A DNA stretch of 64,000 bases, from NCBI GenBank assembly GCA_038999725.1, contig JAWBWS010000002.1, forward strand, positions 32,001 to 96,000. Reading direction: 5' to 3'. Positions 1 to 64,000 of the stretch are shown here, piece by piece. Source of the stretch: Candidatus Aenigmatarchaeota archaeon (GTDB taxonomy: Archaea; Aenigmatarchaeota; Aenigmatarchaeia; CG10238-14; SCSR01). The translations under genes and the position numbers were made by a program. The stretch's first letter is position 1. Each line of letters opens with the position of its first letter. The notes beneath the pieces are model-generated. The model worked only from the letters and a program-made list of their open reading frames with translations. It was not told where the DNA came from and made no database searches.

Positions 1-518
1 TTTTCTTTTCCACATATTTCCTTCAATCTTTTTTCTATATCCAAGACGTGAATCTTTTTAAACTCAACTAGCTCACAATATTCTCTCAACTCTCTAAGCT
101 TTTGGTTGAATGGATTGTTTGCCGTCAACACCACAGGAAATCTAGATTCTTTAATTATTTTTATTATTGCCCCAACACCACCCAAGTCTTCCCTTCCTGC
201 AATCCCATCAACTTCATCAATCAAAAAAAGCTTCCCCTTTCTAAACAAAGATGCTTGCCTCATGGATTGGCCAAAAACCTCCTGGATTTGTGAAGCACTT
301 CGCCAATCGCTTGCATTCATCTCAATTAATTCCAAATTTTTTTCATTTGCATAAGCGTAAACCAAACAACTCTTTCCAGTTCCTGGCATGCCATAAAAAA
401 GCAAGGCTTTGCTACCAGGTTTCCATCTTTTTATCCAGTTTAAGAAAGTGTGTAAAGCTTCTTTCTGGTTCACAAATTCCCTCAAATTTTTTGGCTTATA
501 TTTTTCTGTTAAAAGCAT
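1..518 (-). CDS. rfcL: Replication factor C large subunit (5' part; runs off the window)
   Basis: Not in the ORF track. Manual translation from ATG 518: MLLTEKYKPKNLREFVNQ...LLFYGMPGTGKS (Walker A)...IEMNASDWRS...LFLIDEVDG (Walker B)...PVVLTANN; immediately downstream of rfcS. Confidence 0.93.
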   Translation of the reverse strand, partial: MLLTEKYKPKNLREFVNQKEALHTFLNWIKRWKPGSKALLFYGMPGTGKSCLVYAYANEKNLELIEMNASDWRSASQIQEVFGQSMRQASLFRKGKLFLIDEVDGIAGREDLGGVGAIIKIIKESRFPVVLTANNPFNQKLRELREYCELVEFKKIHVLDIEKRLKEICGKE

Positions 519-522
519 CTAC

Positions 523-1482
523 TCACTTTTTGGAGAAAAGTAGAAATTGAGTTAAGAGTGCTTCGAGTTGAATTAAATCGTCTCCACCTTCAGAAATCCT
601 GAACTCGTATTCACCACATTTTTCAACAAGCTGCACTTTAGCTTCTTCTGAAATAGGTAAAGAATAAATTTGTTTGTGAATTTCTTTTATCACATCTCTT
701 CCAGACAAACCTTGCCTCAAGAGCATATCTTGCAGTTTCTTTCTCGCATCTTCAAATCTACCATTTAAAGCCAATTCCAACATCTCCTTCACATCTGTTG
801 GTCTAGCTTGCGAAGCAACATCATAAACTACATTTTCTGTTATTTTTTCTCCTAAGGCTGCAGAAGCCTGCAGCAAGTTCGCAACTTTTCTTAAATCACC
901 TTCGGCAAGATAAATTATAGCATTTATTGCATCTTCTGTTATTTTCAATTTTTCTCCATCAACAATCCTTTGAATATATTTTCTTACATCAGTTTCACTT
1001 AGAGCTTTAAATCTGAATACAACACATCTACTTTGAATTGGTTCAATTATTTTACTTGAATAATTCCCAATCAAGATGAATCGTGTAACCAAACTGAAAG
1101 ATTCCATGGTTCTCCTCAAAGCTTGTTGGGCATCTGCAGTCAAATTATCAGCCTCGTCGAGGATTATTATTTTGAAAGGAACATCGCCTATTGGTTTTGT
1201 TCTTGCAAAGTCTTTTATTTGCCCCCTTATCACATCTATTCCTCTTTCGTCGCTTGCATTTGTAGACAAGATGTTTTGCCTCCAATTTTTTCCATACAGC
1301 TCATAAGCAATACAAAGAGCTACAGTTGTTTTTCCTGTACCAGCAGGACCAGCGAAAAGCATGTGTGGTATGTTTTTCTCTTTCACAAAAGCTTTTATTC
1401 TTTCGATAATATGTTTTTGATTTATCACTTCACTCAACCTGGTTGGTCTGTATTTTTCAGCCCAAACCATTTCCTCAATCAA
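523..1482 (-). CDS. rfcS: Replication factor C small subunit
   Basis: WAEKYRP, FAGPAGTGKT, NASDERGIDVIR, ILDEAD, IEPIQSRC motifs; GAGGTGA SD upstream of the TTG. Confidence 0.97.
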   Translation of the reverse strand: MIEEMVWAEKYRPTRLSEVINQKHIIERIKAFVKEKNIPHMLFAGPAGTGKTTVALCIAYELYGKNWRQNILSTNASDERGIDVIRGQIKDFARTKPIGDVPFKIIILDEADNLTADAQQALRRTMESFSLVTRFILIGNYSSKIIEPIQSRCVVFRFKALSETDVRKYIQRIVDGEKLKITEDAINAIIYLAEGDLRKVANLLQASAALGEKITENVVYDVASQARPTDVKEMLELALNGRFEDARKKLQDMLLRQGLSGRDVIKEIHKQIYSLPISEEAKVQLVEKCGEYEFRISEGGDDLIQLEALLTQFLLFSKK

Positions 1483-1517
1483 ACTCTCACCTCGCAGAAT
1501 AGTTTTTCTTCATACTT

Positions 1518-3467
1518 TTACTTATACTCTATCTCACTTAAAGCTTCACTCAAGATGCTCACCTCTCTCTCAATTAAACCTCTAAACTTTCTTATCAATG
1601 TATTCACGGTCTCCAAATTTCCTCTTATATTTTCCAAACTTTCTTCACTCAAACAATCTTTTAGCAATTTATATATTTCTTGCAAATACTCCTCTTTTTG
1701 TGTCTGTATGATTTTTATCTCCCCTTCCTTTCCCTCTAAGAAAAATTTCAACTCTTCTTTAAATCTTTCATCTGTTAAACTTATCAGATCTATGGTTTTC
1801 TTCAAAGGTTCTTTTTCCATTTTTTCTAAACTAATTAAAATCATCCTCACCCTATCCTTCATTTGATTGATATCAGAAATTTCTAATGAATTGTTGATGA
1901 TGTTCCTAATATCTTCAAGCCCCATAAAACATTCCTCAAACTTTTTTTCTATATTTGTTCCCTCTTTTTCTCTTGGCTTTCTTGTTGAGAGGAGAAAAAC
2001 AATAGGAAGAGAAAAGAGGGGTAAAAAGAATGCGATGGCAAGAATAGGCTTCTTCTTAATTCTATCAATAATGTTAGAGAATAGCTTTGAGTTCTTAATC
2101 CATTTGAAAATATTATTCGATGGTTTTGATTCCTCTTCTTTTGTGGTTGATTGAAGAAAGGTAGTTGTTGTTTGAGGGATGTTGACCGCATTTACCACAC
2201 TGATGTAAGAAGTGAGTGAGGAATTTCTTCCTAAGAGATCTTCAGCATAAATTCTTATGACATAATTACCGTCAATAACTTCCGAAGAATTCCAAATAGT
2301 TGAGCAAATATTACCACCACATTTCATGTCTTTCCATTCTCCAGCAGAACCATCTGACTCTATCCTGAACTTAACTTTTGATGTACCTATACCGTCATCT
2401 ATAACTTCTGCAGAGATGTTAAAATTTCCGCTAACAGTGGTAGCTTGTGTTGGTGAGATAATCCTTATATTTGGTGGTAAATTGTCAATTGTTATCGGAA
2501 TAGAAGCATTCACTTTATTTCCTGCATTATCGTAAACTTCAATTACCACATCATATTTTCCATCATTTACCACAATAGAATTGAAACTAGCACTGCAATT
2601 CGCTTGATAAGCGTTTGAGCAATAGAAGTAACCAAAAAAATTACCAACTCTATAAATTGTAAAATTCAACCCAGAATACTTGTCTGAAGCCTCTATCTTG
2701 AAGACATAACTCCCATAAATAAGCTGATTTTCTTTTGGCTCACTTACATTGAACGATGGAAGTTCATTATCCACAAATGTAATAATTCTTGTGTAAGCAG
2801 TATTTCCAAATATATCACTTGCTTTCCCGTAAATATAAACACTTTCATTATTTGGGTATGACCTTGTGTTCCATTTTTCCAAGCTTATAAATATCCTTTC
2901 ATCCTCACCTCTCATGTCGAGCCAAGTTGAATTGTCAAAAGAATATTTAACAGAAGTTGGGTCTACTCCAGAGTATTTGTCCCAAACTTGGAGTCTAATT
3001 TCGACCTCACCAGAAGAATAGGACTGGTTTCTGGGTGAGATGAAATCTATTTCTGGTGGACTCCTGTCTATCCTTACCCTTAGAGGATCTGAAGAATTTC
3101 CGAGGGTTCCATAGTTGTCCTCCATATCAAAAGCATCAAAATAGAATAGAAGCCAATCACCATCTTTCACAAGAGCTTCTAAACCCATAACATATCCTGT
3201 ACAATTCCATCTCGAGCTTGAAATCAGAAAGCAGTTCATGGTGATGTTTCTCCAAATTGACGTAGGATCTTCTACCCTTGCGTGTAACTTTACGGTTGAA
3301 GTATCAAGGCTGCCTTCTATTGCAACTGCAAATAGATCAGAATCTTTACCATAGATATAGGTCCCATTTTTTGGAATTACTGAAGCTGGATCAAATGTAG
3401 GAACTGCCACACTGACTTGAATAAGAAAAATGGAAAAAATGGTAAAAAACAAACACACTTTCTTCAT
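1518..3467 (-). CDS. Membrane-anchored surface protein with tandem Ig-like (Big-type) domains, Thr-rich linker, TM helix and helical cytoplasmic tail
   Basis: Signal peptide at MKKVCLFF (ATG 3467 preferred to 3524); repeated IDxxPP...ISP...DxxSG...DGxY...AxDxxGN units; TM ILAIAFFLPLFSLPIVFLL. Confidence 0.75.
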   Translation of the reverse strand: MKKVCLFFTIFSIFLIQVSVAVPTFDPASVIPKNGTYIYGKDSDLFAVAIEGSLDTSTVKLHARVEDPTSIWRNITMNCFLISSSRWNCTGYVMGLEALVKDGDWLLFYFDAFDMEDNYGTLGNSSDPLRVRIDRSPPEIDFISPRNQSYSSGEVEIRLQVWDKYSGVDPTSVKYSFDNSTWLDMRGEDERIFISLEKWNTRSYPNNESVYIYGKASDIFGNTAYTRIITFVDNELPSFNVSEPKENQLIYGSYVFKIEASDKYSGLNFTIYRVGNFFGYFYCSNAYQANCSASFNSIVVNDGKYDVVIEVYDNAGNKVNASIPITIDNLPPNIRIISPTQATTVSGNFNISAEVIDDGIGTSKVKFRIESDGSAGEWKDMKCGGNICSTIWNSSEVIDGNYVIRIYAEDLLGRNSSLTSYISVVNAVNIPQTTTTFLQSTTKEEESKPSNNIFKWIKNSKLFSNIIDRIKKKPILAIAFFLPLFSLPIVFLLSTRKPREKEGTNIEKKFEECFMGLEDIRNIINNSLEISDINQMKDRVRMILISLEKMEKEPLKKTIDLISLTDERFKEELKFFLEGKEGEIKIIQTQKEEYLQEIYKLLKDCLSEESLENIRGNLETVNTLIRKFRGLIEREVSILSEALSEIEYK

Positions 3468-3471
3468 ATTA

Positions 3472-4086
3472 TTATGTTGGTGTGAATGGGATAAATATTG
3501 TCCCCTTTTCACCCATTTCATCAATTATAGAAACTTGAAGAATATATTTTTTCCCAAAGTAAAAACATGTGGTTAAATACGCCTTGAAATAACCGTTTGA
3601 AAAGGTTGTAGTGTTTGTCGCTCTTAAGCCTTCTATTGAAAGAAATAATTTACCAGAACTTACCAAATTACCTTTTATATTATAAGCATTGCCTTCAATG
3701 TATATTGTTTTTTGTTGACACTCTTTACTCACTTGAGAAGACATCACATAAAAACTATCGATGCAGCTTGCGATATGTGTTAAGTTATTTATGGTGACAT
3801 TCACATCGTAAGTTCCTATGTCAAAAGATTGGGTGAAAATTGAAAAATACGTGCCATTTAAATCCGAAGTTGTTGTTTGTAAAGCTTTTGGAGACCCATA
3901 TTTGGTTATGGTTATTGTTACATTGGCTATATTACTGACTTCTCCTGTCACATTTCCAACAACCAAAACAGTCGAACCAGTAGCATAAGGTCCACCAGCC
4001 TCGCAAGTTACAGTTAAAGATTTTGCCATATGGATAAGAAGAAAAAAAGCAAAAATTGTGACTAAGAAAAACAATTTCATGCTCAT
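3472..4086 (-). CDS. Secreted beta-sandwich (AGGPY/Ig-like) protein, paralog of the adjacent gene's C-terminal part
   Basis: Signal peptide; LTVTCEAGGPY...VLVVGNV domain shared with 4083..5072. Confidence 0.65.
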   Translation of the reverse strand: MSMKLFFLVTIFAFFLLIHMAKSLTVTCEAGGPYATGSTVLVVGNVTGEVSNIANVTITITKYGSPKALQTTTSDLNGTYFSIFTQSFDIGTYDVNVTINNLTHIASCIDSFYVMSSQVSKECQQKTIYIEGNAYNIKGNLVSSGKLFLSIEGLRATNTTTFSNGYFKAYLTTCFYFGKKYILQVSIIDEMGEKGTIFIPFTPT

Positions 4087-5072
4087 GCCCTGAATTGAAT
4101 CTCACTCCAAGATACACTTCCCGTTGATGAATCTATTATTTGAACTATTGCTGTGTGCCTTGCATCAGGAAACAGGCAAGAAGTAAAGGTTACAGTCCAT
4201 TTTCCTTCTGTAAAGCTTGTTGTGAATTCATCACCATTTTCAGCTATGTAAATTTTCACAGTACCTGATGGGATAATTTCCCCTGTTAAGTAGTTTTGAG
4301 CTGTTCCGCTCAAGCTCACAGTCTTTGGAACACAGCCAGAAAGCCTGCTTATCACGCTGAATGTGTCTAGGGAAGAAGCAGATGCAGAAGAATAATTTGC
4401 CTTCACATTCACAACATAAGCTCCCAAGTCAAGACCAGAAAATGTTGCAAAATATTTGCCATCAGAAGATGTGATAACATCCTTGCTAGCTACAAAGTTT
4501 GATCCTCTATAGATTTGAATTGAAACATTAGCGTTGCTTACAGGTGAACCAACAACTTTCACCTCACCTACTACTAGCACAAGTGGAGCCTCCACATCTT
4601 TAACATACGGGCCGCCAGCCTCAACTGTTACTGTCAAGTTGCCACAACAAATTTGATAGGGGTAGAAGCCGCATGGACCAAGATGCGAATTTGTTTCTTT
4701 AGCTAGAGAGGCTACACATAAACCATTGCACGTAGCATTGAGCACACAAGTCATTAAATAATCAAACTTCACACAAAGTTTATAAGAGGTAAATCCTTGC
4801 TTTGCTGCATGTGTATCGCTTGGTTTGTAAAAATTTATAACTTCTGTTTCATCGCTTTCACAAGCAGTTTTAATTGAAGGGGTTTGCACATCTGGACAAC
4901 AGACTTTGTAGCTGTAGTAATTGTAGTCTCCAGCATGAGCGTTATTTTCTTTAGCCAGAGAAAAAATAGCATATTTGTCTGTGGGGCAGCCTCCATAGTT
5001 AACTGTGCATGAAGCAAGTGCAAGAGTTGAGAAAAGGATGAAGAAAGTTGTAATGAAGAGAAAATTTCTCAT
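4083..5072 (-). CDS. Secreted protein with N-terminal Cys-rich repeat domain and AGGPY Ig-like domains
   Basis: Signal peptide from MRNFLFIT (ATG 5072); three NxHA/L...Y...C repeats; LTVTVEAGGPY domain. Confidence 0.65.
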   Translation of the reverse strand: MRNFLFITTFFILFSTLALASCTVNYGGCPTDKYAIFSLAKENNAHAGDYNYYSYKVCCPDVQTPSIKTACESDETEVINFYKPSDTHAAKQGFTSYKLCVKFDYLMTCVLNATCNGLCVASLAKETNSHLGPCGFYPYQICCGNLTVTVEAGGPYVKDVEAPLVLVVGEVKVVGSPVSNANVSIQIYRGSNFVASKDVITSSDGKYFATFSGLDLGAYVVNVKANYSSASASSLDTFSVISRLSGCVPKTVSLSGTAQNYLTGEIIPSGTVKIYIAENGDEFTTSFTEGKWTVTFTSCLFPDARHTAIVQIIDSSTGSVSWSEIQFRA

Positions 5073-5132
5073 AAAATAATCTTTGTTTTCCCTAAAATTA
5101 AAGTTTTTAAGCTTAAAGTACAATTTATTTAC

Positions 5133-5720
5133 ATGCAAAAAATAAGAATTTTGGTGACAGTGGTTTGCATAGCTCTACTTGTTGGATTAATATTCTCAAC
5201 ACTTACAGGTTTCGTCTCTTTCTCTTTTGGAATTCCAAAAAGCGAAGTCAAGAATAGAGTGAAAACTTTGTTTGAGCTTGCAAACCCTGGCACAAATGTT
5301 GAAATTTTAACACTAACTGAAGAAAGTGGTTTGTATAAGATCTTGATAAAAGCCGTTGGATTGGGAGGAACAAATTACGTTGAGGTTTATACCACAAAAG
5401 ATGGAAAGCTTTTGACGCAAAATGTTATATTTGTTGAACAGTCTATACAACAAATAAAAAGGTTGAAAGATTTTGTAGATTGTTTGGATGGTAAGGGTGT
5501 TAGAATTTATGGGCTTAACAATCAAACAGCAACTTTACTTCAATTGAATATACTTGGTGTTTATTCAACAAAGCTGTATGTGTCTTGTGATGGTGACCTT
5601 GTGGCAAATTGTGTACAAGCAAATGTGACTCAAGTGCCTTCGGTTGTTTTTGCTGGTAGAGTTGATCCTGGAGTTAAAGCTATTCAATGGTTTGAATCGG
5701 TTACAGGCTGTAAATTTTAA
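5133..5720 (+). CDS. Membrane-anchored thioredoxin-fold-like protein lacking CxxC
   Basis: N-terminal TM; VYTTKDGKLL (DsbC N-terminal-like); YVSC...C...VPS...G...GC pattern of Trx-like domains. Confidence 0.55.
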   Translation: MQKIRILVTVVCIALLVGLIFSTLTGFVSFSFGIPKSEVKNRVKTLFELANPGTNVEILTLTEESGLYKILIKAVGLGGTNYVEVYTTKDGKLLTQNVIFVEQSIQQIKRLKDFVDCLDGKGVRIYGLNNQTATLLQLNILGVYSTKLYVSCDGDLVANCVQANVTQVPSVVFAGRVDPGVKAIQWFESVTGCKF

Positions 5721-6211
5721 TCTTTAAGTTTGTAAAACTTTTCTTTTCCTATTTCTATTCCTTCTACTAAGCCTAAAGATTCCATTTGTTTAAAGTATTC
5801 GTTGCATCTTGTTCTCGACAAGCCTAAAATTTGAGAAAGTTGGGAAGAGGAAAGTTTGCCATGTTCTTGAAGCAAAGAAATTATTTTTTCTATTCTTTTT
5901 TGCTCAACTATTGTGAGCTTTTCTTTTGAAGCTATTATTGGTCTAGCTATTGTTTTTATCTCAGAAATTATTCTGTTCACCACTTCATTACCATCAATTA
6001 TTTCTTGCTTGAAAGTTGATTCGCTCAAAACTTTTTCTGGAATTTTATCATTTATCATTTTTTCTAATCTGTCAACCTTAAGGTAAAGGTCATCTAATTT
6101 TTCTCTCAATTCCCTTAAAACTTCAAGAGTAGCACCAATTAAAACAGCATCTTTTGGAATTTCTGCACGCACGCTTTCATTGTTTTCTTTCAATTTTTGG
6201 AAGAAAGACAT
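5717..6211 (-). CDS. Coiled-coil + C-terminal winged-helix DNA-binding protein
   Basis: LSSSQLSQILGLSRTRCNEYFKQMESLGLVE wHTH signature. Confidence 0.8.
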   Translation of the reverse strand: MSFFQKLKENNESVRAEIPKDAVLIGATLEVLRELREKLDDLYLKVDRLEKMINDKIPEKVLSESTFKQEIIDGNEVVNRIISEIKTIARPIIASKEKLTIVEQKRIEKIISLLQEHGKLSSSQLSQILGLSRTRCNEYFKQMESLGLVEGIEIGKEKFYKLKD

Positions 6212-6520
6212 AATTATTATTTGATTTTTGGCTTAAAATTGATTTTCCTGTCGAACTTGAGTCGAAAAAACCGGATGAAAAATTTGGGGAAAAATTCAGT
6301 TTTAAAGCAATTTTTTAAATTTAAAATGAAATTGGTCGAGGTTTTTATGAAAAATTCTTTTAGTTTAAAATAAATTAATGTTTTTTCTGAAGAGGAGAGA
6401 AAAAATAAACTTCTTTTCACGTCGAAAAAACTTTAAATGAGAGGAGAAACTTTTAGCTTGCTTTTCTTCTATCTTATTTTTTCTATTTGATAGAAATTGA
6501 TATAAAGTTCGACAAAGTAA

Positions 6521-6550
6521 AACATTGTTAGACATTGGTAGACATTGGTC
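6521..6550. repeat. Three tandem 10-bp direct repeats (AACATTGTTA/GACATTGGTA/GACATTGGTC)
   Basis: Read directly from the sequence upstream of the HTH gene at 6608. Confidence 0.8.
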
Positions 6551-6559
6551 GCTTAAGTA

Positions 6560-6590
6560 AACCTAAGTCAATCAAAGTTTGACTTAGGTT
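6560..6590. promoter_or_regulatory. Perfect 12-bp inverted repeat AACCTAAGTCAA-N7-TTGACTTAGGTT, candidate operator or hairpin
   Basis: Palindrome seen directly; lies just upstream of the GGAG SD of the HTH gene at 6608; function inferred. Confidence 0.6.
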
Positions 6591-6607
6591 ACCAAAGGAG
6601 AAATGAG

Positions 6608-6814
6608 ATGGTAGGAAATGGTATAGAGGAGAGTATACTCAAATTATTGGAAAAAAATCTAAATGGAATGAAAATAGCAGACATATCTAAAGCTCTCAAT
6701 ATTCCTCGCCAAACTGTGTCGAAGTACGTTTATGCCTTAGCTGTTAGAGGCTTGATTGAGCAAAGAGAGGTTGGTAGAGCTAAGCTTTGCTTCCTAAAGA
6801 GGAGGAAAAAATGA
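6608..6814 (+). CDS. Small winged-helix HTH transcriptional regulator
   Basis: MKIADISKALNIPRQTVSKYVYALAVRGLIEQREVGRAK; SD AAGGAG; stop overlaps the next ATG (ATGA). Confidence 0.85.
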   Translation: MVGNGIEESILKLLEKNLNGMKIADISKALNIPRQTVSKYVYALAVRGLIEQREVGRAKLCFLKRRKK

Positions 6815-9800
6815 TAAGTTTTAAATTAAGAGTATTTTCAATCTCAATAATCTTGTTTATATTCTCCATACTTCCTTCCATGGTTTTAGCACAAACCCAA
6901 AGCCATCCCTTAAGTGAAATTTGGCCAATAGATGTGAATTTGAACATGTCTCAAAAAAACATAACCAATGTTAGTTATTTCTTCCTTTCTAGTGGGAGAT
7001 ATATTTATGATACTGGCTCATTAATTGGCCTTTCCTCTGGCTTACAGCTTGGTGGAAACCTTAATCTCAACTCCTTTTCTTTGATCGCTGGAAATTGGAT
7101 TAATGCTTCTAATTTCAATGTATCAAATCAACTTTGTTTGGGAGGAATTTGTCAATCAGCTTGGCCCGTCAGCTCAAGCACAGGAACTCCTGGTTATCTT
7201 TCTCTTTGGGTCACTTCAACTAGCCTAGGAAATTCTCTCATTAACCAAACAGGGGGGAATGTTTGGATAACTGCTGGCAACTTGAACATTTTGAGTGGAG
7301 CTTTGCAGATTGGTGGAACTAGTGTGATAGATTCTTCTAGAAACATTGTTAATGTTAATTGGGTTAATGTAACTAATTTGAATGCTAGCAATGCATTGTA
7401 TGCTCAAAGCATTTATGAGGCAGGAGCAAGCTTGGCAAGCAAGTATGTGCCACAAACAAGACAAATAAATACAGGAGCGCCTTTAACTGGAGGGGGAAGC
7501 TTAAGTTCTGATTTAACTTTGGACATAAGCATACCAATTTGTACTTCAGGTCAATTCTTAACAAGCTCTGATGGAAACAGCTTTGTTTGTCAAACCCCTG
7601 CTCCAGGCACAGCTGGAGGATGGACTGATGAAGGAACAATAGTTAGGCTAACTACTGCTACAGATAGTGTGAATGCAACAAGCTTGTGGATAAACAATAC
7701 TGCTCAAAGAGTGGGAATAGGGACTTACTCTCCTGCTTACGCTTTACATGTTATTGGAGATGTTGGATGGACAGGAAGCTTGCAGCTTGGTACAGTACCT
7801 TGGACTAGGTTATCTGGCTATGATTTGAATGTTGCTTGGAGTAACAAGCTTGGTTGGGGGAATTTAACTGGTTATAATTTAAATGTTGCATGGACTGGAA
7901 GCTTGGGAGGAGGCAACATAACTGCTGGAACAATAACAACAGCCCAAATAGCTGATAATGCTGTCACACTCGCTAAAATTAATCAAACTTCTTGTCCTTC
8001 TGGATTTGCGATAAGGGTAATAGGGGGAGGAACTTATGTTTGTGAGCAAATTAACGCTACTAGCGGAGTTGGAAATGTTTCTGGTTCAGGAATAGCAAAT
8101 GCTTTGGCTTATTGGACTGGTAACAGTGTAATAAGTGCATTTTCTTGGGGTAGTAGTGGTCAGTTTTTGAAATCACAAGGCTCTGGTTCACAGCCAATTT
8201 GGGACACTATCGATCTTGGAACTGATACGGAAGGAAACTATGTTGCTGGAATAAATGCTGGAAGTGGGATACAAATAACTGGGAGTCCAGGAGAAGGGTG
8301 GAGTCCAACTGTTAGCTTAACAACAACAGGAGTAACTGCTGGGAGCTATGGGTCAGCTTCACAAGTTGCTAGCTTTAGTGTTGACGCATATGGAAGAATT
8401 ACTTCTGCAAGCAATGTTAGCATTGCTATAGATGCTAGCCAAATCACTTCAGGAACTTTGCCTTTAGCAAGGGGTGGGACTGGAGCAAGTGATGCTGCAA
8501 CGGCAAGGAGCAATTTGCAGGCAAGCGGGATAGGAAGTTGTCCTTCTGGACAAGTTGTTCAGAATTTAACAACTGGCTTGCCTCAATGCGTAGCAGTGGA
8601 TGTGAATGCTGGGGATGATATAACTGGATCTGGAACTGCTGGATACATAGCAATGTGGAATTCTAGTCAAAGCATAAACAATTCGGTGATTTATCAGAGC
8701 GGTGGCAACGTGGGGATTGGGACTACTAGTCCGAGTGAAAAATTAACAGTAAATGGAAGTGTTGGCCTAAGGGATGGGGCTTTGTGGCAACCAGTTTATC
8801 CATCAGATGATGGTTTGGTTTTGTATTTGCCATTTTCAGAGGGAAGTGGAACGAAAACTTATGATAAATCTCCTTATGGAAACGATGGAACTATATCCTA
8901 CGGTAACTGGAGTGATGGAAAATATGGAAAGGCTTTGAGTTTTAATGGAACTCATGGTTGTGTTGTTTTACCATCATATTTCCCAAAATTATCATGGAAT
9001 AAAACTATCACAGCATGGATAAATAGGCAACCAAATTCTTTAGCAACTATTTTTAGTGTAGATGATTCTTCCTGGGGTTTGCGAGGTTATGCTTTTACAA
9101 TAAATTCTAATGGACAATTAGTTTTTCGTGTTGGTAATGGTATAACAGCTGAAAATAAGGGTAGTTCTATTTATGCCCCACCAAATACTTGGAACTTTGT
9201 TGCAGCTGTATATGATAATTCTACTAATAGTGTGACATTTTTCATTAATGGAATAAAGGATGGCCCATATTATTTCTCAATATCTAATACATGGAATATT
9301 TCTGAGAATTGGGTTGTGATTGGTGGAGAGGACTGTGTAGGAAACGAAGTTGGTTTAAATGGTACCATAGATGAAGTTAAAGTTTACAATAGAACATTAT
9401 CTGAAGAGGAAATTAGAACTCAATATCTCCAAGGCTTACAATCCCATGGCTATGTAATGGCGGATAACTTCAAAGTAATTAATACCTCTGCTCAAGAATT
9501 AATGAGAATCACTCCTTCAGGCAACGTTGGCATAGGGACGACAACACCAGCTTATAAGCTAGATGTAGCTGGAGATATAAGGGCTACTGGGACAATATAT
9601 GGAGCTCTTTCTGGGACTGCTGATAATGCTAAAGCTTGCAATGCAGATGGAATTTGTGAAACTAATGACATTGCTTTGGCTTCAGGTGGGCAAATTGATT
9701 TCTATGATGAAACTGGAGATAAAGCTTATTGGTATTCGAACACTTATGGAACTGGGATAGAATCTGGAACATTAACTGATTGGTCTGCCACAAGATTCAG

Positions 9801-10902
9801 ATGGAGGATTGGTGGAACTTCTGTTTCTTCTGGTACAGAAAAAATGACTTTAACTTCTACTGGCTTGAAGATAGGTGGAGGGGATGCAAGCTATGCTTTA
9901 GATGTGGTTGGAAGTGCGGCTATTGATTCACCTACATTTTTTGTTGATGCAGCTAATGATAGAGTTGGTATTGGTACAACAGCTCCGAGCCAAAAATTGG
10001 AAGTCATAGGAAATATTAAAGCTACTGGTAGTACACCCTTAATGTGGGTTGGTTCTGGGGGAAGAAACTACCAGATTGAAAATTACGACAACCGTTTAAT
10101 CCTTGCTGATGCTGGTGTTAGAAGAGTTTTTGAATACGATCCAAGTGGATGGCTAAATCTTGCTGCTGGGACTAACATTTATATTTCAAGTGGTGGCAAC
10201 GTCGGCATCGGGACGACGGCACCTGCTGGTAAGCTAGATGTTACTGGAACATCTATCATAAGGAGAGGAGAGGGAATTCAAGATAAAATAGTTTTAGCGG
10301 CGGGAGATCCAAATGTGGGTCTTGAACTTCGTTCAGAAACATCAGGAGGAACACCTTTTATAGATTTTGCTAACGATGCTTCTACAGATTTTGATGCCAG
10401 AATTAGACTTACTGGTAATGGATTGTTGGCAATAGAAGGAGCCAACGTCGGCATAGGTACAACTTCACCCTCATCAAAACTGGAAGTTTACGGTGGAGAT
10501 ATTGAAATAAACAATGGAGAAGCAACAGGAAGCTACAAGATAAAAGGTTTGAGGATATTTTATGCTGGTGATGAAACAGAAGTAAGTACCACTAGCACTC
10601 AATATGTACTTAAAAAGCATTTCACTGCAATTTTCGATTCCCAATATGGAATCAAGCCAAGCTATGTTAATGTGATAGCAAGACTTAAAAATACTGGTGG
10701 TTACACTACTTCACTCAACATAACCATGGAAGGTTGTACAGGCATAACACTCACCACAACATCAACTAGCTACACTTTAGTCAAAGGAACTTTGAACACT
10801 AACTGCGGAGATGGAATCTACCCAACAAAAATTTACTTGATGACAAGTAATTCAGCGGGCACAGCTTATAATGATATAATAGAATTTTATTATGTCGAGT
10901 AA
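6811..10902 (+). CDS. Large secreted adhesin/tail-fibre-like surface protein with GNVGIGT repeats and a LamG/ConA-like domain
   Basis: Signal peptide from MISFKL; multiple (GN/DR)VGIGTTxP repeats; LVLYLPFSEGSG...DKSPYGNDGT...GTIDEVKVYNRTLS LamG motif. Confidence 0.8.
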   Translation: MISFKLRVFSISIILFIFSILPSMVLAQTQSHPLSEIWPIDVNLNMSQKNITNVSYFFLSSGRYIYDTGSLIGLSSGLQLGGNLNLNSFSLIAGNWINASNFNVSNQLCLGGICQSAWPVSSSTGTPGYLSLWVTSTSLGNSLINQTGGNVWITAGNLNILSGALQIGGTSVIDSSRNIVNVNWVNVTNLNASNALYAQSIYEAGASLASKYVPQTRQINTGAPLTGGGSLSSDLTLDISIPICTSGQFLTSSDGNSFVCQTPAPGTAGGWTDEGTIVRLTTATDSVNATSLWINNTAQRVGIGTYSPAYALHVIGDVGWTGSLQLGTVPWTRLSGYDLNVAWSNKLGWGNLTGYNLNVAWTGSLGGGNITAGTITTAQIADNAVTLAKINQTSCPSGFAIRVIGGGTYVCEQINATSGVGNVSGSGIANALAYWTGNSVISAFSWGSSGQFLKSQGSGSQPIWDTIDLGTDTEGNYVAGINAGSGIQITGSPGEGWSPTVSLTTTGVTAGSYGSASQVASFSVDAYGRITSASNVSIAIDASQITSGTLPLARGGTGASDAATARSNLQASGIGSCPSGQVVQNLTTGLPQCVAVDVNAGDDITGSGTAGYIAMWNSSQSINNSVIYQSGGNVGIGTTSPSEKLTVNGSVGLRDGALWQPVYPSDDGLVLYLPFSEGSGTKTYDKSPYGNDGTISYGNWSDGKYGKALSFNGTHGCVVLPSYFPKLSWNKTITAWINRQPNSLATIFSVDDSSWGLRGYAFTINSNGQLVFRVGNGITAENKGSSIYAPPNTWNFVAAVYDNSTNSVTFFINGIKDGPYYFSISNTWNISENWVVIGGEDCVGNEVGLNGTIDEVKVYNRTLSEEEIRTQYLQGLQSHGYVMADNFKVINTSAQELMRITPSGNVGIGTTTPAYKLDVAGDIRATGTIYGALSGTADNAKACNADGICETNDIALASGGQIDFYDETGDKAYWYSNTYGTGIESGTLTDWSATRFRWRIGGTSVSSGTEKMTLTSTGLKIGGGDASYALDVVGSAAIDSPTFFVDAANDRVGIGTTAPSQKLEVIGNIKATGSTPLMWVGSGGRNYQIENYDNRLILADAGVRRVFEYDPSGWLNLAAGTNIYISSGGNVGIGTTAPAGKLDVTGTSIIRRGEGIQDKIVLAAGDPNVGLELRSETSGGTPFIDFANDASTDFDARIRLTGNGLLAIEGANVGIGTTSPSSKLEVYGGDIEINNGEATGSYKIKGLRIFYAGDETEVSTTSTQYVLKKHFTAIFDSQYGIKPSYVNVIARLKNTGGYTTSLNITMEGCTGITLTTTSTSYTLVKGTLNTNCGDGIYPTKIYLMTSNSAGTAYNDIIEFYYVE

Positions 10903-11062
10903 AAATTGCAAAAATTCTCTTTAAAAACTAGAAGAATATAATACGAATTTAAACAAACTTGTAAATCATGAAAAACAACATTAGTTCAGAATTCAAGTGA
11001 GTTTTGGGATGCTGGTATTTTGGGCATCAGTGCTTCACTCTTCTTGTTTCCCATTTTTGAGT

Positions 11063-11275
11063 TTAAACAATTCTAATCCTTTTTCTTCCTATTTGGGTCA
11101 CATTTTCAGGTACTTTAATGCTCACATTCTCTTGAAATGGCCTTGTGGTTGTGGTAATGTTGGTTTGAGTTTGGCTAGTTTTTTGAATTCCGCCAAACTC
11201 TAAAAAAATGAAGAGGAAGATGAGAAGCAACAAGATGAGTAAAGCAATTTTTTTTACCTCTTTGCTTATTTTCAT
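11063..11275 (-). CDS. Small single-TM protein ending RIRIV
   Basis: Hydrophobic N-terminal helix, Thr-rich linker; C-terminus resembles that of 11928..13655. Confidence 0.55.
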   Translation of the reverse strand: MKISKEVKKIALLILLLLIFLFIFLEFGGIQKTSQTQTNITTTTRPFQENVSIKVPENVTQIGRKRIRIV

Positions 11276-11510
11276 AATATTAATTTTGGAATTTCCACTT
11301 TAATTGTTTTAGTTGTGCAAGTGAACTTTTGGAACATTGCACTTAAAGCTAGCTGTGCTTCTTTGTTTTTTCATTTGTCTCATTATTTTGGAAAAAGGGC
11401 TGAGTGGAGCACAATTTGGAAAATGAAATAAAAAGGCTTCATCTTCTAACTAGTTTTGTTTGCTAGTGCTAATTATATTTTTATTAATTATGTACCCTAA
11501 ATAAAATATA

Positions 11511-11927
11511 ATGAAGATTGTTTGGGCTGCCATTATTTTCCTTATAGGAGTCGCAACAATAGCAGGCTATTTCTTGTTTTTTAGTGAGATGGAAGAAATT
11601 GCCCCTCAAACTACCACAACAACTCTTCAAACTACCACAACTGAAGTTAGAATTGGGGAAAAAATAACAGTTACGAAAAATGAAGTGTTTATTTATTCTG
11701 ATAAATTTGAACCTTCTCAATTAACCATCAAAGCTGGTGAAAAAGTGAAGTGGGTAAACAAAGATAACAAACAACACGAACTTGTTTGTGTAAGTGCAAA
11801 TCAAGCTCTATTCGATGTAATACTGTATAAAGAAGAGTTTTGGGAGTTTTCTTTTAATGAAACCACAGAATGTTGGGATCCTTCGGTAAGTGAAGAAACC
11901 ATGAGAATGAGTATTACAGTGAGTTAA
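11511..11927 (+). CDS. Membrane-anchored cupredoxin/plastocyanin-like protein
   Basis: FEPSQLTIKAGEKVKWVNKDNKQH motif; Cys and Met near the C-terminus. Confidence 0.7.
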   Translation: MKIVWAAIIFLIGVATIAGYFLFFSEMEEIAPQTTTTTLQTTTTEVRIGEKITVTKNEVFIYSDKFEPSQLTIKAGEKVKWVNKDNKQHELVCVSANQALFDVILYKEEFWEFSFNETTECWDPSVSEETMRMSITVS

Positions 11928-13655
11928 CTAAACTATCCTTATTCTTCCTCCCCTTATTTCTATTACTCCACCACCGCGCCAGAGACCATCTGCCTCACAT
12001 TTCCAAGAGCCAACTGCACTGCCAGGATTGACATTTTGAACAAAACTATAACCAGAGCCAGAGCCTCCGGCTTGCTTACAGAAATAGAGCTCGCCGTTAA
12101 AAGTAAGATAGCTTGCGTTGATGCTGCCTACATTGTTATGAGATACGACTTCTCCTTGGACACAAGCTGAATTGCCTATGCCTGAGGCTTCAAAGAGGTC
12201 TGGAGAACCGTCATCACCACAGCATGGACGATTGTTACCATCTGAAGTACTTGAAAACCAAGTTTTACCACACCCACTACAATAACTTAAAGAGCTATCA
12301 GGATCGTATACATCGTAATCACAGTAGTCATCAATTGTGTCATAGCAGTAGTAGTCGTAATAAGAGTATGGGGGTCCACCAGAACATCCATCATATTCAT
12401 TACAATTTTTTGTTGTGTAAGTATAGCTTGAACCACTTGCACAATATTCAGTTAATGTACTGCCTGAACAAGAATCACGATAAATGTTATAGAGTGTGCA
12501 ACTACTATCACCATTGTTACAACCAGTGTAATCTATCACATAGCCTCCTGTTGTGTAGTTATAACAACCATTATCGCTATCCACTGATTGTTTGGTGCTG
12601 CAATTTTCTACAACCGAACCTAACTCAAAAGTACAAGTGTTTGTATTAGGAACAACATAGTAGTCTATGTAGCTGTATACAACATTTGAGTAGCAGTAAC
12701 TTAATTGTCCATTGTTTGGACATCTGTCAGAACTATCACAATCAAAAATTGGACAATTAAGTCTGGTGGAGCTACATGTATTAGTATTCTGAATGACGAA
12801 ATAATCTGTTAGGTTAGAAGGTGGGTCGTCCCCACATCCAGGAACATTTCCTCCTCCTTCCCAACCATCCTGGTTATCGCAATCAACTGATGGGCAATTA
12901 GCTTGGGTGTATGTACATGTATTAGTATTAGGCGAAACATAATAATCTCTTAGCTCAGAAGGTGGATCGTCCATTTGGTAACAACCTGGTCCTAAATCTC
13001 CTCCTCCATACCAATTATCTAGGTTATCACAATCAGTAGTATCAGTTACATTGTAATTACATTGTCCTAGCGAAACACAATAATAGTCTCTTAGCTCAGA
13101 AGGTGGATCGTCCATTTGGTAACAACCTGGTCCTAAATCTCCTCCTCCATACCAAGCGTCCAGTTTATTTCCACACCTGTCTGGGTTAGAGGAAGTTCTC
13201 CACCCAAATGTGTTGCCATCGTTTGTACAGTAATAAGTTGTTCCCCCGCACACTTGAGAATAACATTCTAAAGTCTGATCACAATATATCACATCCCTAC
13301 CACATCCTGTATCCCTACACACACTCAGGTTAAGAGGATTAAAGTTGCATACATCTGCTGTTAAAGTACAGTAGTAAGCATAACCACAGTATATTGTATC
13401 CCAACCACCACATATGTCGCCAGTATAACTACCATAACAATGTTGAGTATCAAGAGAGTAATAACAAGTGCTTCCTACTTTGTAAGAGGAAGGACAACTT
13501 GGACAACCACTCACACCTGGACAATAAGTAACTGCTAAAACTATTGTTTTTGAGTTAGGAAAATATAGGAAGAAAATTACAAAGAAAAATAGAATCAAAA
13601 CATAAATTCCCATCTTAGTTAATCCTTTTCTTCCAAAAATTTCTTTTTTCCCCAC
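11928..13655 (-). CDS. Cys/Gly/Asp-rich secreted repeat protein
   Basis: N-terminal TM/signal; very Cys-rich; three DxWxGGGxxPGCxxxDDPPSxLxDY repeats. Confidence 0.75.
   Translation of the reverse strand: MGKKEIFGRKGLTKMGIYVLILFFFVIFFLYFPNSKTIVLAVTYCPGVSGCPSCPSSYKVGSTCYYSLDTQHCYGSYTGDICGGWDTIYCGYAYYCTLTADVCNFNPLNLSVCRDTGCGRDVIYCDQTLECYSQVCGGTTYYCTNDGNTFGWRTSSNPDRCGNKLDAWYGGGDLGPGCYQMDDPPSELRDYYCVSLGQCNYNVTDTTDCDNLDNWYGGGDLGPGCYQMDDPPSELRDYYVSPNTNTCTYTQANCPSVDCDNQDGWEGGGNVPGCGDDPPSNLTDYFVIQNTNTCSSTRLNCPIFDCDSSDRCPNNGQLSYCYSNVVYSYIDYYVVPNTNTCTFELGSVVENCSTKQSVDSDNGCYNYTTGGYVIDYTGCNNGDSSCTLYNIYRDSCSGSTLTEYCASGSSYTYTTKNCNEYDGCSGGPPYSYYDYYCYDTIDDYCDYDVYDPDSSLSYCSGCGKTWFSSTSDGNNRPCCGDDGSPDLFEASGIGNSACVQGEVVSHNNVGSINASYLTFNGELYFCKQAGGSGSGYSFVQNVNPGSAVGSWKCEADGLWRGGGVIEIRGGRIRIV
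12946..13155. repeat. 69-bp identical intragenic direct repeat (12946-13014 and 13087-13155; 141-bp period)
   Basis: tctcttagctcagaaggtggatcgtcc...ctccataccaa occurs twice. Confidence 0.9.
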
Positions 13656-13695
13656 ACAAATCTAATTTAATATACTCATGGGGAAATAAATTTTT

Positions 13696-15045
13696 TCATA
13701 TCTTTCTGTAAACTTTATAAGAGGGCAACCCTTCTATTTCCATTTCCAAAATGTAGTTTTCCCGGATAAATCTGTTGAAGCTTTCTTCCGACATTAAATA
13801 TTCTTCTGCATCTATGAAAAAAGCTGGCTTCTTTTTCATCAACTCTTCTAGAATTTTACTTTCGTTCACAAATTTCAGGTAATCCAAGAAAGTGTCGAAA
13901 TAATTTGAAGTTATTTCTATGCCTGTTGAGAAAGAGATGAAGGAAGTTGTAGAATATTCGCCGAAAATTGTCTCCCCTTCTTTCGTTCTGTTTTGAATTA
14001 ACTCTTTAACTTGATAAATGCTAGTAAAACGCTTGGGATTGATGTAAAACTCTAGTGTTGAGAAATTCGTGTAGAAGGAAAGGAAGAAAATCAAGAGAAG
14101 GAAAACTTTTACAGAAATTTCTTTTGAAAGCAAGAATGCACTTGAAGTAGCAATCATGATAAAAGGTAGGGAAAACAAAAAGTAATGGTAAGCTATGTTC
14201 TTAAAGGAGAGTAAAAGGATGGAATCCACAAGAAGTGGGTAAAGAGAAAAAAGCATGTATTTTTTGTTTTCTTGTCTTGACAAAACAAGGGAAGAAACCA
14301 AACATAAAAAAATTGTGAAAAAACCGAAGTTGAGATATTGAAATATAAGCTTTGGTTTTGTGGAAATAAGTCTTGAAAAAAACTGGAAAATTATGGTATC
14401 GTGAATGAAATTGTAACCGAAAATTGAAAATAGGAGCAAGAATGTTGAAAGTGCCAAAGACGAAAGTGACAATACAAATTTCTTCAATTCACTCTTCTCG
14501 AAAAAGAGAAAATACAGAAGAAGAAATGGGAGATAAGTCAAGGCTAAATACCTGAAGAACAAGGCAATTGTGAATGAAAATGCTGAAAGTATAGGTTTGT
14601 GATCGAGGGCAAAGTGGAATGAAAGAAGTAAGAAAGCAAGAGCTTCCCAGGTGCCATATCCTTGATCTGAAAAAGTCAAGAAAGCTGGGAAAAGTAGGAA
14701 AAAAATGGAGGATAAGAGAGCTGTTTTTGAGTTAAACAGTTTCCTTGAGATGAAGAAAACCAGTGCCACGGAAAAACTGCTAGCAAGAAGTGGAACTAAT
14801 TTAGCTGTATGAAGTGAAACACCAAAAAGATGAAAAAAGAGTGCATACGTGTAAAGTTGAAGTGGGGGATGTACATAGCTGAAATCTTTATAAGGAATAA
14901 GACCCTCTTTCACCTTTTTCCCCATCAAGAAGTAAAGGTTTTCGTCAGAAAATGTTGGATGGATTGTTAGAAACTTGAGCAGAAAAAATATCAAGATTGA
15001 TGAGAACAAAATGATTTCTTCTTTCGAAAAAATTTCTGACTTCAT
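13696..15045 (-). CDS. GT-C fold membrane glycosyltransferase (ArnT/PMT-like)
   Basis: SDENLY...GLIPYKDFSYVHPPL luminal-loop motif; many TM helices. Confidence 0.8.
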   Translation of the reverse strand: MKSEIFSKEEIILFSSILIFFLLKFLTIHPTFSDENLYFLMGKKVKEGLIPYKDFSYVHPPLQLYTYALFFHLFGVSLHTAKLVPLLASSFSVALVFFISRKLFNSKTALLSSIFFLLFPAFLTFSDQGYGTWEALAFLLLSFHFALDHKPILSAFSFTIALFFRYLALTYLPFLLLYFLFFEKSELKKFVLSLSSLALSTFLLLFSIFGYNFIHDTIIFQFFSRLISTKPKLIFQYLNFGFFTIFLCLVSSLVLSRQENKKYMLFSLYPLLVDSILLLSFKNIAYHYFLFSLPFIMIATSSAFLLSKEISVKVFLLLIFFLSFYTNFSTLEFYINPKRFTSIYQVKELIQNRTKEGETIFGEYSTTSFISFSTGIEITSNYFDTFLDYLKFVNESKILEELMKKKPAFFIDAEEYLMSEESFNRFIRENYILEMEIEGLPSYKVYRKI

Positions 15046-15046
15046 C

Positions 15047-16642
15047 CTATCTATCTTTAAGGAGTTCTTTACTTAAAAATAAAAGTGGGAAGATGAAAAA
15101 GAGAAGTGGTAGAAATGGTATGTGAATGTAAGGTCTGTTGCATTTAAAACCACAAGGCATGGGTGTCAGCCTTATATCAACTTCATAAATATAACCATTC
15201 AAAACCTCTTCTAATATCCTGCTCCTGGGCCCATATTTAAAGAACTGTGGAATATAGTGTTCAAGTAATGGATTGGAAAGTATCTTGAAACTGTTTTGTT
15301 CTGTAAACCAGTCACCTCTCATATCCATAGTTTTCCAGTCATAAGCATCGTCTTCAGCAAAACCTAACCCTAGGATGTTCACGATAATGGACAACACAGC
15401 CAAGAATAAAAATAATTTCTTGGCATGGTTTTTGCTCAGGAGGTAAATCAGGGGAATGAATAGGAAAGGTGTGATTGGAAGGAAATATCTTTCTCCGAAA
15501 CAATAGCCACCCCACCAAATTCTTCTCATCGAAACAAAAATTGGGAATAGTAATAAAAGTGAAAAAATGAAAATAGACTCAAGCTTGTATTTTTTGCTCA
15601 TCAAGATGAGGCCTGGGATTGAAAGTAGCAAAACTGAATGGTAGAAGAAGAGGCCCCTGTAAGGATAAAAGAGCAATCTCAACACAACAAAAAGATTTGG
15701 TTTGGATTCAAAGTGTAATTTTTCGAGAAAGTTTAAGTCAAAGAGGGAAAGTTTTTTAACTTTTACACTTGGAGTTTGGGAAATCTCGTAAGCCCTAATG
15801 AAAATGTTCCTGTCAACATATGTGCTCGCGAAAACAAATGGGTTTTTAAAGTTGACGAAGTTATAGAGCAATAAGGGCAATGCTCCTAGCATGAAGCCAA
15901 AAAATATTGGTAAGAATTGCCTTTTCTTGAAAATTGAAAAGAGTAGGAGGGGTAAAGCCAAAAGTAAGATGGAATGGTCAATTGTTGTTGCAAAGCCTAG
16001 AGCTATGCCACCCAACAACATTTTTCTGAAGGTTGTGTGGGAGAGAAGTGTGTAGAAAGAGAGAAAAGCAAAGAAAGTCGAAGTTGCGTGATTCATGAAA
16101 TGAAGAGAATATGGGAATTGAAGTGTGGCTAAACCGTAAGTCAGAGCAACAGAAGCTTTCCATCTTTCACTTTTCAGAAACATTGAAGAAACTTTGAACA
16201 CGAGCACAACTGTTAATGCTGAAAAAATTGTTGAAGAAAATATCGTGAGAAAAATCATCGAGTAGTAATCTAATAAACCGAGGTTGACATACCAGTAAAT
16301 TTTCTCCTTACCAGAAATGTCTTCATAAAAAATATTGGGATTAAAGCTATACTCTTCTTTTAATTTGGATGGTAAAAACTGGTAGAGCCTGGACCAAAAA
16401 ATGTAAATTGGTTGAGAAATTATAGCTAACCCAGGATCTTTATCAGAGTAATAATGCCCGTTGAAAACAGCCCTATCTCCTGTGGTGTTGTAGAAAGAAT
16501 CTATCTCAAATCTGTTTTCTTCTCCTATTGCCTTCACGAGAACAAAATGAGATTGTTCGTTCCAACCATACCAGTTGATGAAAAGAGAATAGAATATGAA
16601 AAATGATAAAAAAACTTTAAATTCTTTCTTCATTCGACTCAT
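15047..16642 (-). CDS. Polytopic membrane protein, putative GT-C glycosyltransferase
   Basis: WNEQSH...GDRAVFNGHYYSDKDPG...WWGGYCFGERY motifs; paralog of 60475..62190. Confidence 0.72.
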   Translation of the reverse strand: MSRMKKEFKVFLSFFIFYSLFINWYGWNEQSHFVLVKAIGEENRFEIDSFYNTTGDRAVFNGHYYSDKDPGLAIISQPIYIFWSRLYQFLPSKLKEEYSFNPNIFYEDISGKEKIYWYVNLGLLDYYSMIFLTIFSSTIFSALTVVLVFKVSSMFLKSERWKASVALTYGLATLQFPYSLHFMNHATSTFFAFLSFYTLLSHTTFRKMLLGGIALGFATTIDHSILLLALPLLLFSIFKKRQFLPIFFGFMLGALPLLLYNFVNFKNPFVFASTYVDRNIFIRAYEISQTPSVKVKKLSLFDLNFLEKLHFESKPNLFVVLRLLFYPYRGLFFYHSVLLLSIPGLILMSKKYKLESIFIFSLLLLFPIFVSMRRIWWGGYCFGERYFLPITPFLFIPLIYLLSKNHAKKLFLFLAVLSIIVNILGLGFAEDDAYDWKTMDMRGDWFTEQNSFKILSNPLLEHYIPQFFKYGPRSRILEEVLNGYIYEVDIRLTPMPCGFKCNRPYIHIPFLPLLFFIFPLLFLSKELLKDR

Positions 16643-16656
16643 ACTAAAATTGGTAT

Positions 16657-17946
16657 TTAAAAAATTAAATTCAAGAGGAAATCACAAAAATCTTCTGAAG
16701 TCATGTTGCTTTTCACCTTAACCTTTTTGTTTAAGATTACAAAACCCTTATCTTCTGGAAGAGAAGAAATGGTCCTACTCAAAATAAAATCTGAAAAACG
16801 ATAATTTTTTCCACTCAAATAGAATTCTTTATCTTCAATGATTTTAGGAAGCTTTCTCTTCAACAAAATTCCTGAATCAAAATCTTCAACATCAAACATT
16901 TCATACCCATATGGTAAAGTCCTCATTTCAGAAAAAATTTCCTTCAACTCTTCTTTCACTTCTTCCTTATTTTCAGCTTGAATAAAAATCTTTAGCTCTT
17001 CATCTATACCCTCTTCAAGCGTGTAAGCTTTCGTCCTTGAAAAATCTATTTCTTCCCTATAGTCAAATTCAAGAAGTCCCAATTCTTTCAATATTTTATT
17101 GATGTTGATTTTCTCCACAACTTTAGGGGGAAATTCTTCTTTAACTCCTCTGTTTGAAACTATAACTACCAGTTTGTTTGGCTTGTTTATTTTTCCAATG
17201 AAATCATCCAGTTCAATGAAATAATTTTCAATCACCCCACCATATCTCTCTATCTCTTTTTCAGTCACATAGCTACCAAATTTGTGAGGATGAGAATACA
17301 TCCAAAAATACTGTTCAATCCTTAAAGGTGAGGAAAAAACGAGAAAAGAGATTCTTGGTTTAAACTTTTCCCTCAAATAGAAAAACTCTCTCACATTCCT
17401 ATCGAGAAGATAAAACTCGTAAACCAAATCTTTCTCGGCTTTATTTTGTGGCAGCATCACTTTAAGCCAGTAAACTTTTCTGAGAAATTCTGTTATTGGA
17501 TTTTTGAAAATCAATAAAGCTTTAGAGTCGTATATCTCTTCAGGATATTCTTTCTTACCTTCAAACTCATCAGGAATCATGAATAAACCGTGTTCGGAAA
17601 CATTTGGCCAGTAAAGAGTTCCAAAACTTGTATTTCTCTCCTTCAATTTATTCCATAAGGATGTTTCATTGCATATGGTAAGAGAGTTCCAAGCTGAATA
17701 TGAGTCTAGTTTTGAAGTTGTGTAAAATGGTACAAATGTGCCTTCTTTAACAATCTTTTCTACATTTGGCAACTTCTTTTTTTCTATAAGAGATTGAAAA
17801 ACTTCATAGTCTCCACCATCCAATCCTATAACTAAAATCTCTTTTTCAGGTAAACTGAAAAGAAAGGGATAGAGAAAAGGGTAGAGGGAGAGGGAGAAAA
17901 GGATCGTGAAGGAAATGGCTATGATGAGTACATTCTTAAGCACCAT
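16657..17946 (-). CDS. Membrane-anchored alkaline phosphatase/phosphodiesterase superfamily protein (degenerate metal ligands)
   Basis: ILVIGLDGGD...LPNVEKIVKEG...SAWNSL; later motifs altered (RIEQYFW, VSNRG). Confidence 0.7.
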   Translation of the reverse strand: MVLKNVLIIAISFTILFSLSLYPFLYPFLFSLPEKEILVIGLDGGDYEVFQSLIEKKKLPNVEKIVKEGTFVPFYTTSKLDSYSAWNSLTICNETSLWNKLKERNTSFGTLYWPNVSEHGLFMIPDEFEGKKEYPEEIYDSKALLIFKNPITEFLRKVYWLKVMLPQNKAEKDLVYEFYLLDRNVREFFYLREKFKPRISFLVFSSPLRIEQYFWMYSHPHKFGSYVTEKEIERYGGVIENYFIELDDFIGKINKPNKLVVIVSNRGVKEEFPPKVVEKININKILKELGLLEFDYREEIDFSRTKAYTLEEGIDEELKIFIQAENKEEVKEELKEIFSEMRTLPYGYEMFDVEDFDSGILLKRKLPKIIEDKEFYLSGKNYRFSDFILSRTISSLPEDKGFVILNKKVKVKSNMTSEDFCDFLLNLIF

Positions 17947-17998
17947 GCTTTATTTTTAGAGCGTTAAGGATTTATTTCTCATGTTATAAGAAATTCTT

Positions 17999-18790
17999 AT
18001 GTTGAACAATTTGAAAAAAATTTATTCCTCAAAAAACATCATATTGAGTTTGGCTTTCACCGACTTAAAGATAAGGTATGTTGGTTCTTACTTGGGCATT
18101 TTCTGGTCTCTGCTCGAGCCTTTGTTATTGATTTCTGTATATTCAATAATTTTTCCCCTGATATTGAAAACAGATTTCTTGGAATGGTTTTTGCCTTTTA
18201 TTTGTGGTTTAATTCCCTATCGCTTCTTCAAAAGAGGTGTGATGGAAATGACAACTTGTCTAGTTGATTTTTCAAGTGTGCTTGAAAAATCTCTAATGAA
18301 TCCTGAAAATGTAATCTATGCAAAGGCGATTTCCACTTCACTCTCATTTTTTATAGAGCTTTTCATACTTCTTATCCTCGTGAGTATTTTCGTGCCGTTA
18401 TCACCATTTATCCTTTTATTACCTATTGTTTTTTCAATAAACTTTTTACTGAATTTGGGGCTTGGTATGTATCTTTCTGTCTTTTTCCCAAGGATGAGAG
18501 ATATAAGCTACATCCTTACAATCCTATTTGAAGCTCTGATGTTTTTGACCCCTATTGTTTACAGGATTGAATACATACCAAGCCTCTATAGAGGGATTTA
18601 CCTGCTCAACCCCATAGCAAGATTAATTTACGTTTATCAAGCTATTTTCCTCCACTCATCCCAAAAATTCGCTAAATACCTTTCAATATCACATGAACTA
18701 ATGTTGTTGTTTTTATTTTCTTCAGCTGTATTTATAATTGGGTACAAGAAGTTTGAAAGCAAAAGAGAAATTGGTTTGGAGTTGAGCTAA
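17999..18790 (+). CDS. wzm: ABC-2 polysaccharide exporter permease (Wzm/TagG-like)
   Basis: DLKIRYVGSYLGIFWSLLEPL, RDISY...FLTPIVY, LNPI motifs. Confidence 0.92.
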   Translation: MLNNLKKIYSSKNIILSLAFTDLKIRYVGSYLGIFWSLLEPLLLISVYSIIFPLILKTDFLEWFLPFICGLIPYRFFKRGVMEMTTCLVDFSSVLEKSLMNPENVIYAKAISTSLSFFIELFILLILVSIFVPLSPFILLLPIVFSINFLLNLGLGMYLSVFFPRMRDISYILTILFEALMFLTPIVYRIEYIPSLYRGIYLLNPIARLIYVYQAIFLHSSQKFAKYLSISHELMLLFLFSSAVFIIGYKKFESKREIGLELS

Positions 18791-20163
18791 TGGCGGTAAT
18801 AGAACTGAAGAATGTTTGGAAAGAATTCTCTCTTGAGAGAGAAAAGGAAATGACACTCAAGGAAAGATTTGTAAATTTAGGTAAGAGAAAAAAAGAAGAA
18901 AAGATTGTGGCTTTGAAAAATATCAATTTAAGTGTTGAAAGAGGAGAATGCTTAGGAATCTTGGGAAAAAATGGGTCTGGGAAGACAACTCTCCTGAAAA
19001 TAATTGCAGGGATACTTAAGCCAAATAGAGGATCTGTAAGGGTTGAGGGAAAAATAGCTCCAATACTTGCTCTTGGTCTTGGTTTTCAAAGGGAGTTAAC
19101 AGCAAAGGAGAACCTATATCTCTATGCTTCAATTCTTGGCTTGGATAAGAAAAAAACAGATGAAATATATGAAAAAATAGTGAAATTCTCTGAACTAGAA
19201 AAGATGATGGATGTTAAACTTAAAGACTTTTCAGATGGTATGATAATGAGACTCTCTTTCTCGATAGCATTTCACATAGATGCTGACATAATACTTATAG
19301 ATGAGGTACTGGCTGTTGGAGATGCTTCATTCCAAGCAAAATGTTTAGAGAAAATTAAGCAGTTAAAAGAAGAAGGTAAAACAATAGTCATAGTCCTTCA
19401 TACCACAGCTGAGATAAGAAAACTTTGTAATAGGGCTTTGATACTTGAGAAGGGTGAAATTATTTTTTCTGGGCAAGCAAGTGAAGTGTGTGAAAAATAT
19501 GATGAAATCATAGAAAATGAGAGGTTGAAGAGATTCAATGAAATGGTGATGGAAGAAACTGGCATAAAATTCAATGTTTTTTGTGAGGAAGAATTCATCT
19601 TGAAGAAAGGTAAAAAATGCTTAATAGAAGTAAAAATTGATAAGCCTATAGAATTACTTGAATTGTTCTTTGTGGGAAGGAATAGTGTGAGGGTGTTTAG
19701 CAAAAATCTTGATAATGGAAAAATAGTTTTTCAAATAGATTCTTTGCCTCTTCCTCAAGATGAATATGAAGTTTGGATTAGACATGAGGGTAAATTTTTA
19801 TCACAAAAACCATTCAAGGTAATTGTGAAAGGTTGGGAAGAAAGTAGAGAAAACAAGATTTATATGCTGCCTAGTTCAAGTTATCCATTTCAAGATTTGA
19901 CTGTTGTTTTTGGTGAAAATCCTGAAAAAGAGATGAAGATGTTTGAAGAGGGTAAAACAATATTTATCTTCAGTAATTTGGAAAAAATAGATGAGAAAGA
20001 AAATGCTTGCCTTTTTAGCGGAAGAAAACTATTGCTGAAGGGAAGAGGGGAACATGTTTTGAGAGAATTAAAAGAAAAAGTTTGGCATGATTTGGCTACA
20101 AGATATTTTAGTGATATCCTGATGAATAACCAAGTGGGAAAGGTTTTAATGGGGGTTTCATGA
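18790..20163 (+). CDS. wzt: ABC polysaccharide exporter ATPase (Wzt/TagH-like) with C-terminal extension
   Basis: GKNGSGKTT, GFQRELTAKEN, FSDGM, LIDEVLAVGDASFQAKC; about 200 aa C-terminal extension. Confidence 0.93.
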   Translation: MAVIELKNVWKEFSLEREKEMTLKERFVNLGKRKKEEKIVALKNINLSVERGECLGILGKNGSGKTTLLKIIAGILKPNRGSVRVEGKIAPILALGLGFQRELTAKENLYLYASILGLDKKKTDEIYEKIVKFSELEKMMDVKLKDFSDGMIMRLSFSIAFHIDADIILIDEVLAVGDASFQAKCLEKIKQLKEEGKTIVIVLHTTAEIRKLCNRALILEKGEIIFSGQASEVCEKYDEIIENERLKRFNEMVMEETGIKFNVFCEEEFILKKGKKCLIEVKIDKPIELLELFFVGRNSVRVFSKNLDNGKIVFQIDSLPLPQDEYEVWIRHEGKFLSQKPFKVIVKGWEESRENKIYMLPSSSYPFQDLTVVFGENPEKEMKMFEEGKTIFIFSNLEKIDEKENACLFSGRKLLLKGRGEHVLRELKEKVWHDLATRYFSDILMNNQVGKVLMGVS

Positions 20164-21293
20164 GAGAAATAGTGAAAAAAATTTTAGAGGTTATAGGACA
20201 CGAAGATGTGGTATTTGTTGGGAGAGAAAACCAAAAGGAGATAAAAACTATTCGACCTGAAGAATTAGAACTTTACCCAAGAAAATTTAGAAATATAATA
20301 ATTGAAGATCTTGACCAAATAGATGAAAAGATTATTGAAAAAATAGCAAGAATGGGGGATTGTCTGTGGATACCAGTTTCTATGGATAAACTTATAAGAA
20401 AAGTTGATTCTGTAATTGAAGGCATGATTGAAAAAGAAGAGTTTGAAGAAGTGAATGTGAACAAAAAAATGGAGATATTGAAAAAATTGTTTGATGGTAA
20501 TATATTTGTTGCAAATTTTAACCTATCTGATAAAGCAGTTGTAATACCAAGAGAGATGGAAAAAATTCCCAGTGATGTGAAAATTGAGCCATTCTCCTCG
20601 TTTTTCCTCAATTTAAGTATGGTTGAATATTTGAAGTTAAAGTTAGAGGAAGTCAAAAGCGAGAAAGAAAGGTTAAGTAAGGAGTTAGAAGAAGAAAGAA
20701 GTAAAGTTAGAAGCGAGAGTGAAAAGGTTAAACTTGTGAGTGAGGAGCTGGAAAAAATAAAAAAGGAGAAGGAAGAATTGCAGAAGAGATTTGAGACTGA
20801 GAAAAAGGAATTGCAGAAGAGATTTAGAAGAGAAGTGGTCAGAATTTTGAAAGAGAAGGAAAGGTTGGAAGATGAGAAAAAGGAATTGCAAAGTGAGATT
20901 GAGGAAGAGAGAAAAAGGTTGGAAGATGAGATTGAAAGGTTGAAAAAAGAAAGAGAAAAAAGTATCTCCAACTTAGAAGCTAGAATTTTGAAAGAGAAGA
21001 AAAGGTTGGAAGATGAGAAAAAGGAATTGCAGAAGAGATTTAGAAGAGAAGTGGTCAGAATTTTGAAAGAGAAGGAAAGGTTGGAAGATGAGAAAAAGGA
21101 ATTGCAAAGTGAGATTGAGGAAGAGAGAAAAAGGTTGGAAGATGAGATTGAAAGGTTGAAAGAAAAATTTGAAATAGAGAAAAAAGCCATAGAGGAACAG
21201 TATAAAGAAGAATTGAAAAAAATTGTGTTTGAAATGGGCTTAAAAATAGAGGAAAAGGAAGAAGAGTTGAAAAGATTGAGGGGATGGAGATAA
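20160..21293 (+). CDS. Long coiled-coil protein with internal duplication (possible chain-length ruler)
   Basis: E/K/R-rich heptads over about 220 aa; translationally coupled to wzt. Confidence 0.75.
   Translation: MREIVKKILEVIGHEDVVFVGRENQKEIKTIRPEELELYPRKFRNIIIEDLDQIDEKIIEKIARMGDCLWIPVSMDKLIRKVDSVIEGMIEKEEFEEVNVNKKMEILKKLFDGNIFVANFNLSDKAVVIPREMEKIPSDVKIEPFSSFFLNLSMVEYLKLKLEEVKSEKERLSKELEEERSKVRSESEKVKLVSEELEKIKKEKEELQKRFETEKKELQKRFRREVVRILKEKERLEDEKKELQSEIEEERKRLEDEIERLKKEREKSISNLEARILKEKKRLEDEKKELQKRFRREVVRILKEKERLEDEKKELQSEIEEERKRLEDEIERLKEKFEIEKKAIEEQYKEELKKIVFEMGLKIEEKEEELKRLRGWR
20798..21161. repeat. About 148-bp identical intragenic direct repeat (20798-20945, 21014-21161; 216-bp period)
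   Basis: Encodes EKKELQKRFRREVVRILKEKERLEDEKKELQSEIEEERKRLEDEIERLK twice. Confidence 0.88.
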
Positions 21294-21299
21294 AAGGAT

Positions 21300-22193
21300 A
21301 TGAAAGTCTCTATAATAGTTTGTTCGACTGGAAGAGAAACTCTTTTTGACTGTCTTAAGTCATTGAAATCTCAAGATTTTGATGAAGATTATGAAATATT
21401 AGTTGTTTCATTTGAAAAATCAATAGAAGAAAGAGTTAAGAATTTTGGAGCAAGGTTCATCTTTTCACCCAAAGCGAATGTTTCTTACCAGAGGAATTTG
21501 GGAATTTTAGAAAGCAGAGGGGAACTTGTTTGTTTTATAGATGATGATGCTGTAGCAGAAAGTTCTTGGATAAAATTTATTTCTGAACCATTCAAGGATG
21601 AGAAAGTCGCTTGTGTTGGAGGAAAAATAAAATTGATGATTAAAGAGAAGATGCCAGAAGCTCTAAAAACTTTGGATGAAAAAGTGATTAAAGGCTTCTT
21701 GGGAGAAACTATGTTGGGAGAAGAGAGAAAAGAAGTAGAAAATCAATTCCTTTGGGGTTGCAACGTTTGTTTCAGGAAAAGTATTTTTGATGAGGTTGGG
21801 TACTTTGATGAAAAAATAGGGAGAACACCGTCCCTACCTTTATGTAATGAAGATATAGAGATTCAGAAGAGAATCCTTAAGAAAGGGTTTAAAATCATTT
21901 ACGAGCCAAGAGCTTTAGTTTGGCATAAAATTCTTCCAGAAAAACTAACTATCAGCTACTTCTTAGAAAGAAGTTTTTGGCAAGGGTATAGTGATGTGTT
22001 GGCTGCAAGGAGGGACGAAAAAGTTAAGAAATTTATGGAAAACATAAAATTCCCCTTCTGGAATTTCCTGATGAAGGAGAAAATCTTTGAAAACATGTTT
22101 GAGACATTTATCACTAAAGATTTAAATGAAAGAGTTTTTAGGTATAAGAAAATGGGAAGAATTGTTGGTTTTCTTGAGTTGATAGGTGAATAA
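21300..22193 (+). CDS. Glycosyltransferase family 2
   Basis: KVSIIVCS, RNLGI, CFIDDDA, WGCNVCFRK, EDIEI motifs. Confidence 0.92.
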   Translation: MKVSIIVCSTGRETLFDCLKSLKSQDFDEDYEILVVSFEKSIEERVKNFGARFIFSPKANVSYQRNLGILESRGELVCFIDDDAVAESSWIKFISEPFKDEKVACVGGKIKLMIKEKMPEALKTLDEKVIKGFLGETMLGEERKEVENQFLWGCNVCFRKSIFDEVGYFDEKIGRTPSLPLCNEDIEIQKRILKKGFKIIYEPRALVWHKILPEKLTISYFLERSFWQGYSDVLAARRDEKVKKFMENIKFPFWNFLMKEKIFENMFETFITKDLNERVFRYKKMGRIVGFLELIGE

Positions 22194-23234
22194 ATGGAAG
22201 AACTTAGCAAAAGTCAAATTATGAAATATTTGCTTTCATACTTTACCCTCTTTCCATTCACCAAGCCACTCTTCATAAACATAGGTTTAACACATAGGTG
22301 TAATCTAAGGTGTAAAATATGTGAGACTTGGAAAGTCTGGTCAAAATCGGAAAAAGAATTGAATTTGACTGAACTGAAAAATGTTGTTAATGAAATAGGC
22401 TGGTGGGGGGATATAAACATTAGTTTTGCTGGTGGGGAACCCCTTATCAGGAAGTATGAACTTTTGGAATGTATAAAACTGGCGAAGAAGTGGAAACTTG
22501 TAACCCATGTTACATCAAATGGTCAATTGATTGATAGAAAAACAGCTGAAGAACTTGTATCTTCAGGCTTAGACTATTTACAAATTTCCTTAGACGGAAG
22601 TAAAGAAAAAACAAATGATTATATAAGAGGAGATGGGAGTTACAAGAAGATAATAAAAGCTATAAAGGAAGTAAGGAGAGCTAAAGAGAAACTAAATTCA
22701 AACTTAAAACTTTCCCTTACAACTGTTGTAACAGACAAGAATTTGGATGAATTGTTATATATAGTGAAATTGGTTGAGGACTTCAATCTTCATGAAGTTT
22801 CTTTTAACCCCTATAACTTGGACACATCCTACATAAGGAGCAAAAAGTACGAAGAAGATGAGTTTTGGGTCAAAAAAAAGAACATACCCAAGCTGAAGAG
22901 AATATGTGATGAGCTTATCAAAATAAAGAAGAAAAAAAAGAGGATTGGTACCCCATTCTTCATGCTAAGAATGATGCCAAATTACTTTGAGAAAAGGAGG
23001 AAGTTTAAGGATGGTATCTGTTTGGCCGGGTTTACTTACATGTATATTAAACCAAATGGTGATGTTGATGTGTGTGGAAAAGGTCCTTCTTTAAATGTGA
23101 GGGAGAATTCAATTAAAAAAATATGGTACAGCTTGAATTTTGCAAAAACACGACTCAAAATAATGAGATGTAAGAGACCATGTCTCATGCTTTGTTTTCC
23201 AAGAATAGATTTAAGAATGGTTCTAGGTGAGTGA
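22194..23234 (+). CDS. Radical SAM protein with SPASM/twitch-type domain (paralog 1, subclade A)
   Basis: CNLRCKIC, AGGEPL, CLAG...DVC...CKRPCLMLC. Confidence 0.93.
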   Translation: MEELSKSQIMKYLLSYFTLFPFTKPLFINIGLTHRCNLRCKICETWKVWSKSEKELNLTELKNVVNEIGWWGDINISFAGGEPLIRKYELLECIKLAKKWKLVTHVTSNGQLIDRKTAEELVSSGLDYLQISLDGSKEKTNDYIRGDGSYKKIIKAIKEVRRAKEKLNSNLKLSLTTVVTDKNLDELLYIVKLVEDFNLHEVSFNPYNLDTSYIRSKKYEEDEFWVKKKNIPKLKRICDELIKIKKKKKRIGTPFFMLRMMPNYFEKRRKFKDGICLAGFTYMYIKPNGDVDVCGKGPSLNVRENSIKKIWYSLNFAKTRLKIMRCKRPCLMLCFPRIDLRMVLGE

Positions 23235-24333
23235 TGTGAAGAGCCTTTACAGTGGATTTTTAACGTTCCTCAGAGACTATTCACTTAATTGGTTGTCTTA
23301 TCACATTAATTACCCGTTGGTTAAGCCGTGGAGAGTGAATTTTGACATAACTCAAAGGTGTCCATTGAGATGTATAATGTGTAATGTTTGGAGAGAGAAG
23401 GCGAAAGTTTCTAAAGAGCTCACTTTAGATGAATTAAGAAGGCTTGTGGATGAAATTGCTGAATGGGGAATAGATCATATATCTCTTGCGGGAGGGGAAA
23501 CTTTGGTTAGAGCTAGAGATGTGGTGGAATTTATAAAACACGCCTCAAGCAAGCTTAATATGAGAGTTGATTTGATAACAAACGGTTATTATCTGGATGA
23601 AAAGTTGTGTAAAGAGTTGTTAGAGGCAAAAGTTTCTAAAATTTCTCTTTCTGTGGATGGAGCGAAAAGGGAAACGCACGATTTCATAAGAGGTAAAGGA
23701 AGTTTTGATAGAGTTATGAGAGCGGCTAGAATTCTCACAAAAATTAAAAAAAGGATGAAGAGCGATGTGGAGCTTGAATTCACAACAGTTGTTACATCTT
23801 ACAATTTTAAAGAACTTGTAGATATCTTTAACTTGATGAGGAAACTTGGATTTCACTACATCACTTATCAAGCTGTTGTTCCAGACAACACCTTCACAAG
23901 AAGGCTAGATGTTTTCTACAAATTTTATGAGAGTGATGTGTGGATAAAAGAAAAAGACTTACCTGAACTGGAAAATATAGTGAAAAAACTTGTTTTGTTG
24001 AAGAAGAAAACGGGACAAATAAGAAATACAAGAAGATACCTGCTTTTTTTACCGGAGTACTTCAGGAAAAAGGAAAGATTCAAAACAGGAAAGTGTATAG
24101 TTGGTTATAGCTACATGAACATAGACGCCTACGGTAAGTTGAATGTTTGTGGCCTTGGTCCTAAAATTAGTGTGAAGGATGGGAAATTGAAAAATTTGTG
24201 GAAAAGCAAAAGGTATAAGCTAACAAGGGTCTTGATAAAAAGATGTAAGAGGCCTTGCTTGATGTTGTGTTATGAAAAACTGAATTTCAAAGAACTTTTG
24301 GAAGCATGGCTGGAGTTAAGAGGATGGATTTGA
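23227..24333 (+). CDS. Radical SAM/SPASM protein (paralog 2, subclade A)
   Basis: CPLRCIMC, AGGET, CIVG...NVC...CKRPCLMLC. Confidence 0.93.
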   Translation: MSDVKSLYSGFLTFLRDYSLNWLSYHINYPLVKPWRVNFDITQRCPLRCIMCNVWREKAKVSKELTLDELRRLVDEIAEWGIDHISLAGGETLVRARDVVEFIKHASSKLNMRVDLITNGYYLDEKLCKELLEAKVSKISLSVDGAKRETHDFIRGKGSFDRVMRAARILTKIKKRMKSDVELEFTTVVTSYNFKELVDIFNLMRKLGFHYITYQAVVPDNTFTRRLDVFYKFYESDVWIKEKDLPELENIVKKLVLLKKKTGQIRNTRRYLLFLPEYFRKKERFKTGKCIVGYSYMNIDAYGKLNVCGLGPKISVKDGKLKNLWKSKRYKLTRVLIKRCKRPCLMLCYEKLNFKELLEAWLELRGWI

Positions 24334-25382
24334 GAGAAAAAATAAAAAAAGTAGGAATTTACTTAAGATACTACTTTTCTTACCTTTTAAATCGTCCCTT
24401 AATCTATCCCAAAGAAGTAAATTTTCAAATGACAAACAGGTGCACACTGCAGTGTAAAATGTGCAACATATGGAAATTGCCAAGAGAGAAAGAAGAAATT
24501 AGTGTGGATGAAATGAAAAGAATTTTGAGTGAAGTAAAAAATTGGAAAAATACAAAGTATGTTTCCTTTGTTGGGGGCGAATCTTTGATAAGGATGGAAG
24601 AAACACTTGAGCTAATCGAGTATGCTAATTCCCTCGGGTTCCACACAAACCTTGTGTCAAATGCAACACTCTTGAATGAAGCTATTTGTAAAAGATTGGT
24701 TGAAGTTGGTCTAGATAGAATTGCACTCTCGCTCGATGGAGCGAAAAGGGAAACGCACGATTTCATAAGAGGTAAAGGTAACTTTAACCAAGTGATAAAA
24801 GCTGCAAAAATTTTTCTAAAACTTAAAAAAGATTATCATATAAAAGTTGACTTCACAAGTGTTTTGATGTCTTACAACTTTAGAGAGTTTGTTGATCTTT
24901 ATTGGCTGGGTAAAAAAATTGGTGTTGACCAATGGTTTATTCAGTGTCTTGTATTAGACAATACCTTCCGCAGTTTTGATTACAATTCACCCCTTTGGAT
25001 AAAAGAAGGTCAATTGGAAAAACTGAAAGAAGTGGTGAATAAATTGATAGAGCTTAAAATTAAAGACAAAAACTTTATACACAATTCAATCGACTACCTT
25101 AGGGCAATACCAAAATATTTTGAGTTAAAGAAAAATTTTAAACTTGGAAAATGTATGGCCGGCTACTTCACACTAAACATAGATCCATACGGTAATATCA
25201 ACATATGCAATTTTGGACCCAACATCAACCTCATAGGAAAAGATGTTAATGAAGCTTGGAAAAATGAAAAATTCAAGCGAACTAGAATTTTGATAAAAGA
25301 ATGTAAAAATCCGTGTATGATGCTATGCTATCAAAGATTTAGCTTTCCAGAACTTCTAAGAACATTTCTATCCGGTGATTAA
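24324..25382 (+). CDS. Radical SAM/SPASM protein (paralog 3, subclade A)
   Basis: CTLQCKMC, VGGES, CMAG...NIC...CKNPCMMLC; start MDLREK preferred. Confidence 0.93.
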   Translation: MDLREKIKKVGIYLRYYFSYLLNRPLIYPKEVNFQMTNRCTLQCKMCNIWKLPREKEEISVDEMKRILSEVKNWKNTKYVSFVGGESLIRMEETLELIEYANSLGFHTNLVSNATLLNEAICKRLVEVGLDRIALSLDGAKRETHDFIRGKGNFNQVIKAAKIFLKLKKDYHIKVDFTSVLMSYNFREFVDLYWLGKKIGVDQWFIQCLVLDNTFRSFDYNSPLWIKEGQLEKLKEVVNKLIELKIKDKNFIHNSIDYLRAIPKYFELKKNFKLGKCMAGYFTLNIDPYGNINICNFGPNINLIGKDVNEAWKNEKFKRTRILIKECKNPCMMLCYQRFSFPELLRTFLSGD

Positions 25383-26414
25383 GTGAATGATATTTTTGAA
25401 GCAATAACCTTGGGTAAAAAAGTGGAGCCAAAACTTCTAATGCTTTCCCCAACGGATTATTGCAATCTTGCATGTAAAATATGTTGGAGATTAAAAGAGG
25501 ATGCAAAATTCAGCCAACCTTCTTTCAATTTTCTTAAAAAAATTATAAAAGAAGCAAGTGAAATGAAAGTGAAAACCATAGACCTCACAGGTGGTGGCGA
25601 GCCTTTCGTTAGGGGGGATATCCTTAATTTAATGAAGCTTGTGAAAAAACTCGGAATGAAAGGAACTTTAACAACCAACTCTACTTTAATAAAAAAATCC
25701 CACATCAAAAATATAGTCAAAATGAAGTGGGATGAAATAAACCTCTCGCTAGATGGCTCAACACCTGAAATAAATGATTACATAAGAGGTGAGGGTACTT
25801 TTGAAAAAGTTCTAGAAAAAATTAAAACATTTCAAGAAATCAAAAAAAATAACAATAGCTCCAATCCTTTGTTGAGGCTTTGTTTTACCATAACTAGCAC
25901 CAATTTCCAAGATTTGCCGAACTACATAAAATTGGCGAAACATTTGGACATCAAGAACATCAACTTCTCCATTCTTTTTAAATGGGAATCCAATAGGGAA
26001 TTTTGGCTAAAGCAATATGATAAAGAGAAAGTTAATTATATTCTTAGAGAAAGTTCAAGATTGGCAAAGAGTTTAGATATAAAAACAAACTTAGAACCAA
26101 TAAAGATGTTTGGTATTTGGAAACACGAGCCGCCTAAATTTTGCTTTGCACCTTGGTACATGCTCTTCATAAATGCAAGTAGGGAGGCTATGGCATGCTG
26201 CACTCTTGCTTCTTTGTATCAAAATAAGTTGGGAAAAGTAAATAGTTTGGAAGAAGTTTGGTTCAGTAGAAAAATGGAAATGTTGAGAGAAAGGATGAAA
26301 AAAAGAATTTTCTTTAAAGAGTGTAAAAGATGTTTACCTGAATTTACTCAAATGTTTAACCAAATGTATGGTGAGATGAAAAGATGGAGCTTGAAGAAAT
26401 CAAAAGAAGGTTAG
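25383..26414 (+). CDS. Radical SAM/SPASM protein (paralog 4)
   Basis: CNLACKIC, GGGEPF, CFAPW...ACC...CKRC. Confidence 0.93.
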   Translation: MNDIFEAITLGKKVEPKLLMLSPTDYCNLACKICWRLKEDAKFSQPSFNFLKKIIKEASEMKVKTIDLTGGGEPFVRGDILNLMKLVKKLGMKGTLTTNSTLIKKSHIKNIVKMKWDEINLSLDGSTPEINDYIRGEGTFEKVLEKIKTFQEIKKNNNSSNPLLRLCFTITSTNFQDLPNYIKLAKHLDIKNINFSILFKWESNREFWLKQYDKEKVNYILRESSRLAKSLDIKTNLEPIKMFGIWKHEPPKFCFAPWYMLFINASREAMACCTLASLYQNKLGKVNSLEEVWFSRKMEMLRERMKKRIFFKECKRCLPEFTQMFNQMYGEMKRWSLKKSKEG

Positions 26415-27475
26415 AACTCTGGGCTGATGGAAAAAAAGCAGGACCTGTTAGAATGGAGCTTCATCCTACCGATGCTTGTAATTTGAGTTGTATTTTTTGT
26501 TGGAGAAGAAAATCTGAAGGATTAAGAAAAAAAGAACTTCCTGAATCCAAACTGCTACAAATAGTCAGAGAAGCTGCAAAATTGGGAGTTAAAGAGTGGG
26601 TGGTATCTGGAGGGGGTGAGCCTCTAGTTAGGAAGGAAGTTACTTTAAAGATTTTGGGTGAGATTAAAAAACACAATATGTGGGGGTTATTGACAACAAA
26701 TGGAACCTTACTTACAAAAAGGGATTCAGAGTTTTTAATTAGGATTGGTTGGGACCAAGTCCAATTCAGTATAGACGGTCCGAATAAAAAGTTGAACGAC
26801 TTCCTCAGACCGCCAAACTCATTTGAAAGAATAATAAAAGCGATAAAAACATTGAGAAAAGTGAGAGATTCTAAAAGTTCAAAGAAGCCATACATTGGCT
26901 TCAACACAATCCTAAACAATAGGAATTTTGACAAAATAGATGAGATGATTGAGTTGGCTTATGAAGTTGGGGCAGAACTTGTGTTCTTCGAGCCTATCTA
27001 TCCAGGATATTCAGAAGTAGAGTTGGGAATTTCTAAGAAAGAAACAAAAAAGCTGGTTAAATCTGTGAAAAGAGGGGGAAGGGTTGCCAAGAAGCTTGGT
27101 ATTGATACAAATGTTAAAGACTTTTTAGAAGTTCATTTAGCAGACAAATCAAATTTGAGAGAAAAAATTATCAAAGAAGTTGAAGGGTTAAATGGGTTTA
27201 AAGGAGCACCTTGCTTCAGGCCTTGGTATTTGATGGGGATAAAGGCCTCGGGATTTGCTGGATGTTGCTCAACATTCGAAAGGGGTGAGTTTATTCAAGG
27301 TAAATGTTTAGAAGAAGTTTGGTTTGGGAAAATTTTTAATAAGTTGAGGGAAGAGATGTGTGAGAAGAAGATACCAGACTATTGTTCAAAGTGTAGTATT
27401 GTTGTTTTGAAAGAGAACAGAATTTTGAGAGAAATGTTGATGGGAAATGGAGGAAAAAATAGAAAGATTGATTAA
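26384..27475 (+). CDS. Radical SAM/SPASM protein (paralog 5)
   Basis: CNLSCIFC, SGGGEPL, CFRPW...GCC...CSKC. Confidence 0.93.
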   Translation: MELEEIKRRLELWADGKKAGPVRMELHPTDACNLSCIFCWRRKSEGLRKKELPESKLLQIVREAAKLGVKEWVVSGGGEPLVRKEVTLKILGEIKKHNMWGLLTTNGTLLTKRDSEFLIRIGWDQVQFSIDGPNKKLNDFLRPPNSFERIIKAIKTLRKVRDSKSSKKPYIGFNTILNNRNFDKIDEMIELAYEVGAELVFFEPIYPGYSEVELGISKKETKKLVKSVKRGGRVAKKLGIDTNVKDFLEVHLADKSNLREKIIKEVEGLNGFKGAPCFRPWYLMGIKASGFAGCCSTFERGEFIQGKCLEEVWFGKIFNKLREEMCEKKIPDYCSKCSIVVLKENRILREMLMGNGGKNRKID

Positions 27476-28526
27476 ATGGTCGAAAGGGGGAAAAGCCCCT
27501 CCATTAACTTTAGAGTTGAATATAACCAACAAATGCAATTTACTTTGTAAAATGTGTTGGTTGAGGTCTACCAACCCAAATTATGATGAAGAAATGAAAG
27601 ATGAAGAACTTGCTCGAATAATTGATGAAGCTATAGAACTGGGTGTGAAAGAGTTCAGATTTCCTGGTAGTGGTGAACCTCTTATGAGAAAAGAAATTCT
27701 CTTCAAGTTGATGAAAAAGATAAAAGAAAGGGGTGGTAATGGTCTTCTTATATCTAATGGCACACTTTTTTCTGAAGAAGATGTGAAAAAAATGATTGAA
27801 ATGAAATGGGATGTTTTAACAATTAGTCTTGATGGTCCATCTCCTGAAATTAACGATTACATAAGAGGTGTTGAAGGAGCTTTTGAAGGGGTGGTGAAAA
27901 CATTGAACTTAATCAAAAAATGGAAAAAGAAGTTAAGAGAAGAATATCCTTGGTTAAGGATGAATGTGGTTTTAACCAATAAAAACTACAATAAACTTGA
28001 AGAAATTGTGATGTTGGCGAGCGAGTTTGGTTTCAAGGAGGTTCTCTTGCAGCCCATGACCATATTTTCTAAAGAAGGGGAAAAATTAAGAATAAAGAAT
28101 GTGGAAAGTATAAGCGATTATTTGAAAGCTGCAGAAAGAAGGGCAAGAGAATTTGACATCAAAACTAATTTTAGCTCCTTCATAAAGAGCATCATAGTTG
28201 AGAGAACGAATGAGATGAAAAAAATGATTAAAGAGGAAATCAGAAAATTTGATGATGAGTTTTTGTGTGTACCTTGCTACGAACCTTTTTACAATCTAGT
28301 AATTATGCCGAATGGAAAAGTTGGGTCGTGTGCAATCTCTGGAGGTAAAACTGAAGTTGATGTGAAAAACAACAGTCTAAAAGAAGTTTGGTTTGGCCCC
28401 TTTTTTGATGAAGTTAGAAAGAATTTGCTAAAGGGAAAATTATTCCCTTTCTGTTCACATTGCTGTGTTCCCATATTCTTAGAAAACAAAAAATTAAGAA
28501 GTGAACTGGCTAAGGTGATTGAATGA
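27447..28526 (+). CDS. Radical SAM/SPASM protein (paralog 6)
   Basis: CNLLCKMC, PGSGEPL, CYEPF...GSC...CSHCC. Confidence 0.93.
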   Translation: MEEKIERLIKWSKGGKAPPLTLELNITNKCNLLCKMCWLRSTNPNYDEEMKDEELARIIDEAIELGVKEFRFPGSGEPLMRKEILFKLMKKIKERGGNGLLISNGTLFSEEDVKKMIEMKWDVLTISLDGPSPEINDYIRGVEGAFEGVVKTLNLIKKWKKKLREEYPWLRMNVVLTNKNYNKLEEIVMLASEFGFKEVLLQPMTIFSKEGEKLRIKNVESISDYLKAAERRAREFDIKTNFSSFIKSIIVERTNEMKKMIKEEIRKFDDEFLCVPCYEPFYNLVIMPNGKVGSCAISGGKTEVDVKNNSLKEVWFGPFFDEVRKNLLKGKLFPFCSHCCVPIFLENKKLRSELAKVIE

Positions 28527-29656
28527 TTTTTGAAAAAGAAGCAGTGGAAAGGTTACGCATGTGGTTTGAAAACAAGAAGGCCCCTCCATTACATATTGAT
28601 GTGGAACCTACTTCTTCATGCAACCTAAAATGCCTTTTCTGTTGGACAAGGTCAGAAGACAGAGTAAAGAGCTGTCAGTACCAAAGGAAATTAACTAGCA
28701 AAAGACTTTTGGAAATAGTTCGGGAAGCAGCAGCATTTGGTGTGAAAGAATGGGAAATCGCTGGGGGATGGGAACCGATGAGTAAACCAGAAGTTGTTTT
28801 CAAGATGATGATTTTAATAAAAAAATATGGAATGTATGGATCGATAACAACAAATGGAACTTTATTCACCGAGAAGATGATAAAAAAACTTGTGAAAATT
28901 GGTTGGGATAGAATATTGTTCTCCTTGGAAGGTCCAGATGCAGATACACATGACTTCTTAACACAAGTTAAAGGATCTTTTGAAAGGGAAAAGAGAAACA
29001 TAAGCCTATTCAAGAAGTGGAAAGAAAGGCTTGGTGTGAAAAAACCAGCTTACTCCATCCATTCTGTTCTAACAAACAAGAATTATGATAAACTGGAGCA
29101 GATGATTGAGCTTGGATATGAGTTAGGTTGTGAAGGTGTGAATTTCGAGCCTTTGATGATTTGGTCTGAAGAGGGGAAAAAATTGAAATTGAACAAAAGT
29201 CAGAGAGAAGAGCTTGGAATTCATGTTGAAAGAGCATTAAAAAAGGCTAAAGAGCTTGGAATTCATACAAATGTTGTAAATTTGAGAGAAGAAAAGCTGG
29301 TGAACAAGAGAGACATGAGAAAAGTTATTAGGGAGGGTGTAAACATGAGGAGAAAAAACATTCTTGACTCCCCTTGTTTTTCTCCCTGGCTCAACATGGA
29401 AATAAGGGTGAGTGGTAGAGTTACCGCTTGTAGAATTTGTAATGATGAAACTGGTTGTGAAAATATAATGGATAAAAGTTTGGAAGATATTTGGTTTGGT
29501 GAGTATTTTGAAAACTTGAGAAAACAATTCATAAATGGAAATTTACCAAAGTATTGTAAGGATTGTGCAAGTGGCTTGATTGTTGACATGAGAAGATTGA
29601 GAGAGCAACTCATTAAAAAAGTAGGTCCTTTTGGATGTATAAGGAGGATATTTTAG
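28523..29656 (+). CDS. Radical SAM/SPASM protein (paralog 7)
   Basis: CNLKCLFC, AGGWEPM, CFSPW...TAC...CKDC. Confidence 0.93.
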   Translation: MIFEKEAVERLRMWFENKKAPPLHIDVEPTSSCNLKCLFCWTRSEDRVKSCQYQRKLTSKRLLEIVREAAAFGVKEWEIAGGWEPMSKPEVVFKMMILIKKYGMYGSITTNGTLFTEKMIKKLVKIGWDRILFSLEGPDADTHDFLTQVKGSFEREKRNISLFKKWKERLGVKKPAYSIHSVLTNKNYDKLEQMIELGYELGCEGVNFEPLMIWSEEGKKLKLNKSQREELGIHVERALKKAKELGIHTNVVNLREEKLVNKRDMRKVIREGVNMRRKNILDSPCFSPWLNMEIRVSGRVTACRICNDETGCENIMDKSLEDIWFGEYFENLRKQFINGNLPKYCKDCASGLIVDMRRLREQLIKKVGPFGCIRRIF

Positions 29657-30847
29657 ATGGATGAGCATGAAGCTGAAAGTTATAGGAGAATATTGAAATG
29701 GTTTAAGGGAAAAAAGCAACCACCCTTCAAAATAGATATAGAGTTACACAGGAGATGTAATTTAAAGTGTTTGTCTTGCTCGAGAAGAGCATCACCAGAC
29801 TATCCAAGGTTGAATGAAATTTCCAAGCAACTTGAGATGCCTCTAGAAAAATGGCTTGAAATAGTTGATGAAGCAGCTGAAATGAAGGTAAGAGAATGGC
29901 ATATTGCTGGTGGTGGTGAACCCATGTTTTTACCTGAGATGACAATCCCCCTGATGAAAAAAATTAAAAATTATGGTATGCTTGGGATAATAACAACAAA
30001 TGGTACAATGTGGAGAAATAAAGACATAGAGGCCACTGTGAAGATGGGTTGGGATAGAATCCATTTCAGTATAGACGGTCCAAATTCAAAAGTACATGAC
30101 TACCTGAGAAATGTCCCAGGCACATTTGAGAGAGTTATGAGAACAATAAAAAAGTTTAATATGCTGAAGAAAAAATACCACACAGACAAACCAATGCTCA
30201 ACATAAACACAGTGCTCTCAAGAAAAAATTATAGGCTTTTACCAGACATTGTAAATCTTGCGAAGAAATGTGGTATAGGGTTCATCTTTGTTGACCCCTT
30301 GATTGTCTACTCTGATATTGGTGAGAAATTGAAAATGAAAAAGAGTGATTTGGAAAAATTTCATCCCTTTCTAAAGAAGGCGAGAGAGTTGGCTGAGAAG
30401 CTTGGAATAGGAAACAATTTCAGTGGTCTTCAGAACAATTTGAATGAAGAGCTTATAGAAAAGAGTAGTAAGATGAACGAAGTTATAGAGAAAGATGTAA
30501 AAAATGTGGAAAATTTAAATGTAAGTAAGTTTCTCAAAAATTTTCTCACAGTTCCATGTTACAAACCATGGTTTCATATCACCATAAAATGTGATGGAAG
30601 AACAACTTCTTGTGATGTCCCTGTCACAGGAGGTGACAATATAAGGAACAAATCTCTGAAAGAAGTTTGGGATGGTCCATATTTTCAATGGTTAAGAAAA
30701 GGCTTGTTATCTGTAAAAATCCCAGAGTTTTGTGCTCAATGTAACGCTAGCCATATAAGCCAAAGAAGAAAAATGAGATTAGAAATTATAAAAATGCTAG
30801 AGCCTCGTGCATTCAATAAGGCGTGTGAAATCTATGGTGCTCTTTGA
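29657..30847 (+). CDS. Radical SAM/SPASM protein (paralog 8)
   Basis: CNLKCLSC, AGGGEPM, CYKPW...TSC...CAQC. Confidence 0.93.
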   Translation: MDEHEAESYRRILKWFKGKKQPPFKIDIELHRRCNLKCLSCSRRASPDYPRLNEISKQLEMPLEKWLEIVDEAAEMKVREWHIAGGGEPMFLPEMTIPLMKKIKNYGMLGIITTNGTMWRNKDIEATVKMGWDRIHFSIDGPNSKVHDYLRNVPGTFERVMRTIKKFNMLKKKYHTDKPMLNINTVLSRKNYRLLPDIVNLAKKCGIGFIFVDPLIVYSDIGEKLKMKKSDLEKFHPFLKKARELAEKLGIGNNFSGLQNNLNEELIEKSSKMNEVIEKDVKNVENLNVSKFLKNFLTVPCYKPWFHITIKCDGRTTSCDVPVTGGDNIRNKSLKEVWDGPYFQWLRKGLLSVKIPEFCAQCNASHISQRRKMRLEIIKMLEPRAFNKACEIYGAL

Positions 30848-31991
30848 AACTAGAGTAGAAAGGTTGGTAAAGTGGGTGAGAGGAGAAAAAGCTCCACCCG
30901 TAACTATAGAGCTTGTTCCCACAGATAGATGCAACCTCAATTGCCTAAGTTGCTGGAGGAGAGGTTGGAGTGAAGAGCAGCTTAAGAGGAGGTATGGAGA
31001 AGAGATGGAAGATGAAAGACTTTTGAAACTTGTTGATGAAGCTGCTGAGATGGGGGTAAAAGAAATAGCCTTTGTTGGTGGAGGAGAACCTTTGATGAGG
31101 AATGTAACACTAGAACTCTTCAAAAGGATGAAGAGTTATGGGATGATTGGAGATTTAGTAACTAATGGTACACTTTTCACAAAAAAATCAATAGAACTTT
31201 TAGTGAAAATTGGTTGGGATAGAATAAAGTTTAGCATTGATGGTCCTGACCCTAAAGTTCATGACTACTTAAGACAAACAAAAGGTGCTTTCAAAACTAC
31301 AATAAGAAACATAAAATTGTTTTCTCAAATGAAGAAAAAATACAAGACTGATAAACCAACACTGATCATTCAATCTGTACTTTCTAATGAGAATTATAAA
31401 AAACTTCATGAGTTGGTGAAGCTTGGGCATAAGGTTGGAGCTGATGAGATGGCTTTATTGCCATTAACCATCTTTGACGAATCTATGAGGCATTTAAAAT
31501 TAAATGAGGAGCAGATAAAGGAATTTAAGTTAATACTTCAAAAATCGATTGAATTGCTTGAAACATTCGGTATGAAAAGTAACTATCGAGAATACATGAA
31601 TGAAAAATATATAATCAAGACCGAAAGTATGGATGAAGTAATGATGGAAGAGGTGGAAAAAATGATAAAGAAAGAATATCCTAAGTTCGAAGATCCTATA
31701 GAGAATTTTAAATTTTTGCCTTGTTATGCTCCATGGATTCATGTCACGATACTTCCAAACGGCAATATTGCACCTTGTTTTAGCCCATGGGTGTGGAACA
31801 CGAAAACTTCAATAAAAGATTTTTCTTTAAAAGAGCTTTGGTATGGAGAATATTTTAATAAATTTAGGAAAATAATTTTAAAGAGAAAACTCCCGGAGAA
31901 TTGTAAAAAATGTTGTGTGTGGGAAGTTTTCAACAACAGAAGGCTTAGAGAGGGTATGAAAGAATTGTTGAGGAGGGGCGTCAATGAGTGA
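30834..31991 (+). CDS. Radical SAM/SPASM protein (paralog 9)
   Basis: CNLNCLSC, VGGGEPL, CYAPW...APC...CKKCC; start MVLFETR preferred. Confidence 0.93.
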   Translation: MVLFETRVERLVKWVRGEKAPPVTIELVPTDRCNLNCLSCWRRGWSEEQLKRRYGEEMEDERLLKLVDEAAEMGVKEIAFVGGGEPLMRNVTLELFKRMKSYGMIGDLVTNGTLFTKKSIELLVKIGWDRIKFSIDGPDPKVHDYLRQTKGAFKTTIRNIKLFSQMKKKYKTDKPTLIIQSVLSNENYKKLHELVKLGHKVGADEMALLPLTIFDESMRHLKLNEEQIKEFKLILQKSIELLETFGMKSNYREYMNEKYIIKTESMDEVMMEEVEKMIKKEYPKFEDPIENFKFLPCYAPWIHVTILPNGNIAPCFSPWVWNTKTSIKDFSLKELWYGEYFNKFRKIILKRKLPENCKKCCVWEVFNNRRLREGMKELLRRGVNE

Positions 31992-32259
31992 TGAGATAGA
32001 CGGTTTGATAAGAAAGATTAAGAGGTGTAGGAACAAAGCTTCCATGACGAAACTGTTGGATGAACTTATAACCAGGATGAAAGAGGAAAATGAAATTTTG
32101 AGACTTCAAGTAATGGCAAGAGAGAAAGAGAGAGATGAATACAAAAAAGAGCTTGATGAAATACATCAATCTATTAGTTATAGAGTTGGCAGGAGTATAG
32201 CCGAAACAAGAATTGGTGGATGGCTCAAAAAAATCTTAAGGAAGTACATTTGGAAATGA
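31984..32259 (+). CDS. Small coiled-coil protein with C-terminal amphipathic helix (SISYRVGR...)
   Basis: Heptad-rich 91 aa; SD GGAGG; resembles the C-terminal extension of paralog 16. Confidence 0.75.
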   Translation: MSDEIDGLIRKIKRCRNKASMTKLLDELITRMKEENEILRLQVMAREKERDEYKKELDEIHQSISYRVGRSIAETRIGGWLKKILRKYIWK

Positions 32260-32263
32260 TAAG

Positions 32264-33418
32264 ATGTTCAATTTTGATAGGGAAGAAAAAATTAATAAAG
32301 AAAGGATTAGAAGATTGGCAAATTGGTATAGGGGCAAAAAAGAAGGTCCTGTTCAAATAGATGTTGAATTACATAAAAGATGTAATTTGAGGTGTATTTT
32401 TTGTGCAAGGTTTGAAAACCATGAGAAATTGAACAAAGAATCTAAAAAATATGAAATGCCTTTGGATAGATGGTTGAGTGTAATTGAAGAGGCAATAGAG
32501 CTGGATGCATTAATTTTCAATATAGAGGGGATAAATGAGCCTCCTGCAGCTCCAGAAATTTTCTTTCCTGTAATAAATAAAGTGAAAGATGTTGGGATGT
32601 ATGGAATTATCACCACAAACGGCACACTTTGGAAAGAAGATCAACTCAAGAATTTAGTTGAGATGAGTTGGGATAGAATTCATTTCAGCGTCCATTCTGT
32701 AATTCCACAAGTTCATGACAATTTAACTGGAATGAAAGGTTGTTTTAAGAAGGTTATCAAGAACATACAACTACTAAACAAATGGAAGAAAAAATTGAGA
32801 TCAGAAAGACCGATGTTAAACATAAACATTTGTATAAACAAACTCAACTTTCGTGAATTACCTGAAATAGTTGAACTTGCTCACTCTCTTGACGCAGCCT
32901 ACATATTCACAGAGCCTCTAATGGTTTATTCAGAGACTGGAAGAAAATTGAAACTTAGTGAAAGGGAATTGAAGAACCTGCCAAATATTGTAGAGATGGC
33001 AAAAAAAATTGCTGAAAAATACGGGATAGATAACAATTTTGCTACTCAAGACAAGAATTTAGAAAAGGAAATAGTTGAAAAAACAAGTGAGATGGAACCC
33101 TTGTTGCTTAAAGAGGTTGAAGTTTTAGAGGAGAGATTAATTTCTGCTCCTTGTTTTAAACCGTGGGAGAGAATCGCTATAAGGTACAATGGATTAGCTG
33201 GATATTGTGGTTATGTTGAAAATGGAGAAAATGTGATGGATAAAAATTTAATTGATATATGGTTTGGTGAATTCTTCCAGAATGCTAGAAGAATGATGTT
33301 GAGAAAAAAGCTTTTCCCCCACTGTCATAAATGTGTTCCAAGTGATTTCACACAAAGGAAAAGATTTAGAAAAGAACTCATGGAAGCCATTGGGATGGAA
33401 AATGGAGGAGATAAGTAG
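32264..33418 (+). CDS. Radical SAM/SPASM protein (paralog 10)
   Basis: CNLRCIFC, atypical EGINEP, CFKPW...GYC...CHKC. Confidence 0.92.
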   Translation: MFNFDREEKINKERIRRLANWYRGKKEGPVQIDVELHKRCNLRCIFCARFENHEKLNKESKKYEMPLDRWLSVIEEAIELDALIFNIEGINEPPAAPEIFFPVINKVKDVGMYGIITTNGTLWKEDQLKNLVEMSWDRIHFSVHSVIPQVHDNLTGMKGCFKKVIKNIQLLNKWKKKLRSERPMLNINICINKLNFRELPEIVELAHSLDAAYIFTEPLMVYSETGRKLKLSERELKNLPNIVEMAKKIAEKYGIDNNFATQDKNLEKEIVEKTSEMEPLLLKEVEVLEERLISAPCFKPWERIAIRYNGLAGYCGYVENGENVMDKNLIDIWFGEFFQNARRMMLRKKLFPHCHKCVPSDFTQRKRFRKELMEAIGMENGGDK

Positions 33419-34481
33419 TTTATTGAAATGGAAGAAAGAGGGGAAAGGCTACCCAACTCAAGTCCAAATCCACCTTACCAACTATTGTAACTTGAGGTGC
33501 ATTTTTTGTCCAACAAGAGCTTTGGTTAAAGAAGTTGAGAGGAAAAAAGAATTGACAAAGGAGCAATGGTTGAAAATTATAGAGGAAGGTAATAAGTTGG
33601 GTGTAAAAGAATGGCACATATGTGGTGGTGGCGAACCTCTATTTTTCACAAAAGATGCAATAGAAGTGATGGAATATATAAAAGAAACTAGAAGATGTGG
33701 AGAAATCATCACTAATGGCACATTCTTTCAAGAAGATGTTGCGAGAAAAGTTGTGGAAATTGGATGGGATAAAATCTACATAAGCCTAGACTCACCAGTT
33801 GCCAAAACACAAAATTATTTGAGACAAGCCAATTGTTTTAGAAAAATAATTGAAGGTGTAAAAAATCTTGTTAAATGGAAGGGGAGATTGAAGAAGAAAA
33901 TTCCCCAGATTTATTTCCATGTGGTGATTTGTAATAAAAATTATAAACAAACCCCAGGGATGATTAAGCTCGCTAAAAAACTGAAAATAGATGGAGTGCT
34001 TTTGAACGCCTTAAATGTGTGGAAACCTGAAGTCAATAAATTAAGATTGAATGAAAGAGAAAAGGAGGAATTTAAAAAAATATTGAAGATAAGTGAAGAA
34101 TTAGCAAAAAAATTAAAAATTTCCACAAACGCACAAGATTTTTCAAAATTCCTTTTTATTGAAAAAGCAAATGTGATGAATGAGGCTATGGTAGAAGAAG
34201 TAGGAAAAACTGATGACCCATTTACTTCTATAGCTTGCTATTATCCTTGGTACAATATATCTATATTTGCAGATGGTAAAGCATTACCATGTTTTATTTT
34301 AAAAGATGAGGGTGAAAATGTAAAAAACAAGAGCCTGAAAGAGATTTGGTTTGGAGAGTACTTTACAGAAATAAGGCAAATGTTCTTGGAGAATAGACTG
34401 AAAGAGGATTGTTCAAAATGTAATCCTTGGAACTTGCCAAAGATGGAAGAAATAAGGAATAAATTACAAACATTGAAATAG
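33402..34481 (+). CDS. Radical SAM/SPASM protein (paralog 11)
   Basis: CNLRCIFC, CGGGEPL, CYYPW...LPC...CSKC; start MEEISS preferred. Confidence 0.93.
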   Translation: MEEISSLLKWKKEGKGYPTQVQIHLTNYCNLRCIFCPTRALVKEVERKKELTKEQWLKIIEEGNKLGVKEWHICGGGEPLFFTKDAIEVMEYIKETRRCGEIITNGTFFQEDVARKVVEIGWDKIYISLDSPVAKTQNYLRQANCFRKIIEGVKNLVKWKGRLKKKIPQIYFHVVICNKNYKQTPGMIKLAKKLKIDGVLLNALNVWKPEVNKLRLNEREKEEFKKILKISEELAKKLKISTNAQDFSKFLFIEKANVMNEAMVEEVGKTDDPFTSIACYYPWYNISIFADGKALPCFILKDEGENVKNKSLKEIWFGEYFTEIRQMFLENRLKEDCSKCNPWNLPKMEEIRNKLQTLK

Positions 34482-34530
34482 AGGAAGGTGGTGAAAGATT
34501 AGAATAAAAGGAATTATTTATGATGTAGGA

Positions 34531-35643
34531 TTGGAGTATTGGCAAGGTCAACCAGTTCGAAAGATTTCTGAAGAAACTATGAGAAGTGAATTTAAAATTA
34601 TAAAAGATGAGCTCAATTGCAATGCCATAGGCTTTCATGGAAGTTTTAACGATAAATTGCTGAAGGCTGCAAAAATTGCTTTAGAAGAGGAATTAGAGGT
34701 ATGGTTATTTCCTCGATACATTAACAAAAATATAGAGGAAACACTTGGTTTATTTAAAGAATTTGCTTTTAATGCAGAAAAATTGAGAAAGGAGTATGGG
34801 AAACTCATTCTTGGAATTGGAGACGAGCTAACTGTTAATTGTTCAAGCTTCTTCAGTGGAAAAAAGTATGTGGACAGGGTAAGAAGATTAACCGTCTACA
34901 TATTTTTAAAAAATCTTTACCCCTTGATAATGGGCGAAAAAACCGATGAATGGTTTTTTAAGTTTAAGGATAGGGAATTTGTATTCGAGAATCTATTTCC
35001 AGATTACATAAGCAGAGAAAGAATTGAAGAATTTGAAGATTATGCCATCTCAATTGAAAGATTTTTAAAAGAATTTGATGAGAAATTTATGAAATTCATA
35101 GAAGAAATGGCGAATATAGGAAGAAACAATTTCAATGGAAAAATTACTTACAGCTCTGGATGGTGGGAAGAGCTGAATTGGAAGTTATTTGACATAATAG
35201 GGATTGGTATGTACATGGACCAAACAAATTGGTTCATTTATTCTGAAATTTTGAAAAAATTAAAAGAAAGATTTAACATGCCTCTAGTTGTTACAGAATT
35301 TGGGGCAGCAACTTTTCGACATGCTAGTATGTATGGTGGAGGAGCATGGTTGATTTTTGACAAACATGAAGTTGAAAGAAGTGAAGAAGAACAAGCAGAA
35401 CACATAGAAAGGCAATTTAATCTAATTAGGAAAAGTGGTGCTGATGGTGCTTTTTGCTTTATCTTTCTTGATGTTCCAGAGAAAGTGCATGTAGAGAATC
35501 CAAAGTATTACAAGGAGGATGGAGATAGAGGTGGGTATGGTATAATGAAAATTTATCCTGATGGAAGGTTAGAGCCTAAAAAGTCATTTTATGTTCTTAA
35601 AAATTTGTATAAAAGTGTTTCAGAAAACTCAAGTGTAGATTAA
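34531..35643 (+). CDS. Clan GH-A-like TIM-barrel glycoside hydrolase-like protein (true start probably upstream at ATT 34498 or ATA 34504)
   Basis: IKDELNCNAI, IGDELT (acid/base position), VVTEFG (nucleophile position); in-frame upstream RIKGIIYDVG. Confidence 0.7.
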   Translation: MEYWQGQPVRKISEETMRSEFKIIKDELNCNAIGFHGSFNDKLLKAAKIALEEELEVWLFPRYINKNIEETLGLFKEFAFNAEKLRKEYGKLILGIGDELTVNCSSFFSGKKYVDRVRRLTVYIFLKNLYPLIMGEKTDEWFFKFKDREFVFENLFPDYISRERIEEFEDYAISIERFLKEFDEKFMKFIEEMANIGRNNFNGKITYSSGWWEELNWKLFDIIGIGMYMDQTNWFIYSEILKKLKERFNMPLVVTEFGAATFRHASMYGGGAWLIFDKHEVERSEEEQAEHIERQFNLIRKSGADGAFCFIFLDVPEKVHVENPKYYKEDGDRGGYGIMKIYPDGRLEPKKSFYVLKNLYKSVSENSSVD

Positions 35644-35709
35644 AGTATCGGAAGCAAAAATAAGAGAAATTTAAATTTTAAAAATTAAATCACTAAAAGA
35701 GACTTAATT

Positions 35710-35856
35710 ATGAAGAAGTTTGTTTGTTGCCCAAATTGTGGAGAAAAATTTGAAATAAGCTACGCTAGAACTTTCGCCTGTGGTTCTTGCCCTTCTGTGA
35801 TTCAATGCAACCTTATAAAATGTCCTAAATGTGGGCATGAATTCAAAAAACCTTAA
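35710..35856 (+). CDS. 48-aa Cys-rich zinc-ribbon-like small protein (not in the ORF track)
   Basis: MKKFVCCPNCGEKFEISYARTFACGSCPSVIQCNLIKCPKCGHEFKKP*; three CxxC pairs; AT-rich promoter-like region upstream. Confidence 0.8.
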   Translation: MKKFVCCPNCGEKFEISYARTFACGSCPSVIQCNLIKCPKCGHEFKKP

Positions 35857-36940
35857 ACTCCAAAAGTTTTTCTCCAATCTCTCTATTTCGAATAGATTGA
35901 GTAAAAACACAAAATTTGCATTCTTCTCTTATTTTTTTCTCAACAAAATTTTTCCTTTCTTCTTCAAAATATTCACCGAACCAAATTTCACTTAGAGATT
36001 TTTCTTTAATGTTTTCAGGAGATCCTTCGACCATACAACAAAAAGTTGCTTCGCCATTCCCCTTAACCAAAAAATGCAAAAAAGGCTCGAAACAAGGGGG
36101 AAGATTCTTTTGTGTTTTAGTTTCTACTGATGGCATGATAACATCCTCTGAACTTTTTTTGAGATGAAAGAGATTTGTATTTACACCAATTTGCAGTGAA
36201 AGTTCTATAGCTTCGTCAAGATTTGCCTGAAAAATTTTATTCTGCTCTTCATTCATCTCCAATATTTTGACCGAATCATCGTAAATTATTAATGGGATAA
36301 ATGTTACATCTTCACATCCAACTTCAGAAGCAAAAACTATCATCTCCTTTATCTTATCAAAAATTTTGTTAGTTAACACTGTGTTAAAAACTATGTGAGG
36401 CTTTTCTGAACTAAATCTCTTTTTATATTGTTTGAAAAGTTTCAGTGTAGTTTTAGCCTTCTTAAATGTTCCCTTAACACCTCTGATGAAATCGTTATCT
36501 CTTGAATTTGGCGCGTCGATGCTAAACATTATCCTATCCCATCCCATTTGAACAATTTTTTTTATATCCCTTTCAGAAAGCAATGTACCATTCGTGTTGA
36601 GGTTTCCTGCCATATTAAAATCTTTAATTTTTTTCATCAATTTCAAGGTAGTTTCTTTTCTAACAAAAGGTTCACCACCTCCTGTTATTAGAAATTCTTT
36701 TGCATCCAACTCATGAGCTTCTTCTACAAGTTTAAGCAATCTTTCTTCTTTTACCTCTAACTGCATTTCATTTCTTGGGTTATATTCTATTCCACTTTCT
36801 TTTAGCCTTCGTCTGTGAGCCCATGTACCACACATCCAACACCTTAAATTACACCTATTAGTTGGCCAAACCTCTATAAGAAAAGGTCCTACCTGCTTGC
36901 CTTTAGCCCATTTCTCAATCCTTTTGATTTTTTCATCCAT
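35843..36940 (-). CDS. Radical SAM/SPASM protein (paralog 12)
   Basis: CNLRCWMC, TGGGEPF, CFEPF...FCC...CKFC. Confidence 0.93.
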   Translation of the reverse strand: MDEKIKRIEKWAKGKQVGPFLIEVWPTNRCNLRCWMCGTWAHRRRLKESGIEYNPRNEMQLEVKEERLLKLVEEAHELDAKEFLITGGGEPFVRKETTLKLMKKIKDFNMAGNLNTNGTLLSERDIKKIVQMGWDRIMFSIDAPNSRDNDFIRGVKGTFKKAKTTLKLFKQYKKRFSSEKPHIVFNTVLTNKIFDKIKEMIVFASEVGCEDVTFIPLIIYDDSVKILEMNEEQNKIFQANLDEAIELSLQIGVNTNLFHLKKSSEDVIMPSVETKTQKNLPPCFEPFLHFLVKGNGEATFCCMVEGSPENIKEKSLSEIWFGEYFEEERKNFVEKKIREECKFCVFTQSIRNREIGEKLLEFKVF

Positions 36941-36942
36941 TT

Positions 36943-38001
36943 TTATTCCTTTAATTTTCTTCTTATTTCTTTATTTTCATCCACCAAAGGAACGCAACAC
37001 CTAGAACACCACTCAGGTAATTTTTTCAAGATTTCATTCCTCACTCTATCAAAATCCTTGTACCAAATCTCTTTTAAAGACTTTTCATTTAATTTTATTC
37101 CACCCTCTTTCGGCCACTGTGCACACGGTGTTACAAATCCATTAGAATTGATGTTTATGGTATACCAAGGTAGAAAACAAGGAGGGAGCTTCTTATCTTC
37201 GTCCAAAATTATTTCTTCCATTTTGTTTGAGTATAAATACAACTTTTTTTCAATCACTTCATCCAAATTGCTGAAAACGCCAAACTTTTTTCCAATCTCT
37301 TTCGCTTCTTGTAGAAACATGTTCACTTCTTTTACTTCATCTTCATTTATTTTTAGAAGTTTGGATTCTTCAGTTAGCTCTATTAGGGGTAAAACGTACA
37401 CGAAATTTACATCACTAGCGGAAAGTAATTGCATGAGTTTCCCCAACTCTTTATAATTTCTGTTAGTAAGAACAAAATTAACTTCTACTGTTGGAAAATT
37501 TGACTTTAACTTTCTCTTGACTCGTGAAAAACTTTTGACAAGTCTAAAAGCTTTGTCAAAAGACCCTTTTACACCTCTCAGATATTCATGTGTTTTTTTA
37601 AGACCATCTATGCTAACCCTTATTAAATCCCATTCCATTCTAACGATTTCCACAACATCTCTCTCTTTAACCAAAGAACCATTTGTGACAATTGACCCAG
37701 CTATTCCCTTATTTTTTATCTTTTTCATAATTTTCATTAAAATTTCTTTCCTCATGAATGGTTCGCCTCCGAGAATGCCACAAACTTTTACTTCCATTTC
37801 ACAAATTTCATTTATAGTCTTGAGAATTCTCTTGTCGTTCATCTCATTTCTTATAACTTCAATTGGGCTTTTTGAATAATTACAAAACTTGCATTTAAAA
37901 TTACAAGCTTCTGTAAGGAAAATATCTACTTTTATGGGATCTTCTTTTTTTCCATTTAAAAAATTTTTCAGCCTTCTAACAGTTTCTTCTAGGTGAGACA
38001 T
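36943..38001 (-). CDS. Radical SAM/SPASM protein (paralog 13)
   Basis: CNFKCKFC, LGGEPF, CFLPW...TPC...CSRCC; start MSHLEE overlaps the upstream stop (TAATG). Confidence 0.93.
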   Translation of the reverse strand: MSHLEETVRRLKNFLNGKKEDPIKVDIFLTEACNFKCKFCNYSKSPIEVIRNEMNDKRILKTINEICEMEVKVCGILGGEPFMRKEILMKIMKKIKNKGIAGSIVTNGSLVKERDVVEIVRMEWDLIRVSIDGLKKTHEYLRGVKGSFDKAFRLVKSFSRVKRKLKSNFPTVEVNFVLTNRNYKELGKLMQLLSASDVNFVYVLPLIELTEESKLLKINEDEVKEVNMFLQEAKEIGKKFGVFSNLDEVIEKKLYLYSNKMEEIILDEDKKLPPCFLPWYTININSNGFVTPCAQWPKEGGIKLNEKSLKEIWYKDFDRVRNEILKKLPEWCSRCCVPLVDENKEIRRKLKE

Positions 38002-39095
38002 TAAAGAACCTTCCTCAATTCTTCTCTTATCCTCAAATTCCAGGACAAATGAGTGGAAACACAATTTGAACAACTATCCAAAATTTTTCCACTCATTACA
38101 ACTTTTCTAAAAGCTTCAAATTCTTCACCATACCAAACATCCTCAAAGTTTCTTTTCCTCACACTTACCTCTTTCTTGCAAAAATCTGAAAGAAATATTG
38201 TAGAGCATGGACCAACTCTTCCATCGGCTTCTATCTTTGGCCAAATCCAAGGCTCGAAACATGGAATTTTAAGGAAAGGGTCTTTTTCATCCTTTGAAAA
38301 TTCAAGGATTTTCTCTTTCAAGTCCCCAGTCTTTTCAATCTCTTTTATTTCGAAGAGAACGTCTAGATTTGTTGAAACACCCAAAACAGTTGCAAGCTCT
38401 TTCCATTCTGAAATTTTTTTAAGTATAAAATCTCTCTCCTTTTGAGAAACCTTCAGCTTTTCCACGTTTGGATTACTTACAAAAACTGGCTCAAAAGTTA
38501 TGTTCTTTACCCCATAAGAACCAGCGAGTTTAATTATTTCTCCCAACTGAAAAAAATTGATTTTTGAAACAACTGTGCTAAACTCTAAAAATGGTTTTTC
38601 TTTCTTAAGAAGTTTCTTATAATAATTGAAAAGTTTAATATTCTTAACAATTTTTTTAAATGTACCTTTCACGCCTCTGGATTTATCATTCACTTCTGGA
38701 GTAGCACCATCAACACTAAAAATCACATTGTCCCATTCCATTTCTGTCACCATTTTTATATCTTTTTCCCTCCAAAGAGTTCCATTGGTAACAATCCTAC
38801 CCATGACTTTATTTTCTTTAATTATTTCCATCATCTTTAAAGTGGTCTCTGGAACCATCATGGGCTCACCACCGCCACTTATTTGTATTATATCCACACC
38901 CATTTCACAAAGTTCTTTTGTTAGTTCAAGCCACCTTTTTTTAGGTAAATCTTTTGAATAGTCATAGGGCTTGAGTCTTTGGAAGCAAAAGGGGCATTCC
39001 AAGTTGCATCTGTTAGTAGGATAAACTAGAACTTTATTTGGAGGTGCCTTTTTTCCCCTTCCCCATCTTGCCAATTTAGAAATCAATTCTTCCAT
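38001..39095 (-). CDS. Radical SAM/SPASM protein (paralog 14)
   Basis: CNLECPFC, SGGGEPM, CFEPW...GPC...CSNC. Confidence 0.93.
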   Translation of the reverse strand: MEELISKLARWGRGKKAPPNKVLVYPTNRCNLECPFCFQRLKPYDYSKDLPKKRWLELTKELCEMGVDIIQISGGGEPMMVPETTLKMMEIIKENKVMGRIVTNGTLWREKDIKMVTEMEWDNVIFSVDGATPEVNDKSRGVKGTFKKIVKNIKLFNYYKKLLKKEKPFLEFSTVVSKINFFQLGEIIKLAGSYGVKNITFEPVFVSNPNVEKLKVSQKERDFILKKISEWKELATVLGVSTNLDVLFEIKEIEKTGDLKEKILEFSKDEKDPFLKIPCFEPWIWPKIEADGRVGPCSTIFLSDFCKKEVSVRKRNFEDVWYGEEFEAFRKVVMSGKILDSCSNCVSTHLSWNLRIREELRKVL

Positions 39096-39153
39096 CTTTA
39101 TTATAAAAATTTTTTAAAAAATATAAGTTTATAAGAAAAATTGTAGTTAAACC
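39096..39153. promoter_or_regulatory. Divergent AT-rich promoter region with TATA-like TTTATAAG about 26 nt upstream of ATG 39154
   Basis: Spacing matches archaeal leaderless promoters; inferred. Confidence 0.45.
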
Positions 39154-40194
39154 ATGATTTACAGAAAATTAGGAAAAACAGGCCTTAAAGTTTCTGTATT
39201 AGGAATTGGTGGGGGAGCATTTTTTGGAAGTGATAAAAAGAAGGATCAAGTTGGAAAAATAATAGAGTACGGTTTTAGAAATGGCATAACTCTTATCGAA
39301 ACGGCAGAAGATTATGGAGAGGAAAAAATCGCTTCATTTATAGAAAAAATAAGGGAAAAAATTATTTTGGCTTCAAAATCCTTTTCCTCCAACAAAAAAG
39401 ATATGGAAAAATCAATAAAAAATAGTCTTAGAAAATTGGCAACAAATTATATAGACATTTACATGATGCACACGGTAGATTCAATTGAAAGTCTAAATTT
39501 TAGAATTAATAATGGTGTTCTTTCAGCCCTAAAAATAGCAAAATCAAAAGGCATGATAAAATATATAGGAATCACTAGTCATAATATCCCAACTTTAATT
39601 GAGGCTGTTAAGACTAACGAGTTTGATGTAATTGAAGTCCCTTATTGTATAGGTGCAAGTGAAACGGAAGAATTGTTCGATTACACAAAAAAGTATGGAA
39701 TAGGTGTGATTGCTATGAGACCTTTGGGTGGCGGTATTCTAGTAGATAGAAGTAAGAAAATACATTTCATGAACGTGAAAAATGCACTAGGATATGTGCT
39801 TTCGAATAAAAATGTAGCATCTGCTTTGGTTGGTGTAAGTTCTGAAGCACACTTAGAAGAGAATTTAAAGGCCATTAATTCTGTAAATCTTTCTAACTTT
39901 CCAAGAAAAGTGGTGGAGAAAAAAACAAAAGAATTTTTAGGTTCAAATTTTTGTAGGGGATGTCTTGCTTGTATGCCTTGTAAAGTTCATGGTTGGTCTT
40001 TACCTATCGATCAACTGATGCGAATGGAAATTTTCTATTTCAAATATAAAATCCTTAGTGTAGAAACAGATTATAAAAATCTCAATTTAAAAGCAAGTGA
40101 TTGTACCAAATGTAAAGAATGTGAAAAAAAATGTCCTTACAACGTGCCAATAATAAAAAAAATGGAAAAATTGGAAAGGGTTTTTGGTGAATAA
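39154..40194 (+). CDS. Aldo/keto reductase with C-terminal 4Fe-4S dicluster domain
   Basis: YRKLGKTGLKVSVLGIG, SLRKLATNYIDIYMMH, CRGCLACMPC...CTKCKECEKKCP. Confidence 0.92.
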   Translation: MIYRKLGKTGLKVSVLGIGGGAFFGSDKKKDQVGKIIEYGFRNGITLIETAEDYGEEKIASFIEKIREKIILASKSFSSNKKDMEKSIKNSLRKLATNYIDIYMMHTVDSIESLNFRINNGVLSALKIAKSKGMIKYIGITSHNIPTLIEAVKTNEFDVIEVPYCIGASETEELFDYTKKYGIGVIAMRPLGGGILVDRSKKIHFMNVKNALGYVLSNKNVASALVGVSSEAHLEENLKAINSVNLSNFPRKVVEKKTKEFLGSNFCRGCLACMPCKVHGWSLPIDQLMRMEIFYFKYKILSVETDYKNLNLKASDCTKCKECEKKCPYNVPIIKKMEKLERVFGE

Positions 40195-41289
40195 ATGCAC
40201 GAAGAAAAAATTAAAAGAATATTAAGATGGTTTAATGGGGAAATTTCACCCCCCTTCAAAATGGTTTTGATACCAACAAATAGATGTAACCTTAAATGTC
40301 CTTACTGTCCAAACGCCATTCCAAGATTGGAAGGAAAATTTAAGAAGGAGTATGAGCTCTCTACCGATGAATGGGTTAGAATTGTTAAAGAAGGGCTTGA
40401 ATTGGGTATAAAGGAATGGAGTATTATCGGGGGTGGAGAACCATTCTTAAGAAAAGAGGTTGTACTAAAAGTTGTTAAATTGGTAAAAAATCACGCAGCT
40501 ACTGAATGTGAGATAATCACTAATGGATCATTAATTGATGAAGAAGTTGCTAGAAATTTGGTAGTCTCTAGACTTGATAGAATACTATTCAGTATAGATG
40601 GTCCAAATGCTAAAATACATGATTCACTGAGAGGAGTAAAAGGAACTTTTAAAAGAGTCGAATCTTCCCTAAAACTTTTAAATAAATGGAAGGAAAGACT
40701 TAAAGAAGACAAGCCTTATGTTAAAGTAAATATGGTAATCAACAAACTAAATTTCAAAAAATTGTCCAATATGGTAAAATTTGTCCATAAATTCAAAGCT
40801 AAAGAACTAGCTTTACACCCTATGAGAGAGTATTTTGACTCAGTTGACCTAAATGAATTTTCTCTAACTGAAGAAGATAAGCTCGAGCTTCAGTATCATG
40901 TAGAAAAAGCTAGAAAAATCGCTGAGAAATTGAATGTATTTTTAAATATAGAAATGTTATTGTTGAAAACCATGGTGCCAAAAGAGAAAAAGTTGAAAGG
41001 TAAAATTTTGAAGAAAATTGAAAAATGCAGCTGTTTTGAGCCACTTTACACAATGCTAGTCGATTCAAATGGTTTTGTTAACTGTTGCTCTCCTAGTGGA
41101 AGTGGTATAAAAAGTTTAAATGTGAGAAGAATGTCACTAAAAGAAATTTGGCTAAGTAGAGAACTTTTTTCTTTAAGAAAAAAAGTTCTAAATGGTGGAT
41201 CTTTTACATATTGTGATAAATGTGGCTTAACTGATATTAAGTTTCACATTAGAGAAGAGCTACTAAAGAGTGTTGAACATGAAGTTTAG
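40195..41289 (+). CDS. Radical SAM/SPASM protein (paralog 15)
   Basis: CNLKCPYC, IGGGEPF, CFEPL...NCC...CDKC. Confidence 0.93.
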   Translation: MHEEKIKRILRWFNGEISPPFKMVLIPTNRCNLKCPYCPNAIPRLEGKFKKEYELSTDEWVRIVKEGLELGIKEWSIIGGGEPFLRKEVVLKVVKLVKNHAATECEIITNGSLIDEEVARNLVVSRLDRILFSIDGPNAKIHDSLRGVKGTFKRVESSLKLLNKWKERLKEDKPYVKVNMVINKLNFKKLSNMVKFVHKFKAKELALHPMREYFDSVDLNEFSLTEEDKLELQYHVEKARKIAEKLNVFLNIEMLLLKTMVPKEKKLKGKILKKIEKCSCFEPLYTMLVDSNGFVNCCSPSGSGIKSLNVRRMSLKEIWLSRELFSLRKKVLNGGSFTYCDKCGLTDIKFHIREELLKSVEHEV

Positions 41290-42676
41290 AGATATACTTC
41301 CGGTAACAAATGTTTTAGAATTTAAGAAAAAACTCTGGTTCACGGAATATGGTTTTAGAATTGGAAAATGGTTTAAAGGTGAAAAGAAAGGACCTATAAG
41401 AATAGATGCTGAAATAACACGACAGTGTAATTCTAATTGTATTTTTTGCTCTAGAAGGGCTTCTAAAATTGACTTGAATGAAGAATCGAAAAGAATAGAA
41501 ATGCCGGTAAAAAGATGGGTCGAACTGGCAAAAGAATCTGGCGAACTTGGTGTAAAAAACTGGAATATTTCTGGTATAGGAGAACCTATGATGAGAGCAG
41601 ACATAGCAATTCCCACAATGAGAATGCTTAAAGCTTATGACATTTTTGGAGAATTGACAACAAACGGCACTCTTTGGAAGGACAAACAAATAAAAGAAGT
41701 TGTTGAAATGCAATGGGATAGTATATGTATAAGTATAGATGGGCCTAATGCGAGAATTCATAACTCTTTGAGGAGGGTTGATGGCTTTTTTGAAAAAGCT
41801 AAATGGACTGCCAAGCGATTTAGTTTTTGGAAGAAAAAACTCAAGACAGAATTTCCAAGCATTACTATTAATGTAGTATTGAATAAAATGAATTATGATA
41901 AATTGCCTGAAATGGTTGAACTGGCTAATGAAGTACATGCTGATGCTATCTTCGCAGAGCCTATGGTTTTATTTTCAGATATAGCAAAACATTTACAACT
42001 TGATGAAAAGGATGTAAAAAAACTGCCGAAATATGTAGCGAAAGCAAGAGAAATTGGGGAGAAGTACGGAATACTCCCAACAATAAGTTGTGTTGGTGTT
42101 GAATTAGAATTTGATAAAAAACTTATAGAAAAGGTTAGTAAAGCAAGGGAACTACTGATTAATGAAGCAAAAAAATACAGTGGCGACGAATTACTCTCTT
42201 TACCATGTTATATGCCATGGTACTTCCTTATGATAAGAGTTGATGGTTCGGTGTCGCCATGTGGAGAATTAGAAATTTCCGATAGTGTGAGAAACAAAAG
42301 TCTAAGAGAAGTTTGGTTTGGTGAAATTTTTGAAAAAATTAGAAAGGAGTTTGTTGAATGCCAACTACCTAAAACTTGTGACAAATGTAGACCTAATACT
42401 CTAAATGACATTAAGCAAATGAGAAGGGCAATAATTAAGGGTAGAGATGTTTCTCTACTACAGAAAGAAATATTAGACCTCCTGGAAGAAAATAGACATT
42501 TAAGGAAAGAAATATATGCGCTCAAAAACAAGAGAAGCTACAAAACAAGAAAATGGATGGAAGAAGAGAAAGAGTTGATTAAAATAAAAAGTTCCTTAAC
42601 TTTTAAGATAATGACAAAAATTGGAAATTCAAGAATTGGGAAAATAATTAAAAGACATTTTGGCGCTTATGTATGA
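41279..42676 (+). CDS. Radical SAM/SPASM protein fused to C-terminal coiled coil and amphipathic helix (paralog 16)
   Basis: CNSNCIFC, SGIGEPM, CYMPW...SPC...CDKC, then LQKEILDLLEENRHLRKEI...IKSSLTFKIMTKIGNSRIG. Confidence 0.92.
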   Translation: MKFRDILPVTNVLEFKKKLWFTEYGFRIGKWFKGEKKGPIRIDAEITRQCNSNCIFCSRRASKIDLNEESKRIEMPVKRWVELAKESGELGVKNWNISGIGEPMMRADIAIPTMRMLKAYDIFGELTTNGTLWKDKQIKEVVEMQWDSICISIDGPNARIHNSLRRVDGFFEKAKWTAKRFSFWKKKLKTEFPSITINVVLNKMNYDKLPEMVELANEVHADAIFAEPMVLFSDIAKHLQLDEKDVKKLPKYVAKAREIGEKYGILPTISCVGVELEFDKKLIEKVSKARELLINEAKKYSGDELLSLPCYMPWYFLMIRVDGSVSPCGELEISDSVRNKSLREVWFGEIFEKIRKEFVECQLPKTCDKCRPNTLNDIKQMRRAIIKGRDVSLLQKEILDLLEENRHLRKEIYALKNKRSYKTRKWMEEEKELIKIKSSLTFKIMTKIGNSRIGKIIKRHFGAYV

Positions 42677-43766
42677 GTTTTTTGATAATATTCTCTTTCA
42701 ATCGCTTACGCAATTCCATCTGAAGGGGTATGTGAGTAAGAACACAGTTCTGGCATTCCTCGGGTAGTTCTCTTTTCAGAATTCTTTTTCTAAAATTCTC
42801 GAATTCTGTACCATACCATATTTCTTTAAAGCTTTTATCTTTTATGTTTGTAGTCTTAAAGTGGACTGTAGAACAGGGCCACAATTCACCGTTGGCTTCA
42901 ATCTTAGGCCAAAGCCAAGGTTCGTAGCAAGGAGAAGAAAGAAACGGATGTTCTTTATTTTCACAATGCTTTAATATTTCGGCTTTCAATTTTCCAGCTT
43001 TTTCGATAAACTTCACTTTTTTGAGTTGTTGAAAATTAGTGTTTATATTAAATTTATTTGCCAACTTTTCTGCTCTGGGAAGAATTTCCTTAAAAAATAA
43101 TCTTCTTTCATCCTTACTCAGTTTAATCGATTCTGCTTCTTTATTGTTAATACAAAGAGGCTCGAGATTAACCCCTTTAACTCCTAATTCATAGGCAAGA
43201 CTTATAATTTCCGGTACCTCTTTATAATTCAGTTTATTTAGAACAAAAGTGAATTCAGTTAGTGGAAAGTTTGAGCCGAACTTTTTTTTGTATGAATTTA
43301 ATAACTTCAAGTTCTTTAATAGCTTGGTAAATGCTTTGTTGCATCCTGTTAAAAAATTGTGTGTTTCTGGAGTAGAACCATGCAAGCTAATCATAACTTT
43401 GTCCCACTTTATCTTTATAAGCATTTTTAAGTGAGAACTTTTCCAGCATGTGTTATTCGTGATAATGCATCCTTCTCCACCATACGACTTAATAATTTTC
43501 ATTATTCCCAATGTTTTAGATGGGGATAACAGTGGTTCCCCCCCACCAGAAATTAGAAATTTTTTTACTCCCATCTCACATATTTCCCTTGTTACTTCTA
43601 AAAGTCTTTTTGTGGAGATCTCTTCTTTCGGGTTGTATAAATGGGCTCTTTGTACACAAAAAATACAGCTTAAGTTACAACTATTTGTAGGGTAAATCTG
43701 AACGGCCTCCGGTGGGCTTTTTATTCCTTCATACCAATTACACAACCTCTCTATTACTGACTCCAT
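42648..43766 (-). CDS. Radical SAM/SPASM protein (paralog 17)
   Basis: CNLSCIFC, SGGGEPL, CYEPW...WPC...CQNC; start MESVIE preferred. Confidence 0.93.
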   Translation of the reverse strand: MESVIERLCNWYEGIKSPPEAVQIYPTNSCNLSCIFCVQRAHLYNPKEEISTKRLLEVTREICEMGVKKFLISGGGEPLLSPSKTLGIMKIIKSYGGEGCIITNNTCWKSSHLKMLIKIKWDKVMISLHGSTPETHNFLTGCNKAFTKLLKNLKLLNSYKKKFGSNFPLTEFTFVLNKLNYKEVPEIISLAYELGVKGVNLEPLCINNKEAESIKLSKDERRLFFKEILPRAEKLANKFNINTNFQQLKKVKFIEKAGKLKAEILKHCENKEHPFLSSPCYEPWLWPKIEANGELWPCSTVHFKTTNIKDKSFKEIWYGTEFENFRKRILKRELPEECQNCVLTHIPLQMELRKRLKENIIKKLIHKRQNVF

Positions 43767-43767
43767 A

Positions 43768-44781
43768 CTACTTCCTGTATTTTTTATCAATTGATTTCAA
43801 GTCAATAGAACATTCTATACACATTTCCGGTATTTTTTTCATATGTCTTTTCAGCATACTTTCTCTCAATTCATTAAATCTCTCTCCGAACCATATGTTC
43901 TTCAAAGTTTTATTTTTTATTGACTCTACAGGGAAAATTGTTTCTGGGACATTAAGAAAAATACAACAGGGTGCAACCCTGCCATCTGCAAAGATTACCA
44001 TCTCATTAAAAGGCAAAGTGCAGAATGGCGACTTATCTTCGTATTTTTCACGCCATTTATTTTCCTTATCATTGTCTTCTATTTCTAAAACCTCTGGAAG
44101 AAAATCTTGATCTAAAACTATGTTCTTTCTCTTAGCTAAATCTTCGAAATGTTTCATGTTTTTTTGTAGGTATCTGAATTGAAAGGAGTCGGGTTTGTAT
44201 ATTTCGCCATACTTATGGGCAATTCTTAAACTTATTTTGTTAACCTTAAACTTAGAGGCTATTTTTATCATTTTTTCTATTTCATTAATATTATGCTTAG
44301 TCAGAACCATTACAATACTAATCTCGGGTTTATCCTTTTTCATTTTGGCCTTCCATTTTGCTACCTTCTTGATGCCCTCAAAGCTCATCTTAAGAGAACC
44401 CCTCACACCTCTTAAAAACTCATCTAGTTTTACTGATGTGGAATGTAAGCTAACTTTATATAAACTCGAACACTCTGCTATTATTTTTGCTATTTTATCC
44501 GTAATTAGCACACCATTTGTTATTATTTCACTTTCAATTCCGTATGAATGGAATGATTTTACCATAAAAGATATCAATTTTGGTCTTAAAAGAGGTTCGC
44601 CACCTCCAGAAATTGTGATTATTTCTGGTTTTAATTCACATAATTCTTTTGTTACTTGAATGAATTTCTCATCTTCTAAATCTACGCATCCCCTATACCT
44701 TATTGGAATATCGCAAAAAATACATTTTAGATTACATTTATTAGTTAAATGAACTTGCGCTTTTTTTAATTGGACTTTCAT
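43768..44781 (-). CDS. Radical SAM/SPASM protein (paralog 18)
   Basis: CNLKCIFC, SGGGEPL, CTLPF...PCC...CIEC. Confidence 0.93.
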   Translation of the reverse strand: MKVQLKKAQVHLTNKCNLKCIFCDIPIRYRGCVDLEDEKFIQVTKELCELKPEIITISGGGEPLLRPKLISFMVKSFHSYGIESEIITNGVLITDKIAKIIAECSSLYKVSLHSTSVKLDEFLRGVRGSLKMSFEGIKKVAKWKAKMKKDKPEISIVMVLTKHNINEIEKMIKIASKFKVNKISLRIAHKYGEIYKPDSFQFRYLQKNMKHFEDLAKRKNIVLDQDFLPEVLEIEDNDKENKWREKYEDKSPFCTLPFNEMVIFADGRVAPCCIFLNVPETIFPVESIKNKTLKNIWFGERFNELRESMLKRHMKKIPEMCIECSIDLKSIDKKYRK

Positions 44782-46031
44782 TCAATCACCTCTTTAATTA
44801 CTTTTCCATCCATCCACTTTGGAATAGGTATATTTAAAAGATAAAGAATAGTTGGTGCTATATCTTCTACTTTTACTTTTCCTATATCATAATTTTTCTT
44901 TATCTTTGGTCCTTTAATAGCAAACACGCCTCTCTTCGGAGAAGGGGCGCCTGTTTGTTTGGTTACCCAAATTTTAAATTTCTCACGATTTGGAAGTATT
45001 ATGTTAAGCCAGCCACATTGATAACCAGTAAAACTTGGGTGAAAATTGAAGGAAAAAGAAAGGTAATCTCCGTTCCAATTTATATTTTTTATAAATCTGT
45101 CTCCGTTCAAGAGCTTTATTTTACCAAGAATTTTCTTAATCTTTTCTTTTTCCTTCTCACTCTTTCCGGGTAAATAGAAAACTGGCTTTACCTTTGGTAA
45201 AAACTGAGGATAAACATCTGTAGCATAAAATTGTAAATCTATCCCTAACTTTTTTGTCAACTCTATAGTTTCATTACCCAGTGTGTATATTGGATACTCT
45301 CTAATCTTATTACCAGAGTCTGTAGCAATAATAGTTATAGCTTCAGGAAATTTCTTTTCAATTTCACCCAGGAAAAAATCGAGATGTTGAAATAAACTGA
45401 AAAACTTTCTTTTTATTGATTGAGAGTTTTTACTTTTCGAAAATATATATTTCCAAAAAGTATGAGTAGGTCCGTGTGTTCTCTCCTCCATACATATGAA
45501 TAAATCTACATCATATTTCTTTATTAACATTAAAGCCGCATGTGGGTTAAAAAAATCTGACTCTGAAGGATAGTCGGTCCAAAAGATTTTTCTCAATTCT
45601 TTTGGATATGTTTTATACTCATCATCTTGAGAGCATCTACCTGTAACCATAAACCCATTTATCTTTTTAGCAGGCCAAGTCAATAACCAATGGTAAATAC
45701 CAACTTTTTTGCCATACTCTGCTGCTATATCCCATATTGGTTTAACTTTTATGTCTAAACGTGTATAAATCCTTCCTGCATTTAAGTACTCCCCATCACT
45801 ATACTCTCCATACCCGATTCCATGTTTTTCTTTTTTTACTCCTGTTACAATTGTGGTAAATTCTACTGGAGAGCTACATTTATCTTCTTGAGGTACTATT
45901 TCTCCATAACTTCCATCTTTAAGAAATCTTGAAAAATTTTTCATTTCACCTTCTTTTATCATAATTTTAACTAACTTCCAATCAAAATGTGGGATGCCAA
46001 TTAAAAACACTCTTTTTCTAACTCTAACCAT
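44778..46031 (-). CDS. Alkaline phosphatase/type I phosphodiesterase superfamily protein
   Basis: SSPVEFTTIVTG...HGI, TWPAKKINGFMVTG, HTFW, DIAPTILYLLNIPIPKWMDGK. Confidence 0.8.
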   Translation of the reverse strand: MVRVRKRVFLIGIPHFDWKLVKIMIKEGEMKNFSRFLKDGSYGEIVPQEDKCSSPVEFTTIVTGVKKEKHGIGYGEYSDGEYLNAGRIYTRLDIKVKPIWDIAAEYGKKVGIYHWLLTWPAKKINGFMVTGRCSQDDEYKTYPKELRKIFWTDYPSESDFFNPHAALMLIKKYDVDLFICMEERTHGPTHTFWKYIFSKSKNSQSIKRKFFSLFQHLDFFLGEIEKKFPEAITIIATDSGNKIREYPIYTLGNETIELTKKLGIDLQFYATDVYPQFLPKVKPVFYLPGKSEKEKEKIKKILGKIKLLNGDRFIKNINWNGDYLSFSFNFHPSFTGYQCGWLNIILPNREKFKIWVTKQTGAPSPKRGVFAIKGPKIKKNYDIGKVKVEDIAPTILYLLNIPIPKWMDGKVIKEVIE

Positions 46032-46211
46032 TTTAAATCAACTTTGAATTATTCACTAAAATTTATATTTGTATTTAAATTTTAAACTACCACCTAGTCG
46101 TCCTCTAAAGTTACTTCAAAACATGAATGAAGACGCTTCTTGGGTGGAAGAGCTTGAAAGGTTAATATAGAAGCAAAGAAAGTGTACATTATCTCTCTCC
46201 TAACATTACAC

Positions 46212-47321
46212 TTAAAATTCGTAATTCTTTAGAATTTCCCTAATAGTGATATTATCTTGAATTGAAATTGGACAGCAAGTTTTGCAAAATGAGGGTATTT
46301 TACTTTTTGCAAGGTACTCTCTAAGTTTCTTAAATTCAGGATTATTCCACACCTCTTTCAAACTTTTGTTTGAAATGTTTTCACCTTTTAGAGCTCTAGT
46401 ACAAGGCCTGGCATTTCCTTCGGAATCTATGTCCAATACCCACCATGGATAATAACATGGAATAGATAGAAGTCTTCGCTCTTTAATCATAACTTCCTTC
46501 ATTAGTTCAACTGTTGATTTCTTTTCAGGTTCAAAGTCAAAAAAATCAAAATTAGTATGTAGATTATACTTCCCTGCCAAAACTTTTGCCTCTTTCAATA
46601 TTTTTTTAAACTCTATTAAATCCTTTTTTTTAAGCCTTAGTGTTTCGCTTAATCTTTTTCTATATTCCACATTTGGAAGTTCTTCCAAAACTTCTGACAT
46701 GAAGGGTTGTAGTAATAAGGCATCAGCCTTTAATTTAAAAGCTAAAGTTGTGAATTCCTTTATGTATCTAGAGTTTAAACTAACTAACACGGGTGTTAAA
46801 ATAATTTTAGGTTTTTCTTTCCTTAACTTCTCTTTTAAATGTACCAAAAATTTTATTGCATTTACACTTCTCTTAAAAGCACCTTTCATTCCCCTTATTT
46901 TATCGTCTATTTGCGAATTAGGCCCATTCAAACTAAACCTAATTTCGTCCCATTCTATTTCCACGAGAGTTTTTAAATATTTCTTGGATAAAAGGGTACC
47001 ACTAGTTGATACTGTTCCTACTAGACCATTCTCTTTTATCTCTTTTAACAGAAGAATAGTATCTTTTCTCGTGAAGGGTTCCCCTCCACCACAAATATCA
47101 AACATTCTTACCCCCAACTCGGCTGACTCCCTTATAATTCTCAAGTACTTTTCAGTGGAAAGTTCTTTATTTTTTCTGTAAATTGGTTTGCCTCTGCTAA
47201 CACACGGCAAACAATTCAGATTACATTTATTGGTAGGACTTATTCTAACCTCATAAGGGTAAATCTTTTTCCCTTTAAACCCTTCGACAATTCTGGTTGC
47301 TATCTCTTTTTCTCTTTGCAA
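46212..47321 (-). CDS. Radical SAM/SPASM protein (paralog 19)
   Basis: CNLNCLPC, CGGGEPF, CYYPW...RPC...CKTCC. Confidence 0.93.
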   Translation of the reverse strand: MQREKEIATRIVEGFKGKKIYPYEVRISPTNKCNLNCLPCVSRGKPIYRKNKELSTEKYLRIIRESAELGVRMFDICGGGEPFTRKDTILLLKEIKENGLVGTVSTSGTLLSKKYLKTLVEIEWDEIRFSLNGPNSQIDDKIRGMKGAFKRSVNAIKFLVHLKEKLRKEKPKIILTPVLVSLNSRYIKEFTTLAFKLKADALLLQPFMSEVLEELPNVEYRKRLSETLRLKKKDLIEFKKILKEAKVLAGKYNLHTNFDFFDFEPEKKSTVELMKEVMIKERRLLSIPCYYPWWVLDIDSEGNARPCTRALKGENISNKSLKEVWNNPEFKKLREYLAKSKIPSFCKTCCPISIQDNITIREILKNYEF

Positions 47322-47325
47322 AATT

Positions 47326-48420
47326 TCACCTCAGTTTTAATTCATTTATTATTTCTGGTAATAATATGTTTTTCATACCACAAAATTGACACTTTTCTGT
47401 AACTTCACCATTCAGCATTTTTTCTCTTATTTTGTTAAACACATCACTAAACCAAATTTCATTCAAATTTTTCTTTCTCAAATCCAATTCAGCAATACCC
47501 TCGCCTGCACTTGTACAAGTGCCAACTTTTCCAAATGGATCAATGAACATCACATAAAAAGGATCTAGACAGGTCGGCTTTCTCAATGAAATGAAATTTT
47601 TTTCTTTAATGATTCCACCCATATCATTCACATGTATCTTTATGTTAAATTCTTTGGCTGCTTCTTGCAATTCTTTCAATTTCATATTAAATTGAAGTAC
47701 TTCACGTTCATTTAGTTTAAGCCTCTCTTTTTTTATTCTAGTGGCATTTTTTTCGTCTATCCTAAGTGTATTTAATGTTATTGTATCAATTCCAAACTTA
47801 GAAAAATACCTCATCATTGAATAAATCGTCTCATAATTTTTTGAGGTTATTACTGTATTTATTCTCAGTCTTGGTTTGTCTTTCTTCATCCTTTTTTTAA
47901 ACATTATAAAATTTTTCAAAGTATTAATACAACGACTAAACGTTCCTTTAACCCCTCTAAGTTTATCTTGAATGCTTGGTAGGTGACTATCTATACTTAT
48001 ACTTATACTATCTAAACCTACTTTGATTAAAAATTTTATATCTTTAGGTGTGAAAAGTGTACCATTGGTTGTAATAGAACAGAAAGAGTTTCCATTAGTC
48101 CTTTCTTTAAATTCTTTAACTATAGCCAAAGTCACTTCTTTTCTTGCTAATGGTTCCCCTCCACCATCTATCCACATTTCTTTAACTCCAAAATCAACAG
48201 CTCTTCTAATTATTTTCACCCAACTTTTTTCCTTTAATTCATTATCAAAATTAAACTTTCCAGAATTTCTTAATTGGGCATCTTGACAATAGGCACAGTT
48301 CAAATTACATTTATTCGTAGGAATTGCCATTATTTTAAACGGCAATGCCTTTTTGTTGCTCAGCCACTCGCGTATTCGACTTATCTTTTCTTGAAGCAAT
48401 GAATCATCTGATTGTTTCAT
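47326..48420 (-). CDS. Radical SAM/SPASM protein (paralog 20)
   Basis: CNLNCAYC, DGGGEPL, CLDPF...GTC...CQFC. Confidence 0.93.
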   Translation of the reverse strand: MKQSDDSLLQEKISRIREWLSNKKALPFKIMAIPTNKCNLNCAYCQDAQLRNSGKFNFDNELKEKSWVKIIRRAVDFGVKEMWIDGGGEPLARKEVTLAIVKEFKERTNGNSFCSITTNGTLFTPKDIKFLIKVGLDSISISIDSHLPSIQDKLRGVKGTFSRCINTLKNFIMFKKRMKKDKPRLRINTVITSKNYETIYSMMRYFSKFGIDTITLNTLRIDEKNATRIKKERLKLNEREVLQFNMKLKELQEAAKEFNIKIHVNDMGGIIKEKNFISLRKPTCLDPFYVMFIDPFGKVGTCTSAGEGIAELDLRKKNLNEIWFSDVFNKIREKMLNGEVTEKCQFCGMKNILLPEIINELKLR

Positions 48421-48593
48421 ATTAATAAATAATTAAACTCAAAAATCTATTGGTTACTGTTCAACATCTCCCAACTTGAAAATGTTAAAAAATTACAATA
48501 TCTTGAAACAACTCTCCCAAAAGTCACAATAATCTCAACTTCTCTGAAAAGAAAGTGATTTATATATACCAAATAATTCTTATACACCAAAAA

Positions 48594-49163
48594 CTACACT
48601 GTGGCCAATATTTCACAATCTTTTCTTATTTCTACATCAGTGATATTTTTACAAAATTCTAATGCACCATCCTTACTTATTGCTTTATAAACACTAGCTT
48701 TGCACTTGTAAAAGGAATCATAGTCATTTTGATATATAGTAAGAATTTCATCACATTCCTCTAAACCTCTTGTAACATTTCCTACCTCTTTCCACACATC
48801 ACCTCTACAATGATATTTTTCAGGCCCAGAAATTTTATCACATTCGAGTAGTGCCGAATCTACACCTTTTACTATAAGAGAAAAAGCCAAACAAAAATTT
48901 TCAACTACATTTCCTTTTTTAGAGCATAACACACGAGCAGCATCTATTTCACCGGCTTGAGTAAGCATTCTGGCCACACAACTTATTGGATCCTGAGGGG
49001 TTGTAGCTTCACATGGAGATTTATAAGAAATACATAGATCCTTACCTTTTTTAAGATCGCTACAAAAATCCGAAGTTATTTGAATATGAGAAGTATATAG
49101 GTAAACAACCCACAAAACACAAACAATTGTTACTATGATTGATATCAGCTTTAGTAGTCTCAT
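48594..49163 (-). CDS. Membrane-anchored Cys-rich helical-repeat protein
   Basis: N-terminal TM; repeated C..I.......C units. Confidence 0.65.
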   Translation of the reverse strand: MRLLKLISIIVTIVCVLWVVYLYTSHIQITSDFCSDLKKGKDLCISYKSPCEATTPQDPISCVARMLTQAGEIDAARVLCSKKGNVVENFCLAFSLIVKGVDSALLECDKISGPEKYHCRGDVWKEVGNVTRGLEECDEILTIYQNDYDSFYKCKASVYKAISKDGALEFCKNITDVEIRKDCEILATV

Positions 49164-49213
49164 ATTTTTTTTTTAAGTATAATATGAATATAAATATAAC
49201 TAATTAAAAACAT

Positions 49214-50260
49214 CTAACAAGCATTGAAAAGTATGTTTTTTTCAACAAGCAAATTGTAAATTTTTTCAGTTACTAGTTGATATCCAAATGGGTTAAGATG
49301 CAAATCTATAGAATTAAGGTATAAATTTTCTCCTGAATGTTGGAAAAACAAAGTATCTAAATCAATTATATACCAATGATTTTTTTTAACAATTTCTGGG
49401 AAAGGGGCTTTTTGGAACTCAGGGGTATGAATGGTTAAAATTATTATTTCAGTATTAAATGGAATGTAAGAAGCTAGTTTTTCAAAACTGTTTTTTATTA
49501 TCTCTTGTGCTTTTCTTTCATCAACTTCTTTTAGAGCTTTAAGTCTTATTCTGGCTTCAAAATGTACCCTCTCTTCTAAAGTTAATGGGCGTCCAAGTTT
49601 TTGTTTCAATTCACTCTCTGCTTTTCGTATTTCTTTCCCCAATTCTATGTTGCTAATGATATCATCTCCTGTATATTGAAAAATAATAATGTTGGGTGAG
49701 AAGTTTAGCGCTTTGGATCTTAAAACTTCAATTTTTTCGATTATGTCATAGCCTGGAACACCAAAATTTAACACTTCATAATTTTTCCCATCATTTCTCT
49801 CATTTAAAAGTCTTTCAAGCACTTTGGGGTAACTGTCTTCTAAATTTACACCCAAACCAAATGTATGTGAATCTCCTATTGCAATTATCCTACAGGCATT
49901 TGGAGGTTTTATTAAAGGATATTCTTTATCCCTAAATCCATAAGAATTGATTTTTATATAAACGGGTGATTGACATAAATATAAACCATCGTAAATTCCT
50001 TCATAATTTGGGCGTAATTCTGCACTTAAAAAAGAATTATTACTCCTTTCCATAAAATCATGGGGACAAGCAGGGGGCCCTGTGCCTATCTCTTTACAAG
50101 GACAGTTTGAAAAGTTTGAAGTCAAAACTTTTGGAGAGTAGCCTATTATTTGAAATTCTTTTTTATTAGAAATGATTTTGATGGAGAACAAAACTGTCAA
50201 AGTAATTATAGAAATAAGATAGGCAATGTAAACTAAAGTACTTCTTTTCATTTCTCTCAT
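49214..50260 (-). CDS. Membrane-anchored SGNH/GDSL hydrolase (acyl/carbamoyl esterase or transferase)
   Basis: INSYGFRD, AIGDSHTFG, NFGVPGY, DLHLN motifs. Confidence 0.9.
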   Translation of the reverse strand: MREMKRSTLVYIAYLISIITLTVLFSIKIISNKKEFQIIGYSPKVLTSNFSNCPCKEIGTGPPACPHDFMERSNNSFLSAELRPNYEGIYDGLYLCQSPVYIKINSYGFRDKEYPLIKPPNACRIIAIGDSHTFGLGVNLEDSYPKVLERLLNERNDGKNYEVLNFGVPGYDIIEKIEVLRSKALNFSPNIIIFQYTGDDIISNIELGKEIRKAESELKQKLGRPLTLEERVHFEARIRLKALKEVDERKAQEIIKNSFEKLASYIPFNTEIIILTIHTPEFQKAPFPEIVKKNHWYIIDLDTLFFQHSGENLYLNSIDLHLNPFGYQLVTEKIYNLLVEKNILFNAC

Positions 50261-50338
50261 TAATTAAATAATTTTCTAAGATTAAATCATTTGTTTTCAC
50301 ACAACAAAGTAATAAGCATCTTGTGGTGAAGAAATTAT
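50261..50338 (-). pseudogene. Frameshifted relic of a carbamoyltransferase C-terminus
   Basis: Reads IISSPQDAYY/[shift]/VKTNDLILENYLIN versus IVCSPQDALNDFMKTNIDYLVLNNYLIDK in the adjacent gene; 17 bp identical (50314-50330 = 50421-50437). Confidence 0.55.
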
Positions 50339-50343
50339 GTTTT

Positions 50344-52035
50344 TCATTTCAAGTCACCTTTATCTATCAAATAATTGTTTAAAACCAAGTAATCTATGTT
50401 TGTTTTCATAAAATCATTTAAAGCATCTTGTGGTGAACAAACTATAGGCTCACCTCTTAGGTTAAAAGAAGTATTTATAACAGCTGGAACTCCTGTTAAA
50501 GAATAAAATTCTTCAATTAGCTTATGATATAGCTTTTCTCTTTTTTCAACTGTAGTCTGAGGTCTTGCTGTTCCGTCAACGTGTGTTGCAGAAATAATTT
50601 CTTTTCTTTTCTCATTTTTTACTGGTAAGGTAATAATCATGAAAGGCATATCTAGATCAAATTCAAAATATCTTTCAACTTCACCTAAAATGAGGGATGG
50701 AGCAAATGGTCTAAACCATTCTCTCTGTTTAACTTTCTTATTCAATATATCTTTCATTTTTGGATTTGAGGGATTTGCCAAAATACTTCTATGACCCAAA
50801 GCTCTTGGTCCCAATTCCATTCTGTCTTGAAACCAACCTACAACTTTATCTTTAGCTATAGCTTCTGCTGTAGCCCTTACTATTTCTTTATCACTCAACT
50901 TTTCAAACTTTATTTTTCTTGATTCGAGTAATTCCTTTATTTCCCTCTTAGAAAATTTTGGACCTAAAAACACATGTTTCATGACATATTTTCTTTTTTT
51001 ACCTAAAATTTTGTTATAAGTGTATAAAGCTGCACCTAGAGCTCCTCCAGCATCTGTAGCTGCTGGTTGAAAGAAGACATTTTTAAAAATTTTACTCATC
51101 AAAATTTTTCCATTCGCTACAGAATTCAAAACAACACCGCCAGCCATGCATAAATTTTCACATTTTGTTAGGTCAAAAGCATGTTTAACTATCTTCAGAA
51201 TAACTTCTTCAGTAATTCTCTGTAGAGAGGCTGCAATATCCATATGTCTTCTTTCTATTTTTTCCTCGGGTTTTCTTGCTTTCCCAAACTCTTTTTCCAA
51301 CTCGTCAGAAAACATTCTTTCACTATGTGTATAGGAGAAATACCTCATGTTGAGTTTGAAACTTCCATCATCCTTAAAATCAATCAACTTTTTGAATTTG
51401 TTATAGTAAATTGGCTTCCCCCAACCTGCTAACCCCATTACCTTATACTCATCGCTCAAAACTTTGAAACCCAGATAGGAAGTTATTGTGCTGTAAAGAA
51501 GACCGAGGGAATGGGGAAAATTTATCACTTTTAAAGTTTTAATTTCATTTCCTTGGCCATAATGAATTGCTGTTGTTGTCCATTCCCCCACAGCATCTAT
51601 AGTAACTATAGCTGCCTCATCAAAAGGGGAGGAAAAAAAGGCGCTGGCAGCATGAGATTTGTGATGAGGGACAAAAAGAGTCTCATGTGTGTAATCAAGA
51701 TTTTTCTTTATCATCTCAGGCATTCTTAATTTTTCAAGTATCCACTGTGGTAAAGCATCTCTAAACATTTTGAAAGAATTGGGGAATGTTTCAACACAAG
51801 TTTGGAGAATTCTTTCAAATTTTTGAAAAGGTTTTTCATAAAAAACCACATAGTCTAATTTTTCAGGATTTACATTGGCTTCTTTAAGGCAATAGTTTAT
51901 TACATTCTTTGGAAAGCTGTTATCGTGTTTGACCCTTGTAAACCTTTCCTCTTCTGCTGCAGCTATTACTCTTCCGTCCTTGAGAATACAGGCTGATGAA
52001 TCATGAAAAAAACAAGAAATTCCTAACACATACAT
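50344..52035 (-). CDS. Carbamoyltransferase (NodU/CmcH/SxtI family)
   Basis: LGISCFFHDSSA, EEERFTRVKHD, HHKSHAASAF, EYKVMGLA, GPRALGHRSILA, NTSFNLRGEPIV; start MYVLG. Confidence 0.96.
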   Translation of the reverse strand: MYVLGISCFFHDSSACILKDGRVIAAAEEERFTRVKHDNSFPKNVINYCLKEANVNPEKLDYVVFYEKPFQKFERILQTCVETFPNSFKMFRDALPQWILEKLRMPEMIKKNLDYTHETLFVPHHKSHAASAFFSSPFDEAAIVTIDAVGEWTTTAIHYGQGNEIKTLKVINFPHSLGLLYSTITSYLGFKVLSDEYKVMGLAGWGKPIYYNKFKKLIDFKDDGSFKLNMRYFSYTHSERMFSDELEKEFGKARKPEEKIERRHMDIAASLQRITEEVILKIVKHAFDLTKCENLCMAGGVVLNSVANGKILMSKIFKNVFFQPAATDAGGALGAALYTYNKILGKKRKYVMKHVFLGPKFSKREIKELLESRKIKFEKLSDKEIVRATAEAIAKDKVVGWFQDRMELGPRALGHRSILANPSNPKMKDILNKKVKQREWFRPFAPSLILGEVERYFEFDLDMPFMIITLPVKNEKRKEIISATHVDGTARPQTTVEKREKLYHKLIEEFYSLTGVPAVINTSFNLRGEPIVCSPQDALNDFMKTNIDYLVLNNYLIDKGDLK

Positions 52036-52043
52036 ATATACCA

Positions 52044-52256
52044 CTAATATTGACTTTTGTAATCTTCTTCCTCTTCTGGTTCCAACCAATAGCTTTCTTT
52101 ATTTTCTTTTTTTAAAATTGTTGAGAGCTTCCACAAAAGGAAAGACAAGCTGATACCCAACCAATATGAAAGTGTGTTAACAAAAAGATTTGTGATAAAT
52201 ATAGAAAACTCTTTTAACTTTTCTACTCCACATCTGATATTTTCAAATTTACCCAT
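52044..52256 (-). CDS. SxtJ-like small membrane protein
   Basis: Start MGKFEN; TM followed by SYW...YKSQY C-terminus typical of SxtJ-like proteins; position between DUF5989 and the carbamoyltransferase. Confidence 0.7.
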   Translation of the reverse strand: MGKFENIRCGVEKLKEFSIFITNLFVNTLSYWLGISLSFLLWKLSTILKKENKESYWLEPEEEEDYKSQY

Positions 52257-52261
52257 AGCTA

Positions 52262-52423
52262 TCATATCAGGGGATACATAAATAATGGCACGGGCGAAAC
52301 CTGAGCAGCTATAGTTAACAAACCTAGTATGAACAATAAGCAAATTAATGGAACAAGCCACCATTTTTTAGTCTTCCATATGAATTTTAAAATGTCCATG
52401 AGAAGATAAAATCTTCTCACCAT
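52262..52423 (-). CDS. DUF5989/SxtK-like small membrane protein (not in the ORF track)
   Basis: MVRRFYLLMDILKFIWKTKKWWLVPLICLLFILGLLTIAAQVSPVPLFMYPLI*; KKWWLxP...FxYxL signature. Confidence 0.85.
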   Translation of the reverse strand: MVRRFYLLMDILKFIWKTKKWWLVPLICLLFILGLLTIAAQVSPVPLFMYPLI

Positions 52424-52556
52424 ACATATCCAATTTATATTATGGATTGAGAGTACTATAATTTTCGTTCTTCTATTCCTTTCTATTTCTCGACACTTCT
52501 AACAAAGAATAGGCAAATTTATTATTTTATAATCAAATTAAACTTCAAGAAGATTT

Positions 52557-53663
52557 ATGGAAGAATTGATTGAAAGATTGTTAGAATGGGGGAGAGGTAA
52601 AACCCAAGGACCCTTGAGCATACATTTAGACCCCACGAATAGATGTAATTTGAGATGTAGGTTTTGCTGGCAACGTTCTCATGAGAGGTTTGGTTGGCTC
52701 GATAGAAAAAATGAACTCCCAGAGAAAAAGCTTCTGGAAGTCGTGAGAGAGGCTGCAGAACTTAAAGTAAAAGATTGGCTCATCTCTGGTGGTGGAGAAC
52801 CTTTTGTGAGATTATCAACTACAACAAAACTTATGGTTGAAATAAAAAAACATGGAATGTATGGTGATATAATCACGAATGGCACACTATTGGATGAAAT
52901 TCACATAAGAAAAATTGTTGAAGCGGGATGGGATGTTATGCGATTCAGCGTGAATGCCCCTGATGAGAAAACTCATGATTTCATGGTTGATTGTAAAAGA
53001 TCTTATCAAAAAGTAATTGAAAACATCAAAACTACCCAGAAAATAAAGAAAAAGTTGGGTAAGGAAACACCTGTAATTGGTTTTAACACAGTAATCACTA
53101 GTAAAAACTACTTCTTGTTTCCCTCTTTGGTAGACTTATTGGAGGAATTGGGAGGGAAGATTCTCAATGTCCAAACTATAATTCTTTATGACAAGGTTGA
53201 AAAAATTTGGTCTTTGAATGAAGAAGAAAAAAAAGATTCTATAAAATATTTAAAAGAAGCTGCTAAAAAATGCAAAAAATATGGGATAAAAACTAATCTT
53301 GATAGCTACACGAAAGAGGATGTGATAGAAAAAACTACGGAAATGGATTCTATAGTAGAGCTTGGGAAAAAAGAAATAAAAAAAGTCAAGTCAAAAAACA
53401 AGTTGGTTAAAGCATTTTGTTATGAGCCTTTTTATTTGGTAACTATAAGAGCGAATGGAACAGTCGGCTCTTGTAGACTTTTTGGAGATAAGGGAGATAA
53501 TCTTCATACAAAAACTCTCAAAGAGATTTGGTTTGGTGAATATTTCAACAAAGCAAGGGCTACTTTACTAAAAGGTCCACAATCTTTCTGCTCGAAATGC
53601 GGCTCTAACGAAATTTTAGAGCAGATAAGGATAAGGAATGAATTAGTGAAGGTGTTGGGCTAA
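52557..53663 (+). CDS. Radical SAM/SPASM protein (paralog 21)
   Basis: CNLRCRFC, SGGGEPF, CYEPF...GSC...CSKC. Confidence 0.93.
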   Translation: MEELIERLLEWGRGKTQGPLSIHLDPTNRCNLRCRFCWQRSHERFGWLDRKNELPEKKLLEVVREAAELKVKDWLISGGGEPFVRLSTTTKLMVEIKKHGMYGDIITNGTLLDEIHIRKIVEAGWDVMRFSVNAPDEKTHDFMVDCKRSYQKVIENIKTTQKIKKKLGKETPVIGFNTVITSKNYFLFPSLVDLLEELGGKILNVQTIILYDKVEKIWSLNEEEKKDSIKYLKEAAKKCKKYGIKTNLDSYTKEDVIEKTTEMDSIVELGKKEIKKVKSKNKLVKAFCYEPFYLVTIRANGTVGSCRLFGDKGDNLHTKTLKEIWFGEYFNKARATLLKGPQSFCSKCGSNEILEQIRIRNELVKVLG

Positions 53664-54751
53664 TGTTTGAAGATAAAATAGCTGAGAGGATTTTAGAATG
53701 GGGAAAGAAAGAGGTTGGGCCATTTGAAGTTCAATTCAATCCCACGAATAGATGTAATTTGAGATGTAGGTTTTGCTGGCTAAGGGATTTTGATAAAGGT
53801 GGGTTAAATCTAGAAGAGCTAAGCACTAAAAAATATTTGGAAATTGTAAAAGAATGCAGCAAGATGGGAGTCCACACAATTGAGATAACTGGTGGTGGTG
53901 AACCATTGATGAGAAAGGATTCTCTAACCTTAATGAAAAGTGTTAAGCGTCATAAGATTTATGGTAGACTGATAACCAACGGTACTCTTTTCTCAGAAAA
54001 CATGTTAAATACACTTATAAAAATAGGGTGGGATGAAATAGTTTTCAGTCTTGATGCTCCTGAGAGAAGTGTAAACGATTATTTGAGAGGTAAGAGCTTT
54101 GATCGGGTAGTTAAAACAATAAAGACGCTTCAGATAATGAAGGTTGAGAGAAAGAAAGAAAAGCCAGCTGTAAATATTCATATGGTGCTTTGCAACAAGA
54201 ATTTTCACCTTTTACCGAAGATGTTTGAATTTGCTTATGATTTGAATTGTAGAAATTTAGTTGTAGAGCCAATAGTCTTGCTCGCTACAAAAACTAAAGC
54301 TGGTAGAGAGTTGTTGTTCAGAAAAAAAGATAAAAACTCTTTACTCAAATTCATTCGTGAAGCAACTAAAATTGCACATAAGCACAACTTTCAAACAAAT
54401 ATTGATAAACTGGAGTTTAAGCTCATAGAAAGCACTACAAAAATGAAAAAGATTGTTAGAAAAGAGGGTGAAAAAGAAGAAATTCTCTGGGCATCTTTAG
54501 CATGCTATCAACCCTTTTATCATATTATAATAAGGCCATGGGGGATTGTTGGTCCATGTTGTATGTTTGATAATACAGGCGAAAATATAGCAGAAAAATC
54601 TTTAAGAGAAATATGGTTTGGGGAATTTTTCGAAAAAATGAGGAAGAAGATGTTGGATAGAAATTTACCAAATTTTTGCTCAAAGTGTAATCCAAGCCAA
54701 ATACAAGAAAACAGGAAGATAAGAGAATACATTAAAAGATTAAGTGATTGA
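53663..54751 (+). CDS. Radical SAM/SPASM protein (paralog 22)
   Basis: CNLRCRFC, TGGGEPL, CYQPF...PCC...CSKC. Confidence 0.93.
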   Translation: MFEDKIAERILEWGKKEVGPFEVQFNPTNRCNLRCRFCWLRDFDKGGLNLEELSTKKYLEIVKECSKMGVHTIEITGGGEPLMRKDSLTLMKSVKRHKIYGRLITNGTLFSENMLNTLIKIGWDEIVFSLDAPERSVNDYLRGKSFDRVVKTIKTLQIMKVERKKEKPAVNIHMVLCNKNFHLLPKMFEFAYDLNCRNLVVEPIVLLATKTKAGRELLFRKKDKNSLLKFIREATKIAHKHNFQTNIDKLEFKLIESTTKMKKIVRKEGEKEEILWASLACYQPFYHIIIRPWGIVGPCCMFDNTGENIAEKSLREIWFGEFFEKMRKKMLDRNLPNFCSKCNPSQIQENRKIREYIKRLSD

Positions 54752-55825
54752 ATGGATGGAAAAATAGAAAGATTGATTGAATGGTCTGCGGGAAGGAGGG
54801 CAGCTCCATTCACCTTAGACATCAATCCTACTGATAAATGCAATTTTAAGTGTAAGCATTGTTGGCAAAGGGCATTTGAAAAAATTGATTTTAGTTATGA
54901 ACTTTCTGACAAGAAGCTAATAGAAGTTGTGAAGGAGGCTATAAAATTTGGGGTGGAAGAATTTGAGATAACTGGTGGTGGTGAACCATTGATGAGGAAA
55001 GAATTAACGTTAAAAATAATGGAAGTGATTAAAAAAAACAAAAAATTTGGAAACATAACGACTAATGGCAGTTTATTGAACTTGGAGGATATAAAAAAAA
55101 TGGTAAAAATTGGTTGGGATAGAATCACTTTTAGTTTGGATGGGGCTGACCCAAAATCAAATGATGCTGTACGAGGAAAGGGAAGCTTTGAGCAAGTTAT
55201 GAATTCTATAAAGCTGTTAAATGATGTGAAAAAGAAGATGAAAAGCAATTTACCTATTATCAAATTCAATGTAGTGGTTAACAGAAAAAATTATAGAGTT
55301 GAAAAAATGATAGAGTTGGCAAAAAAGGTGAACTGTTCAATTGTTCATTTCGATTCCCTTACAATTCATTCTAAAATGGGGGAAAAATTGAAGTTAACAA
55401 AAAGGCAACAAGCAGAATTTGAAAAGCATGCTAAAATTGCAAAGCAACTGGCTGAAAAGTTTAAGATATGGACTGATGTAAATCTTTTAACCAGTAAATT
55501 CTTGGAAAAATCAAATGAAATGGAAGATTTACTGGAAAAGGAAAGTGATTCAAAAGACTTCTTTTCTTTAGTTTGCTATGAGCCTTGGTGGCATCTTGTG
55601 ATAAAGACTAATGGTACAGCTCAACCTTGCTGTTTGTATGATGAAAAAGAAGAAAGTGTGAAAAACAAGAGTTTGAGGGAAATCTGGTTTGGTGAATTTT
55701 TTGAAAAAATAAGAAAGAGTATAAAGCAAAAACATTTTTCAAAATATTGTTCTATTTGCAATGCCGGGCAAGTTTTTGAAAACAGAAGAATAAGGGAAGA
55801 ATTGGGAAAATGGAGGAAAAAATAA
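54752..55825 (+). CDS. Radical SAM/SPASM protein (paralog 23)
   Basis: CNFKCKHC, TGGGEPL, CYEPW...PCC...CSIC. Confidence 0.93.
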   Translation: MDGKIERLIEWSAGRRAAPFTLDINPTDKCNFKCKHCWQRAFEKIDFSYELSDKKLIEVVKEAIKFGVEEFEITGGGEPLMRKELTLKIMEVIKKNKKFGNITTNGSLLNLEDIKKMVKIGWDRITFSLDGADPKSNDAVRGKGSFEQVMNSIKLLNDVKKKMKSNLPIIKFNVVVNRKNYRVEKMIELAKKVNCSIVHFDSLTIHSKMGEKLKLTKRQQAEFEKHAKIAKQLAEKFKIWTDVNLLTSKFLEKSNEMEDLLEKESDSKDFFSLVCYEPWWHLVIKTNGTAQPCCLYDEKEESVKNKSLREIWFGEFFEKIRKSIKQKHFSKYCSICNAGQVFENRRIREELGKWRKK

Positions 55826-56883
55826 AAAGACTTGTAAGATGGTCTAAAGGAAGAAAGAGTTTACCTTACAGTATAGAATTGAGTCCAACTTTGAGATGTA
55901 ATTTGAATTGTCTTTTTTGTTGGAGATATGGGAAAAAGATTGAGTATGGAGATGAATTGACATTGGAAGAATATAAAAGGATTTTAAAGGAAGCTGAGGA
56001 GCTTAAGGTGAGAGAAATAAGAATCATAGGAGGAGGTGAACCCTTGTTAAGGAAAGATACTTTCGAATTAATGAAGGAAGTTAAAAAACATGGGATGTTC
56101 GGATACATTTGTACTAATGGTACACTCTTTTCAGATGAAGCTATAAAAACATTGGTATCAATTGGGTGGGATCATGTAAAAATTAGTGTTCATGCCCCTG
56201 ATAAAAAAACTCAAGACTTTTTAGCCCAAGGGAAAAGTTTTGAGAGGCAAATAAAAAACATAAAAAGTTTTGTTGGATGGAAAAGGAAATTGAAATCGGA
56301 GAGCCCGAAAATTGAAATTGGCCTTGTCTTGAATAGGCTGAACTTCAGAAAAGTAATGGATATGGTAAAACTGGTAAAGAAATTGAATGTACAAGCATTT
56401 TTCATTGAGCCAATAACTGTGTATACCAAAATTGGAAAAAATTTGAAATTAAGAAATGAAGAGAGTGAAGAATTCAAAGAAATAGCAAGAAAAGCTTATT
56501 CTATTTCAAATGGTTTGGAAACAAACTTACAACAATTTTTTTCACGGGAGCTTATAGAAAAGACTGGAAAGATGTTAGAAGAAATCAAAAAACTAGTAAA
56601 GAGTGTGAGGGATGATTTTCTTTCAATCCCTTGTTATGAGCCCTGGTGGAGAATGGGGATAAGGGTAGATGGATGGGTTTGTCCTTGTGGATTTTTGGAT
56701 CAAAACACCAGAGAAAATGTGCGTAATAAGAGTTTAAAGGAAATCTGGTTTGGTGAATATTTTGAGGAAAGGCGAAAACAATTGCTTCAAAAAAATATGC
56801 CAAAATATTGCCAGAAATGTTGCACTACTTTGGTCCAATATAATCAAATAATAAGGGAAGAACTTTCAAAATTCATAGGCTGA
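55810..56883 (+). CDS. Radical SAM/SPASM protein (paralog 24)
   Basis: CNLNCLFC, IGGGEPL, CYEPW...CPC...CQKCC. Confidence 0.93.
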   Translation: MEEKIKRLVRWSKGRKSLPYSIELSPTLRCNLNCLFCWRYGKKIEYGDELTLEEYKRILKEAEELKVREIRIIGGGEPLLRKDTFELMKEVKKHGMFGYICTNGTLFSDEAIKTLVSIGWDHVKISVHAPDKKTQDFLAQGKSFERQIKNIKSFVGWKRKLKSESPKIEIGLVLNRLNFRKVMDMVKLVKKLNVQAFFIEPITVYTKIGKNLKLRNEESEEFKEIARKAYSISNGLETNLQQFFSRELIEKTGKMLEEIKKLVKSVRDDFLSIPCYEPWWRMGIRVDGWVCPCGFLDQNTRENVRNKSLKEIWFGEYFEERRKQLLQKNMPKYCQKCCTTLVQYNQIIREELSKFIG

Positions 56884-57037
56884 ATGTGAAAATTATAATT
56901 GAAATATAAAAAATGCTACTTCCCAGAATTATCATATATCCTCCTACAGGTCGATTAATTCCCGAGCCCATGAGATAAACACCACCTGAAAGTAGGATGA
57001 TGCTGATGAGAATAGAATAAAATAAAATGTTGTTCAT
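56873..57037 (-). CDS. Small two-TM membrane protein
   Basis: MNNILFYSILISIILLSGG...GYMIILGSSIFYISIIIF; fills the gap upstream of the divergent GT4. Confidence 0.5.
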   Translation of the reverse strand: MNNILFYSILISIILLSGGVYLMGSGINRPVGGYMIILGSSIFYISIIIFTFSL

Positions 57038-57123
57038 TCTTCTCTTAAGTTCTTTTGAAAAATTTTTTGCTCTTAGCTTTATTTTCATATTTTTTATTTT
57101 TTGGTTTCAGAGTATTTATTTTT

Positions 57124-58323
57124 ATGAAGGTTTGTATAATCAGTAGGGGGGACTTAAGCTTATTCCCACCCACTCAAGGTGCTTCTTACAAATTGTTCTA
57201 TACACTTAAAGCTCTCTCTGAAGCTGGGGTAGAAGTTTATTTTGTAACAGCTGAAGATGAATTTTACTATAGGGTTGAAGGAGGAAAATTTGAGAAAAAA
57301 CCTTACCCATCTTTGCTTAGAAACTCCAAGTTAAAACCCTTTCAAAAGAGACTTCTTTCTCTTATTGGCATACCTCATGATATATATCCTATCTACCATC
57401 CCTTGGTTAATTTTAAACTTTGGTTAAGACTCTTTTATGTGGCGAGAAAAGAAAAGATTGACATCATTCAAGCTGAATTTACCACTTTTGCTATTCCCGC
57501 TATTCTTGTGAAGCTATTAACAGGCATTCCGGTTTGTTTGGTTGAGCACAATGTAGAATCATTTCAGATTCCACAGATAACAGAAATAAGAGAAAGGGGG
57601 GAAAAGCTTGTAAGATTTGTGGAAAAGAATGTTTGTAACATTTCAGATAGTGTTATAGCTATAACAGAAGAAGATAAAAGACGTCTACAGCTCATAGGTG
57701 TGAAGAAAGAAAAAATTAAAGTTATACCTTTTGGAGTTGATTTAAAAGCATATAATGTTAAGAGAAGTGAAATTTCAAAAGTTAAGAAAAAACTCAAACT
57801 TAAGTTTCCTACTTTAGTTTTTCATGGCACTTATTCCTACAAACCAAATCTAGATGCAGTAAAATTTTTATCTCAAGTTGTCATGCCACATCTCAGAAAG
57901 AAGAAAATAAAAGCTAAACTCTTGGCTATAGGCGACTTCCCACCAAAAGATATAAAAGAAAAAGATGTAATTTTCACAGGAGTTGTTGAGAATTTGCCTA
58001 CATATTTAAAAGCAGCCGATATTGCTGTTGTTCCTATAGTAGCTGGAGGTGGGATGAGAATAAAAATTTTGGAGTATTTTGCCGCCCAGATACCAGTAGT
58101 TTCTACATCCTTTGGAGCGGAGGGTATACCTGTAAGAGATGGTGAAGAAATTGTTATTGCCAAACTAAAGGACTTCCCGGAAAAAGTGAAAAAGCTCATC
58201 AAAGAGAAAAGATTAAGAGAAATGATAAAGAGAAGGGCTTTTCTCTTCATAAAAGGGTGGGAGTGGAAAAAAATAATAGAAAAATACATAGAGGTTTATA
58301 GAGAGTTGACTAATAAGAATTAA
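57124..58323 (+). CDS. Glycosyltransferase family 4
   Basis: EHNVES, YKPNLDA, ADIAVVPI...GGMRIKILEYFAA; start MKVCII preferred. Confidence 0.92.
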   Translation: MKVCIISRGDLSLFPPTQGASYKLFYTLKALSEAGVEVYFVTAEDEFYYRVEGGKFEKKPYPSLLRNSKLKPFQKRLLSLIGIPHDIYPIYHPLVNFKLWLRLFYVARKEKIDIIQAEFTTFAIPAILVKLLTGIPVCLVEHNVESFQIPQITEIRERGEKLVRFVEKNVCNISDSVIAITEEDKRRLQLIGVKKEKIKVIPFGVDLKAYNVKRSEISKVKKKLKLKFPTLVFHGTYSYKPNLDAVKFLSQVVMPHLRKKKIKAKLLAIGDFPPKDIKEKDVIFTGVVENLPTYLKAADIAVVPIVAGGGMRIKILEYFAAQIPVVSTSFGAEGIPVRDGEEIVIAKLKDFPEKVKKLIKEKRLREMIKRRAFLFIKGWEWKKIIEKYIEVYRELTNKN

Positions 58324-58332
58324 GGTGTGTGA

Positions 58333-59469
58333 ATGAAAATTTTGTTTGTAACTCCTTTTTATCTATTTCCACCCTATTGGGGAGGGGGGACAAGAACTTA
58401 TAATTTAGTAAAACATCTTGCAAAAAACCATGAAGTTTTTTTAATATCGCCATTTTATAGACAGTTTGAAGAAAAGAGAATCAACACTCATAGATTCGAG
58501 CTCGAGAGATTGGGTGTAAAAGTGTTTACTCCAAATCCTTTAGTTAGGATTGAACATCCATTTACAAAACATATCAATCCAGAAGTTATTTTGAAGGGTT
58601 TAGAAATAATTTTGAAGGAAAAAATTGATGTGATGATTTGTGATTATCCTTGGGCTGGAATAAATGTTTTGGTCCTTCACTTTCTTACAAGAATACCCTT
58701 TATTCTCCATGAACACAACATAGAGTTTATAATTAAGGATGAAATTCGAGCAAAGTATGGGAGACTAATGAAACTACTAGAGCTTTTGTTATGTAAAGCT
58801 TCGAAAAAAGTAGTGGTTGTGTCTCAGAACGATAAAGAGTTAATGATAAAGACTTTGAAAGTGAACAAAAAGAAGATTAGTGTAGTTGAAAATGGATTTG
58901 ATAAAAATCTCTTCTATCCAAAGAGAAATAGCATGGAAAAAATTAGAAAGAAGTATAATTTGGGAAACAATCCAATTGTTCTGTTTTTCGGTAAACTTGA
59001 TTACCCACCAAATAAGGAAGCTGTGTTTAATATTAGATGGAAAATTATGCCAAAGGTATTGGAAAAAATTCCCAATGCTAAATTTCTCATAGTTGGGAAA
59101 AAATACGAGTTTGGTATAGAGCATGAGGCAATGGTCTTCACTGGTTTGGTTGATGATATTGAAAATTACATAAATGTGGCTGATGTTGTGATTGTTCCAA
59201 TTCTTGCAGGAAGTGGAACCAGGATTAAAATTTTGGAGGCAATAGCATGTGGTAAAGTTGTTGTTAGTACCTCAAAAGGAGCAGAAGGACTTATAAATGA
59301 GTTAACTAAACCTTTCTTGAAAATAAGTGATGATTGGGAAACTTTCTCTAATCTGATAGTTGAGAGTATTCAAAATCCAGAAAAAAAAGAAGTTCCAAAA
59401 GAATTTGAGGAAAAATATGCCTGGCAGAACATTTACAAGAAATTTAACAAAATATTGGAGAGTGTGTAG
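58333..59469 (+). CDS. Glycosyltransferase family 4
   Basis: PPYWGGGTR, LDYPPNKEA, GSGTRIKILEAIACG. Confidence 0.92.
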   Translation: MKILFVTPFYLFPPYWGGGTRTYNLVKHLAKNHEVFLISPFYRQFEEKRINTHRFELERLGVKVFTPNPLVRIEHPFTKHINPEVILKGLEIILKEKIDVMICDYPWAGINVLVLHFLTRIPFILHEHNIEFIIKDEIRAKYGRLMKLLELLLCKASKKVVVVSQNDKELMIKTLKVNKKKISVVENGFDKNLFYPKRNSMEKIRKKYNLGNNPIVLFFGKLDYPPNKEAVFNIRWKIMPKVLEKIPNAKFLIVGKKYEFGIEHEAMVFTGLVDDIENYINVADVVIVPILAGSGTRIKILEAIACGKVVVSTSKGAEGLINELTKPFLKISDDWETFSNLIVESIQNPEKKEVPKEFEEKYAWQNIYKKFNKILESV

Positions 59470-59473
59470 AAAA

Positions 59474-60469
59474 ATGAAAAAATTGGAAAAAATTGTGATA
59501 ATTGTTAGCATAGTGTGGATAGTATGGTATTTTTACTGTTGGTCCAAACCAACAAAACACATAAATCCTATAACCTATAAGGGGTTTGGATGGTATGGAT
59601 ATGTCGCTGAAGATGAAATAAATGAAGAGGTTTTGCGGGAAATAAAAGAAGTAGGAGGCAACGCCATTAACATTAACGTATATTATGAGTATGATTTAGA
59701 AAACGAGAGTTTTATTCTTCTTTCAAATCTAACAAAAATTAAGGAAAAAATAGAACTAGCACACAAGAATAACCTAGTAGTTTTTTTGTCACCATTTGTT
59801 AATCTTGTTGGAGGAGATTATACAGCCGGTAAAATCTCTAAACCTGAAAAGTTCTTAGAAGGAGCGAGAAATGTATCAATTGAACTAGCAGAATTTTGTG
59901 AAAAAAATAAAATTGAAATATACGCGGTTTGGAATGAATTAGGGCTTGCTATTCACAAGTTACCAAATTCTACAGAATTAACAAACGAGTGGTTGCAAAA
60001 TATTAGAAAAGAAGTCAAAAACGTTTATAGAGGCGTTCTTACAACTAAAGAAGGTGTTCAATTAGATTTGTATGAAAAATATGACTTTTCAGGCTATGAT
60101 TGTATTGGTCTTACCTTCTACCCATTCACAACATCTTTTGCCACTGATCCTTACACGAACATAACCTATGCTGGCGTTGAAAGTTTAGAAGAATATGAAA
60201 TAGTGGTGAAAGAAAAAATTGAAAAGATAATGGAACTAAAAGTAAAATACCGTATACCATGTGTAATTCTGGGAGAAATTGGTATTGATGTTGTTGGGGG
60301 GAAGTTCATAGATAGAGATCCTGTGAGCAAAAATATAAGGGCTATAGCTTATAAAACAATTTTGTCTCATGGATTAGAGATAATTGACGGTTTCTTTTTC
60401 AGTAAATTTGAAGAAGAAGGTAAAATAGATAGTGAATTAAAACAAGTCTTTCAAAGGTTCTTTCAATGA
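59474..60469 (+). CDS. Membrane-anchored clan GH-A-like glycoside hydrolase (TIM barrel)
   Basis: N-terminal TM from MKKLEK; AVWNEL (acid/base position) and ILGEIG (nucleophile position). Confidence 0.72.
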   Translation: MKKLEKIVIIVSIVWIVWYFYCWSKPTKHINPITYKGFGWYGYVAEDEINEEVLREIKEVGGNAININVYYEYDLENESFILLSNLTKIKEKIELAHKNNLVVFLSPFVNLVGGDYTAGKISKPEKFLEGARNVSIELAEFCEKNKIEIYAVWNELGLAIHKLPNSTELTNEWLQNIRKEVKNVYRGVLTTKEGVQLDLYEKYDFSGYDCIGLTFYPFTTSFATDPYTNITYAGVESLEEYEIVVKEKIEKIMELKVKYRIPCVILGEIGIDVVGGKFIDRDPVSKNIRAIAYKTILSHGLEIIDGFFFSKFEEEGKIDSELKQVFQRFFQ

Positions 60470-60474
60470 CATAA

Positions 60475-62190
60475 TCATTGTATTTCTATAAAACTAAGGA
60501 ATAAAAGCAAAAATAGAATGGTTAAAATAAAAACAAACTCATCTTTCATCAATATTTTTCTAACATGTTTGTTCTGAAATATCTCTTTACCCCATAGGAG
60601 AAATGTTACCAGAGTTACAGGAATCATAGAAAGGAATGGAACTCTTAGTGCTATCTTGAGGTAATTTGAAGACAACAAATCAATTTTATAAAACTTAAGG
60701 TACTGATCTGCTGTTCCAAATTGTGGTGACCAGTGTCTTATGTCAACTTCAACTTTACCGGAAATTATCTCTTCAAAAATTCTGCTTCTTGGACCATTTT
60801 TGAAAAATAAGGGTATATAATGCTCTTTTAAGGGGTTTTTGAGTATTTCAAATGAATTCAGCTGGCTGATGATTGGTGGTGTTGGCAAGTTGGGTAAGAA
60901 AGGTGCAAGTGTTTGTAGCCCTAGAAAGTTAGTAAAAATTGAGAGGCATGCGAAGAAGAGCAGATATTTTATCAGATTTTTTTTGAATATGAAGGCTAGA
61001 GGCAAACTTAAGAATGGAGCCAGGGGTGCAAGATACCTAGGTCCAAAACAAAGACCACCTGACCATGAGAAGTATAAAGAATTAGCTATAACAAAAACTA
61101 AAAAAATAGATATTATTAAGATGGCTTCTGCTTTGAATTTTTTCTTCATGAAATAGAGGCCTAAAAGGGAGAAAAGTAAAATTGGATAATGGAAGAAAAG
61201 TCCTCTTGCGGGATAGAATAATAGTCTCATGAAGATTACATGGATGTTGTAGTCTAAACCAGCAAAATATCTATTAAAAGGAATTAGTTCTCCATAGCCA
61301 ATGGAGCTCAGCTTAAAAAGGAACAATCTGAAAATGGTACTAGAGTAATATGAAAAAGTGTTAAAGACGTTTGAAAAAACAAAATGGTTGTAAATTAACA
61401 AAGGTAAAATGCCAAGCAATATTCCAAAAATAAAGCTAAGCTTGTTCTCCTTTTTCTTAAAACTATAGAAACAATAAGCTGATAATAAAGGTACTGTTAA
61501 GATAACAAACGGATTCGTGACAACAGAATATCCAAGGAATATCCCTGAAGAAAAATTCGTATGAAAGATTTTTCTTTCTTCTCTTTGCTTGTTTATAAAC
61601 AAAATGTAAAATGCAAGGAATGTGAGAAATGTGGATACAGCCTCGCTCTGGAATGTTAGTGAATAGGGAAAAATAGAGGTTCCTAAACCATAAACTATTG
61701 TTAAGAAAAGTCTAGTAGCATTATTTTTAATGAAAAATTCTGAAATTTTGTAAACAAGTACAACGCTTAAAGCTGAGAACAAGGAAGAAGTAAGGGTTGT
61801 GAGAAGTATCATTGAAGTTAATATGAAAAAACCAGGAGAAATAATCCTCAGAGCCAAGAACGGCTTTTCGACCAAATAATCTGAAGATCCTTTATGTACT
61901 TCTTTGAACCACTTGGGAAAAAAGTTGAAATAAACATCTTTCCATAGCTTGTAGATGAAGGAAGATAGGAAAGGTAATCCCGGTGTATCTTGGGAATAAA
62001 CGTGCCCAGCATGGTATACTCTATCACCTGTCTGATTTTGGAAACTATCGATTTCGAACCTGTTTTCTTCCACAATCGCACGAACCAAAGCAAAAAAGGA
62101 TTCTTCATTCCATGTCGACCAGTAAATGAAGAAAGAATAAATAAAGAAAAAAGTGAGGAAGATTCTCACCTCATAGTATCCTTTGGGCAT
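60475..62190 (-). CDS. Polytopic membrane protein, putative GT-C glycosyltransferase (paralog of 15047..16642)
   Basis: WNEESFFALVRAIVEENRFEIDSF.N.TGDR, WSGGLCFGPRY, GPRSRI motifs shared with 15047..16642. Confidence 0.75.
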   Translation of the reverse strand: MPKGYYEVRIFLTFFFIYSFFIYWSTWNEESFFALVRAIVEENRFEIDSFQNQTGDRVYHAGHVYSQDTPGLPFLSSFIYKLWKDVYFNFFPKWFKEVHKGSSDYLVEKPFLALRIISPGFFILTSMILLTTLTSSLFSALSVVLVYKISEFFIKNNATRLFLTIVYGLGTSIFPYSLTFQSEAVSTFLTFLAFYILFINKQREERKIFHTNFSSGIFLGYSVVTNPFVILTVPLLSAYCFYSFKKKENKLSFIFGILLGILPLLIYNHFVFSNVFNTFSYYSSTIFRLFLFKLSSIGYGELIPFNRYFAGLDYNIHVIFMRLLFYPARGLFFHYPILLFSLLGLYFMKKKFKAEAILIISIFLVFVIANSLYFSWSGGLCFGPRYLAPLAPFLSLPLAFIFKKNLIKYLLFFACLSIFTNFLGLQTLAPFLPNLPTPPIISQLNSFEILKNPLKEHYIPLFFKNGPRSRIFEEIISGKVEVDIRHWSPQFGTADQYLKFYKIDLLSSNYLKIALRVPFLSMIPVTLVTFLLWGKEIFQNKHVRKILMKDEFVFILTILFLLLFLSFIEIQ

Positions 62191-62221
62191 AAATTTATTT
62201 ATATTATCCCTATTATAAAAT

Positions 62222-63592
62222 ATGAAAATTGGAACTCAAACTGATTATTTACTTCTATCTAGAACTCTGAAAAAAGATGAGAAAATCCTTGATTCTACTC
62301 TCAGTGTATGTTCTTCTTGTTTCAAAATCATTCCAGCTTTGATAGTTGAAAATGATAAAAAAGTGTTTCTTAAAAAAGAGTGTTGTGAAAAAGAAAATGT
62401 ACTATTAGAAAATGATGTGGAATACTACAAAAAAGCTGTTTTTCCCTTTGTGATTGAACGGAATTTTTTAACTCTTGGTGAAAACAGATTTAGTGAAAAA
62501 ATACTTCAAAAGTTATATGACGAAGCTAGTTTTATCATGATAAATGTAACTTCCAGATGTAATTTAAACTGCCCTATTTGTTGTGCTGAATTGGCACCAA
62601 ATTATTTCCCGAGACGTGATTATCCCCTGGAAGATATTCTTAAGTTTATTGCCAAACAAAAATCCAAGATGATTCTGATAAGTGGTGGGGAACCAACAGT
62701 AAGAAAAGATTTGCCGAAGATTATAGAGGCGATTGTTAAGAGTGGTAATGTTCCTCTTTTATACACCAACGGTTTAATGCTTACTGATAGAAGATACGTT
62801 AGAAAACTCAAAAGAAGTGGTCTTAGATTGGTTTGCCTATCATTTGATGGATTTGATGATTTTGTATACCAAACATTAAGAGGTAGAAAACTGTTAAAAC
62901 AAAAATTACTTGCACTAAAAAATCTAAAAAAAGAGAAAATGTTGGTTTATCTTCTCTGCGCGGTTGCTAGAGGACTGAATGAGTTTCAAGTGAAACTTAT
63001 AGTAGAATTTGCAAAGCGAAATAGCGATTTTATAAGGGGTGTTCGATTTAGTCCCTTATATCCCAAGGAAGGTGAGAATGAAAGAGCTACTCCATCTGAT
63101 GTGATTAAAACTATAAAGTTCTATTTTCCAATGGTAAGTGAAGAAGATTTTATAGAGAGCAGAAGATTTTTCTACAATCTATATAGAACTACAAGAAAAC
63201 TGTCTAAAAAATTGGGAAAAAATTTCTCCTACCTCCTTCAAGAAAGTATGTATATTTACCTGAAGGTAAAAAACAACAAAATTGAGCCTGTGTTTTCTTC
63301 CACTTATCTTAAAAAAGTGAATAGAGTGTTAGAATCTTTTATTATGGAAAAAAGTAAAATCAGGTCGTTCTTTATTTTACTTAAAATTTTACCTTACCTC
63401 TTAAGCAAAGATTTATTGAGGTTAAGCATGGTTAGCCTTAAGAATTTGTTTGTTATGCCTAGAGCATCAATCTTTACCCCAAAGGATATTTTCATTCTTA
63501 AAGTTGGTGATCTCATATTCACAAAACTTGAAGATACAAGAAGGAAATTTTTTGGTGAAGGTGCCTTGCTTTTCTTAGAACCTTACCAATAG
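62222..63592 (+). CDS. Radical SAM protein, MJ0619/Tes-like N-terminal metal-binding domain, no C-terminal Cys cluster
   Basis: TLSVCSSCFKIIPALIVENDKKVFLKKECC; CNLNCPIC; SGGEPTVRKDL; LSFDGFDD. Confidence 0.85.
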   Translation: MKIGTQTDYLLLSRTLKKDEKILDSTLSVCSSCFKIIPALIVENDKKVFLKKECCEKENVLLENDVEYYKKAVFPFVIERNFLTLGENRFSEKILQKLYDEASFIMINVTSRCNLNCPICCAELAPNYFPRRDYPLEDILKFIAKQKSKMILISGGEPTVRKDLPKIIEAIVKSGNVPLLYTNGLMLTDRRYVRKLKRSGLRLVCLSFDGFDDFVYQTLRGRKLLKQKLLALKNLKKEKMLVYLLCAVARGLNEFQVKLIVEFAKRNSDFIRGVRFSPLYPKEGENERATPSDVIKTIKFYFPMVSEEDFIESRRFFYNLYRTTRKLSKKLGKNFSYLLQESMYIYLKVKNNKIEPVFSSTYLKKVNRVLESFIMEKSKIRSFFILLKILPYLLSKDLLRLSMVSLKNLFVMPRASIFTPKDIFILKVGDLIFTKLEDTRRKFFGEGALLFLEPYQ

Positions 63593-63621
63593 ATTAATTT
63601 AATCTAGTCAATGGGTTAATT

Positions 63622-64000
63622 ATGAAGATTTGCTTAATAGACCCTGGTTTTACCTTTTACCCTTATCAGTCTCTTGGAATACTCTACATAGGATCTTTTC
63701 TTGAAGAAAATGGAAAAGAAGTGTGTTTTCTTAATTTCTCGGGCCAAAAGATTGATGAAGAAAAAATTAGAAAAATTCTCACAGATATAAAACCAGATAT
63801 ACTCGGGATTACCTGTGCATTTGGACAAATAAAGAGAACTCTTCTGATAAGCAAGGTTGCAAAAGAGTTAGGTGCTAAGGTAGTTTGCGGGGGACTTGCT
63901 CCAACTGCGCTTCCTATGTCGTTTATTGAAAATGATTGCATAGATTATGTTGTGGTGGGAGAGGGTGAACATACTATGCTTGAGTTATGTGAAGCAATAG
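63622..64000 (+). CDS. Cobalamin-binding domain radical SAM protein (5' part, truncated by the window)
   Basis: Not in the ORF track. MKICLIDPG...SLGILYIGSFLEENG...KPDILGIT...VVCGGLAPTALP...DYVVVGEGEHT. Confidence 0.88.
   Translation, partial: MKICLIDPGFTFYPYQSLGILYIGSFLEENGKEVCFLNFSGQKIDEEKIRKILTDIKPDILGITCAFGQIKRTLLISKVAKELGAKVVCGGLAPTALPMSFIENDCIDYVVVGEGEHTMLELCEAI

Follow-up and report, generated by a model that had tools for sequence, protein, structure and literature searches.

A putative surface-glycan island with 24 old radical SAM paralogs in a 0.73-Mb DPANN genome

The stretch of DNA analyzed here (64,000 nucleotides; hereafter the window) comes from a DPANN genome of 729,769 bp, labelled Aenigmatarchaeota, and contains a locus that is best read as an accessory surface-glycan island of ~60 kb. 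Its most prominent content is an array of 24 radical SAM paralogs that take up ~4% of the genome's DNA, and we consider it probable, though well short of certain, that these form a glycan-linked battery for radical tailoring. We found no description of such an array in the literature, and the locus points to surface-glycan radical chemistry at a scale so far undescribed. The left limit of the island lies at ~6787, beyond the coordinates first given, where a 1371-aa LamG surface protein with one N-terminal TM segment marks the edge of the variable locus (6787..10902, + strand; Laminin_G_3, 76 bits). The right limit lies ~3.3 kb past the window end, a stretch with genes for a B12-binding radical SAM protein, a methyltransferase, a UbiA prenyltransferase and a 195-aa OB-fold ORF.

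Pfam searches placed a Radical_SAM domain in 24 ORFs of one family, all intact and 337-468 aa long. They occur in runs of 11 (r01-r11, 22194-34481, +), three (r12-r14, 35843-39095, -), two (r15-r16, 40195-42676, +), two (r17-r18, 42648-44781, -), two (r19-r20, 46212-48420, -; the least conserved orthogroups) and four genes (r21-r24, 52557-56883, +; core orthogroups, followed by the glycosyltransferase genes GT4a and GT4b). Two other radical SAM genes bring the number in the window to 26, the count given in the initial annotation. One of these (62222..63592, +) does not belong to the family and is TrsS/Tes-like, with an N-terminal zinc ribbon (Zn_ribbon_HMPTM, 36 bits) in addition to its Radical_SAM domain; it scores 165 bits against the NCBIfam TrsS model (cut-off 490) and 140 bits against Tes (cut-off 450), and its ortholog in genome G107 (other genomes are likewise denoted by G numbers) is 48% identical. 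The other is the B12-binding protein (446 aa; 63622..64000, +; L003:622-1962), whose gene runs 962 nt past the window.

The CxxxCxxC motif is intact in all 24 paralogs, starting at residue 16-57, and four C-terminal cysteines are equally invariant (24/24); r01-r03 form a distinct subgroup with an extra fifth C-terminal cysteine. Their auxiliary-cluster motif is of the twitch type, as in BtrN: there is one per protein, with all of its ligands supplied by Cys. All family members lie inside the island: a profile of the 24, searched against the 729,769 bp of the genome, recovered no further member above 76 bits outside it. No paralog reached the cut-off of any NCBIfam model, and the family is therefore unnamed. 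Among the listed scores, TIGR04317 (tungsten cofactor oxidoreductase maturase) was the top model for most paralogs (87-133 bits; cut-off 380), with other models leading for r01-r03 and r12-r13. The paralogs also matched archaeal MoaA (≤110 bits; cut-off 325), prokaryotic viperin (≤83 bits; cut-off 180), AhbD (56-103 bits) and Tes (40-65 bits).

The array is joined to genes for glycopolymer export and synthesis. A run of 17 ORFs on the + strand, with no gap larger than 49 nt, extends from wzm to an ORF ending at 35643, so that wzm, wzt, a coiled-coil gene and GT2 lead straight into r01-r11, as the initial annotation had described. The ABC-2 permease gene wzm (17999..18790, +; ABC2_membrane) has as its best solved relatives the KpsM-type proteins 8tsh and 9qfx, Wzm 6m96, and TarG. 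Its partner wzt (18790..20163, +) matches Aquifex aeolicus Wzt (214 bits, E 2.9e-62) and TarH (176 bits), and encodes an ATPase with a 210-aa C-terminal extension modeled as a beta-sandwich plus an alpha/beta part (pLDDT 88.9). The Ig-like sandwich resembles the Wzt carbohydrate-binding domain (Z 6.5/6.2), a similarity tied with that to filamin (7.6); for Wzt and Wzm as wholes, the top of the PDB match list consists of glycopolymer exporters only. The next gene encodes a 377-aa protein with a ~150-aa globular head, a long coiled coil and an internal repeat (20160..21293, +); its sole NCBIfam match is a weak one to an SMC-type coiled coil, and proteins of 273-537 aa occupy its position in other genomes. 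GT2 follows (21300..22193, +; Glycos_transf_2; best NCBIfam model AglG-type, 120 bits, below cut-off). At the other end of the array lie GT4a (57055..58323, +; Glyco_trans_1_4 and Glyco_transf_4) and GT4b (58333..59469, +; a Pfam match, and TIGR03087-like at 141 bits, below cut-off).

This arrangement recurs at almost all homologous loci that are long enough to judge, as the reading put forward initially had predicted. GT2 is directly upstream of r01 in all eight loci showing that edge, wzm-wzt lies within the island in all six loci long enough to judge, and GT4a comes after r24, directly or at most two ORFs away, in six of seven, with GT4b seen in five of the seven; neither GT4 gene is present in the 60 kb read in G099. 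Distant members of the family (206-231 bits, 25-30% identity, single-copy) occupy nucleotide-sugar or glycan neighborhoods in all four loci examined, beside genes for GT2 and GT4 enzymes, sugar nucleotidyltransferase, UDP-sugar dehydrogenase, NAD epimerase/dehydratase, DegT aminotransferase and PMT_2 proteins. Together, these observations support a physical and evolutionary tie between the radical SAM array and an ABC-exporter glycan pathway.

The paralogs are old. In a tree of 170 sequences, they fall into 24 separate clades with mostly one ortholog per genome, and 163 of the 170 sequences are placed within these clades (support ≥0.92 for 20 clades, 0.79-0.89 for three and 0.295 for r19). Mean identity is 49% within orthogroups and 30% between them. 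G028, which belongs to a different family, has reciprocal best matches for 20 of the 24 (18 at 47-78% identity and r18 at 40%; second-best matches 31-50%). About 13 paralogs constitute a core common to all full islands examined, and the compact island of G261 consists of wzm-wzt-X-GT2, 13 radical SAM genes and GT4a-GT4b. The proposal of a 'hypervariable' cell coat does not fit these single-copy orthogroups, which are colinear across families and not a recent expansion. What varies is not the paralogs but whether a genome has the island at all, together with the content of a variable middle part: two array-free genomes of the same genus have large ORFs reaching contig ends at the same locus, one of them LamG-like, and in G007 synteny with the source genome stops at the LamG protein gene.

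Further genes are interleaved with the array or flank it. Pfam matches bear out most of those named initially: an SGNH/GDSL hydrolase or acyltransferase with an N-terminal TM segment (49214..50260, -; Lipase_GDSL_2), a NodU/CmcH-type carbamoyltransferase (50344..52089, -; Carbam_trans_N 287 bits, Carbam_trans_C 237 bits) with a small DUF5989 membrane protein upstream (52262..52423, -; 42.7 bits), an aldo/keto reductase fused to a 4Fe-4S dicluster domain (39154..40194, +; Aldo_ket_red 126 bits, Fer4_17), also found in the islands of G028, G099 (two copies), G107 (two copies) and G006, and the two GT4 genes. Only one of three proposed GT-C enzymes was clearly recognized (13696..15045, -; PMT_2 42.8 bits, nine predicted TM segments; kept in G005, G099 and G107). 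The other two are polytopic, putatively GT-C-like proteins (15047..16642, -, seven predicted TM segments, orthologs in G005 and G099; 60475..62190, -, nine segments) that match the LA_3751/LA_3752 putative glycosyltransferase model at 25.9 and 48 bits, respectively, against a cut-off of 200. Neither of two supposed GH-A-like proteins was confirmed: the 370-aa protein at 34531..35643 (+) is sub-threshold for GH113 (22.6 bits; cut-off 27), and the 369-aa conserved protein at 59360..60469 (+), with orthologs after GT4b in G028 (66%) and G107 (53%), has no significant match.

Neither structure nor sequence comparison tells relatives that act on sugars apart from those that act on peptides. The model of r08 (pLDDT 95.9) aligned best with BlsE in VIA-align (Z 27.2, rmsd 2.9, 304 residues), followed by DesII (Z 25.7); SkfB scored 25.4, SuiB 24.5, viperins and MoaA 20-21.6 and GDGT-MAS 18.3. 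The substrates of BlsE and DesII are sugars linked to a nucleoside or nucleotide. BtrN's twitch domain aligns with the corresponding part of the family. SkfB and SuiB come within 2-3 Z units of BlsE, so the fold does not decide the substrate class. Foldseek placed SuiB and SkfB at the top, and the solved structures closest in sequence are those of enzymes that modify peptides (PqqE 103, SkfB 100 and SuiB 90 bits; also CteB), with BlsE at 73 and BtrN at 70 bits.

Starting from the observed gene content, catalytic motifs, orthogroups, exporter and glycosyltransferase linkage, and glycan context of relatives, we infer what the enzymes act on, all of their reactions and the attachment of the product to the surface as follows. 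In an ABC-transporter-type scheme, GT2, GT4a and GT4b would build a glycan in the cytoplasm, on a polyprenyl-phosphate carrier supplied by genes elsewhere in the genome, which encodes a cis-prenyltransferase, a WecA/AglH-type initiating transferase and AglB/STT3. The fixed battery of 24 twitch-type enzymes would edit the carbohydrate, either an activated sugar or a lipid-linked chain, while still in the cytoplasm. Each enzyme would cleave SAM at its CxxxCxxC cluster and abstract one particular hydrogen atom, with the four-Cys auxiliary cluster possibly serving as an electron conduit, by analogy with BtrN. The result could be conversion to a keto-sugar, epimerization together with the AKR/Fe-S reductase, deoxygenation or decarboxylation of the sugar, or formation of a C-C link; the B12 radical SAM protein may add methyl, the SGNH protein acyl and the carbamoyltransferase carbamoyl groups. 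Wzm/Wzt would export the edited product, and on the outer face the GT-C-like membrane enzymes would extend it or transfer it, probably with the large surface proteins encoded alongside as acceptors.

Several features count against this glycan pathway. There are 24 radical SAM enzymes against three cytoplasmic glycosyltransferases, we know of no glycan that requires so many radical steps, and the island contains no nucleotide-sugar genes. In addition, its right end looks lipid-related: the TrsS/Tes-like gene is followed by the B12 radical SAM gene, whose product is most like the BchE, ladderane-lipid (150 bits) and HpnJ (146 bits) models, and by the methyltransferase (L003:1970-2806) and UbiA (L003:2814-3710) genes.

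The main rival, which we regard as unlikely, is that the battery acts on isoprenoid chains of a polyprenyl/dolichyl carrier or of host-derived membrane lipids, much as Tes, Grs, Hbs and Hgm do, with the glycosyltransferases adding sugar head groups and Wzm/Wzt flipping the glycolipid. The study 10.1101/2023.10.20.563219 describes Hbs as a SPASM/twitch, AhbD-like radical SAM enzyme that acts on archaeal lipids, paired with the B12 methylase Hgm. The AhbD and Tes scores of the paralogs, the lipid-like right end and the resemblance of the Wzt ATPase domain to ABCA lipid exporters (111-125 bits) are consistent with such a role; moreover, GGGP synthase was not found in the genome (93% completeness), and lipids are thus probably scavenged. 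However, the lipid enzyme GDGT-MAS aligned less well than BlsE or DesII, every NCBIfam lipid model is far under its cut-off, and the paralogs lack an N-terminal lipid-pocket domain of the kind known from Hbs, their CxxxCxxC motif lying close to the N-terminus. The distant relatives, too, sit beside nucleotide-sugar enzymes rather than lipid genes, and glycopolymer exporters, not ABCA proteins, head the Wzt and Wzm matches.

Distinctly less probable is the maturation of protein or peptide, in which a RiPP-like peptide, the giant surface proteins or AlkP-type enzymes would be modified and the ABC-2 system would export the product. Sactipeptide clusters can also contain ABC-2 transporters, anSME acts on AlkP-type enzymes, large surface proteins flank the island, and the closest solved sequences and Foldseek matches are peptide-modifying. 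The array also contains conserved small ORFs, namely a 48-aa double CPxCG zinc-ribbon ORF and cc91, a 91-aa coiled-coil protein adjoining r09 (31984..32259, +), which has an invariant SISYR-type C-terminal motif and orthologs in G028, G005, G003, G006, G099, G107, G147 and G029. Yet cc91 has no cysteine, and the predicted complex has its central helix packed against outer helices of r09, not in the barrel (score 0.66; best control 0.00). No precursor peptide, peptidase or cyclase gene was found in the island, and Pfam detected no PqqD/RRE or peptidase-type transporter domain in the 53 ORFs scanned, as initially noted; the genome gives a single PqqD-like signal, which is below threshold (21.5 bits) and lies on another contig. 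With ~15-55 residues ahead of CxxxCxxC, the paralogs have no room for an RRE, and they conserve four auxiliary cysteines, whereas SPASM peptide maturases and anSME have seven or eight. Of two AlkP-family proteins originally proposed, one was recovered, weakly (44778..46031, -; Phosphodiest, PF01663, 25.8 bits; no PDB sequence match), and is not conserved in other islands; the second was not found. The lack of RiPP hallmarks is in keeping with the reading put forward initially, which the analysis supports in part. Nucleotide or cofactor chemistry apart from any glycan, MoaA-, viperin- or tungsten-cofactor-maturase-like and perhaps yielding modified nucleotides, for example in defense, is very improbable: it would accord with the TIGR04317, MoaA and viperin matches in sequence and structure, but the scores are far under the cut-offs, four cysteines are conserved as against three with an open iron site in the MoaA auxiliary cluster and, to our knowledge, no auxiliary cluster at all in viperins, and such chemistry would not account for the constant association with GT2, wzm-wzt and GT4.

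Several further genes encode proteins with weak or no family matches. A 575-aa protein with one N-terminal TM segment (11928..13655, -) has no match in Pfam, NCBIfam or PDB sequences and has an ortholog in G005 (37% identity). A 429-aa protein, also with an N-terminal TM segment (16657..17946, -), gave no match in family searches; its orthologs adjoin wzm in G005 (66%) and G028 (57%). Weak orthologs of a 189-aa Cys-rich protein with an N-terminal TM segment (48594..49163, -) occur in G028, G107 and G006. Lastly, the 48-aa ORF (35710..35856, +), which gives weak zinc-ribbon matches in Pfam, has an 85% identical counterpart in G006.

Pfam scans of the 53 ORFs in the window identified the Radical_SAM domain (PF04055) in 24 proteins of 337-468 aa, each scoring 61-104 bits against a Pfam cut-off of 29.5. 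These proteins, designated r01-r24 in order along the island (r01-r11 at 22194-34481 and r21-r24 at 52557-56883, all on the + strand), form a single family. The right end of the island encodes a further two radical SAM proteins, one with an N-terminal zinc ribbon and one B12-binding, which brings the total to the 26 counted in the initial annotation. A profile of the 24 paralogs retrieved no further member elsewhere in the genome (next match 75 bits, versus 302-473). The genome comprises 729,769 bp in 9 contigs (estimated completeness 93%; the window lies at C2:32001-96000), of which the 24 genes, coding for 8,901 residues (26.7 kb), occupy 3.7% and the island as a whole ~8%. Close homologs carry the name Aenigmatarchaeota, a lineage of the DPANN archaea. 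The window is AT-rich (31-40% GC), and the GC content of the island is close to that of the rest of the genome.

The genes around the array are mainly those expected from the initial annotation, with some losses. We recovered wzm (17999-18790), wzt (18790-20163), a 377-aa coiled-coil protein (20160-21293), a GT2 glycosyltransferase (21300-22193), two GT4 enzymes (GT4a, 57055-58323; GT4b, 58333-59469), an SGNH protein, a carbamoyltransferase accompanied by a DUF5989 partner, and an aldo/keto reductase (AKR) fused to a 4Fe-4S dicluster domain. Only one of three proposed GT-C proteins carries a Pfam domain (PMT_2), the two further polytopic proteins matching a putative glycosyltransferase family below threshold. 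A single AlkP-family gene, itself a weak match, was found where two had been proposed, and the two supposed GH-A-like genes yielded one sub-threshold match and none at all, respectively. For three ORFs (11928-13655, 59360-60469 and 44778-46031), sequence comparison with the PDB yielded no useful match. The apparent coupling of the operon agrees with the spacing of its genes: 17 successive + strand ORFs, from wzm (17999) to position 35643, either overlap or are separated by no more than 49 nt. Of three metatranscriptome runs from the same study, ~3-5% each was read and 0 reads fell on 17000-36999, which is too little to judge expression. At 54749-54754, r22 and r23 share one frame that is split by a single TGA directly before an ATG; the open frame spanning both is 727 aa long and has a 725-aa counterpart at the orthologous place in the related genome G006, such that TGA read-through or recoding would yield a two-domain enzyme.

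The 24 paralogs are 19-43% identical to one another (median 32%). All carry the radical SAM motif CxxxCxxC, which is kept in all 24 orthogroups, as are four C-terminal Cys (r08 residues 301, 319, 359 and 362; C-x17-C ... C-x2-C); a comparison of 170 family members (12 contig sets) showed these seven Cys, and no others, to be shared by all 24 groups. A full SPASM domain requires seven or eight C-terminal Cys, compared with the four conserved here family-wide and the five in r01-r03, where a fifth is kept. The Pfam SPASM model scored above its cut-off in 21 of the paralogs, below it in two and was unreported in one, and the C-terminal Cys region aligns to the twitch domain of BtrN. Judged from these residues, the pattern is that of a twitch domain with one predicted, fully ligated auxiliary cluster rather than a full SPASM domain. 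The family is unnamed, because no paralog attains any NCBIfam curated cut-off; the top model for most of them is TIGR04317 (87-133 bits versus a cut-off of 380).

An AlphaFold model of r08 (50 sequences; pLDDT 95.9) was compared with solved structures by two methods. Foldseek returned SuiB, SkfB, BlsE, PqqE, DesII, CteB and anSME at similar TM-scores of 0.5-0.62, with SuiB first. VIA-align placed BlsE on top (Z 27.2, rmsd 2.9, 304 residues), followed by DesII (25.7), SkfB (25.4), SuiB (24.5), PqqE (22.2), anSME (21.6), viperins (~21), MoaA (20.5), GDGT-MAS (18.3) and BtrN (17.1). The order by sequence profile is different: PqqE (103 bits), SkfB (100), SuiB (90), CteB (74), BlsE (73), MoaA (71) and BtrN (70). 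The predicted fold and the sequence therefore tilt only slightly toward sugar-acting enzymes, and the substrate class is undecided by them. At alignment positions equivalent to r08 residues 188 and 207, extra conserved Cys occur just after barrel strand 5 in r11 and r22 and before barrel strand 6 in r07 and r12; speculatively, these could serve as hydrogen donors in epimerase-type members.

Arrays of 11-24 members occur in six of the 40 related genomes searched, the present one included, and are absent from four of seven other genomes of the same genus. Across the phylum, with five candidates scored per genome, 18 of 370 genomes had a match at E <= 1e-60, and 13 of these, from at least seven families, had a best E of 1e-119 or below. 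Twenty of the 24 paralogs have reciprocal best hits to single genes of G028, a genome from another family, with eighteen pairs at 47-78% identity and r18 at 40%, versus 31-50% for the second-best matches; r01-r14 are likewise linked to a further genome, G005. In a maximum-likelihood tree of 170 members, each paralog defines a separate clade in which genomes are mostly represented by a single ortholog, and 163 of the sequences fall inside the 24 clades. Support is at least 0.92 for 20 clades, 0.79-0.89 for three and 0.295 for r19, and mean identity is 49% within groups versus 30% between them. The few positions that are kept within groups and differ among them lie on barrel strands and beside the auxiliary-cluster Cys. 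This orthogroup structure therefore indicates that the battery consists of different enzymes, each maintained individually. Recent tandem amplification was rejected, as the paralogs are only 19-43% identical and each has orthologs elsewhere.

The variable part of the array is its middle, where G028 provides no reciprocal best hit for r15, r17, r19 or r20; G099 and G107, two other island-bearing genomes, contain additional B12 radical SAM genes. Orthologs of single groups also occur on contigs of 27-60% GC labelled archaeon, Methanosarcinales, Syntrophomonadaceae and Thermodesulfobacteriota, and at one such locus (L044) the order r01-r08, r24, GT4a, GT4b is preserved. Metagenome bin labels can be wrong, but so wide a span of GC content shows that very different genomes harbor the cassette. 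Bacterial labels (Thermodesulfobacteriota, Syntrophomonadaceae) are carried by L040, L045 and L049 (GC 0.57-0.60) and by L044 (GC 0.41), whose single-member orthologs are 38-53% identical; either the cassette has been transferred between domains or these contigs are mis-binned.

The gene company of the battery links it to the glycan machinery. GT2 lies directly upstream of r01 in all eight loci that show the r01 edge (G000, the present genome, and G028, G005, G003, G099, G107, G261 and G252), and wzm-wzt is within the island in all six loci that are long enough. GT4a follows r24 directly or within two ORFs in six of seven loci (locus L047 shows GT4a only); neither GT4 gene is present in the 60 kb read of G099. 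The compact island of G261 reduces to wzm-wzt-X-GT2, r01-r08, r11, r21-r24 and GT4a-GT4b; its 13 radical SAM enzymes are the core of the defined, testable gene set that the orthogroup map provides for expression and enzymology.

Both components of an exporter, an ABC-2 permease and a Wzt/TagH-type ATPase, are present in the island. The Wzt ATPase domain matches Aquifex aeolicus Wzt at 214 bits (E 2.9e-62), TarH at 176 and mycobacterial RfbE at 144, with TagH also near, and Wzm is nearest to KpsM-, Wzm- and TarG-type permeases (43-50 bits to the KpsM and Wzm types). These closest relatives all export lipid-linked glycopolymers. In the model of the C-terminal 210 residues of Wzt (pLDDT 88.9), an Ig-like sandwich is accompanied by an alpha/beta part. 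This beta-sandwich sits where Wzt proteins carry their carbohydrate-binding domain and is not specifically like it: comparison with the A. aeolicus Wzt domain gave Z 6.5/6.2, versus up to 7.6 for unrelated Ig domains (filamin). Searching the ESM Atlas with these C-terminal residues yielded nothing usable.

An independent test came from more distant, single- or few-copy members of the family in four other genomes of the class; these share the Cys pattern, show 25-30% identity and score 206-231 bits against the profile of the array. All four are surrounded by glycan-related genes, namely those for GT2 or GT4, sugar nucleotidyltransferase, UDP-sugar dehydrogenase, NAD epimerase/dehydratase, DegT aminotransferase, PMT_2, carbamoyltransferase and B12 radical SAM enzymes. 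In a related glycan locus of G283 (L061:1415-4129), the N- and C-terminal domains of the carbamoyltransferase are separated by a LAGLIDADG-type insertion, probably an intein.

Elsewhere in the genome we found a cis-prenyltransferase (186 bits), a PF00953 initiating transferase of the WecA/AglH type (121 bits) and AglB; GGGP synthase was not found in this 93% complete genome. With this gene complement, the cell can synthesize a carrier for glycans, whereas it apparently lacks the means to produce core lipids itself. The sole cis-prenyltransferase match (G000:C1:94527-95230) is split, with profile positions 1-34 in a short TGA-containing frame upstream of the 206-aa main frame, which could reflect a frameshift, a later start or an assembly error.

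Among characterized enzymes, BlsE (7VOB), DesII (8HZV) and BtrN (4M7T) share with the paralogs a partial TIM-barrel core and a C-terminal domain with one auxiliary cluster (predicted in the paralogs), and they resemble the island in lacking an RRE and in their carbohydrate-related genomic context. The likeness in sequence is distant: identity to BlsE is ~20%, and the BlsE model TIGR04466, listed for three of the 24 paralogs, scores 55-67 bits versus a cut-off of 400. BlsE, DesII and BtrN act singly on small soluble intermediates of secondary metabolites, whereas here 13-24 distinct enzymes are encoded within an archaeal polysaccharide export operon. With ABC-dependent glycopolymer pathways (A. 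aeolicus Wzm/Wzt, TarGH/TagGH and the mycobacterial galactan Wzm-Wzt) the island has cytoplasmic glycosyltransferases in common; unlike in the bacterial systems, the glycan acceptor is not LPS or peptidoglycan, since the host is archaeal.

The strongest rival to glycan tailoring, which we nevertheless consider improbable, is that the battery edits lipids. It draws on the right end of the island, where a zinc-ribbon radical SAM enzyme (TrsS/Tes-like), a B12 radical SAM enzyme, a zinc-ribbon methyltransferase and UbiA are encoded (window 62222-64000 and, in the DNA to the right of the window, L003:622-3710). Judged by its gene content, this four-gene group looks lipid- or carrier-related, and its Tes/TrsS-like and B12 radical SAM genes recall the lipid enzymes Tes/GDGT-MAS, GrsA/B and Hbs with Hgm. 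The available part of one report (10.1101/2023.10.20.563219) describes an AhbD-like SPASM/twitch enzyme among lipid radical SAM enzymes; these enzymes, some of them of SPASM/twitch type, are paired with B12 radical SAM methylases and act on a membrane-bound substrate. Against lipid editing, the Tes model NF045702 gave 40-65 bits for those paralogs that list it and 140 bits for the gene at 62222-63592, versus a cut-off of 450; the paralogs are without the lipid-pocket extension, and GDGT-MAS aligns with r08 at a Z of only 18.3. Lipid radical SAM enzymes are moreover encoded by one or two genes, with neither a battery nor the company of an exporter and glycosyltransferases. Because GGGP synthase was not found, the product of UbiA could be a polyprenyl-phosphate sugar donor that serves the GT-C enzymes, and not a membrane lipid.

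Maturation of a peptide or protein by the battery is a still less likely reading. The absence of an RRE/PqqD domain noted initially was confirmed: no PF05402 match occurs in the 53 ORFs of the window, and the sole PqqD-like signal of the genome, on another contig, reaches 21.5 bits versus a cut-off of 23.4. A fused RRE would lack room, because the radical SAM core begins, with CxxxCxxC, at residue 16-57 of the paralogs. Proteusin/polytheonamide-type systems, in which radical SAM epimerases and B12 C-methyltransferases modify many sites of one polymer, offer a conceptual model for post-assembly editing. Their substrate is a peptide with a leader, on which a few enzymes act iteratively; here, neither precursor nor RRE was found and the enzymes are many and non-redundant. 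A short, unannotated precursor peptide may be present, and the array contains two conserved small ORFs, a 48-aa zinc ribbon and a 91-aa coiled-coil protein (cc91; 31984-32259, + strand). The latter lies beside r09 in every locus where it was found, has an invariant SISYR-type C-terminal motif and contains no Cys; a search for longer, fused relatives, itself weak evidence, found none. Prediction of the complex of r09 with cc91 supports binding, with a score of 0.66, compared with 0.00 for the best of three controls. In the calibration of the method, 116 of 157 solved complexes attained the mark, as against 2 of 215 mismatched pairs; with custom alignments, as here, these counts apply only roughly. 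At least 87% of contacts were shared between runs, and the partner pLDDT was at least 76. In the predicted interface, the central helix of cc91 (residues 37-49) meets r09 residues 106-112, 131-136 and 181-183, which by alignment to the r08 model lie on outer helices, away from the barrel mouth. We read cc91, on the basis of these models, as a putative adaptor or tether, not a substrate. An anSME-type maturation of the AlkP protein as the main role was rejected, since the AlkP gene is not conserved among the islands.

Nucleotide or cofactor chemistry is the least probable of the three rivals, and we give it very little weight; Pfam scans found no aldehyde:ferredoxin oxidoreductase gene in the island to accompany the resemblance to TIGR04317, a tungsten cofactor oxidoreductase maturase model.

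In the reading that we consider most likely, the enzymes tailor an exported glycan. GT2, GT4a and GT4b would assemble the glycan on polyprenyl phosphate at the inner membrane face, and each soluble radical SAM enzyme would abstract a specific hydrogen from a sugar, either in the sugar donor or in the lipid-linked chain, with the four-Cys auxiliary cluster carrying an electron as in BtrN. The AKR/Fe-S protein, which is encoded in five of the examined islands, could reduce keto-sugars formed in this way and thereby give net epimerization, and further groups would be added by the B12 radical SAM, SGNH and carbamoyltransferase enzymes. Wzm/Wzt would export the product for extracellular use by the GT-C-like proteins. 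The coiled-coil protein between wzt and GT2 recalls WbdD, the coiled-coil chain-length regulator of E. coli O9a, and by this analogy may set chain length. It ranges from 273 to 537 aa depending on the genome, as expected if there were diversifying pressure on coil length. The copy at 20160-21293 contains a near-perfect internal duplication of ~45 residues.

The main unexplained point is the presence of 13-24 radical enzymes against three cytoplasmic glycosyltransferases. A bolder and rather doubtful reading is post-assembly editing: a simple glycan, made by the three glycosyltransferases from common donors, would be rewritten residue by residue, while lipid-linked in the cytoplasm, by 13-24 position-specific radical SAM enzymes (epimerases, dehydrogenases, deoxygenases and C-C couplers) to yield a rare-sugar polymer. 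If true, this would be the carbohydrate counterpart of radical peptide tailoring, and would allow a 0.73-Mb genome with few nucleotide-sugar pathways to display a chemically exotic, strain-variable coat.

To our knowledge, carbohydrates are acted on by radical SAM enzymes only in antibiotic pathways, and there by single enzymes. Our full-text literature search found neither a description of arrays of radical SAM genes at loci for glycan export nor an ABC-transporter-dependent glycan operon with radical SAM enzymes; two Xanthomonas papers that mention both radical SAM and wzm/wzt were set aside, and in one of them, which is irrelevant, the radical SAM gene is a 68-aa plasmid ORF. We rate radical SAM tailoring of carbohydrates as known, and a conserved battery of 13-24 such enzymes in an exported-polysaccharide operon as new. 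Such a battery would be a new way of making surface glycans, and its product would probably contain sugars or linkages not yet seen. That 3.7% of a 0.73-Mb genome is spent on the 24 genes and ~8% on the island suggests that the product is under strong selection, most likely where the cell meets its host or its viruses.

The island occupies a variable surface locus. Two array-free relatives of the same genus, G007 and G002, retain synteny on the left as far as the small winged-helix gene at 6608-6814 and on the right from a HerA-type gene ~3.3 kb past the window end. Because these relatives are syntenic on both flanks, the ~60 kb from the LamG protein to the genes after UbiA, 8% of the genome, is an accessory segment. 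Both flank contigs of G007 terminate within large ORFs that are cut off by the contig ends: one, of at least 706 aa, has 29% identity to part of the LamG protein, and the other measures at least 1,195 aa. The left contig of G002 terminates in an ORF of at least 487 aa, its right contig in small ORFs. The island thus sits where at least one relative, G007, carries large ORFs, one of them LamG-like. Its borders have no tRNA gene, no integrase domain in Pfam scans and no mobile-element hallmarks. The variable coat envisaged initially is supported at the level of the whole island, which is present or absent within one genus, but not at the level of individual paralogs. Several Ig-like or LamG surface proteins (Big_7, Big_1-like, LamG) flank the island at 1518-5138 and 6787-10902 (the latter the 1371-aa LamG protein) and are likely glycan acceptors. 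A cupredoxin-like ORF of 138 aa lies at 11511-11927.

Follow-up and report, generated by a model that had tools for sequence, protein, structure and literature searches.

Sugar-acting radical SAM (rSAM) enzymes of the twitch type include BtrN and BlsE, both of which have been solved structurally, and it is with these and with several peptide maturases that the enzymes described here share remote similarity. By sequence, the nearest solved structures are PqqE (E 1e-28) and BtrN (E 1e-18), both remote, and the C-terminal domain of the array enzymes aligns to BtrN residues 164-250. An AlphaFold2 model of one of them, R24 (pLDDT 94.4, pTM 0.92), recovered remote relatives in Foldseek at TM 0.65-0.68 and 14-21% identity, with BlsE (7vob, TMt 0.74) among the nearest folds. 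None of the 24 paralogs reaches an NCBIfam curated cut-off (the best match is usually TIGR04317, at 87-133 bits vs 380) and none was placed in a characterised family. The sequence-only reading named no characterised pathway with as many adjacent rSAM paralogs, and our literature searches likewise found no functional description of such arrays.

The window (the whole stretch of DNA analysed, 64,000 nt) derives from a hot-spring archaeon with a tiny genome; the Aenigmatarchaeota assembly comprises 729,769 bp in 9 contigs and is 93% complete. Positions 22194-56883 contain 24 intact rSAM genes encoding proteins of 337-468 aa, which total 26,775 nt and make up 3.67% of the assembly. When 39 ORFs from 17999-63592 were scanned with Pfam, these 24 scored 61-104 bits against PF04055 (cut-off 29.5), and a 25th PF04055 ORF was found beyond the array at 62222-63592. 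All 24 contain the CX3CX2C motif and none has an internal stop, in line with the original description. Pairwise identity between paralogs is 18.8-43.0% (median 31.6%). The proposed tight coupling of most genes also held, in that, among 22 same-strand junctions checked, 20 show an overlap, direct abutment or a gap of at most 4 nt, with overlap lengths possibly overstated because the ORF starts are longest-ORF starts.

The invariant residues, in R24 numbering, are C30, C34, C37, E77 (GGE), S126, C275, C293, W313, R322 and C334; T102-N103-G104 is nearly invariant. This bears out the GGE and mostly-TNG motifs first read from the ORFs. The four-Cys auxiliary core attributed to 21 ORFs was recovered in 21 of 24 as C-x17-C-x~40-CxxC, a BtrN-like twitch motif; R01-R03 depart from it with C-x17-C-x31-CxxxCxxxC. 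PF13186 (SPASM) is matched by 21 of the 24, the Pfam scan giving no match in 23227-24333 (R02), 24306-25382 (R03) and 26384-27475 (R05). A single auxiliary cluster, as in twitch enzymes, would agree with the four conserved Cys and the BtrN alignment. The genes below were called from the PF04055 scan and a motif check, with orthogroup counts taken from a tree of six genomes.

22194..23234, + strand: R01, R01-R03 subclade (CxxxCxxxC end); orthogroup in 6/6 genomes
23227..24333, + strand: R02, R01-R03 subclade; orthogroup in 4 genomes
24306..25382, + strand: R03, R01-R03 subclade; orthogroup in 4 genomes
25383..26414, + strand: R04, twitch-type rSAM; orthogroup in 6/6 genomes
26384..27475, + strand: R05, twitch-type rSAM; orthogroup in 6/6 genomes
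27447..28526, + strand: R06, twitch-type rSAM; orthogroup in 6/6 genomes
28523..29656, + strand: R07, twitch-type rSAM; orthogroup in 6/6 genomes
29657..30847, + strand: R08, twitch-type rSAM; orthogroup in 6/6 genomes
30807..31991, + strand: R09, twitch-type rSAM; orthogroup in 5 genomes
32264..33418, + strand: R10, twitch-type rSAM; orthogroup in 5 genomes
33333..34481, + strand: R11, twitch-type rSAM; orthogroup in 6/6 genomes
35843..36940, - strand: R12, twitch-type rSAM; orthogroup in 5 genomes
36943..38073, - strand: R13, twitch-type rSAM; orthogroup in 5 genomes
38001..39095, - strand: R14, twitch-type rSAM; orthogroup in 5 genomes
40195..41289, + strand: R15, twitch-type rSAM, variable middle; orthogroup in 4 genomes
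41270..42676, + strand: R16, twitch-type rSAM, C-terminal coiled coil and tail; orthogroup in 4 genomes
42648..43790, - strand: R17, twitch-type rSAM, variable middle; clade of 3 genomes, support 0.65
43768..44781, - strand: R18, twitch-type rSAM, most divergent of the main group; orthogroup in 4 genomes
46212..47321, - strand: R19, twitch-type rSAM, variable middle; clade of 3 genomes, support 0.70
47326..48420, - strand: R20, twitch-type rSAM, variable middle; clade of 2 genomes, support 0.48
52557..53663, + strand: R21, twitch-type rSAM; orthogroup in 5 genomes
53663..54751, + strand: R22, twitch-type rSAM; orthogroup in 5 genomes; among the nearest to the rSAM domain of rSAM-GT4 fusions
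54752..55825, + strand: R23, twitch-type rSAM (Pfam, motif, tree, fusion comparison)
55810..56883, + strand: R24, twitch-type rSAM, last before the GT4 pair (Pfam, motif, tree, fusion comparison)

Neither an assembly artefact nor a chimeric origin accounts for the array. Across 30000-49999, one contig from run X1 (possibly the source sample) matches with 0 differences; a second sample (X3) contributes eight contigs of 0.9-3.3 kb that cross gene junctions, each with 0-5 differences; and other genomes keep the same gene order. At least nine further Aenigmatarchaeota genomes, spread over several families, carry arrays of 13-27 copies with preserved order. Six islands were compared in detail by tree, gene families and gene order: five show the order exporter, GT2, rSAM array, GT4, GT4, while the sixth (G005) runs off the contig edge. 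In the smallest island (G261), GT2 and GT4-GT4 flank 13 consecutive rSAM genes.

In a tree of the rSAM ORFs from these six islands, every one of the 24 paralogs falls in its own clade, and 21 of the 24 clades are retained in at least four of the six genomes with support of 0.93-1.0. Each paralog is an old, separately conserved orthogroup. Selection is strongly purifying: pN (0.11-0.26) lies well below pS (0.62-0.83, saturated), and dN/dS is 0.02-0.17 where computable, far from the neutral value of about 1. Furthermore, 24 positions are fixed within orthogroups yet differ between them, and on the R24 model these map to the C-terminal ends of the barrel strands and to the twitch hairpin. Together, the separate clades, their retention and these positions support the earlier proposal that the paralogs have many distinct specificities. 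Genomes either carry the entire island or lack all of it, array-less genomes of the same genus having no orthologs of its GT2 and Wzt; such all-or-none occurrence is typical of surface-polysaccharide loci. The other genes of the island are as follows.

13696..15045, - strand: PMT_2-type (GT-C) membrane glycosyltransferase flanking the island (PF13231, E 8.5e-11); family F6, orthologs flank the island in 4/6 genomes
15047..16642, - strand: polytopic GT-C-like membrane protein, weak NF047440 match; family F7, 4/6 islands; paralog of 60475..62190
16657..17946, - strand: 429-aa protein beside the exporter, no match in Pfam and NCBIfam searches; family F10, 3/6 islands
17999..18790, + strand: ABC-2 permease (Wzm-like; PF01061), sub-cut-off matches to NF050109 Wzm/RfbD and KpsM; 6/6 islands
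18790..20163, + strand: ABC ATPase (Wzt/TagH-like; PF00005) with ~215-aa C-terminal extension; 6/6 islands
20160..21293, + strand: ~150-aa N-domain plus long E/K-rich coiled coil by sequence reading, no match in Pfam search; family F11, 3/6 islands, other unknown proteins filling the slot elsewhere
21300..22193, + strand: GT2 glycosyltransferase abutting R01 (PF00535); 6/6 islands
31984..32259, + strand: 91-aa coiled-coil protein with basic amphipathic C-terminal tail, outside the earlier gene count; frame conserved in 5/6 islands
34531..35643, + strand: 370-aa accessory protein, weak GH113-like match (PF22612, E 7.7e-5, sub-cut-off); no counterpart found in the other five islands
39154..40194, + strand: aldo/keto reductase (AKR; PF00248, E 1.8e-36) fused to a 2x[4Fe-4S] ferredoxin-like domain (PF13534); family F8, 4/6 islands, duplicated in G099 and G107, missing from G261; the G005 contig stops short of the slot
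44778..46031, - strand: alkaline-phosphatase-superfamily phosphodiesterase-like accessory protein (PF01663, E 9.8e-6); family F17, 2/6 islands
48594..49163, - strand: 189-aa membrane-anchored Cys-rich protein by sequence reading, no match in Pfam search; family F12, 3/6 islands
49214..50260, - strand: GDSL esterase/acyl-hydrolase (PF13472); family F13, 3/6 islands
50344..52089, - strand: NodU/CmcH-type carbamoyltransferase (PF02543, E 4e-85; PF16861, E 1e-70); family F18, 2/6 islands
52262..52423, - strand: 53-aa DUF5989 small membrane protein (PF19451, E 5.8e-11, 42.7 bits vs cut-off 27), upstream of the carbamoyltransferase
57124..58323, + strand: GT4 glycosyltransferase a (PF13692, PF13439); mechanical ORF from 57055, start set where ortholog N-termini begin (M24)
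58333..59469, + strand: GT4 glycosyltransferase b (PF13439, PF13692), orthologs at 46-72% identity; GT4 pair in 5/6 islands
59360..60469, + strand: membrane-anchored protein, glycoside-hydrolase-like by sequence reading only, no match in Pfam search; family F9, 4/6 islands
60475..62190, - strand: polytopic GT-C-like membrane protein closing the island; family F7; NF047440 (LA_3751/3752 putative glycosyltransferase), E 6e-13, sub-cut-off

The top solved relatives of the ATPase are the ABC transporter structures 6amx/6m96/7k2t (about E 3e-62), followed by TarH/TagH and RfbE. The GT2, whose constant neighbour is the R01 clade, has AglG (Dol-P-glucose glucuronosyltransferase) as its best NCBIfam match, at 120 bits vs a cut-off of 440. 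The tail motif of the 91-aa protein recurs in the extension that R16-orthogroup members have at their C-terminus.

Omnitrophota carry fusions of the array rSAM family with GT2, GT4, methyltransferases or additional rSAM domains. A search for longer proteins gave 49 matches, including rSAM+GT4 (6), GT2+rSAM (6), rSAM+methyltransferase (2), rSAM+TPR (1), weaker rSAM+carbamoyltransferase N-domain matches (7), and multi-rSAM polyproteins of 761-1919 aa. At one Omnitrophica locus (L038), a Wzt with Wzt_C is followed by a 1256-aa GT2+2xrSAM/SPASM protein, a 787-aa rSAM/SPASM+GT4 protein 33% identical to R24, and then GT4, GT2, GT2 and a Wzy_C ligase. Four rSAM-GT4 fusions were tested, and their rSAM domains come nearest R22-R24, neighbours of the GT4 pair; the GT2 fusions of 1251-1256 aa and 1038-1054 aa have a domain nearest R01-R03, neighbours of the GT2. 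In this comparison, fusion partners mirror gene adjacency in the island. Distant homologs (23-25% identity; L040, L041, L050) lie in unrelated housekeeping neighbourhoods at all three loci examined, and the glycan link is therefore limited to the closer family.

The island is best explained as a conserved accessory locus for a cell-surface glycan made via an ABC-transporter-dependent (Wzm/Wzt) route. Two results count against this: no Wzt_C carbohydrate-binding domain was detected by Pfam or NCBIfam in the ATPase or the island, and the same searches detected no initiating phosphoglycosyltransferase in the island. We put somewhat better than even confidence in the array being a battery of sugar-directed radical enzymes that tailor a lipid-linked surface glycan before export; both the substrate and the "combinatorial assembly line" originally proposed are what we infer from this context. 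Peptide maturases (PqqE, SkfB and SuiB) are among the closest relatives by sequence and fold, which weighs against a sugar substrate. On the other side, the Cys motif begins at residue 16-57, leaving too little room for an RRE, and a Pfam scan and sequence reading of the island found no PqqD/RRE, peptidase or precursor-like match. The evidence on substrate thus narrows towards glycan and away from peptides. Action on nucleotide sugars rather than on the assembled glycan is equally compatible with the evidence here. The battery was also considered as a substitute for missing SDR-type sugar epimerases and rejected: genome G000 has no PF01370 match, and among 40 relatives PF01370 does not track the array.

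If the enzymes do tailor a lipid-linked glycan, the GT2 and two GT4 enzymes would build the polymer on a dolichyl-phosphate-type lipid carrier at the inner membrane face, and about 24 twitch-type rSAM enzymes would act on its sugar units before export. SAM cleavage at each CX3CX2C cluster would generate a 5'-deoxyadenosyl radical that takes H from one particular sugar C-H, with the fully Cys-ligated auxiliary cluster moving an electron, as in BtrN. The pocket of each paralog would dictate the position at which the sugar is oxidised to the keto form, epimerised, or dehydrated/deoxygenated. The AKR-ferredoxin fusion could reduce keto intermediates, for which AprD4 with AprD3 offers a comparison, or serve the clusters; an AKR contains no flavin and is therefore an odd electron donor, which counts against this role, as does its absence from the G261 island. 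Decorations would be added by the carbamoyltransferase, GDSL and phosphodiesterase-like enzymes, joined in some relatives by B12-rSAM and SAM methyltransferases. Coiled-coil proteins bearing an amphipathic tail (the 91-aa protein, the R16 tail and the 377-aa protein) may tether the machinery to the membrane, Wzm/Wzt would export the product, and the flanking GT-C-type membrane proteins would hand it on. Because the family has no characterised enzyme, this chemistry is drawn by analogy with remote relatives (TM 0.65-0.68, identity 14-21%).

Almost 4% of the DNA of a tiny-genome archaeon goes to 24 different rSAM enzymes, each conserved in its own right, and their array within a glycan island points to an undescribed chemical editing of sugars.

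The 24 open reading frames (ORFs) of the array at 22194–56883, numbered R01–R24 in gene order, are 337–468 aa long and all score above the cut-off of the Pfam Radical_SAM domain PF04055 (61–104 bits against 29.5; Pfam scan of 39 ORFs). A CX3CX2C motif is present in 24 of 24 and an internal stop in none, which bears out the set of intact radical SAM (rSAM) ORFs with CxxxCxxC described in the sequence-only reading. When the 24 sequences are aligned (R24 numbering), glutamate E77 of the GGE motif is invariant, G74, G76 and the TNG motif are near-invariant, and W313 and R322 form a family signature. The AlphaFold2 model of R24 (pLDDT 94.4) has alternating strands and helices and matches rSAM structures. 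Cluster motif, Pfam score, GGE motif and partial TIM-barrel fold together place R01–R24 in the radical SAM superfamily. Pairwise identity among the paralogs is 18.8–43.0% (median 31.6%), and with a maximum of 43% there are no recent duplicates. The array genes add up to 26,775 nt, or 3.67% of the 729,769-bp source assembly (nine contigs, 93% complete), and the array contributes 24 of the genome's 36 PF04055 matches; GC content of the window is about 33%.

At the C-terminal end, 21 of the 24 paralogs carry the set C-x17-C-x~40-CxxC, in agreement with the four-cysteine auxiliary core counted earlier, and R01–R03 end in CxxxCxxxC instead of CxxC. C275, C293 and C334 are invariant and C337 occurs in 21 of 24 (R24 numbering), so that four C-terminal cysteines are conserved in 21 paralogs and five in R01–R03. 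PF13186 (SPASM) matches the shared N-terminal half of the auxiliary domain in 21 of 24. The paralogs classify as twitch-type enzymes of the BtrN kind, with a truncated auxiliary domain whose four cysteines would hold a single, fully ligated [4Fe-4S] cluster, as predicted from their spacing. The SPASM type with two auxiliary clusters (anSME, PqqE) was rejected because it has a seven-cysteine motif and only four or five C-terminal cysteines are conserved here.

BtrN (4m7s/4m7t) and BlsE (7vob) resemble the array enzymes in having a CX3CX2C core and a short four-cysteine C-terminal domain. The C-x17-C-x40-CxxC spacing is similar to that of BtrN, whose auxiliary cysteines we take to be C169, C188, C232 and C235, and the array C-terminal domain aligns by profile to BtrN residues 164–250. 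In the Foldseek search with the R24 model, BlsE ranks high (one of the best fold matches, TMt 0.74), and the top matches listed do not include BtrN. Array and twitch sugar enzymes alike have no RRE and a sugar-related context, and SpeY, HygY and AprD4 are twitch-domain rSAM enzymes that act on carbohydrates. Identity to BtrN and BlsE is only 14–21% (E 1e-18 to 1e-19), however, and unlike the BtrN group the array enzymes have their own N-terminal helix and the W313/R322 signature, are encoded in a Wzm/Wzt glycan island rather than an antibiotic pathway, and form a set of 13–27 conserved paralogs, not just one enzyme or two. Assignment to the BtrN/2-deoxy-scyllo-inosamine dehydrogenase family was rejected, since the match (E 1e-18) covers two partial stretches and the island has no aminoglycoside genes.

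None of the 24 paralogs reaches any curated NCBIfam cut-off. The commonest top match, the tungsten-cofactor oxidoreductase rSAM maturase TIGR04317, was rejected at 87–133 bits against a cut-off of 380. Most paralogs match NF033640 (N_Twi_rSAM) in two pieces and below its cut-off (50–100 bits against 170), with the array C-terminal twitch aligning to the N-terminal twitch of the model; the twitch is C-terminal in the array and comes first in N_Twi_rSAM. Sequence and structure searches found no close characterised relative of R01–R24. The paralogs therefore do not fall into characterised families, which would have undercut the sequence-only reading had they done so, and their solved relatives are remote. 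At E ≤ 1e-30 the family has 2,627 representatives in a set of 1.84 billion, and its members bear generic names only.

One contig of a possible source run covers 30000–49999 with zero differences, and eight contigs of 0.9–3.3 kb from another sample align to the stretch with 0–5 differences each and cross gene junctions. With its junctions confirmed by independent contigs and the same array present in other genomes, the array is not an artefact, and the concern that it might be a chimeric assembly is allayed. A profile built from the 24 paralogs (A1) matched 10 of 40 relatives at E ≤ 1e-40, the source genome included, and 18 of 370 genomes of the phylum at E ≤ 1e-60, with five candidates scored per genome. 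Multi-copy arrays were found in further Aenigmatarchaeota genomes, as follows.

Copies of rSAM genes per genome (genome; copies; remark)
G000; 24; source genome, array of the window
G028; 24; different family
G107; 27
G099; 25
G252; 24; different family, same class
G003; 20
G006; 18
G005; 15; contig end
G261; 15
G029; 11; fragmented
G147; 5; fragmented

The array contigs of G003 (locus L016), G005 (L014–L015) and G006 (L018) are 99.8–99.95% identical at the nucleotide level and so constitute a single witness, not three. These three same-genus genomes are unusually large (1.0–1.7 Mb, 3–5% contamination), and the contig common to them may stem from a single population whose DNA was binned three times. 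Four other same-genus genomes have no A1 match and no orthologs of the island GT2 glycosyltransferase or of Wzt, only generic matches at about 30% identity. Genomes therefore have either the whole island or none of it, in the manner of ABC-transporter-dependent O-polysaccharide loci, which also come and go as whole loci between close relatives. Six islands were compared, from G000, G005, G028, G099, G107 and G261. The RFC small subunit is 84, 72, 69, 67 and 56% identical to that of G000 in G005, G028, G099, G107 and G261, respectively, and rSAM orthologs are 59–81% identical in G005 and 48–78% in G028. Recent horizontal transfer was rejected because divergence of the island is close to that of the RFC small subunit and no sign of recent transfer was seen, one housekeeping gene being a thin basis. 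On this single, thin marker, old inheritance with repeated loss would fit better than recent transfer.

Reciprocal best hits between G000 and G028 recover collinear one-to-one orthologs of R01–R14 and R21–R24, and across families such orthologs share 48–81% identity. In a tree of the 127 rSAM ORFs of the six islands, its alignment restricted to ORFs no shorter than 250 aa, no two of the 24 G000 paralogs share a clade. Of the clades, 21 (support 0.93–1.0) span four or more genomes; seven are represented in every one of the six genomes and nine in five of them. The clades of R17, R19 and R20 are weak (support 0.48–0.70) and lie in the variable middle of the island (R15–R20), which differs between genomes. 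To judge from the tree, all 24 paralogs are conserved as genes in their own right. In 13 ortholog pairs between G000 and G005, pN is 0.11–0.26 and pS 0.62–0.83 (saturated), and dN/dS, computable in 7 of the 13, is 0.02–0.17, far from 1 and in keeping with the selection on divergent copies that had been proposed from the sequence. In addition, 24 alignment positions are conserved inside orthogroups and different between them, and on the R24 model these are concentrated in the twitch hairpin and at the C-terminal ends of the barrel strands. They probably mark where the enzymes hold their substrates, as judged from the general fold rather than a docked model.

The array is embedded in a conserved gene order. 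In five of the six islands, GT-C-like membrane proteins are followed by an ABC-2 permease, a Wzt/TagH-type ATPase, a variable coiled-coil or otherwise unassigned protein, GT2, the rSAM array, two GT4 genes, a membrane-anchored protein and a GT-C-like protein; the sixth, that of G005, ends at a contig edge. In the smallest island (G261), 13 rSAM genes run unbroken between GT2 and the GT4 pair. For the first GT4 gene of G000, the mechanical TTG start at 57055 (+) is probably 23 codons early, as four orthologs begin at the Met corresponding to 57124. Further features in and around the G000 island are as follows.

523–1482: archaeal RFC small subunit
6787–10902 (+), 1518–3524 (-) and 4083–5138 (-): large probable surface proteins, namely a 1371-aa LamG-domain protein and Big_7/Big_13/Big_1 proteins
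Fusion of aldo/keto reductase (AKR) and ferredoxin-like domain: in 4 of 6 islands, duplicated in two
NodU-type carbamoyltransferase with DUF5989 mini-protein: within the G000 array
GDSL enzyme: within the G000 array
Phosphodiesterase-like protein: within the G000 array
48594–49163: cysteine-rich membrane-anchored 189-aa protein, in 3 of 6 islands
52262–52423 (-): DUF5989 membrane mini-protein of 53 aa (E 5.8e-11), just upstream of the carbamoyltransferase
62222–63592 (+): 25th rSAM gene, with N-terminal zinc ribbon PF23545; best matches, below cut-off, are TrsS and the tetraether lipid synthase Tes (NF045702, E 6e-41)

A 106-aa ORF at 52044–52364 overlaps the DUF5989 ORF, and a 48-aa ORF with eight cysteines in zinc-ribbon-like pairs lies at 35710–35856 (+), after a GH113-like gene. 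The large surface proteins just upstream of the island are candidate glycan carriers. The G099 island adds seven B12-binding rSAM genes and a SAM methyltransferase, and that of G107 two B12-binding rSAM genes and DUF2079 membrane proteins. G000 has one relative of these B12-binding genes, a 454-aa ORF at about 95.5–97.6 kb of the source contig (C2), just past the end of the window, with 28–30% identity to that family.

The ABC-2 permease and the Wzt/TagH-type ATPase are kept together with cytoplasmic glycosyltransferases in six of six islands, the combination by which Wzm/Wzt pathways are recognised. The best solved relatives of the ATPase are the ABC transporter 6amx/7k2t (E ~1e-62), which we take to be a Wzm–Wzt O-antigen exporter, and then teichoic-acid exporters. 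Few cytoplasmic GT2/GT4 enzymes, probably polymerising, and coiled-coil proteins are further features shared with Wzm/Wzt and TagGH pathways; in Escherichia coli O9a, WbdA/WbdD include a coiled-coil ruler. Unlike those pathways, the G000 island has no PF14524 (Wzt_C) match by Pfam in its 457-aa ATPase, no kinase or methyltransferase domain by Pfam of a WbdD-type terminator, and no detected initiating transferase. Wzt_C and a chain terminator are not universal among Wzt systems. The Wzt-like ATPase of G261 (L059:4798–7374) is 858 aa long, about 400 aa longer than that of G000, and the extra part has no Pfam match. A hint that the transported substrate may be a lipid-linked polymer comes solely from GT2, whose best NCBIfam match, below cut-off, is AglG, which acts on dolichyl-phosphate-glucose. 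In contrast to ABC-transporter-dependent pathways, rSAM enzymes make up more than half of the genes of the island, and we know of no characterised pathway of that kind with mostly rSAM genes; literature searches turned up none.

The inventory of 24 rSAM ORFs read from the sequence stands, but one further gene was missed in it: the 273-nt 'gap' between R09 and R10 encodes a 91-aa coiled-coil protein (31984–32259, +) that is kept in five of six islands and absent from the minimal 13-gene island of G261. The basic, amphipathic tail at its C-terminus is seen again where the coiled-coil extension of the R16 orthogroup ends (G000, G099, G107). The tail may be a shared module for membrane or scaffold targeting, and similar tails are found on bacterial O-antigen enzymes. 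One of the two AKR-ferredoxin genes of G107 (L053:13161–14783) encodes 540 aa with a C-terminal extension bearing a weak coiled-coil-type match (SKA2), which hints that this reductase might also be tethered.

The strongest functional clue comes from fusions of rSAM domains to glycosyltransferases. Using a family-specific motif from an eight-row alignment, we found an Omnitrophica locus (L038) that encodes Wzt with Wzt_C, a 1256-aa protein of GT2 and two rSAM/SPASM units, and a 787-aa rSAM/SPASM+GT4 protein, followed by GT4, GT2, GT2, a Wzy_C ligase and GT2. The 787-aa protein is 33% identical to R24 over the full length. Longer relatives (49 matches) include fusions of rSAM with GT4, GT2, methyltransferase, TPR and carbamoyltransferase-N domains, with rSAM following GT2 in that fusion, and polyproteins with two to four rSAM domains. 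In the rSAM-GT4 fusions the rSAM domains are closest to R22–R24, which precede the GT4 pair in G000, and in the large GT2 fusions one domain is closest to R01–R03, which come after GT2. Genes that are neighbours in the archaeon thus correspond to domains that are fused in the bacterium, and specific rSAM clades are thereby tied to specific glycosyltransferases. Distant homologs in Chitinophagales (L040), Firmicutes CAG:95 (L041) and Polyangiaceae (L050), at 23–25% identity with housekeeping neighbours, and in Hydrogenedentota (L039), where two tandem rSAM genes adjoin citrate synthase, were set aside as a guide to context because they have no glycan link; they probably belong to other subfamilies. 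In the parts available to us, a 2026 preprint about giant proteins in Omnitrophota lists radical SAM in a 'sugar metabolism' domain module and gives no function for it (10.64898/2026.06.07.730766).

The anatomy, conservation and selection of the island are established, as are its glycan context and the glycosyltransferase fusions. In the mechanism that we favour, the rSAM enzymes would act on the lipid-linked glycan, abstract hydrogen as BtrN does and relay the electron through the single auxiliary cluster, with a keto, epimer or deoxy sugar as the outcome. The AKR-ferredoxin protein would have a part in the pathway, and the coiled-coil modules would scaffold the machinery. A bolder reading, possible but short of probable, is a previously undescribed mode of glycan biosynthesis in which three glycosyltransferases would make a simple lipid-linked polymer, and an ordered series of about two dozen position-specific rSAM enzymes, docked to particular glycosyltransferases, would rewrite it one residue at a time. 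Radical chemistry on the finished polymer, and not the nucleotide-sugar pool, would then determine the stereochemistry and oxidation state of the surface coat. The toolkit would be common to two unrelated ultra-small lineages, Aenigmatarchaeota and Omnitrophota, the latter welding it into giant multi-rSAM and rSAM-glycosyltransferase proteins. The alginate C5-epimerases AlgE1-7 and the proteusin epimerase PoyD tailor at the polymer level, PoyD by rSAM chemistry, and offer a works-like analogy in which the simple polymer of few synthases is later diversified at defined positions by enzymes dedicated to the task. The array has no homology to AlgE, and where PoyD is a lone enzyme that works repeatedly on a peptide, the array would supply 24 different enzymes for a presumed glycan.

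Soluble nucleotide-activated sugars are another conceivable substrate, with long radical pathways leading to a few rare donors for the three glycosyltransferases. The nearest-fold characterised sugar rSAM enzymes, BlsE (7vob) and DesII (8hzv), use small nucleoside- or nucleotide-linked sugars, a fusion of sugar enzyme and glycosyltransferase is equally compatible with donor channelling, and G000 (93% complete) has two NTP_transferase genes and no PF01370 (NAD-dependent sugar epimerase/dehydratase), a family present in 14 of 14 control genomes. Yet PF01370 is missing from three array-less congeners too, and among the 40 relatives its counts are 0, 12, 4, 9, 1 and 1 in array-bearing and 0 to 10 in array-less genomes; its absence does not track the array, and a battery standing in for missing SDR sugar epimerases was rejected on the same ground. 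Moreover, 24 enzymes for at most three donors would mean about eight radical steps per sugar, paralogs number 13–27 with no matching rise in glycosyltransferases, and the coiled-coil and membrane-tail modules of R16 and the 91-aa protein suggest a membrane site. We therefore regard action on donor sugars as unlikely. A lipid substrate, either a dolichol-type carrier or host-derived membrane lipids that would be cyclised, cross-linked or saturated while the glycosyltransferases add head-group sugars, is suggested by the Tes/TrsS-like gene and the B12-rSAM gene that flank the island, by the ability of ABC-2 exporters to move lipid-linked molecules, and by the rSAM enzymes Tes and Gms of archaeal lipid tailoring (PMC11214058). 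Orthologs of the Tes-like gene are missing from all five other islands compared, however, which leaves the lipid reading weak; no island contains lipid-synthesis genes, none of the 24 paralogs reaches the Tes cut-off, and the relatives in Omnitrophota have Wzt_C and an O-antigen ligase for neighbours. Its probability is very small indeed.

SPASM/twitch maturation of the RiPP type (thioether, C–C bond or epimerisation), directed at a surface protein or at a small island protein such as the 189-aa or 91-aa one, appears very improbable as well. Of the solved structures, the RiPP maturases PqqE (6c8v), SkfB (6efn), SuiB (5v1q) and CteB (5wgg), which belong to the same superfamily branch, match best in sequence and fold (E 1e-28 to 1e-20, TM 0.65–0.67); the cysteine-rich 189-aa protein and the eight-cysteine 48-aa ORF lie in the island, and the large surface proteins lie upstream. 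An archaeal SPASM enzyme that makes protein thioether crosslinks is a precedent, as a 2026 study reports (PMC13692751). But Pfam finds no RRE or PqqD-like domain in the 39 ORFs and no leader peptidase or peptide exporter, the small ORFs examined hold no convincing precursor, only 15–56 residues precede the cysteine motif, and the auxiliary cysteines number four, not seven, so that membership of the RiPP-maturing class was rejected and the RiPP reading is weak. The 189-aa protein is found in only three of six islands and the 91-aa protein is missing from the minimal one; the tail of the latter is also fused to an rSAM enzyme, as would be expected of a targeting module more than of a substrate, and the fusion partners of the family are glycosyltransferases, not peptide-processing domains. 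An anSME-like maturation of the alkaline-phosphatase-family protein at 44778–46031 was rejected because the protein occurs in only two of six islands. Finally, tandem paralog arrays can arise neutrally and the R15–R20 middle varies between genomes, but the idea that the array is mis-assembled, or is an expansion in large part redundant or decaying, and serves no joint function is scarcely credible and already contradicted: all 24 genes are intact with their catalytic motifs, diverged to at most 43% identity, resolved into clades, matched one-to-one across families and under selection with pN far below pS, and independent contigs confirm the junctions.

Full-text literature searches found no account of such arrays, or of rSAM-glycosyltransferase fusions, as a glycan-tailoring system, which upholds the earlier statement that no characterised pathway has so many rSAM paralogs. 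To our knowledge, sugar-acting rSAM enzymes have been described singly or in pairs, in antibiotic pathways. The term 'radical SAM' occurs nowhere in the text of a genomics paper on Aenigmarchaeota (PMC8407114). The feature is real and conserved, and no description of it was found in print; the kind of enzyme and the kind of pathway are each known, and their combination at such scale is not. If a polymer is what these enzymes edit, the system would represent a new route to rare sugars and provide a large, ready-sorted set of regio- and stereospecific C–H-activating catalysts, in 21–24 orthogroups with several natural variants each. The Omnitrophota rSAM-glycosyltransferase fusions are single-polypeptide test cases for the substrate, and the family, which comprises at least 2,627 clusters at 50% identity (E ≤ 1e-30), gains a testable context. 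Because 24 conserved rSAM enzymes occupy 3.7% of a 0.73-Mb genome shorn of much else, their product must matter to the cell, and it is most likely the surface coat, where this DPANN archaeon meets its host or viruses.
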